Source of the DNA: Clostridia bacterium
GTDB lineage: Bacteria; Bacillota; Clostridia; UBA1212; DUPL01
Reading direction: 5' to 3'
NCBI GenBank assembly: GCA_050951325.1
Contig: JBMNIW010000005.1
Span: 160,001-224,000 of the forward strand
Length of the DNA stretch: 64,000 nt
Shown: in pieces, positions 1-64,000 of the stretch
Position numbering within the stretch: the stretch's first letter is position 1
Layout of the letters: each line of letters begins with the position of its first letter
Program-made: the position numbers and the translations under genes
Notes under the pieces: model-generated
What the model was told of the DNA's origin: nothing
The model's input: only the letters and a program-made list of their open reading frames with translations
The model's database searches: none

Positions 1-29
1 TTGATTTTCATTTTTTGTTATGGTAGAAT
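1..29 (+). promoter_or_regulatory. sigma-A-type promoter for tRNA-Asn
   Basis: TTGATT (1-6), 17-bp spacer, TGn-extended TAGAAT (24-29) just upstream of the tRNA. Confidence 0.6.
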
Positions 30-47
30 TTTATTAACTAGGGATAA

Positions 48-123
48 TCCTCAATAGCTCAGTTGGTAGAGCATGCGGCTGTTAACCGCAGGGTCGTTGG
101 TTCGAGTCCAACTTGAGGAGCCA
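48..123 (+). tRNA. tRNA-Asn(GTT)
   Basis: TCCTCAA/TTGAGGA acceptor stem, anticodon arm TGCGG-CT-GTT-AA-CCGCA, GGTTCGAGTCC T-loop, encoded CCA. Confidence 0.97.
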
Positions 124-128
124 GATTC

Positions 129-161
129 GAGGCTGCATTGATTAATGTATGCCTCTTTTTT
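129..161 (+). terminator. intrinsic terminator after tRNA-Asn
   Basis: GAGGC...GCCTC stem followed by a T run. Confidence 0.6.
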
Positions 162-245
162 CTTTGAGATATCCAATTTTGTCAGGTTGTATCTTTTTTA
201 AAAAAGCTATATAATATCCATGGAAAAAATAAATTTGGTGATCTG

Positions 246-1319
246 ATGATTAATGAAAGATTAATGCAATTGAATTTGCCCAAGCTGTTTAAGTTTGATG
301 ATGGCAGTACTGTTGAAAATGTGAATGACTGGGAGAGAAGAAGAGATGAGATAATAGATGTAATTCTGAAAGAAGAGTATGGAACGATCCCTCCTCGGCC
401 TGATAATGTATTTGTAAAGGACATGAGGAGAGTACATAATGATTTTGCTGGAAAAGGAGAGCATTTGATTTACGATTTATGTTTTATGACAGAAAGAGGC
501 GAGTTTTCTTTTCCTGTAAATGTTGTAAAGCCAAAAGGCAATAAAAAGAATCCAGCCGTTGTACATATTGCATTTAGGCCTGACATACCTGATAAATACT
601 ATCCAGCAGAGGAAGTGTTGGATTTGGGTTTAACAGTGTTTACTTTCTGCTATCAGGATGTTACAACTGATGATGACTTTGAAAGTGGACTTGCAGCTAT
701 GTATGACAGAAACAAATGGACATGGGGTAAAATTGGAATGTGGGCTTTTGCCGCAATGAGGGTTTGTGATTTGTTGTGTACATTTGATTATGTGGACAGT
801 AACAATATTGCCGTTATGGGACATTCAAGACTAGGCAAAACCGCTTTGCTTGCAGGAGCTCTGGACGAGCGTTTCAAATATGTCATTTCAAATAATTCAG
901 GCTGTTCCGGTGCAGCCATATCCAGAGGCAAAGAGGGAGAGAGAATAAAGGATATTTGCAACCGGTTTGGCTATTGGTTCTGTGAAAACTACAAAAAATA
1001 CATGGACAATGAAGAAAAAATGCCTTTTGATCAACATTTTCTATTGTCCTTGATTTGTCCAAGATATTTGTATGTTTCCAGTGCAATAGAGGATAAATGG
1101 GCGGATCCCTTTAATGAATTCATTACTCTTAAAGAGGTTGACAAAGTATATTGTTTGCATGGGATAGATGGTTTTGCAAGTGAAGACAGTTTTCCCAGAC
1201 CTGGTGATGTATTTTCTGAAGGCAGAGTGGGTTATCATTTAAGAGAGGGAACCCATTATGTCAGTAGATATGATTGGTTAAGGTTTGCAGAATTTATAAA
1301 AAAAGGTGATAGAATATGA
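246..1319 (+). CDS. CE15-like (glucuronoyl esterase family) alpha/beta hydrolase
   Basis: GHSRLGK nucleophile elbow, SGCSGAA, DQH and WAD motifs, C-terminal His (GTH); no signal peptide. Confidence 0.75.
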   Translation: MINERLMQLNLPKLFKFDDGSTVENVNDWERRRDEIIDVILKEEYGTIPPRPDNVFVKDMRRVHNDFAGKGEHLIYDLCFMTERGEFSFPVNVVKPKGNKKNPAVVHIAFRPDIPDKYYPAEEVLDLGLTVFTFCYQDVTTDDDFESGLAAMYDRNKWTWGKIGMWAFAAMRVCDLLCTFDYVDSNNIAVMGHSRLGKTALLAGALDERFKYVISNNSGCSGAAISRGKEGERIKDICNRFGYWFCENYKKYMDNEEKMPFDQHFLLSLICPRYLYVSSAIEDKWADPFNEFITLKEVDKVYCLHGIDGFASEDSFPRPGDVFSEGRVGYHLREGTHYVSRYDWLRFAEFIKKGDRI

Positions 1320-3904
1320 GAAAACGAGCATTGGTACTGGTTTTCCTGTTGGCTTATCTGTTTGCAATAACTTTTGGAGATACATATGCAAATCAGGAAA
1401 ATGAAAAGCAAAGATGGTATGAGATTAAAGAGATTGATTATGAATTTGACTTCGAGGAAAAGAAACTAAGCTTTTATCTTACTCATGAAGCTCTGATTAT
1501 TGAAGATAGAGCAAATATGGAGATAAAAGACGGAAGGTTGTATGCCAAAGGCGGAAAAAGCTTCAGGTTTGGAAGCAGTGTGTGTTTGGGTGACAGCTAC
1601 GGTCTTGAAGACGGTTTTCTTGAGTTTGACATGCTGCAAAAAGACAACAAAGGAGAACTTGTGCTTGGCATAAGGCTGCAGAGAGTTTCTGCAACTGAAG
1701 ACAAACCCGGTATATGGCTTTCATTCAAAGCAGGAAAGCTTGTTATTGATGAGAACGAAAGCGGTATAACTGCAAGCATTGATATTCCTGTTGAGACAAA
1801 CAAAGTTCATAAATACAAGATAAATGACAACAGAAATGAAATTGAAATACTTATTGACGACAATGTTGTAGCAAAGATTCTTTATGATGCAAAAGGCTAT
1901 CTTGCATTTACAGACAAGTCAGACAATGTAATTGACTCAACGGAGGAATCCAAGATTTATCCTACCGGCTACTTTAACATAATACCAAGGGATTTTTACG
2001 GATATTTGGACAATCTAAAGTTCAGACATGTGGAAGTGGATGAAACTTTGCCTGAAGGCCCAATGAGGGATGTGGACTATTCATACTGGGTGGCATCCGA
2101 TGATCTTGGCAGGACAACTCCTGCATATGATAAAGTTGGAGAAATAAAAGAGGACAAATATGTGGGAATCTTTTATTTCATCTGTGTTACAGGTGCGGGC
2201 CTTAAAGTGCAGGATAATACCAAAATTTATTTGGAGAGAGGAATCGATGGACTTAAACAGTACCTGGAAACTCAAGGTGGAGAAGGATACTGGGCAGAAC
2301 CATATTTCGGCTATTACAGAAACACGGATGCATGGGTGTATAGAAAACATGCATACATGCTGTCTGCTGCAGGAATTGACTTTATCTTCATTGACATCTC
2401 CAACGAGCCCACTTTTAATGAAGCTCATACACTGTTGTTTGATACCTGGCTTCAGATGAGGAAGGAAGGATTCAAGACTCCACAAATCATGTTTTTGACT
2501 GGAGATGCGGAAGGAAGACTTGGTTCCCATCTGAGACAGCTTCGCAGAACTGTCTACAGTGACGAGAATTGGGATAAATATGAAGAGCTTTTCTTCAAAT
2601 GGGAAGGCAAGCCTCTCATTTTTGGAAATCCAAATGGTTTGACTGAAGACATGCAGAAGTTGATCAATGAAAAGTTTACGCTGAGAGGCAGCTGGGCATG
2701 GAAGGATGTGGATGGATACTGGAACTGGATTATGGAGTATCCACAGGCAAAAGGAAGAAGCTTTGAAGGAGTATTTGAGCAGATGGCAGTTACAATGGGT
2801 CATCATCCTTCAGCCAGCAAGGGAAGAAGCTTTGTAAGCGGCAAACAGCCAAACAACGGCAAGGAGGACTTTGAGTTTTCATCAGATACCGCACGGTATG
2901 GTTTGTCCTTTAAGCAACAGTTTGAGTATGCATTGGAAATGGATCCCCAGGTAATCATGATAACCGGGTGGAATGAATGGATTGCGGGCAAGCCAACAGG
3001 AGATGAATTAAACTATTTTGCAAACACTCCTGTTAATGGCTATACATATGTGGATCAGTTCAATCCAGAGTTCTCAAGGGACGGAGAACCTATGAAGATA
3101 CGTGATGGTGTTGGCTTTGGAGACAACTTCTACTATCAAATGGTAGGATATATAAGGAAGTTCAAGGGACTGAACGAAATAGAAAAAGCTAAAAATCAGA
3201 AAACAATAAATATTAATGGGGGCATGTCCCAGTGGGATGATATTGGTCCTGAGTTCAGGGATACAATAGGGGATACGAAGTTCAGAAACGAGCCTTCGTA
3301 CGATCTTGATTTCAGGTATATTAACAATACTGGAAGAAACGACTTTGATTACGCTAAAGTATCCCAGGACAATGAAAACATATACTTCATGGTAAAGACA
3401 GTGAACGACATTGTTCATGCTGACGGTCCTAACTGGATGAACCTGTTTATTGACCTTGATCAAAGCCATAAAAGTGGCTGGGAAGGTTATGATTACATAA
3501 TCAACAGGACCGGAAATAACGGCAAATGCACAATTGAAAGATTCAAAAACAATAGCTGGGATTTTGAAAAGGTTGGGGAAGCAAGATATACTGTAAATGG
3601 CCAATATATGATGGTAAGTGTTCCAAAGAAAGCATTGGGTATAAGCGACAAGGCCGTTTCCTTTGATTTCAAATGGGCTGACAACTCCACAACATCTGGA
3701 GATGTAATGCAATTTATGGATCTTGGAGATGCTGCTCCAAATGATCGCTTCAAGTTTAGATATATTGCTTCAACCTCCATCTTTGACAACCTAATAAACA
3801 CCATTTTAATTATTGGTGGTGCAGTGGTATTACTGGTTGTTGTTAGTGTTATAGTTTTTGTCTTGCTTAGAAGAAGAAAGAAAAGAAGCATGCAGTTTAT
3901 GTAA
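1316..3904 (+). CDS. secreted, C-terminally membrane-anchored glycoside hydrolase-like protein (GH99/GH71-like barrel) with N-terminal beta-rich domain; paralog A
   Basis: signal peptide; WAEPYFGYY, RKHAYML, ITGWNEW, DQFNPEFSRD motifs; C-terminal TM helix plus RRRKKR; ATGA overlap with the upstream esterase. Confidence 0.7.
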   Translation: MRKRALVLVFLLAYLFAITFGDTYANQENEKQRWYEIKEIDYEFDFEEKKLSFYLTHEALIIEDRANMEIKDGRLYAKGGKSFRFGSSVCLGDSYGLEDGFLEFDMLQKDNKGELVLGIRLQRVSATEDKPGIWLSFKAGKLVIDENESGITASIDIPVETNKVHKYKINDNRNEIEILIDDNVVAKILYDAKGYLAFTDKSDNVIDSTEESKIYPTGYFNIIPRDFYGYLDNLKFRHVEVDETLPEGPMRDVDYSYWVASDDLGRTTPAYDKVGEIKEDKYVGIFYFICVTGAGLKVQDNTKIYLERGIDGLKQYLETQGGEGYWAEPYFGYYRNTDAWVYRKHAYMLSAAGIDFIFIDISNEPTFNEAHTLLFDTWLQMRKEGFKTPQIMFLTGDAEGRLGSHLRQLRRTVYSDENWDKYEELFFKWEGKPLIFGNPNGLTEDMQKLINEKFTLRGSWAWKDVDGYWNWIMEYPQAKGRSFEGVFEQMAVTMGHHPSASKGRSFVSGKQPNNGKEDFEFSSDTARYGLSFKQQFEYALEMDPQVIMITGWNEWIAGKPTGDELNYFANTPVNGYTYVDQFNPEFSRDGEPMKIRDGVGFGDNFYYQMVGYIRKFKGLNEIEKAKNQKTININGGMSQWDDIGPEFRDTIGDTKFRNEPSYDLDFRYINNTGRNDFDYAKVSQDNENIYFMVKTVNDIVHADGPNWMNLFIDLDQSHKSGWEGYDYIINRTGNNGKCTIERFKNNSWDFEKVGEARYTVNGQYMMVSVPKKALGISDKAVSFDFKWADNSTTSGDVMQFMDLGDAAPNDRFKFRYIASTSIFDNLINTILIIGGAVVLLVVVSVIVFVLLRRRKKRSMQFM

Positions 3905-3911
3905 AGGGGCT

Positions 3912-3952
3912 GTCGCATTAGTCGGTTTTCAGACTGATGCGACGCTTTTTTT
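3912..3952 (+). terminator. intrinsic terminator
   Basis: GTCGCATTAGTC/GACTGATGCGAC stem plus T7. Confidence 0.75.
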
Positions 3953-4096
3953 GTTATTAGCTGTAAGTATATTCTGAATTGCAGGTGGTCAAAGAAGTGT
4001 TAGAAAGGTTTTGCTCCTTATAGTACTTGCCAAAACCTTTATTTAAATCAATGGCGTTTGCCTTCTAGATGATGGAATGATGGGGTATTATTGCTT

Positions 4097-4534
4097 TTAA
4101 CAATTCCATTTAAATATTACGATACCGATTATTGCGAGTATCAGCCCAATTATTTTCCTGATAGAGAAGGATACTTTTTCTGTTCCGAACATTCCAAACA
4201 ATTCTATTAAATACGCTGTTAAAAGTTGTGATATCACAATTATCATAACAGCCTTTGCAGGTCCAAGCTTGTCTACTGCCTTTATGACAGTATAAGTTAT
4301 GAATGCACCTATAATTCCGCCAAGAAGAATGTATCTTGGCTGCACATGGAAAAGCTTTTTAAAGCTGTTATTTCTATCTGAGATGAACCAGACACATAGG
4401 CTGGTTATAAGCGCTGAAAGCTGTACAAAGCTTACTGAAACCCATATGCTGGTTTCATTTGTAAGTTCAGTATTGAAAACTCCTTGTATACTCATTAATG
4501 CGCCTGACAAAATGGCAATAAGAATACAAATCAT
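4097..4534 (-). CDS. DMT family (YdcZ-like) small membrane transporter
   Basis: ~145 aa hydrophobic protein with QGVFN and GGIIGA motifs; start placed at the ATG rather than the upstream TTG. Confidence 0.8.
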   Translation of the reverse strand: MICILIAILSGALMSIQGVFNTELTNETSIWVSVSFVQLSALITSLCVWFISDRNNSFKKLFHVQPRYILLGGIIGAFITYTVIKAVDKLGPAKAVMIIVISQLLTAYLIELFGMFGTEKVSFSIRKIIGLILAIIGIVIFKWNC

Positions 4535-4696
4535 AGCGTCACCCAATTTTATTGATATACTCTATTTTGCTGCATACATCAGATAGATATGCAGCTAATA
4601 TTTTCATAATTATCAACTAAACTTGATAATTATTCTACAAAGTGATAAAATACCTAAATGTAGGGAATTTTATTAATTAAAAAGGAGAGAGGATAA

Positions 4697-5632
4697 ATGC
4701 CATTAGTAACAACGAAAGAAATGTTTGAAAATGCCTATAAAGGCGGATACGCAATAGGTGCTTTCAACGTAAACAACATGGAGATTATACAAGGAATTAC
4801 CGAGGCTGCAAAGGAAGTTAATGCTCCCTTAATCCTTCAGGTATCTGCTGGTGCAAGAAAGTATGCAAACCACACATATCTTATGAAATTGGTAGAAGCA
4901 GCTGTAATAGAGACTGGCTTGCCAATCGCTTTGCACCTTGACCATGGTGACAGCTTTGAATTGTGCAAATCCTGTATAGATGGCGGCTTTACATCTGTTA
5001 TGATAGACGGTTCACATCTGCCCTTTGAGGAAAACATAGCTCTTACAAAGAAAGTTGTAGAGTATGCCCATGAAAGGGGAGTTGTTGTAGAAGGCGAACT
5101 GGGAAGACTGGCTGGTATAGAAGACGCTGTTAATGTAAGTGAAGAGGATGCAATGTACACAAATCCTGATGAAGTTCAGGAGTTTGTTGAGAAAACAGGT
5201 GTTGACTCCCTCGCAATTGCAATTGGAACAAGCCATGGCGCATACAAATTCAAACCTGGTCAGAAGCCACAGCTAAGATTTGACATTCTTGAAGAAATTC
5301 AAAACAGACTGCCCGGTTTCCCAATCGTTCTGCATGGCGCATCTTCTGTTGTACCTGAGTTTGTAGAAATGATTAACAAGTATGGTGGAAACATGCCTGA
5401 TGCTATCGGTATTCCAGAAGATATGCTTCGCAAGGCGGCTTCCATGGCAGTTTGCAAGATTAACATTGACTCTGACTTGAGACTTGCCATGACAGCATCC
5501 ATTAGAAAGTATATGACTGAGAATCCATCACACTTCGACCCAAGACAGTATTTGAAACCAGCAAGAGCTGCAATAAAGGAACTTGTAAAGCATAAGATAG
5601 TAAACGTATTGGGTTGCGACGGAAAAGCTTAA
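4697..5632 (+). CDS. fba: class II fructose-1,6-bisphosphate aldolase
   Basis: HLDHG, GTSHG, VLHGAS, KINIDSD motifs; strong RBS. Confidence 0.95.
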   Translation: MPLVTTKEMFENAYKGGYAIGAFNVNNMEIIQGITEAAKEVNAPLILQVSAGARKYANHTYLMKLVEAAVIETGLPIALHLDHGDSFELCKSCIDGGFTSVMIDGSHLPFEENIALTKKVVEYAHERGVVVEGELGRLAGIEDAVNVSEEDAMYTNPDEVQEFVEKTGVDSLAIAIGTSHGAYKFKPGQKPQLRFDILEEIQNRLPGFPIVLHGASSVVPEFVEMINKYGGNMPDAIGIPEDMLRKAASMAVCKINIDSDLRLAMTASIRKYMTENPSHFDPRQYLKPARAAIKELVKHKIVNVLGCDGKA

Positions 5633-5659
5633 GTATAGTTTATGAAGGAGAGAAGTTAA

Positions 5660-6892
5660 ATGAGTGTATTGAAAGGCGCTGCAATATTCGGTCAATCAGG
5701 CGGACCAACATCAGTTATTAATGCAAGTGCTGCAGGTGTATTTTTGACTGCACTTCAGCAAGATTGCATTACTAAGGTTTATGGAGCCGCCCACGGTATA
5801 AAAGGCATTTTGGAGGAACAATTTTATGATATGGGAATGGAAGACAAGTATGAGTTGGAACTCTTGAAGACAACTCCATCTTCCGCTCTTGGCTCAGTAA
5901 GATACAAACTGGCTGATCCAGATGTTGATGATACGGATTTCAAGCGACTTCTTGAAGTATTTAAGAAATATAACATTAGGTACTTCTTCTATAACGGTGG
6001 AAATGACTCCATGGATACCTGCAACAAGGTTAGCAAGTTCATGAAGCAGGCAGGATACGAGTGCAGATGCATGGGAGTTCCCAAGACCATAGATAACGAC
6101 CTGTTTGGTACAGACCACAGCCCCGGCTATGGAAGTGCAGCCAAGTATGTTGCTACTTCTACCATGGAAGTATTCCATGATGCTAGAGTCTATGATACAG
6201 GCATGGTTGCAATTCTTGAAGTCATGGGAAGAAATGCAGGTTGGTTGACAGCAGCTACTGCACTTGCAGCATACAAGGGACAAGGACCTGATTTGATCTA
6301 TGTGCCTGAACTTCCATTTGATGATGAAAAATTCCTTTCTGATGTTAAGAGAGTATATGAGAATAATAACAAGGTCATAGTTGCAGTATCAGAAGGATTA
6401 AGATATGCAGATGGAACCTATGTGGCAGACAGCGGTGTTAGAGACAGCTTTGGACATGCGCAATTGGGTGGAGTAGCTTACAAGCTTGCTGACATGGCAA
6501 AGAACGCTCTGGGAACAAAGGTTAGAGCAATTGAATTCAGCCTGCTCCAGAGATGTGCTGCTCACTGGGCTTCAAAAGCAGACGTTGAAGAAGCCTTTAT
6601 GGCAGGGCAAACGGCAGTTCTCAAGGCTGTGGAAGGTTTGACCGACTACTGCATAGGCTTTGAAAGGGAAGCTGGAGAAGAGTACAAATGTGTGCCCAAA
6701 CTCATAAAGCTTTCCGATATAGCCAATACTGAGAGAAAGCTTCCAAGAGAGTGGATAAATGAAGAAGGCAACTTCGTAACTAAAGAGTTTGTAGATTACG
6801 CATTGCCTTTGATTCAGGGTGAATCATCTCCACCAATAGAGAACGGTTTGCCTAGATTTGCAAAACTCAAAAAAGTTCTTGCAACTAAGTAA
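5660..6892 (+). CDS. pfp: 6-phosphofructokinase, probably PPi-dependent
   Basis: QSGGP, GGNDS, PKTIDND, MGR motifs; Asp in GGND and Lys in PKTIDND are PPi-type signatures. Confidence 0.85.
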   Translation: MSVLKGAAIFGQSGGPTSVINASAAGVFLTALQQDCITKVYGAAHGIKGILEEQFYDMGMEDKYELELLKTTPSSALGSVRYKLADPDVDDTDFKRLLEVFKKYNIRYFFYNGGNDSMDTCNKVSKFMKQAGYECRCMGVPKTIDNDLFGTDHSPGYGSAAKYVATSTMEVFHDARVYDTGMVAILEVMGRNAGWLTAATALAAYKGQGPDLIYVPELPFDDEKFLSDVKRVYENNNKVIVAVSEGLRYADGTYVADSGVRDSFGHAQLGGVAYKLADMAKNALGTKVRAIEFSLLQRCAAHWASKADVEEAFMAGQTAVLKAVEGLTDYCIGFEREAGEEYKCVPKLIKLSDIANTERKLPREWINEEGNFVTKEFVDYALPLIQGESSPPIENGLPRFAKLKKVLATK

Positions 6893-6893
6893 A

Positions 6894-6930
6894 AAAGAAA
6901 GAAAGCAGTGAAAAATCTGCTTTCTTTTTT
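6894..6930. terminator. bidirectional terminator between pfk and the PBP homolog
   Basis: AAAGAAAGCAG/CTGCTTTCTTT stem with A and T tails. Confidence 0.7.
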
Positions 6931-8176
6931 ATTTGCTCGAAATTTTAGCAACCAATTTAAGTAGTAAGATAATTGCTTCAAGGATTAAAAGTGCGATTAG
7001 AAGAGTATATAATTCATCGTATTCCCGAATTTTATCCAATAACGATTTGACTGTAGTCTTTTTTAGCTCTATATCTCTGTCAGCTTTCATTGAGAAACGT
7101 ATAATCGAGCCATCTTTCAAATGATAGTTGGCAGTGCCTAAAATTGTACCTGCCGCAATTGGTGGCCTGATTTCATCAGGACCATAACCTTCGATGAATG
7201 TAAAGCTTTTGTTTTGAAGTACATTACCAATATCCTTCGGCATGATACAGTAAACATCGGATGCTGCGACAACATTAAGCTTCTCATCATCTACGACCAT
7301 ATCATAAATTATTTCGCCTTCTTTGACCAACTGGTCTCTTTTATAGTTGTTCAATACATTTTCCAATAATAATTCGGAAGTTTGTACATACTGCTCATCT
7401 GTCGAACCTGCTACTATAATTAATAGTTTCATGGTATCCTTAAATTCTGTAGGCCCGGTTTCCACATAAAATATGGATATGTTTTGAGCAGTCGTAATAT
7501 TGTTGAAATATCCTAGTACTCCGCCAACCTTATAACTTGTGTTGTTTTCAATAACCAGTTTGTTTCCATTTGAGATTACAAGATCATCCCATAGTGCCAA
7601 TTCCTGCATAAATATGCTCTTAAAGTGGGGATTTTTTAGGGAGTGTTTTATAAATATCGCCATATCCAACACGGTTGTATGCTGAAGTTCATTGGGAGAG
7701 CCGTCCACATTTGCAAAGAATGTATTCTTTAATCCAAGCTGTTTTGCTTTTTCATTCATCAGCCCTACAAATTCCTGCTCGCTTGCCGCTATATGCTCAG
7801 CAAGAGCTATTGCTGTATTGTCCGCTCCCCCAAGCATTGTTGCTTTGATAAGGGAGTCTATGGAATATTGTTCTTTCGCTGAAAGACGAAATCGTTCATT
7901 TCTCGATATTGAATCCTTCTTTGGTGTAATATGCGTTGTAACGGATTGATAATCCATTGTTATAAGACAGGTCATGAGCCTGTTTAGAATGGAAGAGTTG
8001 GTTTCCTTTTCTGAATTGAGTTTGTACAATATTTGCTCATGTTCTAGTTCCATGACAATATAATTCTGTGTGCCTTGCACAGGGCTTTGTGCAGTTACAT
8101 AGGGAAAACAAGTATTCAATATTGATAAAATGATAACAATTAATATTATTTTACAACTTGTCTTTAAACTCTTCAT
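6929..8176 (-). CDS. D-alanyl-D-alanine carboxypeptidase (peptidase S11) homolog, catalytic motifs degenerate
   Basis: ILYKLN..LMT, ALAEHI, FVGLMNEKAKQLGLKNTFFAN, TTVLDMA scaffold, PBP5-like C-domain, C-terminal TM; SxxK, SxN and KTG all substituted. Confidence 0.8.
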   Translation of the reverse strand: MKSLKTSCKIILIVIILSILNTCFPYVTAQSPVQGTQNYIVMELEHEQILYKLNSEKETNSSILNRLMTCLITMDYQSVTTHITPKKDSISRNERFRLSAKEQYSIDSLIKATMLGGADNTAIALAEHIAASEQEFVGLMNEKAKQLGLKNTFFANVDGSPNELQHTTVLDMAIFIKHSLKNPHFKSIFMQELALWDDLVISNGNKLVIENNTSYKVGGVLGYFNNITTAQNISIFYVETGPTEFKDTMKLLIIVAGSTDEQYVQTSELLLENVLNNYKRDQLVKEGEIIYDMVVDDEKLNVVAASDVYCIMPKDIGNVLQNKSFTFIEGYGPDEIRPPIAAGTILGTANYHLKDGSIIRFSMKADRDIELKKTTVKSLLDKIREYDELYTLLIALLILEAIILLLKLVAKISSK

Positions 8177-8362
8177 AATACCCGCCTATGTATTTTGATA
8201 GGGAATTCATATTGCAATAGTGTTAAATTTCACCATATTCCCATATATTATAACCTGTTATTTTGTGTTCATCAAGTAAAAAGCATGTAAAATCTGTTAA
8301 ACTTGCTTAAATCATGAAAAAACGGGCATAAGTAAACAAATGCCCGTTGTATTCACACTAAT

Positions 8363-9424
8363 TTATACTTCCTGTGTCCAACCCATGTTGTCTGGAAGTC
8401 TTCCAGTCTGGATGCCGGTAATGCTGTCATAAAGCTTTTGTGACATCTCTCCAATATTACCGCCATTGATAATTAGTTTTTCGCCATGGTAGTTGAGTTC
8501 GCCAACGGGGGAGATAACTGCTGCAGTACCTGTGCCGAATATTTCCTCAAGCTTGCCATTTTTGTGAGCATCAATAACTTCATGTATTGCGATCTGTCTT
8601 TCGACTACAGTTACATTCCAGGATTTGAGAAGCTGTATAACGGAATCTCTTGTAACACCTGCAAGTATGCTTCCGTTCAATGCAGGAGTTACAACCTCAC
8701 CGTCGATTTTGAAAAATACATTCATTGTACCGACTTCTTCTACGTATTTCATCTCAATACCATCAAGCCATAAAACCTGAGTATAACCAAGATTTGCAGC
8801 CTTTTCCTGGGCTTTTATGCTTGCAGCATAGTTGCCAAGGGTTTTTGCAAAACCGATACCGCCTCTGACTGCGCGAACGTATTCGTCTTCTACGTATATC
8901 TTGACGGGATCCAAGCCTTCTGGATAATATGGACCTACTGGGGATAAAATGACTATGAACATGTAAGTAGAGGAGGGTTTGACACCTATATATGGATCTG
9001 TTGAGATGATAAAAGGTCTGATGTAGAGTGAGGTGTCTTTTGCATCAGGAATCCAGTCTTTTTCTAGTTTTATGAGTTCCTTGATAGCCTTGAGTGCAAA
9101 CTCTTCGTCAATTGGTGGAATGCACAATCTGTCATTTGATATGTTGGCTCTTTCAAGGTTTTTCTCGGGACGGAAAAGAAGGACTCTGTTATCATCTGTT
9201 TTATACGCTTTCAAACCTTCGAATATACCTTGCCCATAGTGAAAAATCATTGTGGAAGGATCGAGTGAAAGAGGTCCGTATGGAACTATTCTGGGGTTAT
9301 GCCAGCCTTTTCCTTTTTCATAGTCCATTATAAACATGTGGTCTGTAAAATATCTGCCGAAACCCAGCTTGTTTACATCTGGTTTTTCTTTTGGCTGTGT
9401 GGTTTTAGTTATAGATATATTCAT
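8363..9424 (-). CDS. ilvE: branched-chain amino acid aminotransferase
   Basis: FTDHM, HYGQGIFEGLKAY, YIRP, AKTLGNYA, EEVGTMN, GTAAVISP. Confidence 0.95.
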   Translation of the reverse strand: MNISITKTTQPKEKPDVNKLGFGRYFTDHMFIMDYEKGKGWHNPRIVPYGPLSLDPSTMIFHYGQGIFEGLKAYKTDDNRVLLFRPEKNLERANISNDRLCIPPIDEEFALKAIKELIKLEKDWIPDAKDTSLYIRPFIISTDPYIGVKPSSTYMFIVILSPVGPYYPEGLDPVKIYVEDEYVRAVRGGIGFAKTLGNYAASIKAQEKAANLGYTQVLWLDGIEMKYVEEVGTMNVFFKIDGEVVTPALNGSILAGVTRDSVIQLLKSWNVTVVERQIAIHEVIDAHKNGKLEEIFGTGTAAVISPVGELNYHGEKLIINGGNIGEMSQKLYDSITGIQTGRLPDNMGWTQEV

Positions 9425-9600
9425 TGTATAACCTCCGTGAAAATAGTTTATATATATTTATCATTACTAGTTTATCACGTTTAAGTAATAAAGTAAATCT
9501 GTTATTCCAAAAAAAGGGATTAAAATTTACACAAAATTTATTTTAAAATCCTATTGCTTTTTTTATTTGATATGTTATAATATACTTCGTTGAAAAAATT

Positions 9601-9687
9601 GCTGGTGTGATGGAACTGGCAGACGTGCTGGACTCAAAATCCAGTGGTGGCGACACCGTACCGGTTCGACTCCGGTCACCAGCACCA
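9601..9687 (+). tRNA. tRNA-Leu(CAA)
   Basis: GCTGGTG/CACCAGC acceptor stem, CTGGA-CT-CAA-AA-TCCAG, long variable arm, CCA. Confidence 0.96.
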
Positions 9688-9781
9688 TAAAACCGAACTT
9701 TTTCAGTAGGAAAGAGTTCGGTTTTATTTATGTAATTTGTGGTATAATAGTATAAACAGAGCATAATAGAAGGATGATAGG

Positions 9782-10171
9782 ATGAATTTTTTTAAAAGGT
9801 TTATGCACGGCAGATATGGAATGGATCAGCTCTCGTTCACACTTTTGATTATTGCATTGATTATATTAATCATTTCAAGACTGCTTCTCCCTATACTTGG
9901 TTATTTCGCCCTTGCCATTGTTGTATACGCATATTACAGGTTTTTTTCAAAGGATATAAAAAAGAGGCAAGGCGAGAATATGAAGTTTTTAAGTGTTGCA
10001 AAGCCTATGCAGATGAAAATAAAAAACAAAAGGCTTTTGATTTTTGGAACCAAGACGCACAAGTATTACAAATGCCCAAAATGCAAACAAATGCTTAGGG
10101 TTCCAAAGAACAAGGGTTTGATACAGATTACATGCAGCAGATGCAAAAAGGAGTTTATTAAGAAAACCTGA
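9782..10171 (+). CDS. membrane protein with C-terminal zinc ribbon
   Basis: GRYGMDQL, two TM helices, CPKC...CSRC. Confidence 0.8.
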   Translation: MNFFKRFMHGRYGMDQLSFTLLIIALIILIISRLLLPILGYFALAIVVYAYYRFFSKDIKKRQGENMKFLSVAKPMQMKIKNKRLLIFGTKTHKYYKCPKCKQMLRVPKNKGLIQITCSRCKKEFIKKT

Positions 10172-10203
10172 TGAAATTTAGCTGTTTTTTAAGACGCTGT
10201 ATA

Positions 10204-10233
10204 TTGACAAAAACAACTTCAACCTGTTATAAT
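10204..10233 (+). promoter_or_regulatory. consensus sigma-A promoter for tRNA-Leu(TAA)
   Basis: TTGACA, 18-bp spacer, TGnTATAAT. Confidence 0.75.
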
Positions 10234-10248
10234 ACATAACGTTGTCAC

Positions 10249-10335
10249 GCTGGTGTGGCGAAATAGGCAGACGCTATGGACTTAAAATCCATTGGTGGCA
10301 ACACCGTACCGGTTCGAGTCCGGTCACCAGTACCA
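10249..10335 (+). tRNA. tRNA-Leu(TAA)
   Basis: GCTGGTG/CACCAGT acceptor stem, ATGGA-CT-TAA-AA-TCCAT, variable arm, CCA. Confidence 0.96.
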
Positions 10336-10399
10336 ATGAGCAGCGGGCTTTGTAACCGTTGCTTTTTTTATATATTCATGAATCGAGGACTTGATGTAG

Positions 10400-11266
10400 A
10401 TGAACAGACAGAAAAGAATTGTAGCAATACACGACATATCCTGTGCAGGACGCTGCTCGCTGACAGTAGCCCTCCCAATTATATCGAGCGTGGGCATAGA
10501 AACGAATATTATACCCACTGCGGTATTGTCAACCCAGACAGGTGATCTTGAAGGGTACACTTTCAAGGATCTTACAGATCAGATTATGCCCATAGCAAAT
10601 CATTGGAAGTCACTGGATAGAACTTTTGAGGCAATATATACTGGATATTTGGGTTCTTTTGAGCAAATTGACCTTGTTAAGCAGATTTTTTTGATGTTTG
10701 GAAATGAAGTTTGTTTGAAATTTGTGGATCCAGTAATGGCGGATCATGGAGTATTATATGACGGCTTTGATTTTGACTTTGTAAAAGGCATGAAGGACTT
10801 ATGCGGACAGGCGGATATTATAACTCCGAATATTACAGAAGCCGTATTCATGCTTGGTGAAGAATATATTGAAGGACCGTACACTGATGAATACATAAAC
10901 AGTCTGTTGCACAAACTCGGCAGCATATGTAAAAAGGTTATTGTAACAGGTATTGATTTTACTGATAACTGTTATGGTGCTGCATCATACAATGTAGAGG
11001 AAGGTGTGTTTCAGTACGCCAAGTCTGAGAAAGTTCATGGCAAGTTTCATGGAACAGGGGATGTTTTTGCATCATGCCTTATTGCCGCATTGCTCAGTGA
11101 TATTCCTATGTACGATTCAATGAAAATGGCTGTCGATTTTACTGTAGAAAGCATAAAGCGCACAAAGGAATCAAAATCCGATGTACGCTTTGGAATTAAT
11201 TTCGAAGCTGGTATTTTTGATTTTGTAAAAAGGATAAGAAACTTTAACCCAGGAAATCCCTTCTAA
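10400..11266 (+). CDS. pdxK: pyridoxal/pyridoxamine kinase
   Basis: IHDISCAGRCSL, PTAVLS, YTGYLG, DPVMAD, TPNITEA, GTGDVFAS. Confidence 0.88.
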   Translation: MNRQKRIVAIHDISCAGRCSLTVALPIISSVGIETNIIPTAVLSTQTGDLEGYTFKDLTDQIMPIANHWKSLDRTFEAIYTGYLGSFEQIDLVKQIFLMFGNEVCLKFVDPVMADHGVLYDGFDFDFVKGMKDLCGQADIITPNITEAVFMLGEEYIEGPYTDEYINSLLHKLGSICKKVIVTGIDFTDNCYGAASYNVEEGVFQYAKSEKVHGKFHGTGDVFASCLIAALLSDIPMYDSMKMAVDFTVESIKRTKESKSDVRFGINFEAGIFDFVKRIRNFNPGNPF

Positions 11267-12506
11267 TACTTGCATATTCCGTTATTGCTATTATTCCTGC
11301 AGTGTTTTCCTCGCTCTTTCCAATGTTTGCAAGATAATTCTCATAGGAATAAAAACTGCTTGGATCATTCTTTATATAATCAGAAATTATGCTGTCAATT
11401 TCATTTACCCTGTTTTCAAAGTCTTGTAAAAAATTCTTGCAAATGTCTACATACTCCAGATACTTGTTGTAATATTCCTCAACACTTAGAATCTTGTATA
11501 CAAGTGGTCTTTCAGTTATATCCGCTCTATATACAGGACTGTCAACAGGAGTTGCAACAGAAACTCCATTATCCTTCTTTTGAGCACCGAAGGATAGATT
11601 GAAATCCCATGGCACCATGTATAATTTGTTGTTTACGTTATACAAATAATAGTTGGTGGCGGATGCACCTATATAGCTGTCATAGTTGCCCATTACAGTG
11701 TTTACAGCAATGTATTTGAGGACGCTGTCAACATGCATAATATTTTCAATGTCGCCTTTTTCTCCCAATGGCATGCTGTTGAGAGTATCTATCAAAAGTT
11801 GCAAATCTTCCTTGGTTTCATCACTGCCATTCTTTTGCTCCATAAGTGAAAGCGAGTTATGGTCAACCAATGTTGCCTGTTCATTTGACTTGTACAGATT
11901 ACCTTTGTTGTTGCCAAAGTTTCTTTTGAGGAAACTGTCGTCCACAGACTCAATTGCAACATAAAAGCCAACAAGATTATCGTTTATGGTAACTGTGGCG
12001 TAGGTAGCAAGGGGTGCTACCAGCTCTACCTTTTCAAAAGCCTCGCATAGTAAAAATTCCCTCATATAGGATGGGTCTCTAGACACATTTGACAGAACCA
12101 GTTCATCAAGACCATCTATGGTTTGACCTTTCACAAACTTGTCGAACTTCAGCCTGTAGCTGTATCTGTATGCGGACTCGTCACCACCGTCAAGATCCGT
12201 ATTACCCATGATCCTGATTCCGGTATTCTTGATTTCCTGATCATTGACTTTAACAGTCGCAGAGTAGTACTCATAACCATCGGGATAAGCATACATTTCC
12301 TCCAGGTATGCTGGATCTATAGTTATTGAAATCTCAAGAATATCGTTGTCCTTGAAGATATGTTTATAATCGTCTTTATTGCCTATATTGAGCCCGCTTT
12401 GTATGGTTGCGGATGGTTTTAAATCTCCGCCTCCATCGATGCCGCAGGCAGTAAGGGTTAGTACAATCAGGACAATCAACATTAATTGTATGTATTTTTT
12501 TAGCAT
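11244..12506 (-). CDS. CotH kinase family lipoprotein
   Basis: lipobox LTAC; DPSYMRE, GNYDSY, NYYLY, PWDFNLSFG. Confidence 0.85.
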   Translation of the reverse strand: MLKKYIQLMLIVLIVLTLTACGIDGGGDLKPSATIQSGLNIGNKDDYKHIFKDNDILEISITIDPAYLEEMYAYPDGYEYYSATVKVNDQEIKNTGIRIMGNTDLDGGDESAYRYSYRLKFDKFVKGQTIDGLDELVLSNVSRDPSYMREFLLCEAFEKVELVAPLATYATVTINDNLVGFYVAIESVDDSFLKRNFGNNKGNLYKSNEQATLVDHNSLSLMEQKNGSDETKEDLQLLIDTLNSMPLGEKGDIENIMHVDSVLKYIAVNTVMGNYDSYIGASATNYYLYNVNNKLYMVPWDFNLSFGAQKKDNGVSVATPVDSPVYRADITERPLVYKILSVEEYYNKYLEYVDICKNFLQDFENRVNEIDSIISDYIKNDPSSFYSYENYLANIGKSEENTAGIIAITEYASIRRDFLG

Positions 12507-12632
12507 TCCATTTCCTCCAGTTTCGTAGGACTTTATTAATGTTATTCTAATTCATCAATAGTTCATTGTCAACATATATTGACTTTTGGGCTATAAATAA
12601 TATAATTAGGTAAACACCTATAGGAGGCAGAA

Positions 12633-13631
12633 ATGAACAAGTACAAGGATTGTTACAAACTCAAAGGTTTTGTTGACATACACATACACGGTGCGGTAGG
12701 ACAGGATGTGGTAACATCCGGGCCAAATGGTTTGCAAAAAATGGCCGAAAGTCTTGCCAGACATGGTGTTGTTGGGTTTTTGCCAACGATACCAGCCAGT
12801 TCTGTTGAAGAAACCATATTTTCTCTTGAGTCCATGAAAAAAGTAATGGAAGAAAAAAGTTTTAATGGAGCGAAAATTATTGGAGCTCACCTGGAAGGTC
12901 CCTTTATGAAAGAGGCGTACAAGGGAGCCCTTGATTATACAAAATTTGCATCTGCCAGTGTGGAGTACTGGGAGAAACTAGTAGGCGAGTACGAGAATAT
13001 CGTCAGAAGGGTAACGGTTGACCCATTGCAGGATGGAGTTCTGGATTTTATTCCGTATCTGGTGTCAAAAAGCATATCCGTTACGATAGGGCACACAGCA
13101 GCGGACGCAGAGACAGTAAACAAGGCTATTGAACTTGGAGCCGATAGTATTACCCATATTTTTAACGCAATGCCACCAATGCACCACAGAAATCCTGGAC
13201 CCGTGGGAGCTGCTCTTTCGAACAGGAAATGCAAATGCGAACTTATACTTGATTTTCTTCATGTATCGCCAATAGCAGCAAAGGTAGTTATTGAAGCAAA
13301 AGGACCTGAAAATGTGGCTATTGTTACTGATTCATGTGAGGCGGCAGGCATGCCAGATGGAGACTACGAACTGGGTGGCAGACTGGTTCATGTAAGGAAT
13401 GGAGAAGCAAGACTTCCCGAAGGCAATCTTGCCTCAAGTACTGTATTCATGGATCAGGAACTTAGAAATGTTATTGAACTTGGGTACAGTATTGAAAATG
13501 CTGAAACCATGCTTGCAAAAACACCTGCTTCACTTGTATCTTATGAGCATGATGAAGATTATGTAATAGTAGACAAGGATTTGAATGTAGTTGAAGTAAT
13601 TATAAGTGGGAAGACGGTTTATAGAGTATAG
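12633..13631 (+). CDS. nagA: N-acetylglucosamine-6-phosphate deacetylase
   Basis: DIHIHG, HLEGPF, GHT, THIFNAM, VTDS. Confidence 0.9.
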   Translation: MNKYKDCYKLKGFVDIHIHGAVGQDVVTSGPNGLQKMAESLARHGVVGFLPTIPASSVEETIFSLESMKKVMEEKSFNGAKIIGAHLEGPFMKEAYKGALDYTKFASASVEYWEKLVGEYENIVRRVTVDPLQDGVLDFIPYLVSKSISVTIGHTAADAETVNKAIELGADSITHIFNAMPPMHHRNPGPVGAALSNRKCKCELILDFLHVSPIAAKVVIEAKGPENVAIVTDSCEAAGMPDGDYELGGRLVHVRNGEARLPEGNLASSTVFMDQELRNVIELGYSIENAETMLAKTPASLVSYEHDEDYVIVDKDLNVVEVIISGKTVYRV

Positions 13632-14855
13632 ATGGGCAAAAAGAGAATTGCATTAATTACTGTTGCAATCTCGTTCAGTTATGCAGCGGGTTATGTAGCC
13701 AAGACTGTTTTGAGCGGGATAATGCCTTTAATTGTTGAAGTTGGTGTTTTTACTAAGAAAGATCTGGGTGCCATGGGTTCAGCATTCATGCTGGCCTATG
13801 GATTTGGACAGCTTGTTAATGGAATAATTGGCGATATACTTAATCCAAAGAGGTTGATAATGGCAGGTTTGATTGGGGGAGGACTTGTTACTTTCTTCTT
13901 CCCATATGTCCAATATGCCTCTTTGGCTATTTTTCTTTGGGGATTGTGCGGGTTTTTCTGTTCAACCTTGTGGGGTCCTTTGTCAAAGATTGTTGCAGAA
14001 AACATGGAAACAAGGATTGCAAGAATACTGATGCTTTTCCTGACAGCTGCAAGTATTACTGGTTCTATGCTTGCATACGTAGTATGTGCAGTAGTAAGCA
14101 ACTGGGAAACTGCTTTCTTTGTATCCGGCATTTATATGATTGCAACTTCTGTTCTATGGTATTTGATTATAACTTTATTGGAAAAGAGGAAACAGATATC
14201 ATATAAAACAAAAAGGGATAAGTTATTGGAAGGGCAAAAGGGTCTTGGTATAAACGCAAGGTATCTTGTCAATCATGCAATCATACCAGTAACTATTGCC
14301 ATTATGCTGAACAGCATAATCAGGAACGCTGCTTCCTTCTGGATTCCTACATACATCAAAGAAGCGTTCGAGGTAAAGGCTTCTTTTTCGTCGGCGATAA
14401 TAATTGTTTTGCCAATCGTAAATCTTGTTGGCACCATCATAAGCTACAAAATGCTGCCGCTTTTCAAAGACAATGAGCACACATTGAGTGCATGCCTTTT
14501 CGGTTTTTCCAGTATCATGTTTATTCTGATACTTCTATTAGGCAATGTTATGTCCATAGCAATAACTGCCATGTTTCTTGCAAGTGCAGCAATGAGCGGA
14601 GTGTGTAATCTCTTGTTTTCCGTATATGTGCTCAGGTTCTCAAAAACAGGGAGGACCTCAGGCATTGCAGGCTCATTGGATTTTGCCGCATACATGATGG
14701 CCTCCCTTGCAAATACCTTGATTGGTTTTTGGGTTGAAAAGTTTGGCTGGTCATTTGTTATACTAACCTGGTGTATAGCAACAGTTGCAGGCATTGCTGC
14801 TAGCGTTGTCTCACACAGGCTTGTTGCCAACAAAGACTTTAATATTCATCAATGA
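13632..14855 (+). CDS. MFS transporter (OPA/GlpT-like)
   Basis: ~12 TM helices, YGFGQLVNGIIGD motif A region; directly follows nagA. Confidence 0.85.
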   Translation: MGKKRIALITVAISFSYAAGYVAKTVLSGIMPLIVEVGVFTKKDLGAMGSAFMLAYGFGQLVNGIIGDILNPKRLIMAGLIGGGLVTFFFPYVQYASLAIFLWGLCGFFCSTLWGPLSKIVAENMETRIARILMLFLTAASITGSMLAYVVCAVVSNWETAFFVSGIYMIATSVLWYLIITLLEKRKQISYKTKRDKLLEGQKGLGINARYLVNHAIIPVTIAIMLNSIIRNAASFWIPTYIKEAFEVKASFSSAIIIVLPIVNLVGTIISYKMLPLFKDNEHTLSACLFGFSSIMFILILLLGNVMSIAITAMFLASAAMSGVCNLLFSVYVLRFSKTGRTSGIAGSLDFAAYMMASLANTLIGFWVEKFGWSFVILTWCIATVAGIAASVVSHRLVANKDFNIHQ

Positions 14856-15966
14856 TAAAACACTTTTCTTTTGGAAGAAGGTTATTCAGCCTGTCAAAAA
14901 TAGCCTTGTCATGTACTACTACATTGTTTTCTTCAAGTTGCTCGTCAAGAGTTTTGTAGCCGCATAGAACCTGGGCAAGACGTCCAGCCTCGATGGTGAT
15001 ATGTGGCTTTTCGTTAACAACCCTTCCATCCAGCTTGTATACACCGTTGTTTGTATCAACAATCCTGTCGACAACCTCTATGCATGAATCCTCATAATCT
15101 TTTGGTATGAAGGGAAATAAAGCTTTAAGGAATGCACTCATGTTGGCTACTCCCACAACACCTTGAAGTCTTGTCTTTGAGGTAGCTCCCTCGATATTGA
15201 CGACACTGTCTGTAGGTAGTTTTGCACGAACTTCCTTGCCCAATGTTGCCACTTTTTTCAGCATCTCTGTCAGGGACTCTGAACTGTCGTATGCAATTTC
15301 CTCTACGTAAATGTATTCGGGTAGTATATAGAATACACCGTAAGCTTTTACATTGCTACCTTTGTATAATATGGATACTTTAGAATCGTCTGCAGAGTAG
15401 TCGGCCATTTTGAGGGTGAAATCCGACATTGAACGGGCGACAATGCCTGAGTAGGGAAGCGACCATTTTGTGTAGCATGCAAACATATTCCCATATTCGC
15501 TTTTTATGTCCTTCAATGGAAATATTTTTGCTTCACTATCGTAATCCATTGCTTTGATGGTTACGATTTTCGTTTCCGTTACAGGATAGTGACCTTTCGA
15601 AAAAAAGGTTGGTGTATTTGCAGGTGTATGGGGAACAAGTGGAATACCAGCATCTCTGATTTGCTCCATATGGGCTTTGAACACCTTGCTCATAAATCCT
15701 TTTCCGCGATGTTTTTCGTATGTTGAGACTCCAGCAAGAATAGAGGCTTGCACAATTCTTCCTCTGATTCTCAAGTTAAAAGGATACCCCTGCATTGCAC
15801 TTGCTATTTCACCGTCTGCTTCAAGACATGTTGCAAATGCCCTGTTGTATCTGTTTTCATAAAACCATTCTACAAAGTTTGTGCTGTCATCTACAAATAC
15901 TTCGCTCCAAAGTTTCTTAATACCTTCTTTGTCTTGTTTATTAGCCATTCTTACATTTGTTGTCAT
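14839..15966 (-). CDS. Eis-like GNAT acetyltransferase
   Basis: GVSTYEKHRGKGFM acetyl-CoA motif; C-terminal SCP2-like region ending IIDEY. Confidence 0.85.
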   Translation of the reverse strand: MTTNVRMANKQDKEGIKKLWSEVFVDDSTNFVEWFYENRYNRAFATCLEADGEIASAMQGYPFNLRIRGRIVQASILAGVSTYEKHRGKGFMSKVFKAHMEQIRDAGIPLVPHTPANTPTFFSKGHYPVTETKIVTIKAMDYDSEAKIFPLKDIKSEYGNMFACYTKWSLPYSGIVARSMSDFTLKMADYSADDSKVSILYKGSNVKAYGVFYILPEYIYVEEIAYDSSESLTEMLKKVATLGKEVRAKLPTDSVVNIEGATSKTRLQGVVGVANMSAFLKALFPFIPKDYEDSCIEVVDRIVDTNNGVYKLDGRVVNEKPHITIEAGRLAQVLCGYKTLDEQLEENNVVVHDKAIFDRLNNLLPKEKCFIIDEY

Positions 15967-16107
15967 AAGTTATCTCCTCCAACCGTATTATATACTAAAA
16001 CATGTTTTCAAACAAATTCCATTAAAATGTTGTAAAACTATATTGAAAAAAATGTATAGAATGATATAATCTATTGTGACAAAACTAATAAATAATAAAT
16101 AAGGAGA

Positions 16108-17859
16108 ATGAAAGTGAACTTTATTGATCAACAGAAGGATTTTTACAGACCATGGGTCAAGTTCTACGGTAAAGATACACCGCCAAATCTGGAATACAGC
16201 GATAAAACAATGTTTGGAGTATTCTATGATACTGCAACGCAATATTCTGATTACAATGCTATAGACTATATGGAGAAAAAGATTACATATGGGGAATTGT
16301 TGGAAGAGGTTAAAAGATGCGCAGCCTCTTTGGCAAAGCTAGGCATAAAAAAAGGCGATAGAATAACTTTGTGTTTGCCCAATATACCACAAGCTGTCAT
16401 CTCCTTTTATGCAACATTGGCATTAGGTGCCGTGGCAAACATGATTCATCCATTATCTGCCAGCAATGAAATAGAGTATTTTATCAATGTAAGCAAGAGT
16501 AAAATGCTGTTTATTCTCGATGCCTTCTACGAAAAGACAAAAGACTTAAACTGTGAAACATTGCAGAAGGTTGTCACAGCCAGTGCAGCCGATTATCTAT
16601 CAGCAGTCAAAAAGGTAGGGTTTGCTCTGACACAGGGAAGAAAAATACCCAAGGTTGGAGCTAGTGAAAAGACCATGACCTGGGTTGGTCTTATGAAGTT
16701 GTCAGAAGGCGTTGAAACGCCAAAAATTGATGAGCATCCGGACAATAAATATAGTGATACGGCAGTAATACTCTACAGCGGAGGAACGACTGGTACACAA
16801 AAAGGAATAATGCTGTCACATTTGAATTTCAACGCTCTTGCGGCTCAGACCGTTGCTCACGGCGGACCCAGCTTCAAACCCGGAGACTCCATGCTGGCTG
16901 TATTGCCAATGTTCCATGGATTTGGTTTAGGTGTTTGCATTCACACCAGTGTTTACAAAGGCGCTACAATGATTCTGGTGCCAAGGTTCAATGCAGATTC
17001 ATTTGCAGAACTGATTGTTAAGAAAAAACCAACTTTTATGGCTGGTGTACCAACTCTTTACGAAGCCTTGCTCAGAAAAGACAGGTTGGCAAAAGCTGAC
17101 TTCTCAGAAACAAAGGGCATATTCTCAGGTGGTGACAAACTGCCCCACGACCTGAAGGTAAGGTTTGACGAGTTCCTGAAGGAAAAGAATGCAAAGGTAA
17201 CACTAAGAGAAGGTTATGGACTTACTGAATGTGTAACTGCTAGTGCCCTAAATCCAGAAGGAGCAGCATATAGGAAAGGAAGCATAGGCATTCCATATCC
17301 CGATACTTTGTACAAGATTGTTGAACCAGGTACAACTAATGATGTTCCTTACGGAACAGACGGTGAAATCTGCATACATGGACCAAGTGTAATGCAAGGA
17401 TATCTGGATGATCCTGAAGAAACTGCAACTGTTCTTAAGAAGCATCCCGATGGACGCATTTGGCTCCATACAGGTGACCTGGGATACATAGACGAAGATG
17501 GTTTTGTCTATTTCAAACTTAGAATAAAGAGGATGATTAAGACATCCGGATACTCGGTTTACCCAACCCAGATTGAAGAGATTCTGAATGCACATGAGGC
17601 GGTATCCATGTCCTGTGTGATTGGTGTTCCTGATGATTTGAAAATACAGACTATAAAGGCATTTATTGTGCTTAAGGAAGGATACGCACCAAGCGAGGAA
17701 ATGGAAAAGGAAATTATGAGGTATTGTGAGGAGAATATCGCAAAATACCAGATTCCTAGGATTATCGAGTTCAGGGATGATTTGCCGACAACCAAAGTAG
17801 GCAAGATTGCCTACAGGGTTCTTGAAGAAGAGCATTTAAACCTGGCGGCTAGTTCATAA
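16108..17859 (+). CDS. long-chain fatty acid--CoA ligase (AMP-binding)
   Basis: YSGGTTGTQKG, EGYGLTE, HTGDLG, LPTTKVGKI. Confidence 0.92.
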   Translation: MKVNFIDQQKDFYRPWVKFYGKDTPPNLEYSDKTMFGVFYDTATQYSDYNAIDYMEKKITYGELLEEVKRCAASLAKLGIKKGDRITLCLPNIPQAVISFYATLALGAVANMIHPLSASNEIEYFINVSKSKMLFILDAFYEKTKDLNCETLQKVVTASAADYLSAVKKVGFALTQGRKIPKVGASEKTMTWVGLMKLSEGVETPKIDEHPDNKYSDTAVILYSGGTTGTQKGIMLSHLNFNALAAQTVAHGGPSFKPGDSMLAVLPMFHGFGLGVCIHTSVYKGATMILVPRFNADSFAELIVKKKPTFMAGVPTLYEALLRKDRLAKADFSETKGIFSGGDKLPHDLKVRFDEFLKEKNAKVTLREGYGLTECVTASALNPEGAAYRKGSIGIPYPDTLYKIVEPGTTNDVPYGTDGEICIHGPSVMQGYLDDPEETATVLKKHPDGRIWLHTGDLGYIDEDGFVYFKLRIKRMIKTSGYSVYPTQIEEILNAHEAVSMSCVIGVPDDLKIQTIKAFIVLKEGYAPSEEMEKEIMRYCEENIAKYQIPRIIEFRDDLPTTKVGKIAYRVLEEEHLNLAASS

Positions 17860-18682
17860 GACCGTGAACTACTCTGTCTATATTGTTTAGATCTTTTACT
17901 GTGAAGATGTCTGAATAGGAGTGTATCTCCATTTCATTAGCTATATATTGTGCCTGATTTATTCCGGCTTCCAGGAGTAGGGAGCCGGATAAGTATTTTT
18001 TTGCCTGTGATATGATTTTCTTATATGCATCAAGACCATCAAGCCCACCATCAAGGGCAATTTCAGGTTCAAAGTCCTTTACCTGAGGTTCCAGCGTCCT
18101 AATTTCTTCTTTTGCAATATATGGCGGGTTGGAAAGAATATAATCGAATTTGATATCCGGCAAGCTGGAAAAGTAATCGCTTTGAATAAAAGTTATGTTT
18201 TCAACATTGTTCAATTTTGCATTTCTTTCAGCAACATGGAGTGCCTTTTCTGATATGTCTGTCGCATAAATATTCAGTTTCTTTTCTTTTTTAAAATCAT
18301 ATGCAAGACTTATAGCAATACAGCCGCTCCCAGTACACATATCAAGTATATTCAGTTTTTCTTTTTTACTATTTCGAACAAGCTCTCTTGCATGAATAAC
18401 AAGCGTTTCAGTGTCCTGACGGGGGATAAGCACATTGTTATCAACATAAAGTTTTACATTCATGAAGTATACATATCCTAGAATATACTGCAAAGGCTCA
18501 TTGTTTTTTCTTCTCCTTAACAGTTCTTCAAACTCATTAAGCATATTCAGGTCCACAACATGATCTGGATTTGCCAATAAAAAAACTTTTGACACATTTA
18601 AAACATGTGCCAAAAGTAAATCTGCTTCATATTGGTTTTTCAAAATATTAAATGCAAGCCTTCTTGCCTTATAAATTGTCAT
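17849..18682 (-). CDS. prmC: release factor glutamine methyltransferase
   Basis: PLQYI, LIPRQDTE, DMCTGSG, NPPY. Confidence 0.93.
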   Translation of the reverse strand: MTIYKARRLAFNILKNQYEADLLLAHVLNVSKVFLLANPDHVVDLNMLNEFEELLRRRKNNEPLQYILGYVYFMNVKLYVDNNVLIPRQDTETLVIHARELVRNSKKEKLNILDMCTGSGCIAISLAYDFKKEKKLNIYATDISEKALHVAERNAKLNNVENITFIQSDYFSSLPDIKFDYILSNPPYIAKEEIRTLEPQVKDFEPEIALDGGLDGLDAYKKIISQAKKYLSGSLLLEAGINQAQYIANEMEIHSYSDIFTVKDLNNIDRVVHGLMN

Positions 18683-19692
18683 AGGACTAATTCCTCTCTT
18701 GGTGCCTGTTCAATTGTTTCTGGCTGACTTACATCGGGATTTCTCACTTCTTCGTCAATTTCAAGGGCTTTTATAAGAGCTATAATCGCAATCTCAATCA
18801 TGTCGTCAGTGGGTTCCTTGGTAGTGAAGTATTGCATTGCAAGGCCTGGAGCTCTAAGTACTCTTGCTACAATTCCATTGCTTCTTCCTGCAAAGCGGTT
18901 GAATTCATACGCAATACCTGCAACCAAAGGAAGGAAAAGTATTCTCATTAGCAGGTTAAGTATAAATAAATCAAATCTTGGAAGCAGTGAATACACAAGT
19001 ATGCTAATAATCATGACAACAAACAGGAAGGCGGTTCCGCATCTTGGATGCAGAGTAGTGTATTTCCTGACATTCTCTATTGTCAAAGGATCATTATGTT
19101 CGTAGCAGTGTATTGTTTTATGTTCTGCTCCATGGTACATGAAAACTCTTTTTATGTCATTCATTTTGGAAACCGCAATCAGATATCCCAGGAATATTGC
19201 TATTCTGATGACACCTTCAATAAGATTGTAAAGAATTCTGCTTTTTCCCTTTCCGATAATAAGGCCTGCAATAAGGTTTGGAAGCAAGAAAAACAATGTA
19301 ATCGTAAGGGCAAGAGAAAGAACCAGCGCAATGGCCATTATTACCTCTGTTGATTTGTCGCCAAGTTTTTTCTCAAGCCACAAGTCAAATTTTGACTTTT
19401 TTTCATTTTCATCTTCCAAACCTGCAATTTCAGCAGATTTGAACAAAGACTTCATTCCAATTCTTAGAGAGTCAATAAGTCTGTAGGAGCCGCGAATGAC
19501 AGGCAGTGTGAAAAACTTGTTTACATCAGTTGCTGGTAGTTTTTCAACTTCAGTAACAAGTTCTCCCTCCGGATTCCTTATAACTTGAGCATATCCATGT
19601 TCGCCGCGCATCATAATGCCTTCCATCAGCGCCTGTCCGCCGACCATGCATATCCTCATATTCTTATCATTATCTTTATCATTACTCATCAT
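18679..19692 (-). CDS. DUF1385 membrane protein
   Basis: GGQALMEGIMM, YHGAEHK, HPRCGT; usual prmC neighbour. Confidence 0.9.
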   Translation of the reverse strand: MMSNDKDNDKNMRICMVGGQALMEGIMMRGEHGYAQVIRNPEGELVTEVEKLPATDVNKFFTLPVIRGSYRLIDSLRIGMKSLFKSAEIAGLEDENEKKSKFDLWLEKKLGDKSTEVIMAIALVLSLALTITLFFLLPNLIAGLIIGKGKSRILYNLIEGVIRIAIFLGYLIAVSKMNDIKRVFMYHGAEHKTIHCYEHNDPLTIENVRKYTTLHPRCGTAFLFVVMIISILVYSLLPRFDLFILNLLMRILFLPLVAGIAYEFNRFAGRSNGIVARVLRAPGLAMQYFTTKEPTDDMIEIAIIALIKALEIDEEVRNPDVSQPETIEQAPREELVL

Positions 19693-19705
19693 AAATTTTC
19701 TCCAT

Positions 19706-19909
19706 TCATTCATTCTTGGTCTGGTCATCACGAGGGATGATCTTCATTATTCTTTTCGCAGCCTTGTGTCTGCTTATCATAATCTGGTGGTTGCATTTCA
19801 CGCATTTAAGCCTGAAGTCCGCACCAGTCCTTAATACTTCCCATTCAGCCCCACCGCAGGGATGCGGTTTCTTAAAAACGATAATATCACCCAAATTAAT
19901 TTTCAACAC
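19706..19909 (-). CDS. DUF951 family protein
   Basis: KKPHPCG, RTGADFRLKC..C; GGAGG RBS before a GTG start. Confidence 0.88.
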   Translation of the reverse strand: MLKINLGDIIVFKKPHPCGGAEWEVLRTGADFRLKCVKCNHQIMISRHKAAKRIMKIIPRDDQTKNE

Positions 19910-19957
19910 ATAACCTCCAACAGTCATATTATCATCCTAATTGTACAATTAACAGTC

Positions 19958-20863
19958 CTAAATTTCAAGATTTAATAAATGTGATTCTATAATTTTTTTG
20001 TAGGAATAGTTTTCAAGCTTTAAATATCTTGCTGCAGTATCAATAAAGGCTCTAGCAGGACTTAGGCCAATAAGTTCGGATGAAACAACTTCATATCCCA
20101 TTTTTGATGCTTCGTTGCAAACTGTATCAAATACTTCAAACAGGGATGTAACCGTATAGTCTGTAAGGTTTACGGACACTTGGGCTGTGTTTTTAGTTTC
20201 CAGCATAATGCCAAGAGCTTTTACACATTTTAATCCGCCATTCTTCTCTCTTATTTTTTTTGCAATCTCCGTAGCAATTTCGATATTTGCTGTATTCAGC
20301 TGCATATTGAATGCTATAAGTGGTTTTCTAGCTCCGATAACTACCGCGCCTGCTGTTGGATGAGGTTTTGTGCCATAGTCTGGTTTCCAGTCTTCTGACT
20401 GCATTTTTTCAACCAAGCCTTCAAATTCTCCACGTCTAATATCTGCAAGATTTGTACGATGAGGTTTCGATGCAGAGTTTTCGTAAAGGTAAACTGGCAA
20501 ACCCAGCTCGTTATATATTCTCTCCGCAAGAGTTTTTGAAAGCTCCACACATTCTTCCATGGTAACATTCTGTACAGGAACGAGTGGAATAACATCCACC
20601 GCTCCGATTCTAGGGTGTTTTCCTTCATGCTTTGTAAGGTCAATACTGTTAACTGCAACGGAAGTGGCTTTGATACATAGCATCATAGAACTCCTTCCAT
20701 TGAGCCCATAAAAGTAAAGACGCTTCTATTGTGATCGTAATCGGAGCTGTGTTCCAACAAGAATGATATTTTTTGTATTAATTATTGCTTCTTCTATTTC
20801 CTTGATAATATTACTGTCTCTTCCTTCGCTGAAGTTTGGTATGCATTCAACAATTTTGTTCAA
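19958..20863 (-). pseudogene. ftcD: glutamate formimidoyltransferase, frameshifted in the 5' part (possibly an assembly error)
   Basis: N-terminus ECIPNFSEGR from TTG 20863; SDYDHNRSVFT in a shifted frame; main ORF with HPRIGAVDV, IRRGEFEG, QVSVNL. Confidence 0.8.
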
Positions 20864-20967
20864 GTTCAATACCCCTTTTTTATTGTATTATACCACAATA
20901 ATAGTGTACTTGATTTTTTAGTTTAATTCATGGATAATATGTTCACAAAACATGAAAGGATGAGAAG

Positions 20968-23900
20968 ATGAATAAGGAGCTATTGAAAGAATTTAAGAAC
21001 CCTGGTGTAGCGTATAGAGGCAAACCTTTTTGGTCCTGGAATGGAGAACTGGAAAAAGATGAACTTGTTAGACAAGTAAAAGTCATGAAGGAGATGGGAC
21101 TTGGCGGATACTTCATGCATTCAAGAGCGGGACTCATCACCGAATATTTGGGAGATGAATGGTTCGACCTTATTAATGCTGTGGCTGATGCAGGTGAGGA
21201 AGAAGGTCTTGAGTCATGGCTGTACGACGAGGACAGATGGCCTTCAGGAAGTGCAGGTGGAAAGGTTACAGAAGATCCTCAATACAGCATGAAAAGTATA
21301 GTTCTAAAGGAATCCGACGTGGACAAGTTCTCCTGGGACGGGAGATATTGTAAAAGTCTTTGCAGGTAAAGTTGACGGATTCAATCTGGATGAATATTTT
21401 GAAATTTCAAAAGATACGGATTTGTCCAAGCTTGAAGGGTATAAGATTCTGAAATTTGAAATTATTCCTCAGGAACGCAATAGCGTATATAACGGCAACA
21501 CATATATTGATACAATGAGCCTGAAGGCTACTGAAAGATTCATTGAGTTGACACATGAAGAGTATAAAAAACGTTGTGAGGACAGAATTGGCACAACAAT
21601 AAAAGGCATATTCACTGACGAACCTCACAGAGGACACATGCTGGACGACTTTAAGGAAGTTGACGGTGTAAGACAGTGTTCCTGCGCTTATACCGATGAC
21701 ATATTCGAAGAATTCGAAAAAAGATATGGCTATGATGCAAAAGCAATCCTTCCTGAACTTTATTACATCTATAAAGGCAGGAAAGTAAACAAGGTAAAAA
21801 AAGATTATGTGGATCTTGCAAATGCTCTATTTATCGAAAGATTTGCAATACCTGTAAACAACTGGTGCATTGAAAACAACATGGAACTTACCGGCCACTA
21901 TCTACACGAGGACTCATTGACAAACCAGACTGTTCCTTGTGGTTCCATTATGAGAATGTATGAATATATGGGTTATCCCGGTGTTGACGTTCTGACGGAA
22001 GGCAATAGGTGCTACTGGGTAGTAAAACAGCTTTCTTCAGTAGCAAGGCAGCTGGACAAGAAATGGCTTTTGTCGGAGTTGTACGGATGTACTGGATGGC
22101 AGTTTGATTTCAAAGCCCACAAGGCAGTTGGTGACTGGCAGGCTTTGTTTGGAATAAACTTAAGATGCCATCATCTGTCCTGGTATACAATGGAGGGTGA
22201 GTCAAAGAGGGACTATCCTGCCAGCATTCTGCATCAGTCCGCATACTATCCATATTATGACCTTGTTGAAAGCTATTTCGCAAGATTTGGCGTTGTAATA
22301 TCTTCAGGAAAGCCAGAGTGCGAAGTGCTGGTTCTAAATCCAATAGAAAGCGTATGGGCTCAGATACATATGGGATGGGCAAGATGGATAAGCAGTGTGG
22401 ATGAAGATGTTAGGAAGCTTGAGCGTCACTACGAAGAACTCTTCCATATGCTTTGCGGCAACCATATAGATTTTGACTATGGTGAGGAAGAGATGATGTC
22501 AAGGCATGCAAGTGTGGAAGACGGAGCACTAAGGGTTGGCAATGCAAGATACAAGGTTGTTGTAGTTAGTGGAATGCTAACCATGAGAGAAAGCACTATT
22601 AAATTGCTTGAAGAGTTTGTAGAACAAGGCGGGAAAGTCATATTTGCAGGCGATTTGCCAAAGTATGTGGATGCGGTGGAATCTGAGAAAGTTTCAGAGC
22701 TTTCATCTAAAGCAACATGTATTCCATTTGATAAAAAAGAACTGGCGAATGAAATAAAGAGTGTTACAGCAAGCAGAATTGACATTGCATACAAAGATGG
22801 TAGTGTTTTGAATGATGTTTTTTGTCAGGTCAGAAATGTGGAAGATTCATCATTCATAGTAATGCTGAACACCGATAGAAACAACCCTAAAGATGGTGTT
22901 GTTGTAAAGTACAAATTGCAGGACTCTTCGAGGGATGTGTTTGTGGAAGAGTGGGATCTGCTTACCGGAAATCGATATGAAGTAGTTGACTACGAATGCA
23001 AGAATGGATTTGTTGAAATTAATACAAATCTGCATGCAGCTGGTGAAAGGGTATTCCTTGTAACAAGCAAAAAGGATGAATCTCTTTCACCTAAGGAAGA
23101 ACATTTCACAAAGGAAACAAAGCTTTATGATGGTATGGTGGACTATGAGCTTGACGAACCCAACGTTTGTGTTCTGGATTTTGCAAAATGGAAATTCAAT
23201 GATGGAGAATGGAACGATGAGGATGAAGTTCTGAAAGTAGATGCCAAGGTAAGGCAGCTTAATGGAATGGAAACAAGAAGCGGTGGAATGCTGCAGCCAT
23301 GGTTTGCAAAACTGCATGATCATAAGGTTTATGGTGATGTGGAGCTGGAGTACGAGTTTTATGTCGATGAGATTCCAACTGGAGATGTATATATCGCAGC
23401 TGAAAGACCTGAAAACTGGGATTACAGCATAAACGGTGTAAAACTTGCCTGTGAGGATTTCAGCGATATTTGGATTGATGTCTGCTTCAAGAAGATGCTG
23501 GTTCCCAAAGGAGCAATAAAGCTTGGATTGAACAAGGTGACTGCAAGAACCAGTTTCATGCGTACCACCAATATTGAAGCAGTTTACGTTTTGGGCAGCT
23601 TTGGAGTAAAACTTGATGGAAAGAAGAAAACCATAACCACATTGCCCAAGGAGATTGCTTTTGAAAATCTAGTGAATTACAATCTGCCTTTCTATACGGG
23701 CTGTGTTACATACAAGCTTAATGCACAAAAAGTCAAATCCCTGATAGGTGATGTTTCGAACAAGAGAGTTGTACTTTCTCCAAAATCCTTTACCGGTGCA
23801 TTGGTCAAGGTAGAATATGACGGAGCAGAACCGATTCTGTTGGGATGGGATCCATATGAAGCAGATGTGACAGAGGCTGTCAGGGAAGGAAAGGACATAA

Positions 23901-24076
23901 ATGTAACGCTTGTTTGTACAAGAAGAAACACCTTTGGTCCGCTGCATATTGTTCCACTTCATCATGGAGCATATGGTCCTGGACACTTTACAACAGGCGG
24001 CGACTCCTGGACTGACAACTACAACTTGATAGACAGCTGTATAAAAGACGGTGTGGTTTTCAAGATAAAAGGATAA
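20968..24076 (+). pseudogene. GH106-like (alpha-L-rhamnosidase-like) glycoside hydrolase split by one +1 frameshift near 21340
   Basis: PFWSWNG, HSRAGL, YDEDRWPSG, FTDEP, SELYGCTGW, KRDYP motifs; removing one G from GACGGGAG joins ORFs 20968-21369 and 21422-24076. Confidence 0.75.
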
Positions 24077-24318
24077 ATTGGTTAATTGAAAAAGTAAATG
24101 CAAAACTGAAGAAGTAAATGCAACGATTTTTCTGCCCCAAACAGAGAAATCGTTGCGTTTTTTGCTGGTTTAATCTATAATTTAAAATGAAAGGTCCAGT
24201 TTGAGGATGTTTTTGGGCATGACAAACTAGCCTTGCATAATTTCTTAATTTTTACGAAGAAGTAAATGCAAAGCTTTTTGACTCATTTTGCCCGCCAGGA
24301 GTATCTTTTTTGGTTTAA

Positions 24319-25627
24319 TTATCTTAATAAAGCTGGATGCAAAATTACATCCCTAGCTGGTATTTCAACCAGGCCGAGTTTTGCGGCGATTTCATCGCCA
24401 TATATTGCTTTGAAGACAGCAATCAGCGACTTATCCCCAAGCCTCGGTCTGGGGTATGAGTTTATATGATTAGTAATCAGGTCTGTTTTTTCCCGATTAA
24501 GTCCGGAAAAAGACGACCCCTTAGGCAAAATGCAACGGAAAAACTCATGGTTCCTTTCGCATTTTGCCTTTTGGTTTGAGTTCATAGGATCACAGTAAAA
24601 CACTCTCGACTGAGCTTCCCCTGTTTCTCTATTAATCTCAATGGTGGTTGGATCGGTAAACTCGGAGCCCCTGTCAGTGAGAATGACAGGGAACAGTTTT
24701 GAGAATTCCGAATCTGTCAGCTTTGACCTGAGTTCATCAAATATCTCCGCTACTGAGCGAGCTGTATTGGCACTGCGGTAGAAGTATAGCTGCAAATCGC
24801 AGTTTTTGAAAAGCAAGGACAGCACAACTGCCGATTCGCCCTTTCTTCCCATAACAGTATCCATTTCAACAACGTTGACATAACCGCTTTGTTCCAGATA
24901 AGCCTGGAAATCGGAATATGTCCTGCCTTTGAAGCACTGCTTGTCCACTTTTACGGCAGGTCCGGCTTTTTTTTCTTAACCTTCTCTGGACGGTACGTGA
25001 CAAATCGGTAGGTTTGGCTGACAAAAGCCCCATATGTAAGTATTTGTATACACTTCTTTCGGAAAGGTTCAAAACATCTTTTTGCTCCGTGCATATCAAG
25101 TGTATTGATTGTCCTTTTTTCAATCTTGGAGAAATGATATCGTCAATATGCTTCAAATGCTCACCGGTTACCGAAATGCCCTGTCTGGATTCCGAGAGCT
25201 TTTTCCTGTACTCTTTGTGCGCTTTTTCGGCATCATACAAGTATTTGGACAGTGGACATCTTGGTTTCTTTTCACAGCTATTGCAAACATATGGCGGAGA
25301 ATCATATCTGGTACATATATCTTCCTCGAACTCACTGCAAAAATCATTACATCCACCGCAGTACTTGCAATTCTTGTGGTGTATTGCCTCGCATGAAGGC
25401 TTTTTGCATTTACCCGCGATTTTGCAGTCGAAACGCTTTTTACACGCATTTTTGGTTTGCATGGTTGAAACCTCTTTTCGACTGATGAAAACACGATGTT
25501 TTTTTACTTCTCTCATAATGGTGCTTGCCGGTCGTGACAAATCCACAGCTATTTCAGCAAACGATTTACCTTCCTTAAGCATTTTTTGAATGGTGATCCT
25601 GTCTTCCAATGTCAAATGTTTACCCAT
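24319..25627 (-). pseudogene. IS30-family transposase, frameshifted at an A8 run (T8 at 24967-24974)
   Basis: HLTLEDR..STIMREVK HTH, Cys-rich insert, DDE motifs EMDTV / TDRGSEF / QKAKCERNHE. Confidence 0.88.
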
Positions 25628-25678
25628 AAATGCCTTCTTCTACTCCTGGACAGGCAACAAGGAAATAATTGCACGTAA

Positions 25679-25817
25679 TTAGGAAAAAGTAAATGCAATT
25701 TTTATGGGTACCCTCGGGTACCCATAAAGGCATTTGGTATTAGGAAAAAGTAAATGCAACTCTAGCCATAAGTTATTAGAATGTGAGTATTTGCATCTTC
25801 GGAAGAAGTAAATGCAA
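25679..25817 (+). repeat. three ~60-bp-spaced direct repeats GAA(A/G)AAGTAAATGCAA inside the IS30 end (three more at 24088, 24108, 24256)
   Basis: copies start at 25683, 25744 and 25802; read directly from the sequence. Confidence 0.9.
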
Positions 25818-25922
25818 CTGTATCTTTGCATTTAAAAATTCAAATGACCAAAAGGATAAATTTTAAAAAAAAGGCTGGACAACTGAAATATTATGTGTTA
25901 AAATATATTTCGGTTTCAGCCA

Positions 25923-25998
25923 GCCCTCATAGCTCAGTAGGCAGAGCGCATCCATGGTAAGGATGAGGTCACCAGTTCGATTCTGGTTGAGGGCTCCA
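25923..25998 (+). tRNA. tRNA-Thr(GGT)
   Basis: GCCCTCA/TGAGGGC acceptor stem, CATCC-AT-GGT-AA-GGATG, GTTCGATTC, CCA. Confidence 0.96.
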
Positions 25999-26065
25999 CA
26001 AAAAAGCACAGTTTAAAAGACTGTGCTTTTTTTTTTTTGCTTGTATATATTTCCGGTAGATAGTA
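25979..26065 (+). repeat. long target-site duplication, left copy (right copy 27998-28082)
   Basis: identical apart from poly-T length (T12 vs T10); contains the tRNA-Thr 3' end and its terminator. Confidence 0.93.
26000..26038 (+). terminator. tRNA-Thr terminator
   Basis: AAAAAGCACAGT/ACTGTGCTTTTT stem plus poly-T. Confidence 0.8.
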
Positions 26066-27997
26066 CCTGACTTTGGTAATAAGCATTGGAAAATGGTGCA
26101 AACTAAATGGTAATAGAAGGATGCTCAAGAAAAAGCATCCTTTGTTTGAGTATAATAACTATAATTTGTAGTTTAAAATTGAATTTACTTGCGATTTCGA
26201 TAAGAAGTAGTTCGTGAGAGGGAGATCGAATTTGATTGTAAGTTCATCTATTAACTCTGATGAAGTAGTTAAGTTGATAAACCTATTATCCACATCGGTA
26301 AGATTAAATTTTTTTATAAACTTATATATTTCAGAAGTTGAAAATTTATTCTCCAACACCTTAAATTGTAACAATCGCTCTAAAAGAACAGCGCAATAGC
26401 AAATAAGAAAGTGTCCTTTGATTGAATCAACTTTTTGAAGAAAAACAGGCCTAGCATCTAGGTCCGACTTCATTATCTTGAACGATTCTTCTATACGCCA
26501 AAGGTTATGATATGTTTCGTAGATATCTAGATCATTCATCTTTATTTCAGATGTAACAAGAAGGTTGTATCCTGCAAGTTCCAGATCTTCGTTTATTGCA
26601 TCATTGTTTATTACAGCCGCGGCTTTATTTCCTTTTTCATCTATGAACTTAACATATTTAGCAGACTCTCCGTATTCTGCCTTCTTTGCTTGAGAATGTG
26701 TAAGAAACTTTGCTTTTTCAACCATTTTGTTTATTTCACATCTTTTTTTATATGCTAAAGATGGATTGTATGTTAAGAGTCTCTTTTCTGTAAATTCTAT
26801 AGTATAGACTTTTCCTTCATATGTTACATCATACGGAAACTTATCAATACATGTTTTATAACGAAATAAAATATTGCCGTTTTTATCTTTAACATCTTTA
26901 AAATCTCTATCAAGAAGCACCCATTTCTTCTCTTTATCCGGAAGATTTTTTGCTGCTTTTGAAAATATGTAACCATCACCATTCTTTTTTGCATACGCTA
27001 TGTTGTTGGCACAGTTAAGTCCTTTATCTGCTACATGAATGGTTCTTCCTGTTATGTTATTTTGCTTTTTAAGATTGCTTATTACATCTCTTATTATAGG
27101 TTTTTCAGATTCGTTACCAGGATATATCTTCATTCCTACTGGTATTTGATTGCGATCTAGTAATAAACCAAGGCCTACTAGAGGTTTCCTTTGATTTTCT
27201 TTACTTACACCATTTTTTTTAAAATCATCTTCTCTATCAATTTCAAAATAAAAATTTGTACAATCGAAATAGGTTTTAGTAGTATCTAATTTATATATTT
27301 TATCAACCTGTGTAGTAAATATTTCAACAATCTTTTCGTAATTGTTGCCTAGAAAAGCTAAGCCATCTAGTAGCTGATCGTATGAAAAATTATAGGTTTG
27401 ATAAAGATTAGGTAGCACTTCATGGAATGTCCTATATTTACTGCAGGGATTAACGCTTCTTGCGTAAATAAGAGATGATAGTAAATCATAAAGATCGAAT
27501 TCAAACCTAGTAATTAACTTAAAATAGTCGATAAAGTGCTTAATGTTTAATTTCTCCATAATACTTTTCAAAGGAAAATAACCTAGGTGAATAAGTGGAG
27601 ATTTAGTTGAGATTTTTTTTACGCTTTCTTCTTTTCTATTTTTATTTAATTCATCAACTACCTTTTGATAATGGGCAATAGGATCTTCTATGCCTTTTTC
27701 TTTAAGTGTTTCTATAGACCCTAATGATTTATGACAACGATGAGCAGTGCCCTTTTTTGCAGGATCATAAAAACTTTCATAAATTGCAATGTATGTTCGA
27801 TTTTTCTGCTTTGACTTTTTCAAAAAATATGCCACAACATTCCCTCCAAACTTGCACCATGTAGCACCATTATTATCTCATAAAAAAATATTTGTGTCAA
27901 GTTTTTACGCATAAAAAAAACCCTATATTTGGGCGTTTGTTGATGATTATTATCTATTTTTGTCCTAATTATTCATGGTGCGAACTACGAAACAAGG
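26066..27997 (-). mobile_element. IS1634-family insertion sequence
   Basis: CCT...AGG ends, single AT-rich transposase gene, long flanking direct repeat typical of the family. Confidence 0.88.
26159..27835 (-). CDS. IS1634-family transposase
   Basis: YFDCTNFYFE, PGNESE, VADKGL, YHNLWRIEESFKIMK, IKGHFLIC. Confidence 0.92.
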   Translation of the reverse strand: MAYFLKKSKQKNRTYIAIYESFYDPAKKGTAHRCHKSLGSIETLKEKGIEDPIAHYQKVVDELNKNRKEESVKKISTKSPLIHLGYFPLKSIMEKLNIKHFIDYFKLITRFEFDLYDLLSSLIYARSVNPCSKYRTFHEVLPNLYQTYNFSYDQLLDGLAFLGNNYEKIVEIFTTQVDKIYKLDTTKTYFDCTNFYFEIDREDDFKKNGVSKENQRKPLVGLGLLLDRNQIPVGMKIYPGNESEKPIIRDVISNLKKQNNITGRTIHVADKGLNCANNIAYAKKNGDGYIFSKAAKNLPDKEKKWVLLDRDFKDVKDKNGNILFRYKTCIDKFPYDVTYEGKVYTIEFTEKRLLTYNPSLAYKKRCEINKMVEKAKFLTHSQAKKAEYGESAKYVKFIDEKGNKAAAVINNDAINEDLELAGYNLLVTSEIKMNDLDIYETYHNLWRIEESFKIMKSDLDARPVFLQKVDSIKGHFLICYCAVLLERLLQFKVLENKFSTSEIYKFIKKFNLTDVDNRFINLTTSSELIDELTIKFDLPLTNYFLSKSQVNSILNYKL

Positions 27998-28057
27998 GAT
28001 TCTGGTTGAGGGCTCCACAAAAAAGCACAGTTTAAAAGACTGTGCTTTTTTTTTTGC

Positions 28058-28086
28058 TTGTATATATTTCCGGTAGATAGTATAAT
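28058..28086 (+). promoter_or_regulatory. sigma-A promoter for the 28156-31253 gene pair
   Basis: TTGTAT (28058-63), 17-bp spacer, TATAAT (28081-86). Confidence 0.65.
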
Positions 28087-28155
28087 TCAAGAAACTTGGT
28101 CAATACACATGGGAAGAAAGACAAAATATCTGACGTAAACTTTGGAGGTTCTTGA

Positions 28156-29256
28156 ATGAAAAGAGTTTTATGTATCTTTATATTCCTGTTTATATTTACA
28201 GCATCCTTTGTACATGCAGAAGAAATGGAAGTGTTTGACAAGGTTGACTTTGAAGATTTGCAAACTGGTAGTGTTGATGGAAGCGATTTTGCAGTTCTTT
28301 GGGATTTCTCAAATCCAGCTGGTAACACTCCATTAATTAGGGATGAGGGAGGCAACAAGTATTTAAGGATGGATGGGTATTCTCAAATAATATCTCCTCA
28401 TATTATGGAATCTGATGAATATGTGTTTGAGACAAAGATACGCCTCACGTATGGATACAGGTGGGTAGGTTTTTTTGTAAGAGCTGCCAATCCTGTCTTA
28501 AGAACCAATCCATATCATTCCGAATACAGTGAATCAAACCCCATAGGCATGCATATTCATTTTTACGAATCGGATTGGTATTATGATGCGGAGCAAAAAG
28601 GCGAGTCCAATATGGGGGGAAGTGGCATTGGCATATTCCCAAGAAAAGGCCATGTAAGAGTGGCGATAAAAACCTACATACCCAATGCGTTGAACATGGG
28701 AATTGTCTATCATGATTTTCCTTATCCAGAGGACACAAATCCCAAAGAATTTGTCAAGTATACTGTAAGGGATAACGGTACGGATACAATAGAGATCTAC
28801 ATAAACGATCACTTCATAACAAAGATTACTTTTTCAGAACCGGTAGTATATGAAGAGGATCCTCATGATGAGAATGAATATTATTCTGTTGCTTCAATGA
28901 CTGATTTGGAAGGCAATGTTTTCGATTTGTATGATCAGGAGGATAGAAAGATAGAAATCCTAGACAATGCAAGGATTGCCGTCTTCTCCCACAGAATTGC
29001 ATTTGCAAGCAGAACTCAGAGTTTTGATATTGATGACATTGTTTTCTATCATAAAGCAAGCCAAAACACATTACAGCCAACTCAATCACCAGACAGGACT
29101 AATGAGAATCCTGTAAACACAACACCTGATAATACGGTGGTCAACGACAATCAGTTGAACTATCCTGCCATACTGATTACCACTTCATCAGCTATTGTAA
29201 CTGTAATATTTATTTCATACATGATTATATTATTCAGAAAGACTTACAGGAGGTAG
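28156..29256 (+). CDS. secreted membrane-anchored protein with a beta-rich (ConA/lectin-like) domain
   Basis: signal peptide ending VHA, Pro/Thr linker, C-terminal TM plus basic tail; motif order shared with the N-domains of 1316 and 57613 and with 60219. Confidence 0.7.
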   Translation: MKRVLCIFIFLFIFTASFVHAEEMEVFDKVDFEDLQTGSVDGSDFAVLWDFSNPAGNTPLIRDEGGNKYLRMDGYSQIISPHIMESDEYVFETKIRLTYGYRWVGFFVRAANPVLRTNPYHSEYSESNPIGMHIHFYESDWYYDAEQKGESNMGGSGIGIFPRKGHVRVAIKTYIPNALNMGIVYHDFPYPEDTNPKEFVKYTVRDNGTDTIEIYINDHFITKITFSEPVVYEEDPHDENEYYSVASMTDLEGNVFDLYDQEDRKIEILDNARIAVFSHRIAFASRTQSFDIDDIVFYHKASQNTLQPTQSPDRTNENPVNTTPDNTVVNDNQLNYPAILITTSSAIVTVIFISYMIILFRKTYRR

Positions 29257-29261
29257 GGCAA

Positions 29262-31253
29262 ATGCAAAAATACATAAACATCATTTTATCTTTTCTTTTG
29301 TTTGCAACGATTCTGCCAGGTCGTGCCGTTTCCCATGCAAGTGATCCTTCTACATGGACTGCAGTAGACGGTCTTGGAAGGAAACTGCCCGATCAAAGCG
29401 AAGTGGGCAGTGTTCGAAAAGACAGGTATGTAGGTATTTTTTACTGGACCTGGCATGACTTTTTTTCTGTGTGGGAGCCAAGGAATATTACAAAGATATT
29501 GGAGGAACATCCGGAAGCTGCAAATGATTTTTCTCATGCTGCCTGGGGCAATATGCCCAGTGGTTCTCCATATTTCTGGAATGAACCCATGTTTGGATAT
29601 TACAGCAGCAAGGATGTTTATGTTCTAAGAAAGCATGCGGAGCTTTTGGCAGATGCCTTGATTGATGTGATTGTGTTCGACTGCACGAATGATACCAACT
29701 TGTTTCTTGATGCTGCCAATGTGCTGTTCAAGGTGTTTGAGCAGGCTAAAGAGGAAGGTGTAAATGTTCCCAAATTTGCCTTTATGTTAAATATTAATCC
29801 TACAGTCATGATGGAAAACAACAGAATCGAACTTAGGGAATTGTACGAAAAGATTTACAAACTGGAGAAATACAAGGATCTGTGGTTCTACTGGGAAGGA
29901 AAACCAATAGTATTTTCTACTGACAAATGTTTGGATGCCTCTGATCCTTTGGAGAAGGAAATATTAGATTTCTTTACATTCAGAAGAATGGATGACATGT
30001 TTGATACCAAGGATACGAAGTATGAGGACAAGATGTGGGGGTGGCTATCCGTATACCCACAGACCAAGTATGGTGTGAGAGATGATGGAACTGTAGAACA
30101 GATGGCTGTTGGTATCGCCCAAAACTATAGTGATGAACATCGTTTGACGGCAATGAATGATCCAAGAGGTGGAGTGCATGGAAGAAGTTTTGCTGCAAAC
30201 GACTATTCATACTCCTATACTTACAAAGGCAAAACCATAACTGTTGATTCTAATACGGAAAACAAGATTTTGTATGGTCTTAATTTTCAGCAACAGTGGG
30301 ATTATGCATTATCTGTTGATCCGGATTTTATTTTTGTGACTGGTTGGAACGAGTGGATTGCAGGCAGATGGGAAAAGTGGATTGATGTTGACAATGCCTT
30401 TCCTGATCAATACAACGATGAATACAGCAGGGATATTGAACCTTCAAATGGATTTCTAAAGGATCATTACTATTACCAGCTGGTAGCAAATGTTAGAAGA
30501 TTCAAGGGAGTTAATGATACTGCCATACATGGTGAAATGAAAACTATTGATATTCATGGAGACATATCCCAGTGGAATGATGTAAAAGCAGAATATGTGC
30601 ATTATACAGGGAATACTCCAAAGAGGAGGAGTCACAAGGGATATGGAAGGACAAAATACACCTCCGACACGATGCGAAATGACATTGTGAAGGCAAAAGT
30701 TGCATATGATGAAAAGCATGTATACTTTTATGTTGAAACTGTAGACGCTTTGACAAGTCCTTCCGATAACGCATGGATGAGATTGTTTTTGGATGTTGAC
30801 TCTGATGATATGTTGGATTGGGAAGGCTTTGAGTATGTAGTTAACAGACTGTCTCCTTCTGAAAAAAAAGCTGTTCTGGAAAGAAGTCTGGGAGGCTGGA
30901 ATTGGGAGAAAGTAGGGGATGTAGAGTACTCGGTAAAGGGTAACGTGTTGCAGCTTGCTTTACCTAGGAACATGATAGGCATGGAGAAGGCGGTCAACTT
31001 TAATTTCAAATGGGTTGACAATACTCAGGAAGATGGCGACATTATGGATTTTTACAAGTCCGGAGATTCTGCACCTATAGGTAGATTTTCATTTGTATTC
31101 AGAAGTACGCCCCTTGACAGCAGCGTGGAAAGACAAGGATTGACATTGCCCTGGTATACTTATCTTTCCATGATTGTGGCGGTTATAAGTGTTCTGATGG
31201 CAGTTGGGTTCAGGTTGTTTGTTGTTAAAAGAAAGCTCAAATCATCTTCTTGA
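29262..31253 (+). CDS. membrane-anchored glycoside hydrolase-like protein, paralog B (no N-terminal extra domain)
   Basis: WTAVDGLGR, FWNEPMFGYY, RKHAELL, VTGWNEW, EYSRDIEP; signal peptide and C-terminal TM. Confidence 0.72.
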   Translation: MQKYINIILSFLLFATILPGRAVSHASDPSTWTAVDGLGRKLPDQSEVGSVRKDRYVGIFYWTWHDFFSVWEPRNITKILEEHPEAANDFSHAAWGNMPSGSPYFWNEPMFGYYSSKDVYVLRKHAELLADALIDVIVFDCTNDTNLFLDAANVLFKVFEQAKEEGVNVPKFAFMLNINPTVMMENNRIELRELYEKIYKLEKYKDLWFYWEGKPIVFSTDKCLDASDPLEKEILDFFTFRRMDDMFDTKDTKYEDKMWGWLSVYPQTKYGVRDDGTVEQMAVGIAQNYSDEHRLTAMNDPRGGVHGRSFAANDYSYSYTYKGKTITVDSNTENKILYGLNFQQQWDYALSVDPDFIFVTGWNEWIAGRWEKWIDVDNAFPDQYNDEYSRDIEPSNGFLKDHYYYQLVANVRRFKGVNDTAIHGEMKTIDIHGDISQWNDVKAEYVHYTGNTPKRRSHKGYGRTKYTSDTMRNDIVKAKVAYDEKHVYFYVETVDALTSPSDNAWMRLFLDVDSDDMLDWEGFEYVVNRLSPSEKKAVLERSLGGWNWEKVGDVEYSVKGNVLQLALPRNMIGMEKAVNFNFKWVDNTQEDGDIMDFYKSGDSAPIGRFSFVFRSTPLDSSVERQGLTLPWYTYLSMIVAVISVLMAVGFRLFVVKRKLKSSS

Positions 31254-31995
31254 TTTTGTCGTATTCCAAATATCCCCCAAAAATGTCCAGAGCGCTGCCT
31301 ACTGTGTAATCGACCTTGTTTTTACCTATGAGTTTGATTCTGTCAATATCGTCGTAGGAGGATATGCCTCCTGCATATGTAACGGGAATAGGGGAAGAGG
31401 ACAGTATTTCAACGAGTTTTTCGTCGATACCTGCCTTTTTTCCTTCTTTTGATATTGCATGAATAAGATATTCATCACAAAAGAATGAGAAGTACTCAAG
31501 TGTTTCTTCGTTTAGAATTGTGTTTGTAATCTTTGTCCATCTATCTGTTGCTATATGGTAGTTGTTGTCCTTTTCGATACAACTAAGATCAAGCACAAGT
31601 CTTTCTTTACCGCACAACTTGACCAATTTGCTCAAATTGTCCATTTCTATTCTGCCATCGTGAAATATGAAAGAAGTAACGATAACATGGGATGCACCTA
31701 AAGAAAGGTATTTTAGGCAATTGTCTGCATTAATGCCTCCTCCAATTTGCATTCCTGAAGGAAAGGCTTTCAATGCCTTTATTGCTTCCTCTTCAGTCTT
31801 TTTTGACTTGCAGAGTTTTATAACATGGCCGCCTTTGAGGTTGTCTTTCTTAAAGAGATTTGCGTAATATTCCGCATCTTTTGTTGAAACAAAATTTTCA
31901 AGCACACTATTATCGCTTATAGAGCTTCCAACTATCTGCTTTACTTTTCCTTCATGTATGTCAATACAGGGCCTGAATCTCATAATTGCCTCCAT
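31237..31995 (-). CDS. hisA: ProFAR isomerase, HIS6/eukaryote-like type
   Basis: FRPCIDIHEGKVKQIVG, GGHVI, QIGGGI, LVLDLSC, TYAGG, GSALDIFGG. Confidence 0.88.
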   Translation of the reverse strand: MEAIMRFRPCIDIHEGKVKQIVGSSISDNSVLENFVSTKDAEYYANLFKKDNLKGGHVIKLCKSKKTEEEAIKALKAFPSGMQIGGGINADNCLKYLSLGASHVIVTSFIFHDGRIEMDNLSKLVKLCGKERLVLDLSCIEKDNNYHIATDRWTKITNTILNEETLEYFSFFCDEYLIHAISKEGKKAGIDEKLVEILSSSPIPVTYAGGISSYDDIDRIKLIGKNKVDYTVGSALDIFGGYLEYDKIKKMI

Positions 31996-32073
31996 GCTAA
32001 ACTTGATAAGGATATTAAATTTATGGTATACTTCTGTATTGTAACATAAACAAAATGCTGTGGCAAAGAGGAG

Positions 32074-32814
32074 ATGGGTTTAGTGGTATCAATAAGGGAA
32101 GTCAGCAAAACTTATGGAAAAAAACAAGTCCCTGCTGTGGACAGCCTTAATCTTGAGATTAGGGAAGGAGAAATATTTGGATTTATTGGGCCAAATGGTG
32201 CAGGAAAGACTACGACAATAAAGATGCTGACTGGCATTCTTCCACCTGACAAAGGTTCCATAGTAATAGCTGGCGTTGATCTGGTCAAGAACCCCGTTGA
32301 AGCAAAAAGGAAAATCGGGTATGTGCCCGACAATCCAAACATATATGAGAGATTGACCGGCATGGAATATCTGGAGTTCATTGGAGATGTTTACGGCGTT
32401 CCATATGCAGAGAGAAGGGAAAGAATCAACAAGTATATGAAGATGTTCGAAATGGAATTCTCCTTTAACGACCAGATAAGAAGCTATTCTCATGGTATGA
32501 GGCAGAAACTTCTCATTACTGGAGCGCTTTTGCACAATCCAAAGGTATGGATTTTGGATGAGCCGCTTACCGGTCTTGATCCTAGATCCTCTTTTTTGCT
32601 GAAAGAACAGATGAAAGAACACAAGAATAATGGTAATACTGTGTTTTTCTCAACACATATTCTGGAGGTTGCAGAGAAACTTTGCGACAGAATAGGAATA
32701 ATTGACAAGGGAAGACTTATCCTTGTAGGTACTATAGAGGAGCTTAAGGAAAAAGCCCAAAAGAATTCTTCTTTGGAAGATGTCTTTATGACAATTACCG
32801 GTCAAGAGGGATAA
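32074..32814 (+). CDS. ABC transporter ATP-binding protein
   Basis: GPNGAGKTT, YSHGMRQK, LDEP, H-loop STH. Confidence 0.93.
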   Translation: MGLVVSIREVSKTYGKKQVPAVDSLNLEIREGEIFGFIGPNGAGKTTTIKMLTGILPPDKGSIVIAGVDLVKNPVEAKRKIGYVPDNPNIYERLTGMEYLEFIGDVYGVPYAERRERINKYMKMFEMEFSFNDQIRSYSHGMRQKLLITGALLHNPKVWILDEPLTGLDPRSSFLLKEQMKEHKNNGNTVFFSTHILEVAEKLCDRIGIIDKGRLILVGTIEELKEKAQKNSSLEDVFMTITGQEG

Positions 32815-32816
32815 TT

Positions 32817-34482
32817 ATGAATAGATTTAAAAAACTTCTGTTTTTTAGGCTTAAAAACATGCTGGGCATACCCCAGCTGAAATATATGATGAAGAACAAT
32901 GAAAAAAGCCAGTTGTATCTCGCAGGCTTTCTACTATTGTTTTTAATAGTGGCAGCATCCTTGCTTGCACCATATTTTCTTATTCTAAATTTTGCATATG
33001 AGGCAACAGAGATTTTGGGAGACACAACCCTTTTTATCTCTCTGCTTACTTCGTCTGGACAAATTCTTTTACTGTTTACAGGAATTCTCTATTGTTTTAA
33101 TTCCATGTACACATCCAGGGATAGCGAGTTTTTGTTGTCATTGCCATTCCCTAGAGGGTATCTTTTCCTTTCCTCATACATTATGTCCTACATCATGAAC
33201 TTTTTTACAAGCCTTCTTTTGCTTATACCCGGGCTAGTTGTTTACCTGAACAAAGCAGGTGATATTTCCGTATTTATAAAAGGATTGATTTTATCAATAC
33301 TCTATCCAATAATACCGGTATCCTTGTCCATGATTATTGTCATACCCATAATGTATGCTGTAAACAGATTTAAACACAAGGACATTATTGCAACAGTGGC
33401 TGGATTTGTGCTTATGGTTCTTTTTATAACTGCAAATATGGCTTTTTCATCAAGCATGCAGGAAGGACAGGAAGCTGAATTTCTTGCAAAACTATTCAGT
33501 GAAAGAATTGACTTGCCAAAGCTGACAAAGGGGCTGGTCCCTTACTCTGCATTTATGAAGGAGTTCCTGGTAAATGAAAAGATTGGCGGAGCAACAAGCT
33601 TTGTTGTTCTTGCTGTTTTGTCTGCTTTTGTTGTTATTGTAGCTTATATGCTTTGTAGACGGCTTTATGAAAGTCTGCAGCAAAAAATCGGACATGCAGG
33701 AAAGAAAGAAAAAGCGGTGGATATAGCATGCAATCAAGGTAGGAAATCCAAGACTGGCATTTTGCAAAAAGGAAATTAAACTTATCTTGCGAAGTCCTGT
33801 TTATGCCTTGAATTGCCTTTTGAATATTGTTTTGGGACCGCTTGCTGTGATTTCAATATTTAAGCTGTCCACAAACAGCGAAGAAGCTGTTGCGTTGGAT
33901 GCTTTGGTAGAATCCTTCAGGGACAAACCATATGTTCTTCTATACATTTTCTATGGTTTTGTAATGTTTTTGACCTCCTTGAATTTTGCTCCATCAACTA
34001 CATTTTCAAGAGAAGGCGAGCATTTCTGGCTTACAAAGGTTATTCCTGTTCCCTATGTGGAGCAGGTTAAGGGTAGGATTTATGCCAGTGTAATATTCTA
34101 TCTTTGCTGCTGTGTTACGATGACAGTACTTCTACAGTTCTTTATCAGGCTTAAGCTTGTTTATTTCCTTTCTGTAATTGTTTTGATACTGGCAAGTGTT
34201 TTACAGATAACATATATGAGTTTGGCTGTTGATTTGATAAAACCAAAGCTGCATTGGTCGACAGAAGCGGAAGCGGTAAAGAGGAATTTCAACGCGGTAA
34301 TTGGGATGCTTTTGTCATTGGTGCTGGTGGTTATAAATGCATTGCCTGTATTTTTATCTGTTAAGGTAAACGCCAACTTAGGCATTGTATTAAGCCTTGT
34401 CATATCCATTGCAATTGCAATTTTATCAAGATATGTACTGATGAGATTAGTTAATGAAAGATATGAACTAATAAATGTTTAG
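32817..34482 (+). pseudogene. ABC-2 type permease split by a +1 frameshift near 33727
   Basis: multi-TM ORFs 32817-33779 and 33787-34482; the downstream frame stays open back to 33727 (IKVGNPRLAFCKKEIKLILRSPVY); SREG motif. Confidence 0.75.
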
Positions 34483-34494
34483 AAGAGGTGTATT

Positions 34495-36744
34495 ATGGTA
34501 GAACTTATTAACGAGGGTGTATTTTACAAAAACGGTGAATTGGTTGCAGACAAGAATGCAAATTTTGAGGAGGTTGAAGCTGGCAGGAAGAAAACCATAA
34601 GTTATGGCATATTCTCAAAACATAATCATGGAAGTAATGATAAGGAGTTGAAAATCAAATTTGATGCGCTGGCATCACATGATATTACATATGTAGGAAT
34701 AATTCAAACAGCAAGAGCCAGTGGTCTTAAAGAATTTAAAGTACCTTATGTCCTTACCAACTGCCACAACAGCCTATGTGCGGTAGGCGGCACAATAAAC
34801 GAGGATGATCACGCTTTTGGTTTGTCTGCTGCAAAGAAATATGGCGGCATATTTGTGCCTGCGCATTTTGCGGTTATTCACCAATATATGAGGGAAATGT
34901 TTGCAGGATGTGGAAAAATGATAATTGGATCCGACAGTCATACAAGATATGGTGCACTTGGAACAATGGCAGTTGGCGAAGGAGGTCCGGAGCTTGTAAA
35001 GCAATTACTTGGAAGATATTATGAGATAAAGTATCCGGAAGTTATTGCTGTATATTTAACCGGAAGGCCAAAACCAGGAGTAGGCCCACAGGACGTGGCT
35101 TTAGCCTTGATTGGCAAAGTGTTTAAGAATGGATTTGTTAAAAACAAGGTGCTGGAGTTTATTGGACCTGGTGTAAAAAACTTGTCTGTTGATTACAGAA
35201 TGGGTATAGATGTAATGACTACTGAAACCACATGCTTGTCATCCATCTGGGAAACCGACGACAAGGTACGCAAATATTTGGAAGTTCATGGTCGAGCCAA
35301 CGACTTTAGCGAGCTTGCACCTCAGGAGGGCGCATACTATGATGGAGTTGTGGAAGTGAATCTTTCTGAAATAGAATGTATGATTGCTCTTCCTTTCCAT
35401 CCAAGTAATGTTTATACAATAAAGGAATTTTTGACGAATGCAAAAGACATACTGGCAGAAGTTGAAAAAGAAGGAAGAGAGCAGTATGGTGACAAAGTCA
35501 TGTCTTACAATCTTGTAGACAAGGTGGTCAATGGCAAGGTAATGGTTGACCAGGGTATTGTGGCAGGCTGCTCTGGCGGTACATATGAGAATGTATGTGC
35601 TGTAACCGATATCATAAAAGGAAAGAGAGTTGGTGCAGGCGGATTCAATTTCAGTGTATATCCTGCAAGCCAGCCTCTGTATTATGAACTGGTTAACAAT
35701 GGTTATATTCCTGAACTGATGCTTAGCGGTGCGGTTATCAGAAGCGCTTTTTGCGGTCCGTGTTTTGGTGCTGGAGACGTTCCTTCGCATAATGGATTAA
35801 GTATTAGACATACTACCCGAAACTTCCCGAACAGGGAAGGCTCAAAGCCATCCGAAGGCCAGATTTCATGGGTTGCCTTGATGGATGCCAGGTCTATTGC
35901 AGCCACCGCTGTTAATGGAGGTGTATTGACTCCTGCAACGGAGGTTTGTACTGAAGAAAAGGAATATGAGTATAAATTCAATAATATGGTTTATGAAAAC
36001 AGGGTGTACAATGGCTTTGGCAAGCCCATGCCGGAACATGAACTTAGGTTTGGTCCGAATATTGCTGACTGGCCAAAAATGCAACAACTGGGCGAAAATA
36101 TACTTCTTGAGGTTGCCTCGGTTATAACTGACCCTGTTACAACCACCGATGAACTCATTCCCAGTGGTGAAACCTCATCATTCCGTTCAAACCCATTGAG
36201 ACTTGCAGAGTTTACTCTATCGAGAAAAGATCCAAACTATGTAGGAAGAGCAAAGCAGATTCAAGCTTTGGAAAAGGCAAGACTTAATAGTGAATATGAC
36301 AAGCTTGATGCTGTATTTAGTGGTATAGGCGATGCAAAGGAACTTGCTCCTGTTACTCAAATAGGCAGTGTAGTATATGCCGTAAAGCCTGGAGATGGTT
36401 CTGCTAGAGAGCAAGCTGCATCTTGCCAGAAAGTGCTTGGTGGATATGCGAATATAGCATGTGCTTATGCAACAAAGAGATACAGAAGCAACCTTATCAA
36501 CTGGGGAATTCTGCCTTTTACTACATTGAACGGAGAACATGTTGAGTTCAATGTAGGTGACAGAATATTTATTAAAGGTATCAGGAAGGCTGTAGAGGAC
36601 GGAAGTGAGCAAGTAAATGCCAAAGTATACGGCATTGATGGAGTTAGAGACATCAATCTTTGTCTAAATGATTTGTCAGATAATGAAAGAGAAATTTTGC
36701 TTTCGGGCTGTTTGATAAATTACTACAATATTCAGGAGGATTGA
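34495..36744 (+). CDS. aconitase-family hydratase (YbhJ-like)
   Basis: [48 protein letters not shown]. Confidence 0.9.
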
Positions 36745-36745
36745 C

Positions 36746-37366
36746 ATGAATAGAATAGTTAGAAATGTAATTGGTTTTTTGTTGGTTTTTGGTATTGTAT
36801 TTGCCATAACAGGCTGCAAAAAAGAAGAGGATTATTCAAATGTTGAAAACCCTATTGTTACTATGGAGTTTGAAGAATTTGGAGTTGTGGAAATCGAACT
36901 TTATCCACAGGTGGCTCCAAATACAGTCAAGAACTTTATTCACTTAATCGAAAACGGTTTTTATGACGGTCTGACAATTCACAGAATTGTACCTGGTTTT
37001 GTAATCCAGGGAGGAGATCCAAATGGTGATGGTACCGGAGGTCCGGGATATACAATAAAAGGAGAATTCAAGTCAAACGGATATAATAAAAACAATCTAA
37101 AACACACCCAGGGAGTAATATCCATGGCCAGAAGACCAACCTCAAACAATTCTGCCGGCTCCCAGTTTTTTATAATGCTTGCAGACCATTCATCTCTCGA
37201 TGGAGATTATGCTGCGTTTGGAAAAGTAATTAGTGGCATGGATGTTGTTTTTGATATTAGTACTGTAGCGACAAATAAAGAAAGACCAGTTGACCCTGTG
37301 GTTATAAAAAAGGTTACGGTGGATACAAAAGGACACACTTACAGTGAGCCTGACAAAATAAAATAA
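36746..37366 (+). CDS. cyclophilin-type peptidyl-prolyl isomerase, lipoprotein
   Basis: lipobox ITGC; APNTVKNF, HRIVPGFVIQGGDP, SAGSQFFI. Confidence 0.92.
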   Translation: MNRIVRNVIGFLLVFGIVFAITGCKKEEDYSNVENPIVTMEFEEFGVVEIELYPQVAPNTVKNFIHLIENGFYDGLTIHRIVPGFVIQGGDPNGDGTGGPGYTIKGEFKSNGYNKNNLKHTQGVISMARRPTSNNSAGSQFFIMLADHSSLDGDYAAFGKVISGMDVVFDISTVATNKERPVDPVVIKKVTVDTKGHTYSEPDKIK

Positions 37367-37384
37367 CAATGAAGTAGGTGACTT

Positions 37385-38749
37385 ATGAAAGAATTTTACG
37401 GAGATGATGTTTTTTTGGAAAATGAAGTGGCAGTGGAATTGTATAATGCTGTAAAAGAACTGCCCATATACGATTATCATTGCCACATGTCAGCAAAAGA
37501 CATTTTTGAGGACAAACAATTTGACAACATAGGCGAAATGTGGTTGGGCGGCGACCATTACAAGTGGCGTGCCATGAGACAGTGCGGAATCAATGAAGAA
37601 CTTGTAACCGGAAACGCAAGCATGCATGACAAGTTTATAGCTTTTGCCTCAATATTGCCAAAGCTTCCAGGCAGCCCTATATATCAATGGGCGCATATGG
37701 AGCTAAAGACTGTATTTGGCATTAGCGATCCTTTAAGTGCTGACAATGCTGAAGAAGTCTGGCAGGAGGCAAACAAGGTAATAAAAGAAAAGGGGTATAG
37801 TCCTTCAAAAATGCTTGAGCTTTTTAATGTCGAGGTTGTATGCACCACGGATGACCCGATTGATGATTTGGAGTACCATAAGAAGCTTAAGGATTACAAA
37901 ACCAAGGTGCGTCCAACATACAGACCCGACAGAATAATGTATATTGAGAAGGATGACTTTGTTGAGTACATTGGAAAGCTTGGAGCAGATTCCTTTGATT
38001 CATTGTTGAAGATTTCAGAAGACAGACTGCGTTATTTTATCGATGCAGGTTGCAAAGTGTCCGATCATGCAATATCCAAGTTCCCAAAAGTCCAAGGGAC
38101 TTACGAAGAAGCAAAAAATGCTTTTGATAAAAAGATGAAAGGCATGCAACTTGATCAAAATGAAATGGATGCATATGTGGATTACATGCTTTTATTCTTT
38201 ATTGGATTGTATAAAAAGCATGACATTACCATGCAGCTCCACATGTCGCCCCTTAGAAATGCGAACACAAACATGTTTAAGGCAATAGGAGCTGACACGG
38301 GTTTTGATACCATTGGAACTGCTGTAACAGCAGAGAAGCTTGTAGATATTCTGGATAGGGCAAACACTCAGACGGGATTACCCAAGATTGTATTCTATTC
38401 ATTGAATCCTGTTGCAGATAATATGATAGCTACAGTTATTGGTTCGTTTTCAGAAGATATCCCCGGAAAGATGCAGCTTGGTTCTGCCTGGTGGTTTAAC
38501 GACCATGTTCAGGGTATTGAAAGACAACTTACAATATCAGCAAACAGCGGTCTTTTGGGTAACTTCATAGGAATGCTGACAGACAGCAGAAGCTTTACCT
38601 CATACGTACGCTTTGATTACTTTAGACGTATTCTTTGTTCTGTAGTATCGCGATACGTTGTAGGAGGGGAATACCCAGGTGGAGATACAGCAATCCAGCT
38701 GGTCAAGGATGTATGTTATTACAATGTGAAGAAATATATTGGGATATAA
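37385..38749 (+). CDS. uxaC: glucuronate (uronate) isomerase
   Basis: DYHCH, GDHYKWRAMR, TTDDP, GSAWWFND, GMLTDSRS. Confidence 0.95.
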   Translation: MKEFYGDDVFLENEVAVELYNAVKELPIYDYHCHMSAKDIFEDKQFDNIGEMWLGGDHYKWRAMRQCGINEELVTGNASMHDKFIAFASILPKLPGSPIYQWAHMELKTVFGISDPLSADNAEEVWQEANKVIKEKGYSPSKMLELFNVEVVCTTDDPIDDLEYHKKLKDYKTKVRPTYRPDRIMYIEKDDFVEYIGKLGADSFDSLLKISEDRLRYFIDAGCKVSDHAISKFPKVQGTYEEAKNAFDKKMKGMQLDQNEMDAYVDYMLLFFIGLYKKHDITMQLHMSPLRNANTNMFKAIGADTGFDTIGTAVTAEKLVDILDRANTQTGLPKIVFYSLNPVADNMIATVIGSFSEDIPGKMQLGSAWWFNDHVQGIERQLTISANSGLLGNFIGMLTDSRSFTSYVRFDYFRRILCSVVSRYVVGGEYPGGDTAIQLVKDVCYYNVKKYIGI

Positions 38750-38751
38750 TT

Positions 38752-38790
38752 AAAAATGACGTCAGCCATATTAAGGCTGGCGTCATTTTT
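38752..38790. terminator. bidirectional terminator
   Basis: AAAATGACGTCAGCC/GGCTGGCGTCATTTT. Confidence 0.75.
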
Positions 38791-38791
38791 G

Positions 38792-39214
38792 TTAATCCTT
38801 TTCGATATTGAATGCAAATATGCCTTTTCCGGCCTTGTTGTTTACTACAAGGCATATGAAATTGTATGTAACTCCGCCTACTTTCACTGTTCCTCCTATT
38901 TTGCATGATGATCCCTTGTGTTCCGAAGTATAAGCAGCTACATTTATGCTTGTAGTTTTTAAATCGGTTACGTCCCCAGAAAGAATAATGTTATTGTCTG
39001 TCAACTGTTTTACGAAATCTTCAATAACATCTTCATCTTCCTTTGCATCAGGATGCAGAAGCTCTTCAGCCTTTTCGTATTCATTTGCTACAATAGCTTC
39101 AAGAAAATCAGTGGTGTATTTTTTTGCTTCACTTGTGCTGACTGTATTTCCGCAAGAAGTCAAAAGAAAAATACCAATGAGAATAAAAAGAATCAACGCT
39201 ATTTTTCTTTTCAT
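38792..39214 (-). CDS. hypothetical lipoprotein (NTF2-like?)
   Basis: lipobox LTSC; FLEAI..YEKAEELLHP helix typical of NTF2-like lipoproteins. Confidence 0.7.
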   Translation of the reverse strand: MKRKIALILFILIGIFLLTSCGNTVSTSEAKKYTTDFLEAIVANEYEKAEELLHPDAKEDEDVIEDFVKQLTDNNIILSGDVTDLKTTSINVAAYTSEHKGSSCKIGGTVKVGGVTYNFICLVVNNKAGKGIFAFNIEKD

Positions 39215-39295
39215 TACCAAAATCACCTCTTTTTATATTATCTAGATTAACTATCCTATAAAAATAAAATAAAGTAAAGACTATGAAACTTTTTT

Positions 39296-39871
39296 ATGAT
39301 AGATTTACACTTATATATTGAAGGCGGTGATAAAGTGGTCGACCAGGACATAAACAGCTTTTTTAATGAAATTTATGACAGGACCTTTAAAAATACAATA
39401 CGATATATAACTGCAAAATGCTCCAATGTTGACGACATTCATGAGATTGTCCAGGAGGTGTATGCGGATGTTTATTCTACGCTTGTAAATAAAGGTGTCG
39501 GATACATAAAAAATCCTGAAGCCTTTATTGCCAAGGTAACCAAATCAAAAGTATACAGGCATTACTCATTGTTGGAAAGAATCAGAGGAGTGGTAATTAG
39601 TAATGAAAATGGTGTGGATGATTATGGTGTTGAAACTCTTGAGACCTATACGATAGAGGAAGAGGTAATAAACAAGCAGATGGTGGATGATGTGTTTGAA
39701 CATCTATCAAAAAAAACTGACGATGTAAAAAGAATATTCTATCTATTCTATTATGTCGATATGACAATTGAGGAAATTGCAAACGATCTTGATATTAGCG
39801 TATCGAATGTAAAAAACAAGTTATATCGTACTGTGAGGGAGTTAAGAACAATATATGGGAAGGGTGAGTGA
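39296..39871 (+). CDS. ECF RNA polymerase sigma factor
   Basis: region 2 (DIHEIVQEVY) and region 4 (MTIEEIANDLDISVSNVKNKLYR); true start may be the GTG near 39335. Confidence 0.88.
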   Translation: MIDLHLYIEGGDKVVDQDINSFFNEIYDRTFKNTIRYITAKCSNVDDIHEIVQEVYADVYSTLVNKGVGYIKNPEAFIAKVTKSKVYRHYSLLERIRGVVISNENGVDDYGVETLETYTIEEEVINKQMVDDVFEHLSKKTDDVKRIFYLFYYVDMTIEEIANDLDISVSNVKNKLYRTVRELRTIYGKGE

Positions 39872-40778
39872 GGTGAAAGAAAAGGAATTTCTTAAGAATG
39901 TAATTGAGAACAAAGTTATGCAAAAAGAAAGAATTCGAGAAAGAATAATAAATCAAGGGCATAAGAAGGAGGTACTGCCAATGAAAAAGAAGTTTACCAT
40001 AGCTGCATCTATTGTACTTGTATTTGTGATTGTTTTTGCAACGTATGCGTATGTTGATGCTAAGGAGTACAAGGAAGCTGTTCTTTTTCTGAATGAAATA
40101 GGTATTCAGGAAGGAATGCTGTCCCGTTCTGAAACAAAGAAAGTATACAAGGATATAAAATCCGGCAATTTTGATGAGCCTGTAACCAATGCAGTTCTTA
40201 CAAAGGTCGCTGAGAATTATGGCTTGAATATTGAAAATCAAAAAGCTGAAGAAATCTATGCATCAATACGTACCTACAACATGCTTACCTATACTAAAAA
40301 GATTTTGTCTGAAGATGTCTTGAATATTGAAAAGGGCATGACATACAAGGAGATAATTGATTTGCTGGGTGAGACAAAGGATATTGGTACTGTTGATGAG
40401 CATACTCTCATGTATGTGGTGGATGGAACAAAACTTCTCTACCTGAAGTTTTCTGATGAAGACGATGTGTGTGAATTGTCAGGAAAAGAACTTTTGGATA
40501 CTCTTGTAAATGCTGTACAGGATCAAAAAGACAAAAACACATTTAAAGCGACAGTAATCAGCAAAGGTAAAAACCATGTTTTTCTATCCTGTCCTACCTA
40601 TGAGCTTTTTGATTCTATTTACCTTATGATTGATGATAAGACAGAGATTGTGTTTGAGGATGGTACAAAAGCTACAGTGGACGATATTGAAGGAGAAGTT
40701 ATTGCAACCTTTACTGGAGGCATACGTGAAAGCTATCCTCCTCAGTCAAATGCAAAGAAGATAGTTATAATTAGATAG
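39855..40778 (+). CDS. putative anti-sigma factor (single TM, extracellular domains)
   Basis: overlaps the sigma gene; short cytoplasmic N-terminus, one TM; GMTYKEIIDLLG and IRESYPPQ motifs. Confidence 0.65.
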   Translation: MGRVSEVKEKEFLKNVIENKVMQKERIRERIINQGHKKEVLPMKKKFTIAASIVLVFVIVFATYAYVDAKEYKEAVLFLNEIGIQEGMLSRSETKKVYKDIKSGNFDEPVTNAVLTKVAENYGLNIENQKAEEIYASIRTYNMLTYTKKILSEDVLNIEKGMTYKEIIDLLGETKDIGTVDEHTLMYVVDGTKLLYLKFSDEDDVCELSGKELLDTLVNAVQDQKDKNTFKATVISKGKNHVFLSCPTYELFDSIYLMIDDKTEIVFEDGTKATVDDIEGEVIATFTGGIRESYPPQSNAKKIVIIR

Positions 40779-40788
40779 GGAAGAGAGT

Positions 40789-40820
40789 ATCAAGGCAGGA
40801 TTTCCTGCCTTGATGCATTT
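40789..40820 (+). terminator. intrinsic terminator
   Basis: ATCAAGGCAGGA/TCCTGCCTTGAT stem. Confidence 0.65.
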
Positions 40821-40870
40821 TCGGCCATTATGTGGTATGATATATATAATAATGGTTGGAGGTAAATATA

Positions 40871-41917
40871 TTGGGTTGGCGTTTTAGACGAAGTATTAAA
40901 ATTGCTGATGGTGTACGGCTAAACTTTGGAAAGAGCGGTGTCAGCCTAAGTGCAGGCACTAGAGGTTTAAGACGCACATATCACACTAGTGGCAGGGTTA
41001 CAACATCTATTGGCATACCTGGAACTGGACTTTCTTATGTCACAACAAACAGTAAGAGAAAATATGAAAAGTCAGGCAGGAATTATTCGCAACTCAGCAA
41101 TATCAATGCTGTAAACAACTATGAATATTACATCAACCTTATAAGATCCCTTCACAAAGAAGGCCTGGAACCAATTGACTGGCAATCCATAGCTGAGGAA
41201 GAGGAGCCTTTTAAAAAGGGGGAAATGGGACCTTTGCAGAATGAGGCGGTTTTACGCTATGAGGAATATAAACCGGGAGTTCTTGAAAAGGTTTTCTCAT
41301 CTTTATTGGCTAAGAAAAAGGAGAAATTGAAACAACATATATTGTGGGCGGAGGGGGAGGATGCAAAGGTATACGAGGAGTGGGAGAACAGGGCGAGGTT
41401 TGCCAATGGTATTATTGAGTGTAATGAGCAAGTTTGTACAACCTTGTTGGATGAGATTAAACCGTTTTCAGATATTGAAGCTTTCTGTGAAGTAAGAAGG
41501 TGTAACTTTAGAAAAAATGGTATAGAAATTGATGTCATAATCAAGAAGGATGTTGTCCCAGACCATTCTCTTTCTCTAACCAAAACGTACAAAATCTCAA
41601 AAAAGGATTTAACCCAAACCACATATTACGACATTATGCAGGACTATGTTTGCAGCTTATGCTTTCGAATTGCAAGAGACATGTTTGCAATTTTTCATTC
41701 AAATACGGTTCTTGTTAATGCATTGAAGACAGTCTTGAACACTTCTACTGGTTATTACGAAGATGTTCCCATATTGTCAATAAAGTTCAACAGAGGAATT
41801 TTTGATATGTTGAATCTGGACAGGATTGATCCCTCCGATGCACTGAAAAATTTTATGCATAACATGGAATTTTTAAAGACGAAGGGATTCAAACCTATAA
41901 AGAAGCTTACGCTTTAA
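40871..41917 (+). CDS. DUF4236 domain protein
   Basis: GWRFRRSIKIADGVRLNFGKSGVS...GIPGTGLSY N-terminal domain. Confidence 0.85.
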   Translation: MGWRFRRSIKIADGVRLNFGKSGVSLSAGTRGLRRTYHTSGRVTTSIGIPGTGLSYVTTNSKRKYEKSGRNYSQLSNINAVNNYEYYINLIRSLHKEGLEPIDWQSIAEEEEPFKKGEMGPLQNEAVLRYEEYKPGVLEKVFSSLLAKKKEKLKQHILWAEGEDAKVYEEWENRARFANGIIECNEQVCTTLLDEIKPFSDIEAFCEVRRCNFRKNGIEIDVIIKKDVVPDHSLSLTKTYKISKKDLTQTTYYDIMQDYVCSLCFRIARDMFAIFHSNTVLVNALKTVLNTSTGYYEDVPILSIKFNRGIFDMLNLDRIDPSDALKNFMHNMEFLKTKGFKPIKKLTL

Positions 41918-41966
41918 TCGTTGTAAAAATCCTGAACTTCCATAAACGGAAATTCAGGATTTTATA

Positions 41967-42608
41967 TCAAATGGTTATATATCCGTCATGTACTATAATC
42001 GCATCCAGCTTTCTGCCATGTTTGCATAAAGGGCATTCGCTTGGCTGATACAGCTTGTAACCCGGTATGTCATTACTTGTAAATAAGGAGTTTACTACAT
42101 GGGTATGCTGACCGGGAAGAGCGTCATACAATGCGGATACACCAACAAGATTTCCTCCGTAATAGGTTAGACACTCAAGGGCACTATTCATTGTTATTCC
42201 ACTTGAAACTGATGAAAGCAAAACTATTATATTTTTGCTAGAGATTTGCTTTTGCATGTTGCTTTGGAACATCAGATTCTTGTTGACATTGCTGATGGGA
42301 GTAACCACATAAATCTCTTTACCAGAATTTACTACGTTTCTTCCATCTTTCATTAGTTCTTCTGCAAGATATGCCCCTATAACTTCCGTACCTTCAAGAC
42401 AAATAATCGTATCAACAATTGTTGTGGAAAGATAGGGCTTGGCAAGTTCGACTGCTACATCTCTTGCAATCAGTGCATTTTTCTTCATTTTCTCAAGATC
42501 GAGATAATGAGTCATATGAAAATGGTTTGTAGTAAAATGGCCTGGTATAGCCTTCATAGTGATAACCGAATTTCTATCTAGTGAAACATTAAAGCCGTCA
42601 TATATCAT
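41967..42608 (-). CDS. type I phosphoribosyltransferase-like protein (PyrE-like, degenerate PRPP loop)
   Basis: PGHFTT, IICLEG, VLLSSVSSG in place of VDDVITTG, C-terminal CPLC. Confidence 0.7.
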   Translation of the reverse strand: MIYDGFNVSLDRNSVITMKAIPGHFTTNHFHMTHYLDLEKMKKNALIARDVAVELAKPYLSTTIVDTIICLEGTEVIGAYLAEELMKDGRNVVNSGKEIYVVTPISNVNKNLMFQSNMQKQISSKNIIVLLSSVSSGITMNSALECLTYYGGNLVGVSALYDALPGQHTHVVNSLFTSNDIPGYKLYQPSECPLCKHGRKLDAIIVHDGYITI

Positions 42609-42839
42609 TTTGGCACACTCCTTAAAAGATTGATATTATTAATGGCCAGATTCGTTCTTTCTTTATTAGGTTGAATATATCATAATTGAATGTCAAATGC
42701 AAGATGTCAAATTATCATGTAAAATTAGTGTAAATGCTCAAAAGTATAATATTAAAATTGACATTGAATTGGATTAAATATATAGTAAACTTGTTTGTGT
42801 TTAAAATCATTGCACAAATATATATGAAGGAGACATGGT

Positions 42840-44606
42840 ATGGAAGGAATATCAATATTCAACATTATCAATCTAATTGGTGGACTAGCAATCTTCTTAT
42901 TCGGCATGACTTTGATGGGTGAAGCCTTGGAACGACGTGCCGGCAACCAGCTAAAAAATGTTCTAAGCAAACTAACCACAAACAAATACAAAGGTTTTCT
43001 GTTGGGCTTAATAGTTACGGCTATCATCCAGAGTTCATCAGCCACAACTGTTATGGTAGTTGGATTTGTAAACTCTGGAATAATGGTGTTGAGGCAAGCC
43101 ATAAATGTCATAATGGGTGCCAACATAGGTACAACAGCAACAACATGGCTTTTGTCGTTAATTGGAATTGAAGGCGATGCATGGTTTGTACAGATTCTTA
43201 AACCTACATCCTTTACACCAATTCTTGCATTAATCGGCTGTATTATGTACTGTTTCATTAATGAAAAGAAAAAGAAACATACCGGATTGATTCTTTTAGG
43301 ATTTTCTGTATTGATTTTTGGTATGGATATGATGAGTGAGGCTGTTAAGCCGCTTGCTGAAGTGGAAGGTTTTAGAAATATACTGCTTCTATTCAGCAAT
43401 CCAATCTTAGGTGTGCTTGCAGGAGCGATTTTGACATCAATTATTCAAAGTTCATCAGCGTCTGTAGGTATTCTCCAAATGTTATCGGCATCTGGTGCCG
43501 TAACGATGGGGTCTGCTATACCAATTATAATGGGACAGAATATTGGTACGTGTGTAACTGCAATGATATCTTCTGTTGGGGCGAATAAAAATGCACGCCG
43601 TGCTGCATTGGTACATCTGTATTTCAATATATTAGGTACAATTGTTTGGTTGATGGTGTTCAGTATATTGAACTATATCTTCTCATTTGCTTTTGTGAAT
43701 CAGGCAGCAACTCCATTTACAATTGCAATAGCACATACAGCTTTCAATATACTTAGCACAGCATTGTTATTCCCATTTACAAAACAACTAGAGTGGCTTG
43801 CTGTTCGTTCAATCCCTGACAAAAAGGATAAGTCCGAAGAGATCAACCTGCTTGACGCACGTTTGCTTGCAACTCCGTCAGTGGCAGTTAACAGAAGCAG
43901 AACTGTCGCTGTTACTATGGCAAATACATCAGTTGAAACATTCAAACAGTCTATGACAATACTTAAGGCATACGACAAGGACTTGGCAGAAAAAATCAGG
44001 GAAGGCGAGAGCAGGGTTGATGATTTAGAGGACATGATTGGATCGTATTTGGTTAAGCTTAGCGGAAGAAACTTGTCCGAAGACAACAGTCAGGAAAGCT
44101 ACAAGCTTTTGCATCTTCTGAATGACTTTGAACGGATATCAGACCATGCAGTCAATTTGCTTGAGTCTGCAGAAGAGATACATGAAAAACAGCTTATCTT
44201 TTCAGATGAAGCCAAGAAGGAAATTAGTGTAATGATGGAAGCTGTCAATGAGATTCTTGATCTTGCGTTGAGAGCCTTTGTCGACAATGATTTGCAGGCG
44301 GCCCATTCCGTGGAACCTCTTGAAGAAGTTATTGACTTCCTGAAGTCGAAACTTAAGACTCAGCATATCAAGAGACTGCAAAGAAACGAGTGCACCATTG
44401 AACTTGGCTTTGTGCTGACTGATATTGTAACTAATCTGGAGCGTGTAGCGGACCACTGTTCCAACATTGCCGGATTGGTTATTGAAGTATCCCAGAACAG
44501 CTTTGACATGCACAATTTCCTTAAGACCATAAAACGAGATCCAGGAAGCGAGTTTGCAAGATTGTTTGAAACCTACATGGAGAAGTATACAATAGATGCA
44601 GATTAA
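42840..44606 (+). CDS. Na/Pi cotransporter with PhoU domains
   Basis: two QSSS repeats, GANIGT/GQNIGT, two PhoU ERxxDH motifs. Confidence 0.93.
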   Translation: MEGISIFNIINLIGGLAIFLFGMTLMGEALERRAGNQLKNVLSKLTTNKYKGFLLGLIVTAIIQSSSATTVMVVGFVNSGIMVLRQAINVIMGANIGTTATTWLLSLIGIEGDAWFVQILKPTSFTPILALIGCIMYCFINEKKKKHTGLILLGFSVLIFGMDMMSEAVKPLAEVEGFRNILLLFSNPILGVLAGAILTSIIQSSSASVGILQMLSASGAVTMGSAIPIIMGQNIGTCVTAMISSVGANKNARRAALVHLYFNILGTIVWLMVFSILNYIFSFAFVNQAATPFTIAIAHTAFNILSTALLFPFTKQLEWLAVRSIPDKKDKSEEINLLDARLLATPSVAVNRSRTVAVTMANTSVETFKQSMTILKAYDKDLAEKIREGESRVDDLEDMIGSYLVKLSGRNLSEDNSQESYKLLHLLNDFERISDHAVNLLESAEEIHEKQLIFSDEAKKEISVMMEAVNEILDLALRAFVDNDLQAAHSVEPLEEVIDFLKSKLKTQHIKRLQRNECTIELGFVLTDIVTNLERVADHCSNIAGLVIEVSQNSFDMHNFLKTIKRDPGSEFARLFETYMEKYTIDAD

Positions 44607-44615
44607 GAAAGAGAG

Positions 44616-45161
44616 GTGCTTACTATGTATGAACTGGTGAAGACCAGAAGAAGCATACGCAAGTACTTGCAAAAGGAAGTGGAGAAGGACAAGATAGATG
44701 TAATAATCAAAAGTGCCTTGATGGCTCCTTCTTCCCGAAGCAGAAGACCATGGGAATATGTTGTTGTTACAGACAGGGAGAAGCTGAAAGAGCTTTCTGC
44801 CTGCAGAGAGCACAGCGCAAAGTTTTTAGAAGGCGCTCCTTTGGGAATTGTCGTAATTGCGGATTCATCAAAGAGTGATGTCTGGGTTTGCGATGCATCA
44901 ATTGCATCAACAATCATTCAACTAACAGCGCATTCGCTTGGTCTTGGGTCTTGTTGGATACAAGTCCATAACAGGTTTGACAAAGAAGGTGTGAGTGCAG
45001 AAGAAAATGTAAGGAAAGCCCTTGATATTCCTGAGAGACATTCTGTCTTGTGTATAATAGCTATAGGTTACCCCGATGAATCAAAAAAGCCATATGAAGA
45101 AGAGAACTTACCCTATGAAAAAGTACATTATGAAAGATATGACAAAGAGGATGCCGAGTGA
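44616..45161 (+). CDS. nitroreductase family protein
   Basis: RRSIRKY, APS...PW, GLGSCW, IGYP. Confidence 0.92.
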   Translation: MLTMYELVKTRRSIRKYLQKEVEKDKIDVIIKSALMAPSSRSRRPWEYVVVTDREKLKELSACREHSAKFLEGAPLGIVVIADSSKSDVWVCDASIASTIIQLTAHSLGLGSCWIQVHNRFDKEGVSAEENVRKALDIPERHSVLCIIAIGYPDESKKPYEEENLPYEKVHYERYDKEDAE

Positions 45162-45175
45162 CATCCTCTTTTGTA

Positions 45176-46774
45176 TTACATTCCTGCATAAGTTTTCTTT
45201 TCATCTTTTTTTATGGGTTCTCCAAAGCCTTCATTTCCTTTTAGAATAGGACCACCATGGATTACTTCCGGATTAAGGAGACTGTCAAACAGCTTTTCTC
45301 CGATGAAAGCCCGTGACTTTGCTATACGTTCCTCTCGCTTTGTTTCGTCGTTAAGATCCACAATGGTGTAATAGATTGGTTTAGGTTCACCCATGGAACC
45401 GTCTTCATTTCTGCGTCTGATACCTAGATTCAAACCAAATTCATACTTATTGTCTACATATGCATGGTGAGTAAACAAATCAATTGTAGGAATATTTGTT
45501 ATCTTCAAATATGCAAGACAGTATGCAGCTGCAGCTTGTTCTTCACTGATTGCATCTCCACGGGAGTTGAAACCCTGCTCGGATAGGATAATTCTTCTAG
45601 GTTTGCCTTTGTACAAGAGTTCTTCTTGTGAAAGGTAAGCTGGCAAAACTTCAATATTCTTGAATGTAATTCTACGGGTCAGGAAATGGAACTCTGGAGA
45701 CCTGTCGTTATAGAAGTCGGGAAATCTTAAATCTTCTGGATATGGGTGATGTGCAACATTCCAGTCAAAGTTGCCATCTCTTTTAGCATGCTTGTTAATA
45801 TTGTCTATAACGGATTTTCCATCGTAGTAGCGAAGCGGCATGGTAACGTTGTGGGTAAGACCATGCCAGTAATGGTCAAGAGAAACATACACTCTAAAAT
45901 TTGCGTAGTGTTTCCTTGCGGATATCCATGCAATTCTCATGGCCTGAGTGTATTCAAGAGTGTAGTCTTCAACTGTCATTTCTCCTGAGTTGCCCCATAC
46001 ATACTGGCTGTCAACCTCGTTACCGATAATCATACCACCGAGGAGACCGAACTCTGAGTTGGGGTTTGTGTATCTTTCTGCCAGGAACTCAGTAAACGCC
46101 TTGTAGTAGTTTTGTCCGTCCTCGGTTACCATGTTGAAACTGCTAATAAATGCGTGGGGGTCGTTCCAGTCAAAGTTGGGATGAATAACTTTTGATAGAA
46201 GCAAAGGATCCCTTTTGCTTCCAAAATGTTTCGGAGAGTTCAAAAGAATAAATGTCATCAAAAGATTGAGACGTTTTGCTCTTCTCATAGTGTTATCAAT
46301 ATTGTCAATCTCTGATTTGATGAAATAATATTCCTTGCCGTCACAGACATATGTAATTGTGTCGTCCCCTTTATATGGTGTCATTATGGCGGTAAGGCTT
46401 ACGTTAAGTAGATTTTGACGGGTTCCAAAAAATTTTATATCCTCATCCGTACCGCCTGCAGCCTGAATGGATTCAGGTTGCGGATAAGGATAATCATACT
46501 TTGCCACATTGTCAAACTCAGTAACATATTTGATACCCTCTGCCTTTTTACTGTCATGCCAGATTTCGAACTCACTCCAAATCCTGTCATGGGAGCCATC
46601 AAATCTGGGTATAGTGATGGTGTTATCAACACTTTCTGCCTTTATGAAAGCAATTTCTCTGCTGCTCAGACCTATTGTCGGCACTTTCTCTCTTACATAA
46701 ACACTTGAGCGGTTATCGCCATCGTATTTGATAACGATACTGTCCTTTGCTGCCGTGATTTCTTTAATATACAT
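45176..46774 (-). CDS. DUF5722-like putative clan GH-A glycoside hydrolase
   Basis: IGNEVD, VSLDHYW, AHHPYP, ITFKNIEVL, ILSEQG; start at MYIKE after a GGGAGAG RBS. Confidence 0.7.
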   Translation of the reverse strand: MYIKEITAAKDSIVIKYDGDNRSSVYVREKVPTIGLSSREIAFIKAESVDNTITIPRFDGSHDRIWSEFEIWHDSKKAEGIKYVTEFDNVAKYDYPYPQPESIQAAGGTDEDIKFFGTRQNLLNVSLTAIMTPYKGDDTITYVCDGKEYYFIKSEIDNIDNTMRRAKRLNLLMTFILLNSPKHFGSKRDPLLLSKVIHPNFDWNDPHAFISSFNMVTEDGQNYYKAFTEFLAERYTNPNSEFGLLGGMIIGNEVDSQYVWGNSGEMTVEDYTLEYTQAMRIAWISARKHYANFRVYVSLDHYWHGLTHNVTMPLRYYDGKSVIDNINKHAKRDGNFDWNVAHHPYPEDLRFPDFYNDRSPEFHFLTRRITFKNIEVLPAYLSQEELLYKGKPRRIILSEQGFNSRGDAISEEQAAAAYCLAYLKITNIPTIDLFTHHAYVDNKYEFGLNLGIRRRNEDGSMGEPKPIYYTIVDLNDETKREERIAKSRAFIGEKLFDSLLNPEVIHGGPILKGNEGFGEPIKKDEKKTYAGM

Positions 46775-46930
46775 ATCTCTCCCTCTTTCATCTCTTATTG
46801 GACGTCTAACTATTATCACATATATTTCGGTGTGTCAATAAGGATTGTACGCAAAATTTGTAATATTGTATTGATGAATTATCTTTAATCGGATATCATG
46901 TATTTAACATAAATGTGGAGGGTAGAAAAC

Positions 46931-48235
46931 ATGAGATTATTTGCCATAATTCTTGCTTTTATATCACTTTGCCTTACAGGATGCAGCAATACGGGGAATT
47001 CTACAAAGAAGAATGCAGGTGTGAACACATCGCTGAAGTATGAAAAGGCACCAGTTATTACGGCTGATACAGAAGTATACAATGTCATGGATTTTGGGGC
47101 AGTTGGTGATGGGAAAAAGTCTGATACTGCTGCAATAAAAGAGGCTTATGAATATGTTTCGAATAATGGTGGGGGAGTTATATACTTTCCTCCCGGAAGA
47201 TATATTGTGGAAGGGACATTGGACTTAAGCCATCAAAACGGAAACAAGGTTGTTTTTGCAGGAAATCCGGATAGAAAGAAAGATACATTTATACAATCCA
47301 CAAGATCATTAAATGCTGATTTTATTATCTTGTCAGGCTCAAATATCCATTTCACATATTTGACTATTAGGAATCTTGGAGAAACAGGTTCTGTTGTAAA
47401 CATGCAATATGATAACTGTACTCTCACAGAGTGTGCGTTTTTACAGGAAAACCCTAAAAACGAGGAAGCTGCCATTGTTGTTAGCGGCTCGAACAACTCT
47501 ATTTCTTCCTGCTACTTTGGACCTGGCACCACCAACGGCTATATTGTCAATTTTACAAAAGAGCCAGGGAGGCAATCAAAAAACAACTCATTAACAGACT
47601 CATATCTGGGCGGAGGACTTCCAAAATCAGTATTGATTGATACAAAAGATGAAGGTCATTGTCCGGAAGAAATATTTATTTCAAGAAATGTATTTTTGTT
47701 TCCTGCCATTGGACAGGTATATGTGGTTTCTGTAAAAGGATTAATAATACATAACAACATGCTTGATGCTGCAACCACCGCCATTATTCTAAACCCTGAT
47801 TTAACAGGTATCAGTGATGTTGATATAAGGTACAACTACATGGGTTCCCAGAACAAGGATATAGGCATGTTTGCAGACAGAACCGACATGGCAGGTGGAA
47901 TAGTAACCGATATTGCAAACGGAGGGACTATTAAAAATGTGGTTGTAACTGACAACTACTTTTGGGGATATTACGGTATCAGAATAACTTCAAGCAAGTT
48001 TAATAGTTTTAAAATAATCAACAACTATTTTGTAGAAAGCAATGGAAGTTCAATTTACATAACCGAATCTGCAAACAATGTCATTGAAGGAAACATCATA
48101 TACAGCGGAGTTGGTGCAGTCCATACAGTATACATAGGAAAGATTGACGATAAAACTGTTTTTAAAGACAATGCAATAGCTGGAAGCATCAGCGTACCTG
48201 ATGTGGAGAAGTACAAGGATATGAATATGTTCTAA
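46931..48235 (+). CDS. right-handed beta-helix lipoprotein (pectate lyase 3/GH28-related N-terminus)
   Basis: lipobox LTGC; NVMDFGAVGDGKKSDTAAI, YFPPGRY; Asn-rich repeats. Confidence 0.8.
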   Translation: MRLFAIILAFISLCLTGCSNTGNSTKKNAGVNTSLKYEKAPVITADTEVYNVMDFGAVGDGKKSDTAAIKEAYEYVSNNGGGVIYFPPGRYIVEGTLDLSHQNGNKVVFAGNPDRKKDTFIQSTRSLNADFIILSGSNIHFTYLTIRNLGETGSVVNMQYDNCTLTECAFLQENPKNEEAAIVVSGSNNSISSCYFGPGTTNGYIVNFTKEPGRQSKNNSLTDSYLGGGLPKSVLIDTKDEGHCPEEIFISRNVFLFPAIGQVYVVSVKGLIIHNNMLDAATTAIILNPDLTGISDVDIRYNYMGSQNKDIGMFADRTDMAGGIVTDIANGGTIKNVVVTDNYFWGYYGIRITSSKFNSFKIINNYFVESNGSSIYITESANNVIEGNIIYSGVGAVHTVYIGKIDDKTVFKDNAIAGSISVPDVEKYKDMNMF

Positions 48236-48238
48236 GGG

Positions 48239-49396
48239 GTGAACAAGATGAGAAGATGGCATTTTCTATTGATTTTGATTTCTGTTTTGATATACGCAAG
48301 CTATGAAAAGGTGGATGGTAATATGAATGTAGAGAAGGTTCGATTTGGGGATGTTGATAATAGATATTTCAATGTAATGGATTATGGTGCCAAAGGTGAC
48401 GGTGTTGGCGATGACACCAAGGCAATTGAAGACGCAATAATAGCCGCATTGAAAGTTAACGGTACCGTGTATTTTCCTAAAGGCGATTATATAATATCGG
48501 AAACTATAAGGGTTGAGAAGGATGATTCCAGGAGACTTGTTTTAAAAGGCGATGGAGAATCCAGCAAAATCATTGGTAGTGACAACCTTAAAAATCATAT
48601 GTTTGAAATACTCTTAAAGTATAATTTTCAGGTTATTGATATGTCATTCAAGCATAATGGACCTGGTGGAAGCTGCATATATTCAGTTTTCCTAAGAGCA
48701 TTCAATTGCTACTTTGAATCAAATGCTGTCAATTCATCGCCACTTATCGACTTTCATGGTTCTGATTGCAAGATAGATTCCTGTACATTCAATACCAGCA
48801 GTAAGGAAAGTTTCTCCATCTATTATTCAATGCTCGACAATGAGATTTCCATCAACAACTATATTGTCGACAATATGTTCAAAGGTGTAGGAAAAGGTAT
48901 TCTTGTAGGTGATGGCAAATACACTTCTTCAGGAAGATGTGAAGGTCTTAAAATCAACAATAACAACTTTGAAAACACAGGCGAGAACCAGATTGTAATT
49001 CAGGAAATACTGCATGTGGATATAGCGAACAATATAATGAAAGGGTCATCAATGAGCGCAATAGTGCTTGCAAGTAAAGGCCATGGACCTGACGGGATTT
49101 TTATTAATCACAATACCATAAGCGCTAATTATGCCTGTATTATAACTGAAGGAGTAAAAGGAGACTACATATCCATGACAGTCATTAGTGACAATATATT
49201 GAGTGGAGGAAGCTACGGAATTTATGATAATGTAGGTTTGAACAAATGTTTTATTCGGGACAATGTCTTTGAAAAACAAGCTAAAAATGCGATTGAGATT
49301 GAAGGTGGGGTCAATTTATTCATCATTGACAATCTTATAAGAGACAAATCCATAAGTGTAAGTAACAGTGAAAAGTATGTGATAAAGAACAATTAA
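48239..49396 (+). CDS. secreted right-handed beta-helix protein
   Basis: NVMDYGAKGDGVGDDTKAI, YFPKGDY; N-terminal hydrophobic segment. Confidence 0.8.
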   Translation: MNKMRRWHFLLILISVLIYASYEKVDGNMNVEKVRFGDVDNRYFNVMDYGAKGDGVGDDTKAIEDAIIAALKVNGTVYFPKGDYIISETIRVEKDDSRRLVLKGDGESSKIIGSDNLKNHMFEILLKYNFQVIDMSFKHNGPGGSCIYSVFLRAFNCYFESNAVNSSPLIDFHGSDCKIDSCTFNTSSKESFSIYYSMLDNEISINNYIVDNMFKGVGKGILVGDGKYTSSGRCEGLKINNNNFENTGENQIVIQEILHVDIANNIMKGSSMSAIVLASKGHGPDGIFINHNTISANYACIITEGVKGDYISMTVISDNILSGGSYGIYDNVGLNKCFIRDNVFEKQAKNAIEIEGGVNLFIIDNLIRDKSISVSNSEKYVIKNN

Positions 49397-49485
49397 AGCA
49401 AGTGTCAAGCATCAAATATTGTATCGAAATCATGTGTGTGATATACTTATACTGTTTCATATAATATGTATATCAAGGTGGTTTA

Positions 49486-49869
49486 ATGAAAAGTATAAAG
49501 CCTGGTAGAGGACCATCCATGATGGGTGGAATAGTAGGAATAGCTGTAGCGTTATTTGGTGTGTTTTGGACAATAATGGCAGTCAGCTTTGGTGCCGGTT
49601 TCATGGCGGTGTTTGGCATAATATTTGTATTTATTGCAATAGTACAGGTGATATATAATTTCAAGAATGCTACGAGTAAAAACAGGTACTCATCTTTTGA
49701 CATTGTTGATAGTCATGAAGAACCAGATCCTTTGAATGAAAGGTTTGGTACGCCAACAAGGAATAGTTCATCAATAAAAGGGGCGAGTTCTTTTTGCCCA
49801 TATTGCGGAAATCCTGTATCTTCAGAATATGCTTTTTGCAATAAATGTGGCAAAATGCTGCCGGTTTGA
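49486..49869 (+). CDS. membrane protein with zinc ribbon
   Basis: IKPGRGPS, two TM helices, CPYCG..CNKCG. Confidence 0.8.
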   Translation: MKSIKPGRGPSMMGGIVGIAVALFGVFWTIMAVSFGAGFMAVFGIIFVFIAIVQVIYNFKNATSKNRYSSFDIVDSHEEPDPLNERFGTPTRNSSSIKGASSFCPYCGNPVSSEYAFCNKCGKMLPV

Positions 49870-49889
49870 TTAAAAAAGGAGCAACATAT

Positions 49890-50417
49890 ATGACAATTGT
49901 GGTTATATCTGATACCCACATTCCAGGAAAGGCAAAATCTTTACCTCAAATCTTGTACAACGAAATAGAAAAGTGTGACCATATAATCCATGCTGGAGAT
50001 GTAAATGATATCGCTCTGATTAATGAGCTTGAAATTTTTGATCCAGTTACTGTGGTTGCAGGAAATACCGACGGATATCAAATAACAGACAAGCACGGAT
50101 TTAAAACGATTGTTGAGTTATCTGGTAAGAGAATTGGCGTTGTCCATGGCAACGGACCAAGGGCAACCTTTGAGAATGTGAGAAGGGCGTTTTCAAAAGA
50201 TAATGTGGACTGTGTTGTATATGGACACAGCCATATTCCACACTGTGAGTTTTTGGACGGCATTCTATACTTTAACCCCGGTTCACCAACTGACAAAAGA
50301 CTAAACAAATACTATACATATGGATTGATTAAGATTTCCGAGGGTGAATTTTACCCTGAAATGATATACTTCAATAAGAATGGAATTGTTAAAAGAGTAA
50401 AAGTCCAGGAAGAGTAG
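49890..50417 (+). CDS. YfcE/MJ0936-family metallophosphoesterase
   Basis: SDTH, HAGD, GNTD, HG, GHSH, NPGS. Confidence 0.9.
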   Translation: MTIVVISDTHIPGKAKSLPQILYNEIEKCDHIIHAGDVNDIALINELEIFDPVTVVAGNTDGYQITDKHGFKTIVELSGKRIGVVHGNGPRATFENVRRAFSKDNVDCVVYGHSHIPHCEFLDGILYFNPGSPTDKRLNKYYTYGLIKISEGEFYPEMIYFNKNGIVKRVKVQEE

Positions 50418-50484
50418 TGGAATTTTAAAATAGTATGATATACAATACAAGTAGTTGAATTGTTTTGTTAAAGGAGATATTAAG

Positions 50485-52764
50485 ATGTTTAAAGTCTCGC
50501 ATAGATGTATTGTATTGAGAGATGATGCTGTGGAAAGAAAAAGCTTGAACACAAAGCTTCTGGGTCATCATTTGCTGCGTGTTGAAGGAATACAAAATGC
50601 AGCCAGCATGTACAGGGGAAAAAATGCCTGCATTGTTGCGTCCGGTATTGCAAATATAATAGAGAATTTTCCACCCATAATACAGGACGGAGAGCTGATT
50701 GTTGGTTACAATTATCCCGACAACCCTTATCCTGACTGGTGGATTTGCCCGGATACCGAGGAATATCGAAAATTACTTCAAGAAATCGGATTCTCAAAAG
50801 AAAGGGTTGATAGATACTTTGCTACAAGAGACAAAGTATCAGAACTGTTTGATTATGCACCAAACCCTGAGTTTAATGAAGTTGACAAACAGCTGGATAC
50901 GGAGTGGGCTTCAATAGGTCGCTGCATATCCGACAATCATTCGGTAATAGGATATGAGGATGTATTAAAGTATGGATTTGAGGGCCTTTTGGAAAAGGTT
51001 TTGGAATATGAGCGTAAGAACGGCTCTTCTGATTTGTATGAAAGCATGAAGATAATCTGTAAATCAGCATGCAGGATTGGTGAAATATATGCAGATTTGG
51101 CAAGAAAACTGCAGCTGGACCCTTCTATTGATGAAATAAGACGATTGGAACTTGAAAAAATAGAAAAGGTATGCAGACAGGTACCTACAAAACCTGCACG
51201 TTCTTTCCATGAAGCAGTACAGAGTTTATGGTTTGCCCATATAATCAATACCTGGGAAGACGGAATAAATGCAAATTCGTTAGGGAGACTGGATCAGATT
51301 CTTTACCCATATTACATACACGATATAGAAAATGGAACTATTACAAAAGAACAGGTTTTTGAACTTATCTGCTGCTTATGGATAAAATTATACAGAGATT
51401 ACGATGTGCAGCAATCTTGCGTTGGTGGATGTCTGGCTGATGGCAGTTCTGTCGTAAATGATTTGTCATACATGATGCTGGATGCAACGGAGCAGCTTGG
51501 ATTTGTTCGCTGTCTGTCTGTAAGGTTCTCATCACAAACTGACAAAATGTTTTTAAGACGGGCTCTCGAGGTGGTCGGAAGAGTCAAATCTGGAATACCT
51601 TTCTTTTTCAATGATGAGGTAATGATTCCTGCCCTTGTTTCAAAGGGAATCTCACTTGAAGATGCAAGAAACTATACACAGATTGGTTGTGTGGAAACTG
51701 TAATTCCCGGAAAGTCCAATCCTCATGCAGTTTCAGGTCAAACAAATCTTCTTAAAGCTGTTGAATATGCTTTTGGAAACGGCAGGAGTTTGTTTAATCC
51801 TGAATTCAAACCTGGACTGACAACTGGAGATATTGATACATTTAAAACTTATGAGGATTTTGAAAATGCAGTTTTGAAGCAAATCAAACACATATTGGAC
51901 AATTCCTGCAAAAAGGTGTATGAATGGACATGTGCTGCAAGAAAAAACGCAGTAAAACCTGTAAAGTCACTTCTTACCGAAGGGTGTGTTGAATCCAACA
52001 GGGATTTCAACAACCATGGTGCAAAGTACGATTATTATCAAATCATGCTGGGAGGCGTACCAAACCTGGCGGATTCTTTGATGGTTGTAAAGAAACTAGT
52101 TTTTGAAGATGAAAGATATTCATTACAGTACATGAAAGAACAGCTCGAAAAGGACTTTCCAAATGAAATCTTCAGGATGGAGTGTATTCACAAGGTACCA
52201 AAGTATGGTAATGATATTGATGAAGTGGATGAGATTGCATCACGAATTATTGAATATTCGTGTAAAGTTCTAGACGAGATGGAAGAGAAATATGGTCTAA
52301 AATTTCATGCACAGCCCTTTACTTTTCTTTGGATGGTCGACCATGGCAGAGTAACTTCAGCAACTCCTGACGGACGAAGAAAGGGAGAAATAATTGCATA
52401 CAGCATGTCACCAATGCAGGGACGTGACAAAAACGGCTTTACCGCACTTATGAACACATTGTCAAAATTGCCTGGAAAAATGTGTCCTGGCACGGTTTCT
52501 GCCATTGTTGAAGTCGACCCAAAACTGTATACGGAGAACAACATAGATTACTTTGTAGATATACTTGTTGCGTGTGCCGGTAAAGGCATTGCAAATGTTC
52601 AGTTCAACACCATAGATGCAGATACCTTGATAGATGCGCAAAAGTATCCTGACAAGTATTCAAATCTTGCAGTACGAGTATCCGGCTTCAGCCAGAAGTT
52701 TAATTTGCTGGACAAAAACTTGCAGGATCATATTATAGGAAGGACAAAGCACCAATGCATGTAG
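50485..52764 (+). CDS. glycyl radical enzyme of unassigned class
   Basis: SLGRLDQ, GCVE single-Cys loop, PKYGND, ATPDGR, C-terminal RVSGF glycyl motif; AAGGAG RBS. Confidence 0.9.
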   Translation: MFKVSHRCIVLRDDAVERKSLNTKLLGHHLLRVEGIQNAASMYRGKNACIVASGIANIIENFPPIIQDGELIVGYNYPDNPYPDWWICPDTEEYRKLLQEIGFSKERVDRYFATRDKVSELFDYAPNPEFNEVDKQLDTEWASIGRCISDNHSVIGYEDVLKYGFEGLLEKVLEYERKNGSSDLYESMKIICKSACRIGEIYADLARKLQLDPSIDEIRRLELEKIEKVCRQVPTKPARSFHEAVQSLWFAHIINTWEDGINANSLGRLDQILYPYYIHDIENGTITKEQVFELICCLWIKLYRDYDVQQSCVGGCLADGSSVVNDLSYMMLDATEQLGFVRCLSVRFSSQTDKMFLRRALEVVGRVKSGIPFFFNDEVMIPALVSKGISLEDARNYTQIGCVETVIPGKSNPHAVSGQTNLLKAVEYAFGNGRSLFNPEFKPGLTTGDIDTFKTYEDFENAVLKQIKHILDNSCKKVYEWTCAARKNAVKPVKSLLTEGCVESNRDFNNHGAKYDYYQIMLGGVPNLADSLMVVKKLVFEDERYSLQYMKEQLEKDFPNEIFRMECIHKVPKYGNDIDEVDEIASRIIEYSCKVLDEMEEKYGLKFHAQPFTFLWMVDHGRVTSATPDGRRKGEIIAYSMSPMQGRDKNGFTALMNTLSKLPGKMCPGTVSAIVEVDPKLYTENNIDYFVDILVACAGKGIANVQFNTIDADTLIDAQKYPDKYSNLAVRVSGFSQKFNLLDKNLQDHIIGRTKHQCM

Positions 52765-53663
52765 ATACATTGATTGCAAATATTGTAAGAGGATCTCTAC
52801 ATGACGGCAGAGGCATTCGCACGGTAGTATATTTCAAAGGCTGCAACATGAAATGCAAATGGTGTCACAACCCGGAATGTATTTCTTTTCAGTCTGAGAT
52901 ATTGTATGCAGATAGCAAATGCATAAGGTGTGGTGTATGTGTTGAGACATGTACAAATCATGTTATTTATGATGACAAGCATGTTTTTAATCGTGAGGGT
53001 TGTACAGCCTGTGGGGAATGTGCCTCCAATTGTCCTGTGAATGCTCTGGAACTATGCGGAGTAAATATGAGTACTGACACAGTCCTAAAGGAGATTCTGA
53101 AGGACAAACACTATTACGATACATCGTCAGGAGGAGTTACATTCTCAGGTGGGGAGTGCCTGCTTCATCCAGAGTATGTACTTGAATTGTGCAAGCTTTG
53201 TAAAGAGAATGCAGTTTCGATAACAATAGAGACTGCATTGAATGTGTCTTGGGAAGCGATTGAGCTGGTTTATCCGTATGTGGATACTTTTTATGTGGAT
53301 ATTAAGCATATGGATGATGAAAAGCACTGTTTCCATACTGGTTGTAGTAATGAAAGGGTATTGAATAATCTGAAAAGGCTGGCAAAAGTCCATGGCGATA
53401 TCATTGTAAGAACTCCTTTAATACCGAGAGTGAATGATTCGTATGAGAATCTTGTTGAAACTGCTAAATTTGCACACAACCTAGGAATAAAGAGAGTTGA
53501 GTTTCTGAGATACAACATACTGGGTAAATCGAAATATGATTTGCTGCAGAAAGATTATGTATCATATTCTGACGAAACACAAGCCAAGGAGTATATGGAT
53601 GATTTGTGCCAAAGAATTAATTGCTTGATTGGTGAGGGGGATTTTGTTTTTTGGGTGGAATAG
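52755..53663 (+). CDS. glycyl radical enzyme activating enzyme with ferredoxin insert
   Basis: HDGRGIRT, CxxxCxxCHNPE, two CxxCxxCxxxC clusters, GGVTFSGGE. Confidence 0.92.
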   Translation: MHVDTLIANIVRGSLHDGRGIRTVVYFKGCNMKCKWCHNPECISFQSEILYADSKCIRCGVCVETCTNHVIYDDKHVFNREGCTACGECASNCPVNALELCGVNMSTDTVLKEILKDKHYYDTSSGGVTFSGGECLLHPEYVLELCKLCKENAVSITIETALNVSWEAIELVYPYVDTFYVDIKHMDDEKHCFHTGCSNERVLNNLKRLAKVHGDIIVRTPLIPRVNDSYENLVETAKFAHNLGIKRVEFLRYNILGKSKYDLLQKDYVSYSDETQAKEYMDDLCQRINCLIGEGDFVFWVE

Positions 53664-53689
53664 TAAACTGATAAAAGGGGGAGTTTCAA

Positions 53690-55099
53690 ATGATTAAGAT
53701 AAGTCCTGTACCTGATGAAAGTTACAAGTCCCATGATTTTGTAATTACTGTAAATGGAATCAATTTGGATGCATACAAGTGCAGGGTATCAAGAATTCCA
53801 TTCAACAGGGTATGGCCAGGATATCAAAGACCTTTGGATCAAACCGAAATGGCGTCCTTTGCATATTTGGCAGCCGATGAAGAGGTGGAGTTTGCCATCA
53901 CTCCAAACAAGGACTTCAGTGAAGTAGTCATAAGACCTTTGTCTAAAAAAGTAGAGTTTGATGTACAAAATGGTGTAATAAGGTTCAGAATAAAGAAGGC
54001 AGGGCAGTATACAGTGGAATTGGATGGACACCACAATGCTCTTCATTTGTTTGTAAATCCGATTGAAGAGTATCTTAAAGATGATAACACCATATACTTT
54101 GGCCCTGGGGTGCATTATGCCGGGCATATAGATATGCAGGACAATCAAACGATTTTTGTTGATTCCGGTGCGGTAGTACATTGCTCTATAACTGCTGCCG
54201 ATAAAAAGAACATAGCTATAAAAGGGCATGGAATAATTGACAACAGCTCATTTAAAAGGCCTTCCAAGTCGTGTCTAAGATGTCCAACAAGTGTTGTATT
54301 TACCAGATGTATGAATGTAGAAATTAGTGGAGTCATATTCAATGATGCCAGCGCATGGACGGCTACGTTCTTTAACTGTGACAATATCTTGGTGGACAAT
54401 ATCAAAACAATTGGTATGTGGAGATACAATTCGGATGGTGTTGACTTTGTCAACAGTTCCAATGGAATTGTCAGGAATAGCTTCCTCCGCAACTTTGATG
54501 ATGTCATTGTTTTGAAGGGGATTAAAGGTTATGACCATAGGAATGTTGAAAATATCCTGGTAGAGAATTGTGTCTTGTGGTGCGACTGGGGAAGAGCTCT
54601 TGAAATTGGGGCTGAAACCTGTGCTGATGAGTACAGAAATATTGTCTTTAGAAACTGTGATATCATACATGCTTCAACAAAAGCGATGGATCTTCAAAAT
54701 GGAGACAGAGCAAATGTGCACATGGTACTTTTCGAGGACATTAGAGTGGAGTACAGCAAATACGCAATGCCAGAGGTTTATCAGGAGAGTGATGATATGG
54801 AGTATGTATGGGATGGAAAGCCAAACATTCCATGGCTTTTCTATGCTCACTTGTACTGTGGTCTTTGGTCTGACGACAATCTTCTTGGCACAAACAGCAA
54901 TATAAGGCTTAAGAATATTCAAGTATTCATGGATGAAGGTCTTGAAAGACCTAAAATTGGGCTTTATGGTGCAAATGAAGATCACATGACATATGATATA
55001 ACTATTGAAGATCTATATATAAATGGTGTGAAAGTTGTATCCTATGAGGATGCGAACATTCACACCAACGAGTTTGTGCAAAATGTTGTTGTCAAATAA
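53690..55099 (+). CDS. GH28-related beta-helix glycoside hydrolase (cytoplasmic)
   Basis: YFGPGVH, IKGHGIID, NSDGVD, DD.I..K, EIGAET; no signal peptide. Confidence 0.75.
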   Translation: MIKISPVPDESYKSHDFVITVNGINLDAYKCRVSRIPFNRVWPGYQRPLDQTEMASFAYLAADEEVEFAITPNKDFSEVVIRPLSKKVEFDVQNGVIRFRIKKAGQYTVELDGHHNALHLFVNPIEEYLKDDNTIYFGPGVHYAGHIDMQDNQTIFVDSGAVVHCSITAADKKNIAIKGHGIIDNSSFKRPSKSCLRCPTSVVFTRCMNVEISGVIFNDASAWTATFFNCDNILVDNIKTIGMWRYNSDGVDFVNSSNGIVRNSFLRNFDDVIVLKGIKGYDHRNVENILVENCVLWCDWGRALEIGAETCADEYRNIVFRNCDIIHASTKAMDLQNGDRANVHMVLFEDIRVEYSKYAMPEVYQESDDMEYVWDGKPNIPWLFYAHLYCGLWSDDNLLGTNSNIRLKNIQVFMDEGLERPKIGLYGANEDHMTYDITIEDLYINGVKVVSYEDANIHTNEFVQNVVVK

Positions 55100-55189
55100 T
55101 CATCAGACTCGTTTTCGTAAAACAGAAGAATTAGTATTGCGTGAAGACTTGCTGCAAGTGTTATCTCGATATTGTTTGGCCTCAATACA

Positions 55190-55451
55190 GAGAAGCTTGC
55201 ATAAGTCTTGCTTTCTACATTATTGTGCCAGTATCTTACTGCATGGATGTAGTTAATAGATAAGTCAGGTTGAGATTGATGCTGTTACCTTAAGCGATAA
55301 GGGGCAGACAAAAGGATATATGTTGATAAATCCAGAGCAAGTGACAACATATATATTCGATGTTGAAGGATTGTGGAGCAAGCAGGAGAGTGCAAACGAC
55401 CCTGATTCCAACAACATTTCCAGTTCAAACCTTTTAGTCAAGCAGGTTTAA
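55190..55451 (+). pseudogene. degraded lipoprotein gene remnant
   Basis: lipobox-like ILLHGCS followed by stops, then a ~63-codon open stretch ISQVEIDAVT...LLVKQV in another frame. Confidence 0.35.
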
Positions 55452-55631
55452 GGAATATGAAAAAGCATCAACTGTAATGCCGGAACAATTAAACTGTTTT
55501 TAGGGATGACAATCTGATAGCCATTGGTCGGGACAAGAGTAAAAATATTATATGGAAATTATACAATAATTTGTTTTGATTTGTATAATAGTTATGTTGT
55601 TTATATTATTGAAGCAAGGAAAGAGGTTTGT

Positions 55632-56474
55632 ATGAAGAAGTTTCAAGAGTATATAATTTGCATATTTGGAGCTGCACTTGTTGCATCTGGTGTTTATTTT
55701 TTCAAAATGCCAAACAACTTCTCAACTGGAGGGGTTACTGGCATCTCCGTTGTTTTAAGCGGATTTTTCAAACTCCAATCAGCTTCAATAATTGCATCTG
55801 CATTGAATATTTTGATGTTGATCCTTGGTTTTTTAGTTTTGGGAAAGCAATGCGGTTTGAAAATAGTACTTGGCTCAATCTCGATGTCTGCCACATTGTT
55901 ACTGCTCGAATTTTTTATCCCAATGAGGCAGCCATTAACTGATGAACCCTTTCTTGAACTGATTTTTGCTGTACTTTTACCTGGTGTGGGTTCTGCTATT
56001 CTGTTTAATATAAATGGAAGCACTGGTGGAACTGATATAATTGCAATGATATTAAGAAAGTTCACAAGTATCAACATTGGTCTTGCACTGTTCTTATCAG
56101 ACTTGATAATTACTCTGGGTGCATTTTTATTCGGGGTGAAGGTTGGTTTGTTCTCGTTATTGGGGTTATTATCAAAGACCATGATAGTTGATACCGTTAT
56201 TGAAAGTATTAATACAGTAAAATGCTTTTCAATTATTACATTGAATCCTGGCCCGATCAGCGAATTTATAACCACCAAACTGAGGAGAAGCACTACCGTT
56301 ATTGATGCTGTAGGAGGATATACGAATGAGAACAAAAAGGTTGTTGTTACCGTGATGAACAGAATGCAGGCAATACAGCTGAGAAGATATCTAAAAGAAC
56401 ATTATCCAGAAGCATTCATAATTATAACAAATTCCAGTGAAATTATCGGAAAAGGTTTCAGAGGAGTAAACTGA
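55632..56474 (+). CDS. YitT family membrane protein
   Basis: TGGVTG, GSTGGTDI, C-terminal AFIII..EIIGKGF. Confidence 0.9.
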   Translation: MKKFQEYIICIFGAALVASGVYFFKMPNNFSTGGVTGISVVLSGFFKLQSASIIASALNILMLILGFLVLGKQCGLKIVLGSISMSATLLLLEFFIPMRQPLTDEPFLELIFAVLLPGVGSAILFNINGSTGGTDIIAMILRKFTSINIGLALFLSDLIITLGAFLFGVKVGLFSLLGLLSKTMIVDTVIESINTVKCFSIITLNPGPISEFITTKLRRSTTVIDAVGGYTNENKKVVVTVMNRMQAIQLRRYLKEHYPEAFIIITNSSEIIGKGFRGVN

Positions 56475-56542
56475 TAACCATATTGAAAACTGATTCTAAA
56501 AATGATAGTATAGGGTATTTTTATTTAGAAAGGAAGAGATAA

Positions 56543-57382
56543 ATGATTTTGTCAACACCAACGGATTATCTGTCATACCGTTTGGGTTTGGAAAAGGCAA
56601 TCAGGCTATTATGCGAAACTGGATATGATGCACTAGACTTCACAATGTTCTGTCTTGCAAATGAAAAGGATCCGCTGCATACTGAAGGTAACAAGTATGT
56701 TGAAAAAATTAAAAAGATTGTAGATGGGTATGGCGTTTATTTCAACCAGGCCCATGCCCCGTTTCCATCTTTTAAAGAAGGGGACGAGGAGTTCAATAAA
56801 AGGATGTTTAAAGCAATTGTTAGATCGATGGAAATATGCTGCATACTGGAAATTGGAATTGTTGTTGTTCATCCCATAGATTGGTCAAACGCACAAGAAG
56901 TGATGCAGAAGAACGTAGAGTTCTTCAACAGCCTCATACCATACTGTGAGAAATACAATGTGAAGATTGCATTGGAAAACAACCACCTTTATCAAACGGC
57001 AGAGCAGTTATCGGAACTTGTAGATTCCCTTGATGACAAATTCTTTACAGTATGTCTTGATACAGGACACTGTCATTTGTTTGGGCAGGATACAGCAAGC
57101 ATGATAAGAAAACTGGGGAATGACAGATTGAAAGCTCTTCATGTTCATGACAATGATGCTGTCATTGACCGCCATACGGCTCCATATTTTGGAACTATGG
57201 ATTGGACCTCTATTACCAACGCTCTTGCAGAAATCAATTACTCCGGTGATTTTACGCTTGAGGCTGACAGTTTTTATCATAAACTTCCTAACGAACTTCT
57301 TCCTGCGAGTGCAAAATATCTGCATGATATTGGAAGGCTGCTAGTTGAAATGGTCGAAAAAGCTAAAAAGAGTAATAGCTAG
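56543..57382 (+). CDS. sugar phosphate isomerase/epimerase (xylose isomerase-like TIM barrel)
   Basis: QAHAPF, VVHP, IALEN, CLDTGH, LHVHDN, LEA. Confidence 0.88.
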   Translation: MILSTPTDYLSYRLGLEKAIRLLCETGYDALDFTMFCLANEKDPLHTEGNKYVEKIKKIVDGYGVYFNQAHAPFPSFKEGDEEFNKRMFKAIVRSMEICCILEIGIVVVHPIDWSNAQEVMQKNVEFFNSLIPYCEKYNVKIALENNHLYQTAEQLSELVDSLDDKFFTVCLDTGHCHLFGQDTASMIRKLGNDRLKALHVHDNDAVIDRHTAPYFGTMDWTSITNALAEINYSGDFTLEADSFYHKLPNELLPASAKYLHDIGRLLVEMVEKAKKSNS

Positions 57383-57453
57383 TAAAGTAAGACAGAGCTG
57401 CAACTGCTCGATAATATAGGTTGTGGCTCTTTTCATATATTTAGGAGGGAATT

Positions 57454-60222
57454 ATGAGGAAAATAATAGCAGTTGTTAGAATGTTGACATTAGTTGTTGT
57501 GGCTACGTCACTTTTTTGTACAAATATTTCTTTTACAAGTAATGGAACGAGCACTTTGTATATCACTCAAAACAAGAATTATAACATAGAGTATAACGTA
57601 TAAAAACTGGATTTGACTGAAGAGGATCCGAAAGCATACAACAACTCAAATGAATGGGGTTTTTTAGATGCAGGCAATCTTCAGATTAAGGATGCCAGGT
57701 TGTATTGCAAACCCGGTAAATCCTTTTCAATACGTGGAAAGCAAATACTTGGAAATGAATATGGTCTTGAAGAAAGTCCGGTTAAGTTTAATATGGTACT
57801 TGAAGATGGTGTGGTTCGTGTAGGTGTCAGGTTGAGATCTTCCGTGTCAGCAAAAGACACTGGAATTTGGTTTAATATTGACGGTGAATCGGTGACTGTT
57901 ACAGCCAGTGGAACACCTTTGGAAGCGGAAATTAAGCATGAACTTTATCTTGATGAAGAACATGAATACAGGATTGTAAATACTTTCAACAAGATAAGTC
58001 TTTATATAAGTGAGAAGTTGGTAGCATATGTGGATTATACATATGACGAAGATATAACTGTCAGAGATTCATTCGGAAATGTTGTAGGTGAACGGGTAAG
58101 AAATGACAGGACACCTCAGTTTGGCTTCTGGAAGATAACAGTGGAGAATCTAAAAGGTTATATCAAAGATTTAGAGTATGTGAACAGTGTTGTTACACAG
58201 CAGGATTTTCCTGAAAGGGACAAAAGACTAATCAATTACGAAACATGGGTGGCAACGGATGATCTGAACAGGACCACACCAACCAACGTAGAAGCAGGTA
58301 ACAGAAAGAAGAACAAGTATGTTGGTCTGTTCTATTTCCTGAATCATGCAGACGAGCGTGAACATGTAATTCATGATGTCACAAAAATATTTATGGAGCA
58401 GGGTCTTGATGAACTGAAAACAATATTGCCGAATACTTTGAGAATATACTGGGCGGAACCATATTTCGGCTATTATCTGAATACTGACACTTGGGTGTAT
58501 AGAAAGCATGCGTATATGTTTAACGCTGCTGGTATTGATTTCATATTTATCGATTTTTCAAACAATATTGTTTATGAAGAAGGGCTTCAAGCCTTGCTTG
58601 AAACCTGGCTTAGAATTCGAAAAGAAGGTGGAGACACTCCTCAAGTTGTGTTTATGACAGGGGATATGCCTCATGTATTGGTACATGACTTGTATGTGTT
58701 GAAAGACCTTGTATTCAACAATCCGGAATATGATGAGTTGTGGTTCAAATGGGACGGAAAACCCTTGATTTTAGGCAACAATGATGATCCTGATGGAGAT
58801 GTATGGACAATTTCAGAAGAAACTGTTGGAACATATACGAAAGAAATGATGTTCGCAAATCTGACTGAAGCAGAAAAGGAGTTCTACAACAGTGGAGAGT
58901 TTGGAAAACTTCTTGAGAAGTTTACTGTCAGAAAGAGCTGGGCAAGGCAATCAAGGAAATATGAAAAGGATAAGAAGTATGCAGGATACTGGGATTGGCT
59001 GGATGAGTGGCCACAAGCATATGGTAGAAGTTTCAAAGGTGTAAAAGAGCAGATGAGCGTTTCCATAGCAGCAACAGCAATGACCCATAAGGGAAGAAGT
59101 TATGTTAAAGGCAATGTTGACTATGGGACCGGTCTAGAGGACTTTGATTTTAGCTTGGGTAAAGCACAGTACGGCCTTCATTTCGAGGAACAATTCCAAG
59201 AAGCCTTAAAGGCTGATTCCGATGTTATAATGATTACGGGATGGAATGAATGGACTGCAGGCAAGCAGACCAACCCTTATCCAAATATGAGAACAGGCCA
59301 TACCAGCACTCCGTATTACCATTTTGTTGACCAGTTCAACCCGGAGTTCTCAAGGGATGCAGAACCAATGAAGGTGAGAGATGGTGTAGGCTTTGGAGAC
59401 AACTACTACTATCAAATGGTAAACCACATTAGACTTTTTAAAGGGATAGAACCAATAAAAGGGGTAAAGGATACGAATGGCATAAGCTTTGATGGTATTG
59501 CTGAAGAAGGAGAGAAACGTTTACTTCAGGTTGATGATAAAATTATGAGCCAATGGGACAAAATTGAGTACAGGTACATGGATTCAGTCGGTGATACAGC
59601 TTTTCGTAACTTTAACTCAATGGGTTCCCAATACCGTTATATCAATGCAACGGGAAGAAATGATATTGATTACGCAAAGGTGACTCAGGATGATTATTTC
59701 TTGTATTTCATGGTAAAGACAGCATCGGGGATTATCAGTGTAGATGAGGAAAACTGGATGAACCTGTTCGTTGACATAGATAAAAACCATGAAACTGGGT
59801 GGGAAGGATATGACTTTGTCATAAACAGAAGTCGTGACGGAAAAACCGTTATAGTTGAGAAGTTTGTGAACAATAGTTGGGAGTTTGAAACTGTTGGCAG
59901 AGCTGATTACCTTATGGGAAGTGACAACCTGACTATTAAAGTTTCAAAGGAACTGTTAGGTATATCTGAGAATGATTTTTCATTCGATTTCAAATGGGCT
60001 GACAACTCCACAAACATAGGCAATGTAATGCAATTCATGGATTTGGGCGACTGTGCACCGAATGACAGATTTAACTTCAGATTCACAACCACGGACATTC
60101 AGTACAAACCAAAGGCATTAGGACAACTTAACTATGTCCTGATAACTTTAGGTGTAGTATTTGTCATACTAATTGCAATATTTATATATAAAAAAGTAAA
60201 AGTAAAAGGAGAGAGAAAATGA
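57454..60222 (+). pseudogene. membrane-anchored glycoside hydrolase-like protein, paralog C, with an in-frame TAA at 57601-57603
   Basis: AGGAGG RBS, ATG 57454 and signal peptide are in frame with ORF 57613-60222; motifs nearly identical to 1316-3904 (YWAEPYFGYY, ITGWNEW, VDQFNPEFSRD, FDFKWADNST). Confidence 0.78.
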
Positions 60223-61067
60223 GAAAACACATTTTGCTGGTGATGGTATTGGTGTTGGTACTCACCATAGTGTCATGTAATAAGCAGGACAAAGAACCAA
60301 GTGCAACCCAGACACCTCAGCTTACACAAGAACCTACAGCCGTTCCTACAGAAGGGCCAACGGCTGAACCCAAGGCAACTCTTAAGCCGATCACAAACAA
60401 GGGGTATCCTCAAGAGGAGGCGGAAGTACTCATATTTGAAGATTTTGACGATGGTGAAATAGATGAAAATGAATTTGTAGTTGTACTGGGTGAGAATGCA
60501 GACATAATCGATGGTGAGATGCATATTACAAGAGAGTGGACTGCATTGTCTCCTGAATATGATTACGCCATTGGAACACTTCACCATCAATATGAGTTCT
60601 CAATGGAGTACTACTCAACATTTGGCAGATTAAGCGCACCTCACGTAGCATACTGGGTTGGGGCAAGGGTTCCACCTGAGAGGTATGCAGCATATCCTGG
60701 TGGATTCTGGGTGGCTTTTACACATACAAATATTGCCTTTGTTTATCCTGGTGGTGATAATTTTGAAGGTAAAGAACACTGGGCAGAGAAGTGTTTTCAA
60801 ATAAATGTGCCGGAGGAGTTTACGACGAAGCATAAGATTACTGTTGTTGATACCGGTGATGAAATCTATTACTACATGAACACTACCGACGAAGAGTATT
60901 ACCTTATCCTTAAGGCGGTGCTTGATGGTGCGGATCTGCTTTTGTATGATAAGGATGACAATATGTTCTGGGCAGGAGAAAATGCACTGAATGATGAAAT
61001 CGGATTCTCCATATTCAGTCATCGTCAGGCATCTCATACAGATAATGTTACACTTAAGGGACATTAA
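60219..61067 (+). CDS. lipoprotein with Pro/Thr linker and the shared beta-rich domain
   Basis: lipobox IVSC, TQEPTAVPTEGPT linker; ATGA overlap with paralog C. Confidence 0.75.
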   Translation: MRKHILLVMVLVLVLTIVSCNKQDKEPSATQTPQLTQEPTAVPTEGPTAEPKATLKPITNKGYPQEEAEVLIFEDFDDGEIDENEFVVVLGENADIIDGEMHITREWTALSPEYDYAIGTLHHQYEFSMEYYSTFGRLSAPHVAYWVGARVPPERYAAYPGGFWVAFTHTNIAFVYPGGDNFEGKEHWAEKCFQINVPEEFTTKHKITVVDTGDEIYYYMNTTDEEYYLILKAVLDGADLLLYDKDDNMFWAGENALNDEIGFSIFSHRQASHTDNVTLKGH

Positions 61068-61070
61068 CAG

Positions 61071-61108
61071 AAAAGAGGCTTTGGGATTTACTCCAAAGCC
61101 TCGTTTTT
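61071..61108. terminator. bidirectional terminator between the lipoprotein gene and tRNA-Ser
   Basis: GAGGCTTTGG/CCAAAGCCTC stem with A and T tails. Confidence 0.65.
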
Positions 61109-61201
61109 TGGCGGAAAGAGAGGGATTCGAACCCTCGGTGGGGTATTAGCCCACACACGATTTCCAATCGTGCGCCTTAAGCCAGACTCAGCCATCTTTC
61201 C
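61109..61201 (-). tRNA. tRNA-Ser(GGA)
   Basis: reverse complement GGAAAGA...TCTTTCC-GCCA, CACGA-TT-GGA-AA-TCGTG, long variable arm. Confidence 0.96.
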
Positions 61202-61460
61202 ACAATTTTTTTGACAACAAAATAATTATAGTACGAAAAAGAGGATATGTCAATATCCAAAACTTAAGAATTGGCTAATTAATTTCCATCCATTCATACA
61301 TTCGAGAAGAACAAGGTGACGGTTGAGTACATGACTGCAGTTGCATTTGAGATAGCACGTTAAACAAAATACAATTTTTTCAGACAATAGTGCAAGTATA
61401 TTTTAGTCGATTGTGATAATATTAGTTATAACCAAATATTCAAGTTGTAGGAGGAAAACG

Positions 61461-61955
61461 ATGAAGTCTAAATTAGTTGTATTATTAGTGATTGTAATGA
61501 TATTCAGTTCATTAATGGTTGTTAATGCTGAAACAGTACTCTCGCTGGACAATGACGAGTACGTTGTTGGTGAAACAGTTACAGTAACATTTAGCAATGC
61601 AACTGGTAATGAGTCGGCATGGATAGCAATATATCCCGAAGGCAAGGATTACACCGAATACACTGCTGAAGAAAAAGCATGGAAGTATGCAAACAACAAT
61701 TCAGATGAAACACCAGGAGAAACAGCAGCTACAGAAGGTACAGTAACAATCAGCACTGAAGGACTTGCTCCTGGAGAGTATAGAGTTTCATACTTTGTAG
61801 ACGGTGCGTATAACGAAGGTGCTTTTGCAAACTTCACATTGGTAGAAGCATCACAGAACCCACCTACTTCCGACAGTACTGTATTCATGACAGCATTCGC
61901 AATGCTTCTGATGGCAGCTGTTGTATTGAAGCGTAAGAGCGTTACCTCATTTTAA
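61461..61955 (+). CDS. small secreted Ig-like protein with a sortase-like NPPTSD sorting signal
   Basis: AGGAGG RBS, signal peptide ending VNA, beta-rich body, NPPTSD plus hydrophobic segment plus KRK. Confidence 0.75.
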   Translation: MKSKLVVLLVIVMIFSSLMVVNAETVLSLDNDEYVVGETVTVTFSNATGNESAWIAIYPEGKDYTEYTAEEKAWKYANNNSDETPGETAATEGTVTISTEGLAPGEYRVSYFVDGAYNEGAFANFTLVEASQNPPTSDSTVFMTAFAMLLMAAVVLKRKSVTSF

Positions 61956-62044
61956 ATGATAGAATCAAACGTTTTGTTGAGGACTTTGCGTAATTTACGC
62001 AAAGTTCTTTGTACATATACATAATAATTTCAGGAGGAATTTAA

Positions 62045-62188
62045 GTGAAGAAGAAACTAGCTTTTTTCATACTCTTTATATTCTTGTTATCCTTCGTTTT
62101 TGTTAATGCAGAAGAAAAAGAATATGAACATGATGAGGAATATTATGAAAAAATGCCATACATTTGGATGACATTTGATTACGATTGA
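62045..62188 (+). pseudogene. truncated 5' end of a secreted protein gene (47 codons)
   Basis: AGGAGG RBS, GTG, KKKLAFFILFIFLLSFVFVNA signal peptide; stops inside the 3' end of the convergent AraC gene. Confidence 0.55.
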
Positions 62189-63072
62189 CCAAATTTGTTT
62201 TCTATTTTTATAAATGAATATTTGTTTTTGATTGTATCGGTACTCTCATACAGTTTTGATGGTGTTATGCCATAATGCTTCTTGAAAGTCTTGTTAAAAT
62301 ATGAAATGTTGTTAAAACCACACATATATGATACTTCTGAAATTGTGTACTTTTTTGTCATCAGAAGAGACTTTGCATACTTGCATCTTAATGTGTTTAT
62401 ATAATTAATGGCGGTCATGGAGGTCAGTTCCTTGAATGAAGTGCAGAAGTGGCTTCTGCTTAGTCCTGAAAGACTGCTCAGTTCGTCTATGGATATATCC
62501 TTTGTGAAGTTTTCTCGGATATATATAAGGGCGTTTATAAGGGTGTCTTTCTGCCTTATCATTTTATTGCTGCTTTCTTTTACACTTCTGTAGGTTACGT
62601 GTTGTCTGAAAAGAGTTACCAAAAGCTCTATAATCAGTGATTTAATAACTGAATCATATAGAAGATGTTTGTTTTTGTTTTCATTAATAATACGATTTAT
62701 AATATCTGACACAAGTTGTTCTTCTGGAACATGTTCGTTGAACCACAAAGAGTTTATGTCAGTGTGGAAAATACCTGATAAAAATTCATTCTCCACTACT
62801 ATGCTCATATAGCTTAAGTTATTGCTTGCAGCAATAATCTTGTGAAGCGTGTCAGTGTTGATAATTACAGTTTCATTAGTGCATGAGGTTATGGACTCGC
62901 CATCGGAGATTACGTTGGCAGTCCCTGATAAAATATGTATTATCTCAAGGTTTTCATGCCAGCTCAAGAATGTTTCCCTTTTGTCGTAATTTTCACCCAG
63001 TTGGTTTATAGTTATAATATATGGAATGTTTGGTTCGTCAAAAGTATAAACCTCATACTTTATTTCTGACAT
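62179..63072 (-). CDS. AraC family transcriptional regulator
   Basis: cupin WHENLEI; HTH LSRSHFC..FK, ISEVSYMCGFNNISYFNKTFKK. Confidence 0.93.
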   Translation of the reverse strand: MSEIKYEVYTFDEPNIPYIITINQLGENYDKRETFLSWHENLEIIHILSGTANVISDGESITSCTNETVIINTDTLHKIIAASNNLSYMSIVVENEFLSGIFHTDINSLWFNEHVPEEQLVSDIINRIINENKNKHLLYDSVIKSLIIELLVTLFRQHVTYRSVKESSNKMIRQKDTLINALIYIRENFTKDISIDELSSLSGLSRSHFCTSFKELTSMTAINYINTLRCKYAKSLLMTKKYTISEVSYMCGFNNISYFNKTFKKHYGITPSKLYESTDTIKNKYSFIKIENKFGQS

Positions 63073-63253
63073 TTGTGCTGCACCTTTCTAAAATGGTTAT
63101 ACTCGAAAACTACCATACAAATCGAATTGTGTCAATAACTAGCGCAGGGTTGCCAATTTTTACATGGAAATTAGGTATAAATAATATGGATTGATAATAA
63201 ACCTAGGATAAAGTATAATTTAATGGAAAAGTCTGTATGAAGTGGGGAATACA

Positions 63254-64000
63254 ATGGCTGACATAAAATACCGCTGGTTTAATCTCGATATCTGTATTGC
63301 AAAAAGCGACAGCTATGAAGATGTCGTAAAGGACAAGGAGTATTTAATCGAAAACGAAATAGGATTGGTAGTGTCTGTATTTAACCACAAGTTCAGTATG
63401 ATTCAAAAATGTGATGCTGACGTATTACTAAGACACTATATGTTTTGTGTAGAAAATTGGCCTCAGTTAAGTGATTGGGAGTTGAAAATGCTTCTGTCAC
63501 TGGTTCTATACGAAACCGATTATGGAAGAAAGGTTGCTTTCTGGTTTGGTGACGATGAAGCAGAAGACGCATTTTTTAAAGCAGCTGGCAGACCTCATGA
63601 GTATGCTTACGTAACCCCTCCGGATTATATTAATGTTTGCGGTGCTTGCAAGCAGGGTAAATGCATAACCGAATATGTATGCTACACGGCAGGTTTGGAA
63701 GAAGCAAAACAGATATTTGAAAATGTTAGTATTAAGTCTCTTGCAAGAGCAAAAAACATGAGTCCTGAAGTCCTGGTAAAAGACCCCGTAAACTATCAAG
63801 GCGATCCACCAGATTATTTTCAATACGTTCCGTTTACCTGGGGCAACTGCTTTTTTGGTGACAGGACAGTGCTGGAAAAAATCCTTGGCAGAGTTATATA
63901 TGAGGAAGATTTAAGAAACTTCTTTAGTCCTACTGTAAAATTCTACTTTAGGTATGATGATATAGCTGAATTGAATGATGCGGTATTGGATGGATATCAC
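63254..64000 (+). CDS. hypothetical protein, runs off the window end
   Basis: 249 uninterrupted codons from ATG 63254 (GGGGA RBS) to the window end; absent from the ORF track because it has no stop. Confidence 0.8.
   Translation, partial: MADIKYRWFNLDICIAKSDSYEDVVKDKEYLIENEIGLVVSVFNHKFSMIQKCDADVLLRHYMFCVENWPQLSDWELKMLLSLVLYETDYGRKVAFWFGDDEAEDAFFKAAGRPHEYAYVTPPDYINVCGACKQGKCITEYVCYTAGLEEAKQIFENVSIKSLARAKNMSPEVLVKDPVNYQGDPPDYFQYVPFTWGNCFFGDRTVLEKILGRVIYEEDLRNFFSPTVKFYFRYDDIAELNDAVLDGYH

Follow-up and report, generated by a model that had tools for sequence, protein, structure and literature searches.

The 64,000-nt stretch of DNA analysed here (the window) encodes three related, enzyme-like surface proteins, and inside or beside them it encodes copies of a beta-rich domain. 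We asked what this domain is and whether it is a partner of the enzymes. Our best explanation, to which we give a probability of about 0.58, is that it is a surface glycan-binding module acting in cis or in trans with a GH99-like enzyme, in about 50 paralogous cassettes.

All features described below are on the forward strand, and the open reading frames were found at the positions assigned by an earlier, sequence-only reading. Gene A (1316..3904; 862 aa) encodes a signal peptide, a lectin-like domain that we call N2 (residues 30-250; 1403..2065; a ConA-like beta-sandwich), a GH99-like barrel, a beta-rich C-terminal domain and a C-terminal membrane anchor. Gene B (29262..31253; 663 aa) is the minimal form, with a signal peptide, the barrel, the beta-rich domain and the membrane anchor. 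Gene C (57454..60222) has the architecture of A. We compared A to the other two proteins. A is 43% identical to C across almost the full length, including the N-terminal domain, and 34% identical to B (E 3e-104). In the alignment with B, residues 254-858 of A pair with residues 28-663 of B; that is, B is without the initial ~250 residues of A. At the C-terminus, all three proteins have a hydrophobic helix and then basic residues. These comparisons bear out the proposal that A, B and C are paralogs with a common core and a C-terminal transmembrane anchor, and that A and C have an extra N-terminal domain that is missing in B.

Each of the three genes has a close neighbour. A gene for a CE15-type glucuronoyl esterase (246..1319; Pfam PF22244 GCE_fung, E 2.9e-28), with no visible signal peptide in its product, is upstream from A. 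Since its stop codon and the start of A overlap, both genes are probably in one operon. P0003 (28156..29256), a member of a family that we call F3, ends 5 nt before the start of B and has a signal peptide, a ConA-like domain (residues ~22-300), a Pro/Thr-rich linker and its own C-terminal membrane anchor. P0004 (60219..61067), a lipoprotein of the F4 family whose start overlaps the stop of C by 4 nt, has a lipoprotein signal, a Pro/Thr-rich linker and a ConA-like domain (residues ~60-282).

Gene C had been described as an open reading frame with an N-terminal domain at 57454-60222. The coordinates and the domain stand, but in this strain the frame is not intact. An in-frame TAA 49 codons in (57601..57603) interrupts it downstream from the signal peptide, and the frame reopens at a TTG at 57613. 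The same letters are present in contigs from two other runs, and the site is TAC in a low-depth minor variant contig from a third run. The match of the N2 profile on C continues across the TAA. Coverage from the RNA run X16 was confined to 57300-57535.

We found that the core shared by A, B and C is distantly related to glycoside hydrolase family GH99. The core profile (A1) matched PDB chains of GH99 (BtGH99 4acy, BxGH99 4ad1/5lyr and human MANEA 6zdc; Pfam PF16317) with E-values from 9.7e-10 to 3.9e-5 over the whole barrel, from profile positions 62-358 on chain positions 43-345. The motifs 'GYY..D..V..H' and 'NEW' are common to both. By these profile matches, the core is a distant GH99-like (beta/alpha)8 barrel, and the earlier description of it as glycoside-hydrolase-like agrees with this kinship, with activity putative. 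The general base of GH99 is the Glu of 'NEW', E333 in BxGH99 and E329 in BtGH99 (PMC6055899). E364 of B aligns with BtGH99 E329 of 4acy and is invariant in 33/33 aligned core-family sequences. The core family keeps this general-base Glu. In contrast, the catalytic acid, the Glu of 'HEG' (BxGH99 E336, BtGH99 E332), is absent from the core, which has the consensus 'WNEWxAG' at this site, with Ala in B at that column. Because of this difference, even the assignment as a hydrolase is putative.

The core differs from GH99 in other ways. It carries a further C-terminal domain, beta-rich and ~200 aa long, as well as a membrane anchor, and unlike GH99 it is hugely expanded in Clostridia. PF16317 did not match the three core copies in the window at E<=0.1. 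It matched 10 of 20 other paralogs at only 21.6-26.3 bits, so that the family stays below the gathering cut-off of 33 bits. DUF5010 (PF16402) was considered and rejected: across the genome nothing matched it at E<=0.01, and the control in B. thetaiotaomicron gave matches. An Atlas cluster labelled 'DUF5010' is a look-alike of B (score 0.94), which we record as a lead only. Within the literature library that we searched, no paper was found to describe the core family.

The sequence-only reading had proposed that four beta-rich regions, the N-terminal domains of A and C and the domains of P0003 and P0004, carry a common ordered series of motifs. Pairwise BLAST gave no significant likeness among them (E 0.036, 0.13 and 9e-4), and with shallow alignments hhalign gave a clear result for N2-F4 alone (94.8%; N2-F3 38%, F3-F4 0.6%). 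Family alignments of greater depth (31, 21 and 15 sequences) made every one of the three family pairs significant over ~190-200 columns: 96.8% for N2-F3 (E 2.5e-10), 98.7% for N2-F4 (E 4.5e-16) and 96.5% for F3-F4 (E 8.8e-10). The six motifs fell in matching columns of these alignments. Because the deep alignments are significant and the motifs are in equal columns, the series reflects homology and not chance. N2, F3 and F4 are sub-families of one so far unnamed superfamily with the ConA-like lectin/glucanase fold. They differ in placement: N2 is fused before the barrel (A and C), F3 is anchored by its own C-terminal helix (P0003), and F4 proteins are lipoproteins (P0004). N1, an unrelated beta domain family of the same genome, was rejected as a fifth copy (hhalign <1% against N2, F3 and F4).

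Two of the four regions were modelled. Both gave a two-sheet jelly-roll sandwich of the ConA-like lectin/glucanase type, superposable on members of that fold, in line with the earlier suggestion of a shared jelly roll. Structural matches include CBM66 of Bacillus subtilis (4b1m/4azz), L-type lectins (ERGIC-53, Emp46p/47p and legume lectins), the YesU-like 1oq1 and the PF06439-type 3imm/3s5q. Identity to these is 9-18%, and F3 has large insertions. For CBM66 (Foldseek E 2.1e-8, TM 0.47/0.61, 17-18% identity) the likeness is at the level of fold only. Sequence kinship with CBM66 was rejected: the N2 profile (A3), run against all PDB sequences, gave two chance matches (E 0.02 and 0.23), neither of them CBM66.

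The lectin-like domain had no match among Pfam, NCBIfam or PDB sequences. Searches with A, B, C, P0003 and P0004 against the same three collections (phmmer) gave nothing meaningful, and the N2 and F3 profiles (A3 and A4) found only chance-level or linker/TM matches among PDB sequences. PF06439 (3keto-disac_hyd/DUF1080) was rejected as the family of the domain, with no match on the four window copies, none of which is among its 9 genome-wide matches at E<=1; among 39 paralogs it matched L033 alone, in a different N-terminal region. The earlier reading had called the domain a ConA/lectin-like binding module and a new CBM family. The fold and the novelty with respect to Pfam hold up; the carbohydrate-binding role is putative. 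Like a CBM in the CAZy sense, the domain forms a fold of its own within or next to a carbohydrate-active enzyme. Since that name also calls for demonstrated carbohydrate binding, we refer to it as a candidate CBM family.

The window turned out to be a sample of a large expansion. The bacterium, which is from an anaerobic digester, has a 3.08-Mb genome with 55 core open reading frames at ~50 loci, together with 20 F3 and 13 F4 proteins; the core alone makes up 3.45% of the genome. The three enzymes noted earlier are thus paralogs as proposed, but their number falls far short of the total. More widely, >5,000 clusters at 90% identity belong to the core family, and 383 clusters at 50% identity belong to F3.

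We found that the two families are genetically coupled. Eleven of the 33 stand-alone F3/F4 copies directly adjoin a core gene, ten times the random expectation (3.3%). In relatives, a core gene is present in 11/25 F4 loci and beside 11/29 F3 loci, and F4-core, F3-core and N2-core-F3 fusions exist. The fusion/fission (Rosetta-stone) pattern that had been proposed is therefore real, and the domain is enriched beside this hydrolase family. Both the superfamily and its linkage to the core are new here. It could be argued that there is no specific partnership: that the domain is a generic surface module and the adjacency comes from the sheer number of both families. Both are indeed highly expanded, and 22 of the 33 stand-alone copies do not adjoin a core gene, which we counted against a partnership. 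The domain also has many other partners (GH43, a CE2-type esterase, dockerin, cohesin and a ricin-type lectin), so it is not exclusive to the core hydrolase. Against this explanation are the tenfold excess of adjacency, its recurrence across further genera and families within the order, and the existence of fusions in several domain orders; we disfavour it and consider it very improbable. Two features of the data count against our main explanation. Partner type tracks clades in the tree of the core, so the adjacent pairs are not independent and their binomial P is overstated; and fusion to a core is present in only 4 of 150 F3 representatives.

The ConA-like fold also houses enzymes, and it is possible that the lectin-like proteins are themselves catalytic, as GH16-like glycanases, lyases or PF06439-like cleavers of 3-keto-glycosides, and that they and the GH99-like enzyme attack the same glycan one after the other. 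GH16 is at the top of the VIA list for P0003, and a 'YExDxY' stretch of F3 contains a near-invariant Glu; we counted both against a pure binder. Comparison of this stretch with the catalytic strand of GH16, ExDx(x)E, is neutral: the F3 consensus has the Glu and no third acid. In the hhalign alignment the segment is an insertion missing from N2, so it cannot be a catalytic centre common to both. Moreover, lectins and CBM-type domains score level with GH16 (Z within 1), no window copy matches any Pfam enzyme family, and F3, in the manner of binding modules, is found at the ends of GH43 and CE2-type enzymes and together with dockerins. We regard a catalytic role as unlikely. It is also possible that the module is a structural subunit that packs onto the barrel and completes its substrate pocket, the stand-alone copies being obligate heterodimers with the neighbouring enzyme. 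Galactocerebrosidase (GH59; 3zr5/4ccc) offers a precedent, with a TIM barrel, a beta-sandwich and a lectin domain. It differs from A and C in barrel family and domain order, and contact of N2 with the active site is hypothetical. The long, flexible Pro/Thr-rich tethers and separate anchors of P0003 and P0004 fit free-swinging binders better, and many stand-alone copies have no core neighbour. Complex prediction for B (residues 25-620) and the P0003 domain, run twice without controls, gave a score of 0.00 each time and is neutral on binding. A subunit role seems quite unlikely to us.

We return to the glycan-binding module. The homology of N2, F3 and F4, the fold of two of the regions and the coupling to the barrel by fusion and adjacency are direct results; from them we infer that the module would bind a polysaccharide substrate. 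The enzyme, with its signal peptide, divergent GH99-like barrel, beta-rich C-terminal domain and C-terminal membrane anchor, is a cell-surface protein. The lectin-like module would bind the polymer in cis when fused, or in trans when carried on a flexible Pro/Thr-rich tether of its own, and would keep it where the anchored enzyme has its active site. Products would then be freed at the cell surface for uptake, and each paralogous cassette might serve a different plant-biomass glycan.

Polysaccharide utilization loci (PULs) of Bacteroidota encode surface glycan-binding lipoproteins (SGBPs) beside glycoside hydrolases. The arrangement here is similar: a genome has many paralogous cassettes in which a tethered, non-catalytic-looking beta-sandwich protein is encoded beside a surface glycanase. 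It differs in that the host is labelled Clostridia/Ruminococcaceae and shows no SusC/SusD context, a lipid or a C-terminal helix provides the anchor in the cytoplasmic membrane, and the module is also fused to the enzyme. A bolder and more tentative idea is that these genes form a Gram-positive counterpart of the PUL machinery built entirely of unnamed parts. A 3-Mb genome might then carry ~50 'cut-and-capture' cassettes that pair a new glycoside-hydrolase family (GH99 fold, catalytic acid relocated or missing, possibly different chemistry) with a new lectin/CBM family, which would act either in cis or, separately tethered, in trans. Reused inside a cytoplasmic AraC regulator, the lectin-like domain might sense the released oligosaccharide, and fusion of some enzymes to ABC solute-binding proteins might allow hand-over for import.

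In Clostridia that digest biomass, the core and lectin-like families occupy several percent of the genome, and they are without name, assigned activity or structure. The pattern of fusions and neighbours identifies matched enzyme/binder pairs for co-expression, such as B with P0003, and such pairs are the quickest route to substrates. The likely yield is a new CBM family together with a new GH family whose GH99-type mechanism is altered, and such work would reveal how complex plant glycans are held and cut on the cell surface of Gram-positive anaerobes in digesters and guts. A search for related loci with six close F3 orthologs as query found a single locus, which is in a MAG with the label uncultured Ruminococcaceae.

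We found open reading frames at the positions assigned by the sequence-only reading, and a long core is common to A, B, and C. A (1316-3904; 862 aa) consists of the core with an extra N-terminal domain, and B (29262-31253; 663 aa) of the core without one. Identity between A and B is 34% (E 3e-104; residues 28-663 of B align with residues 254-858 of A). Between A and C it is 43% and extends over nearly the full lengths, including ~200 N-terminal residues that are absent from B. All three have a signal-like N-terminal segment and a C-terminal hydrophobic helix followed by Arg/Lys, in agreement with the membrane anchor that had been proposed. P0003 (28156-29256), which ends 5 nt before B, has a signal peptide and a beta-rich body of ~280 residues, which a Pro/Thr-rich linker joins to a C-terminal helix. 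P0004 (60219-61067), whose ATG overlaps the stop codon of C, carries a Cys-terminated lipoprotein-type leader, followed by a Pro/Thr-rich linker and a body of ~220 residues.

The N-terminal domains of A and C (here N2), P0003 and P0004 had been described as carrying a common ordered series of motifs. Pairwise BLAST gave no significant likeness (A vs P0003, E 0.036; A vs P0004, E 0.13; P0003 vs P0004, E 9e-4), and we therefore collected each family. N2 is fused to seven core genes in the source genome and was found in 26 of 45 genomes of the order, the source genome included. For the P0003 family (F3), a word-indexed search gave five other clusters, and a profile found 20 members in the source genome; for the P0004 family (F4) there were two other clusters and 13 members. 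No ORF of the source genome belongs to two of these families. With shallow alignments, hhalign gave 94.8% for N2-F4, 38% for N2-F3 and 0.6% for F3-F4. With deeper alignments (31 sequences for N2, 21 for F3 and 15 for F4), all three pairs were significant: N2-F3, 96.8% (E 2.5e-10, 196 columns); N2-F4, 98.7% (E 4.5e-16, 188 columns); and F3-F4, 96.5% (E 8.8e-10, 203 columns). N1 (24 sequences), another N-terminal domain carried by these enzymes and unrelated to the three families, served as internal control and gave <1% against each. In a search of 6,328 ORFs, an N2 HMM recovered proteins of F4 (E 5.5e-9 to 2e-4) and of F3 (E 4e-4 to 1e-2). The motifs fall in register in the hhalign alignments, from FDFEE/VDFED/EDFDD through LVLGIRL/GFFVRA/WVGARV to LDNLKF/IDDIVF/TDNVTL. 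The motif series described from the sequence therefore reflects homology.

AlphaFold2 models were obtained for residues 30-250 of A (31-sequence alignment; pLDDT 92.8, all-beta) and residues 22-300 of P0003 (20 sequences; pLDDT 88.2). The top Foldseek matches of the N2 model were CBM66 (4b1m, E 2.1e-8, TM 0.47/0.61), legume lectins and ERGIC-53, and those of the P0003 model were calreticulin, ERGIC-53, GH16 and 1oq1. Based on these matches, both domains are predicted to be concanavalin-A-like lectin/glucanase sandwiches, the kind of shared jelly-roll that had been anticipated, and no one family stands out. P0004 and the domain of C would join this set through their hhalign homology. The domain is also unnamed at the sequence level, as had been suspected: Pfam and NCBIfam found nothing on the window copies, Pfam had no match to the domain over 39 paralogs, profiles matched nothing known among PDB sequences, and no match in a genome-wide search with PF06439 falls on the lectin-like genes.

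The glycoside-hydrolase-like nature of the core, also proposed earlier, was supported by a 33-sequence profile that matched GH99 structures (4acy, 4ad1, 5lyr and 6zdc) over the whole barrel at E 1e-9 to 4e-5; PF16317 gave sub-threshold matches in 10 of 20 other paralogs. The 'WNEW' of the core aligns with 'FNEWHEG' of GH99. In GH99, E329 of BtGH99 (E333 of BxGH99) is the general base and E332/E336 the catalytic acid, as given in PMC6055899. The Glu matching the general base is invariant in the core, whereas that matching the acid is replaced, and the core is an unnamed relative of GH99 rather than a member. The acid might come from D135, D140, D391 or D401 of B, which are invariant, or from the near-invariant E393. 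At least 5,108 clusters belong to the core family (E<=1e-5; 8,000 candidates scored); their source names are hypothetical only, and a few have dockerins. Atlas look-alikes include clusters with CBM6/35/13, dockerin and a 'DUF5010' label; PF16402 (DUF5010) itself had no match in a whole-genome search.

We also examined linkage of the lectin-like domain to the core. In the source genome, a co-oriented core gene is no more than 35 bp away from 5 of the 20 F3 genes and from 6 of the 13 F4 genes, in total 11 of 33, compared to a chance expectation of 3.3% (binomial P 5e-9; from estimates of ~48 core genes among ~2,900 genes). In a midpoint-rooted FastTree of 42 cores, with clades read without support values, partner type follows clades (F4 neighbours in two separate clades, F3 neighbours in two), so the events number fewer than 11 and this P overstates the significance. 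In relatives, 11 of 25 F4 loci have a core in their 1.5-kb flanks, seven of these being single frames (665-711 aa) joining the F4 domain to the barrel, and a core gene is directly upstream on the same strand at 11 of 29 F3 loci. One frame of 1,240 aa is N2-core-F3. The fusion and adjacency pattern inferred from the window thus recurs. Among the best 150 F3 representatives (from 1.84 billion), four contain the core, including P0013, in which F3 is fused to a core and which has 57% identity to B; 136 of the other 146 show the F3 domain alone. Other partners in 29 long F3 proteins scanned were GH43, a CE2-type esterase, dockerins (4 proteins), cohesin, ricin-type lectins, and F5/8-type-C and SLH domains. 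Based on the adjacency, the fusions and these other partners, the association with the core is real and enriched, though not exclusive, a behaviour resembling that of accessory binding modules.

What is observed here is homology, fold, signals for anchoring at the surface, and genetic coupling. We infer further that the lectin-like module would bind glycan and offer it to the anchored barrel, acting in cis in A and C and in trans where P0003 accompanies B and P0004 accompanies C. An F4-like domain also occurs at residues 86-242 of a 505-aa protein with a C-terminal AraC-type HTH (C1:287311-288828). This regulator has neither signal peptide nor TM segment and is cytoplasmic. In its cluster (C1:281326-290282) a core gene lies between two F4 genes and a third F4 gene adjoins the regulator, an arrangement that fits a role in ligand recognition. 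It is possible instead that the lectin-like proteins are a second enzyme, as the GH16-like structural matches and a near-invariant Glu in the F3 'YExDxY' might suggest, but that segment is missing from N2. It is also possible that the module is an obligate subunit of the barrel, by analogy with galactocerebrosidase, whose lectin domain is the model for such an arrangement. Systems in which a lectin-like protein assists an enzyme are already known. In the literature searched, which did not extend to CAZy, we found no description of the core family, the lectin-like family, the cis/trans alternation, the scale of expansion or the missing GH99 acid.

A, B, and C are indeed paralogs, but they are far from the only three. 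The 3.08-Mb genome has 55 core ORFs (~50 loci once split ones are joined), 42 of them near full-length and together 3.45% of the genome. Genomes of the same order have 0-33 core matches, with 28 of 30 searched positive, counting the source genome. In 18 core ORFs the N-terminus is extended by 100 residues or more (10 N1, 7 N2, 1 other), and two core ORFs have a fused C-terminal ABC solute-binding domain. These two (C7:49924-53304 and C2:33009-36311; 1,100-1,126 aa; SBP_bac_8 at E 3e-9 and 3.6e-18) nest within the N2-fused clade of the core tree. N1, rejected as a relative of the ConA-like domain (hhalign <1%), is a second unnamed domain of ~145 aa. It is fused N-terminally to the core in 10 genes, is C-terminal in one (C7:36859-39618), and occurs in 15 stand-alone proteins, three directly adjoining a core gene; examples of N1 loci are C12:555678-558122 and C12:558138-558842.

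C has the core and N-terminal domain described for it, but its frame is interrupted by an in-frame TAA at 57601-57603, 49 codons from the start. The N2 profile matches C on both sides of the TAA. Contigs from two other public runs have the same letters, and a variant contig from a third has TAC (depth 2 of 7.6; 7 differences in 112 nt); the nonsense codon looks polymorphic. Based on these results, C in the source strain has probably become a pseudogene recently or, at minimum, has lost its signal peptide. A close paralog of A (C6:13108-15775; N2 domain 86% identical) is split in two overlapping ORFs, which points to a probable frameshift. Single internal stops occur in several further core copies.

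Fourteen DNA runs contain the window nearly complete; their labels are anaerobic digester, bioreactor or sludge metagenome, and three were confirmed by contig placement. Core homologs are named Clostridia or Ruminococcaceae, and one relative is labelled uncultured Ruminococcaceae.

The stop codon of a CE15-type glucuronoyl esterase gene (246-1319, + strand) overlaps the start of A; the esterase has no visible signal peptide, though its downstream partner is exported. Just past P0004, a 180-aa ORF (61413-61955, + strand) encodes a signal peptide, a short body that is rich in beta structure and includes 'GEYRVSYFVDG', and a C-terminal membrane anchor; it matched neither Pfam nor the N1, N2, F3 and F4 profiles. 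The P0003-B cassette borders mobile DNA, as genes for a DDE transposase (26159-27835) and for an HTH_38 protein (24866-25627), both on the - strand, lie just upstream. Other glycan-degrading genes are scattered within 21422-24076, 45176-49396 and 53690-55099, namely a gene with a weak GH106-like match, one with DUF5722, two for beta-helix proteins resembling pectate lyases, and a GH28. The window also encodes glucuronate isomerase (37385-38749), as well as a glycyl-radical enzyme and the corresponding activase (50455-53663).
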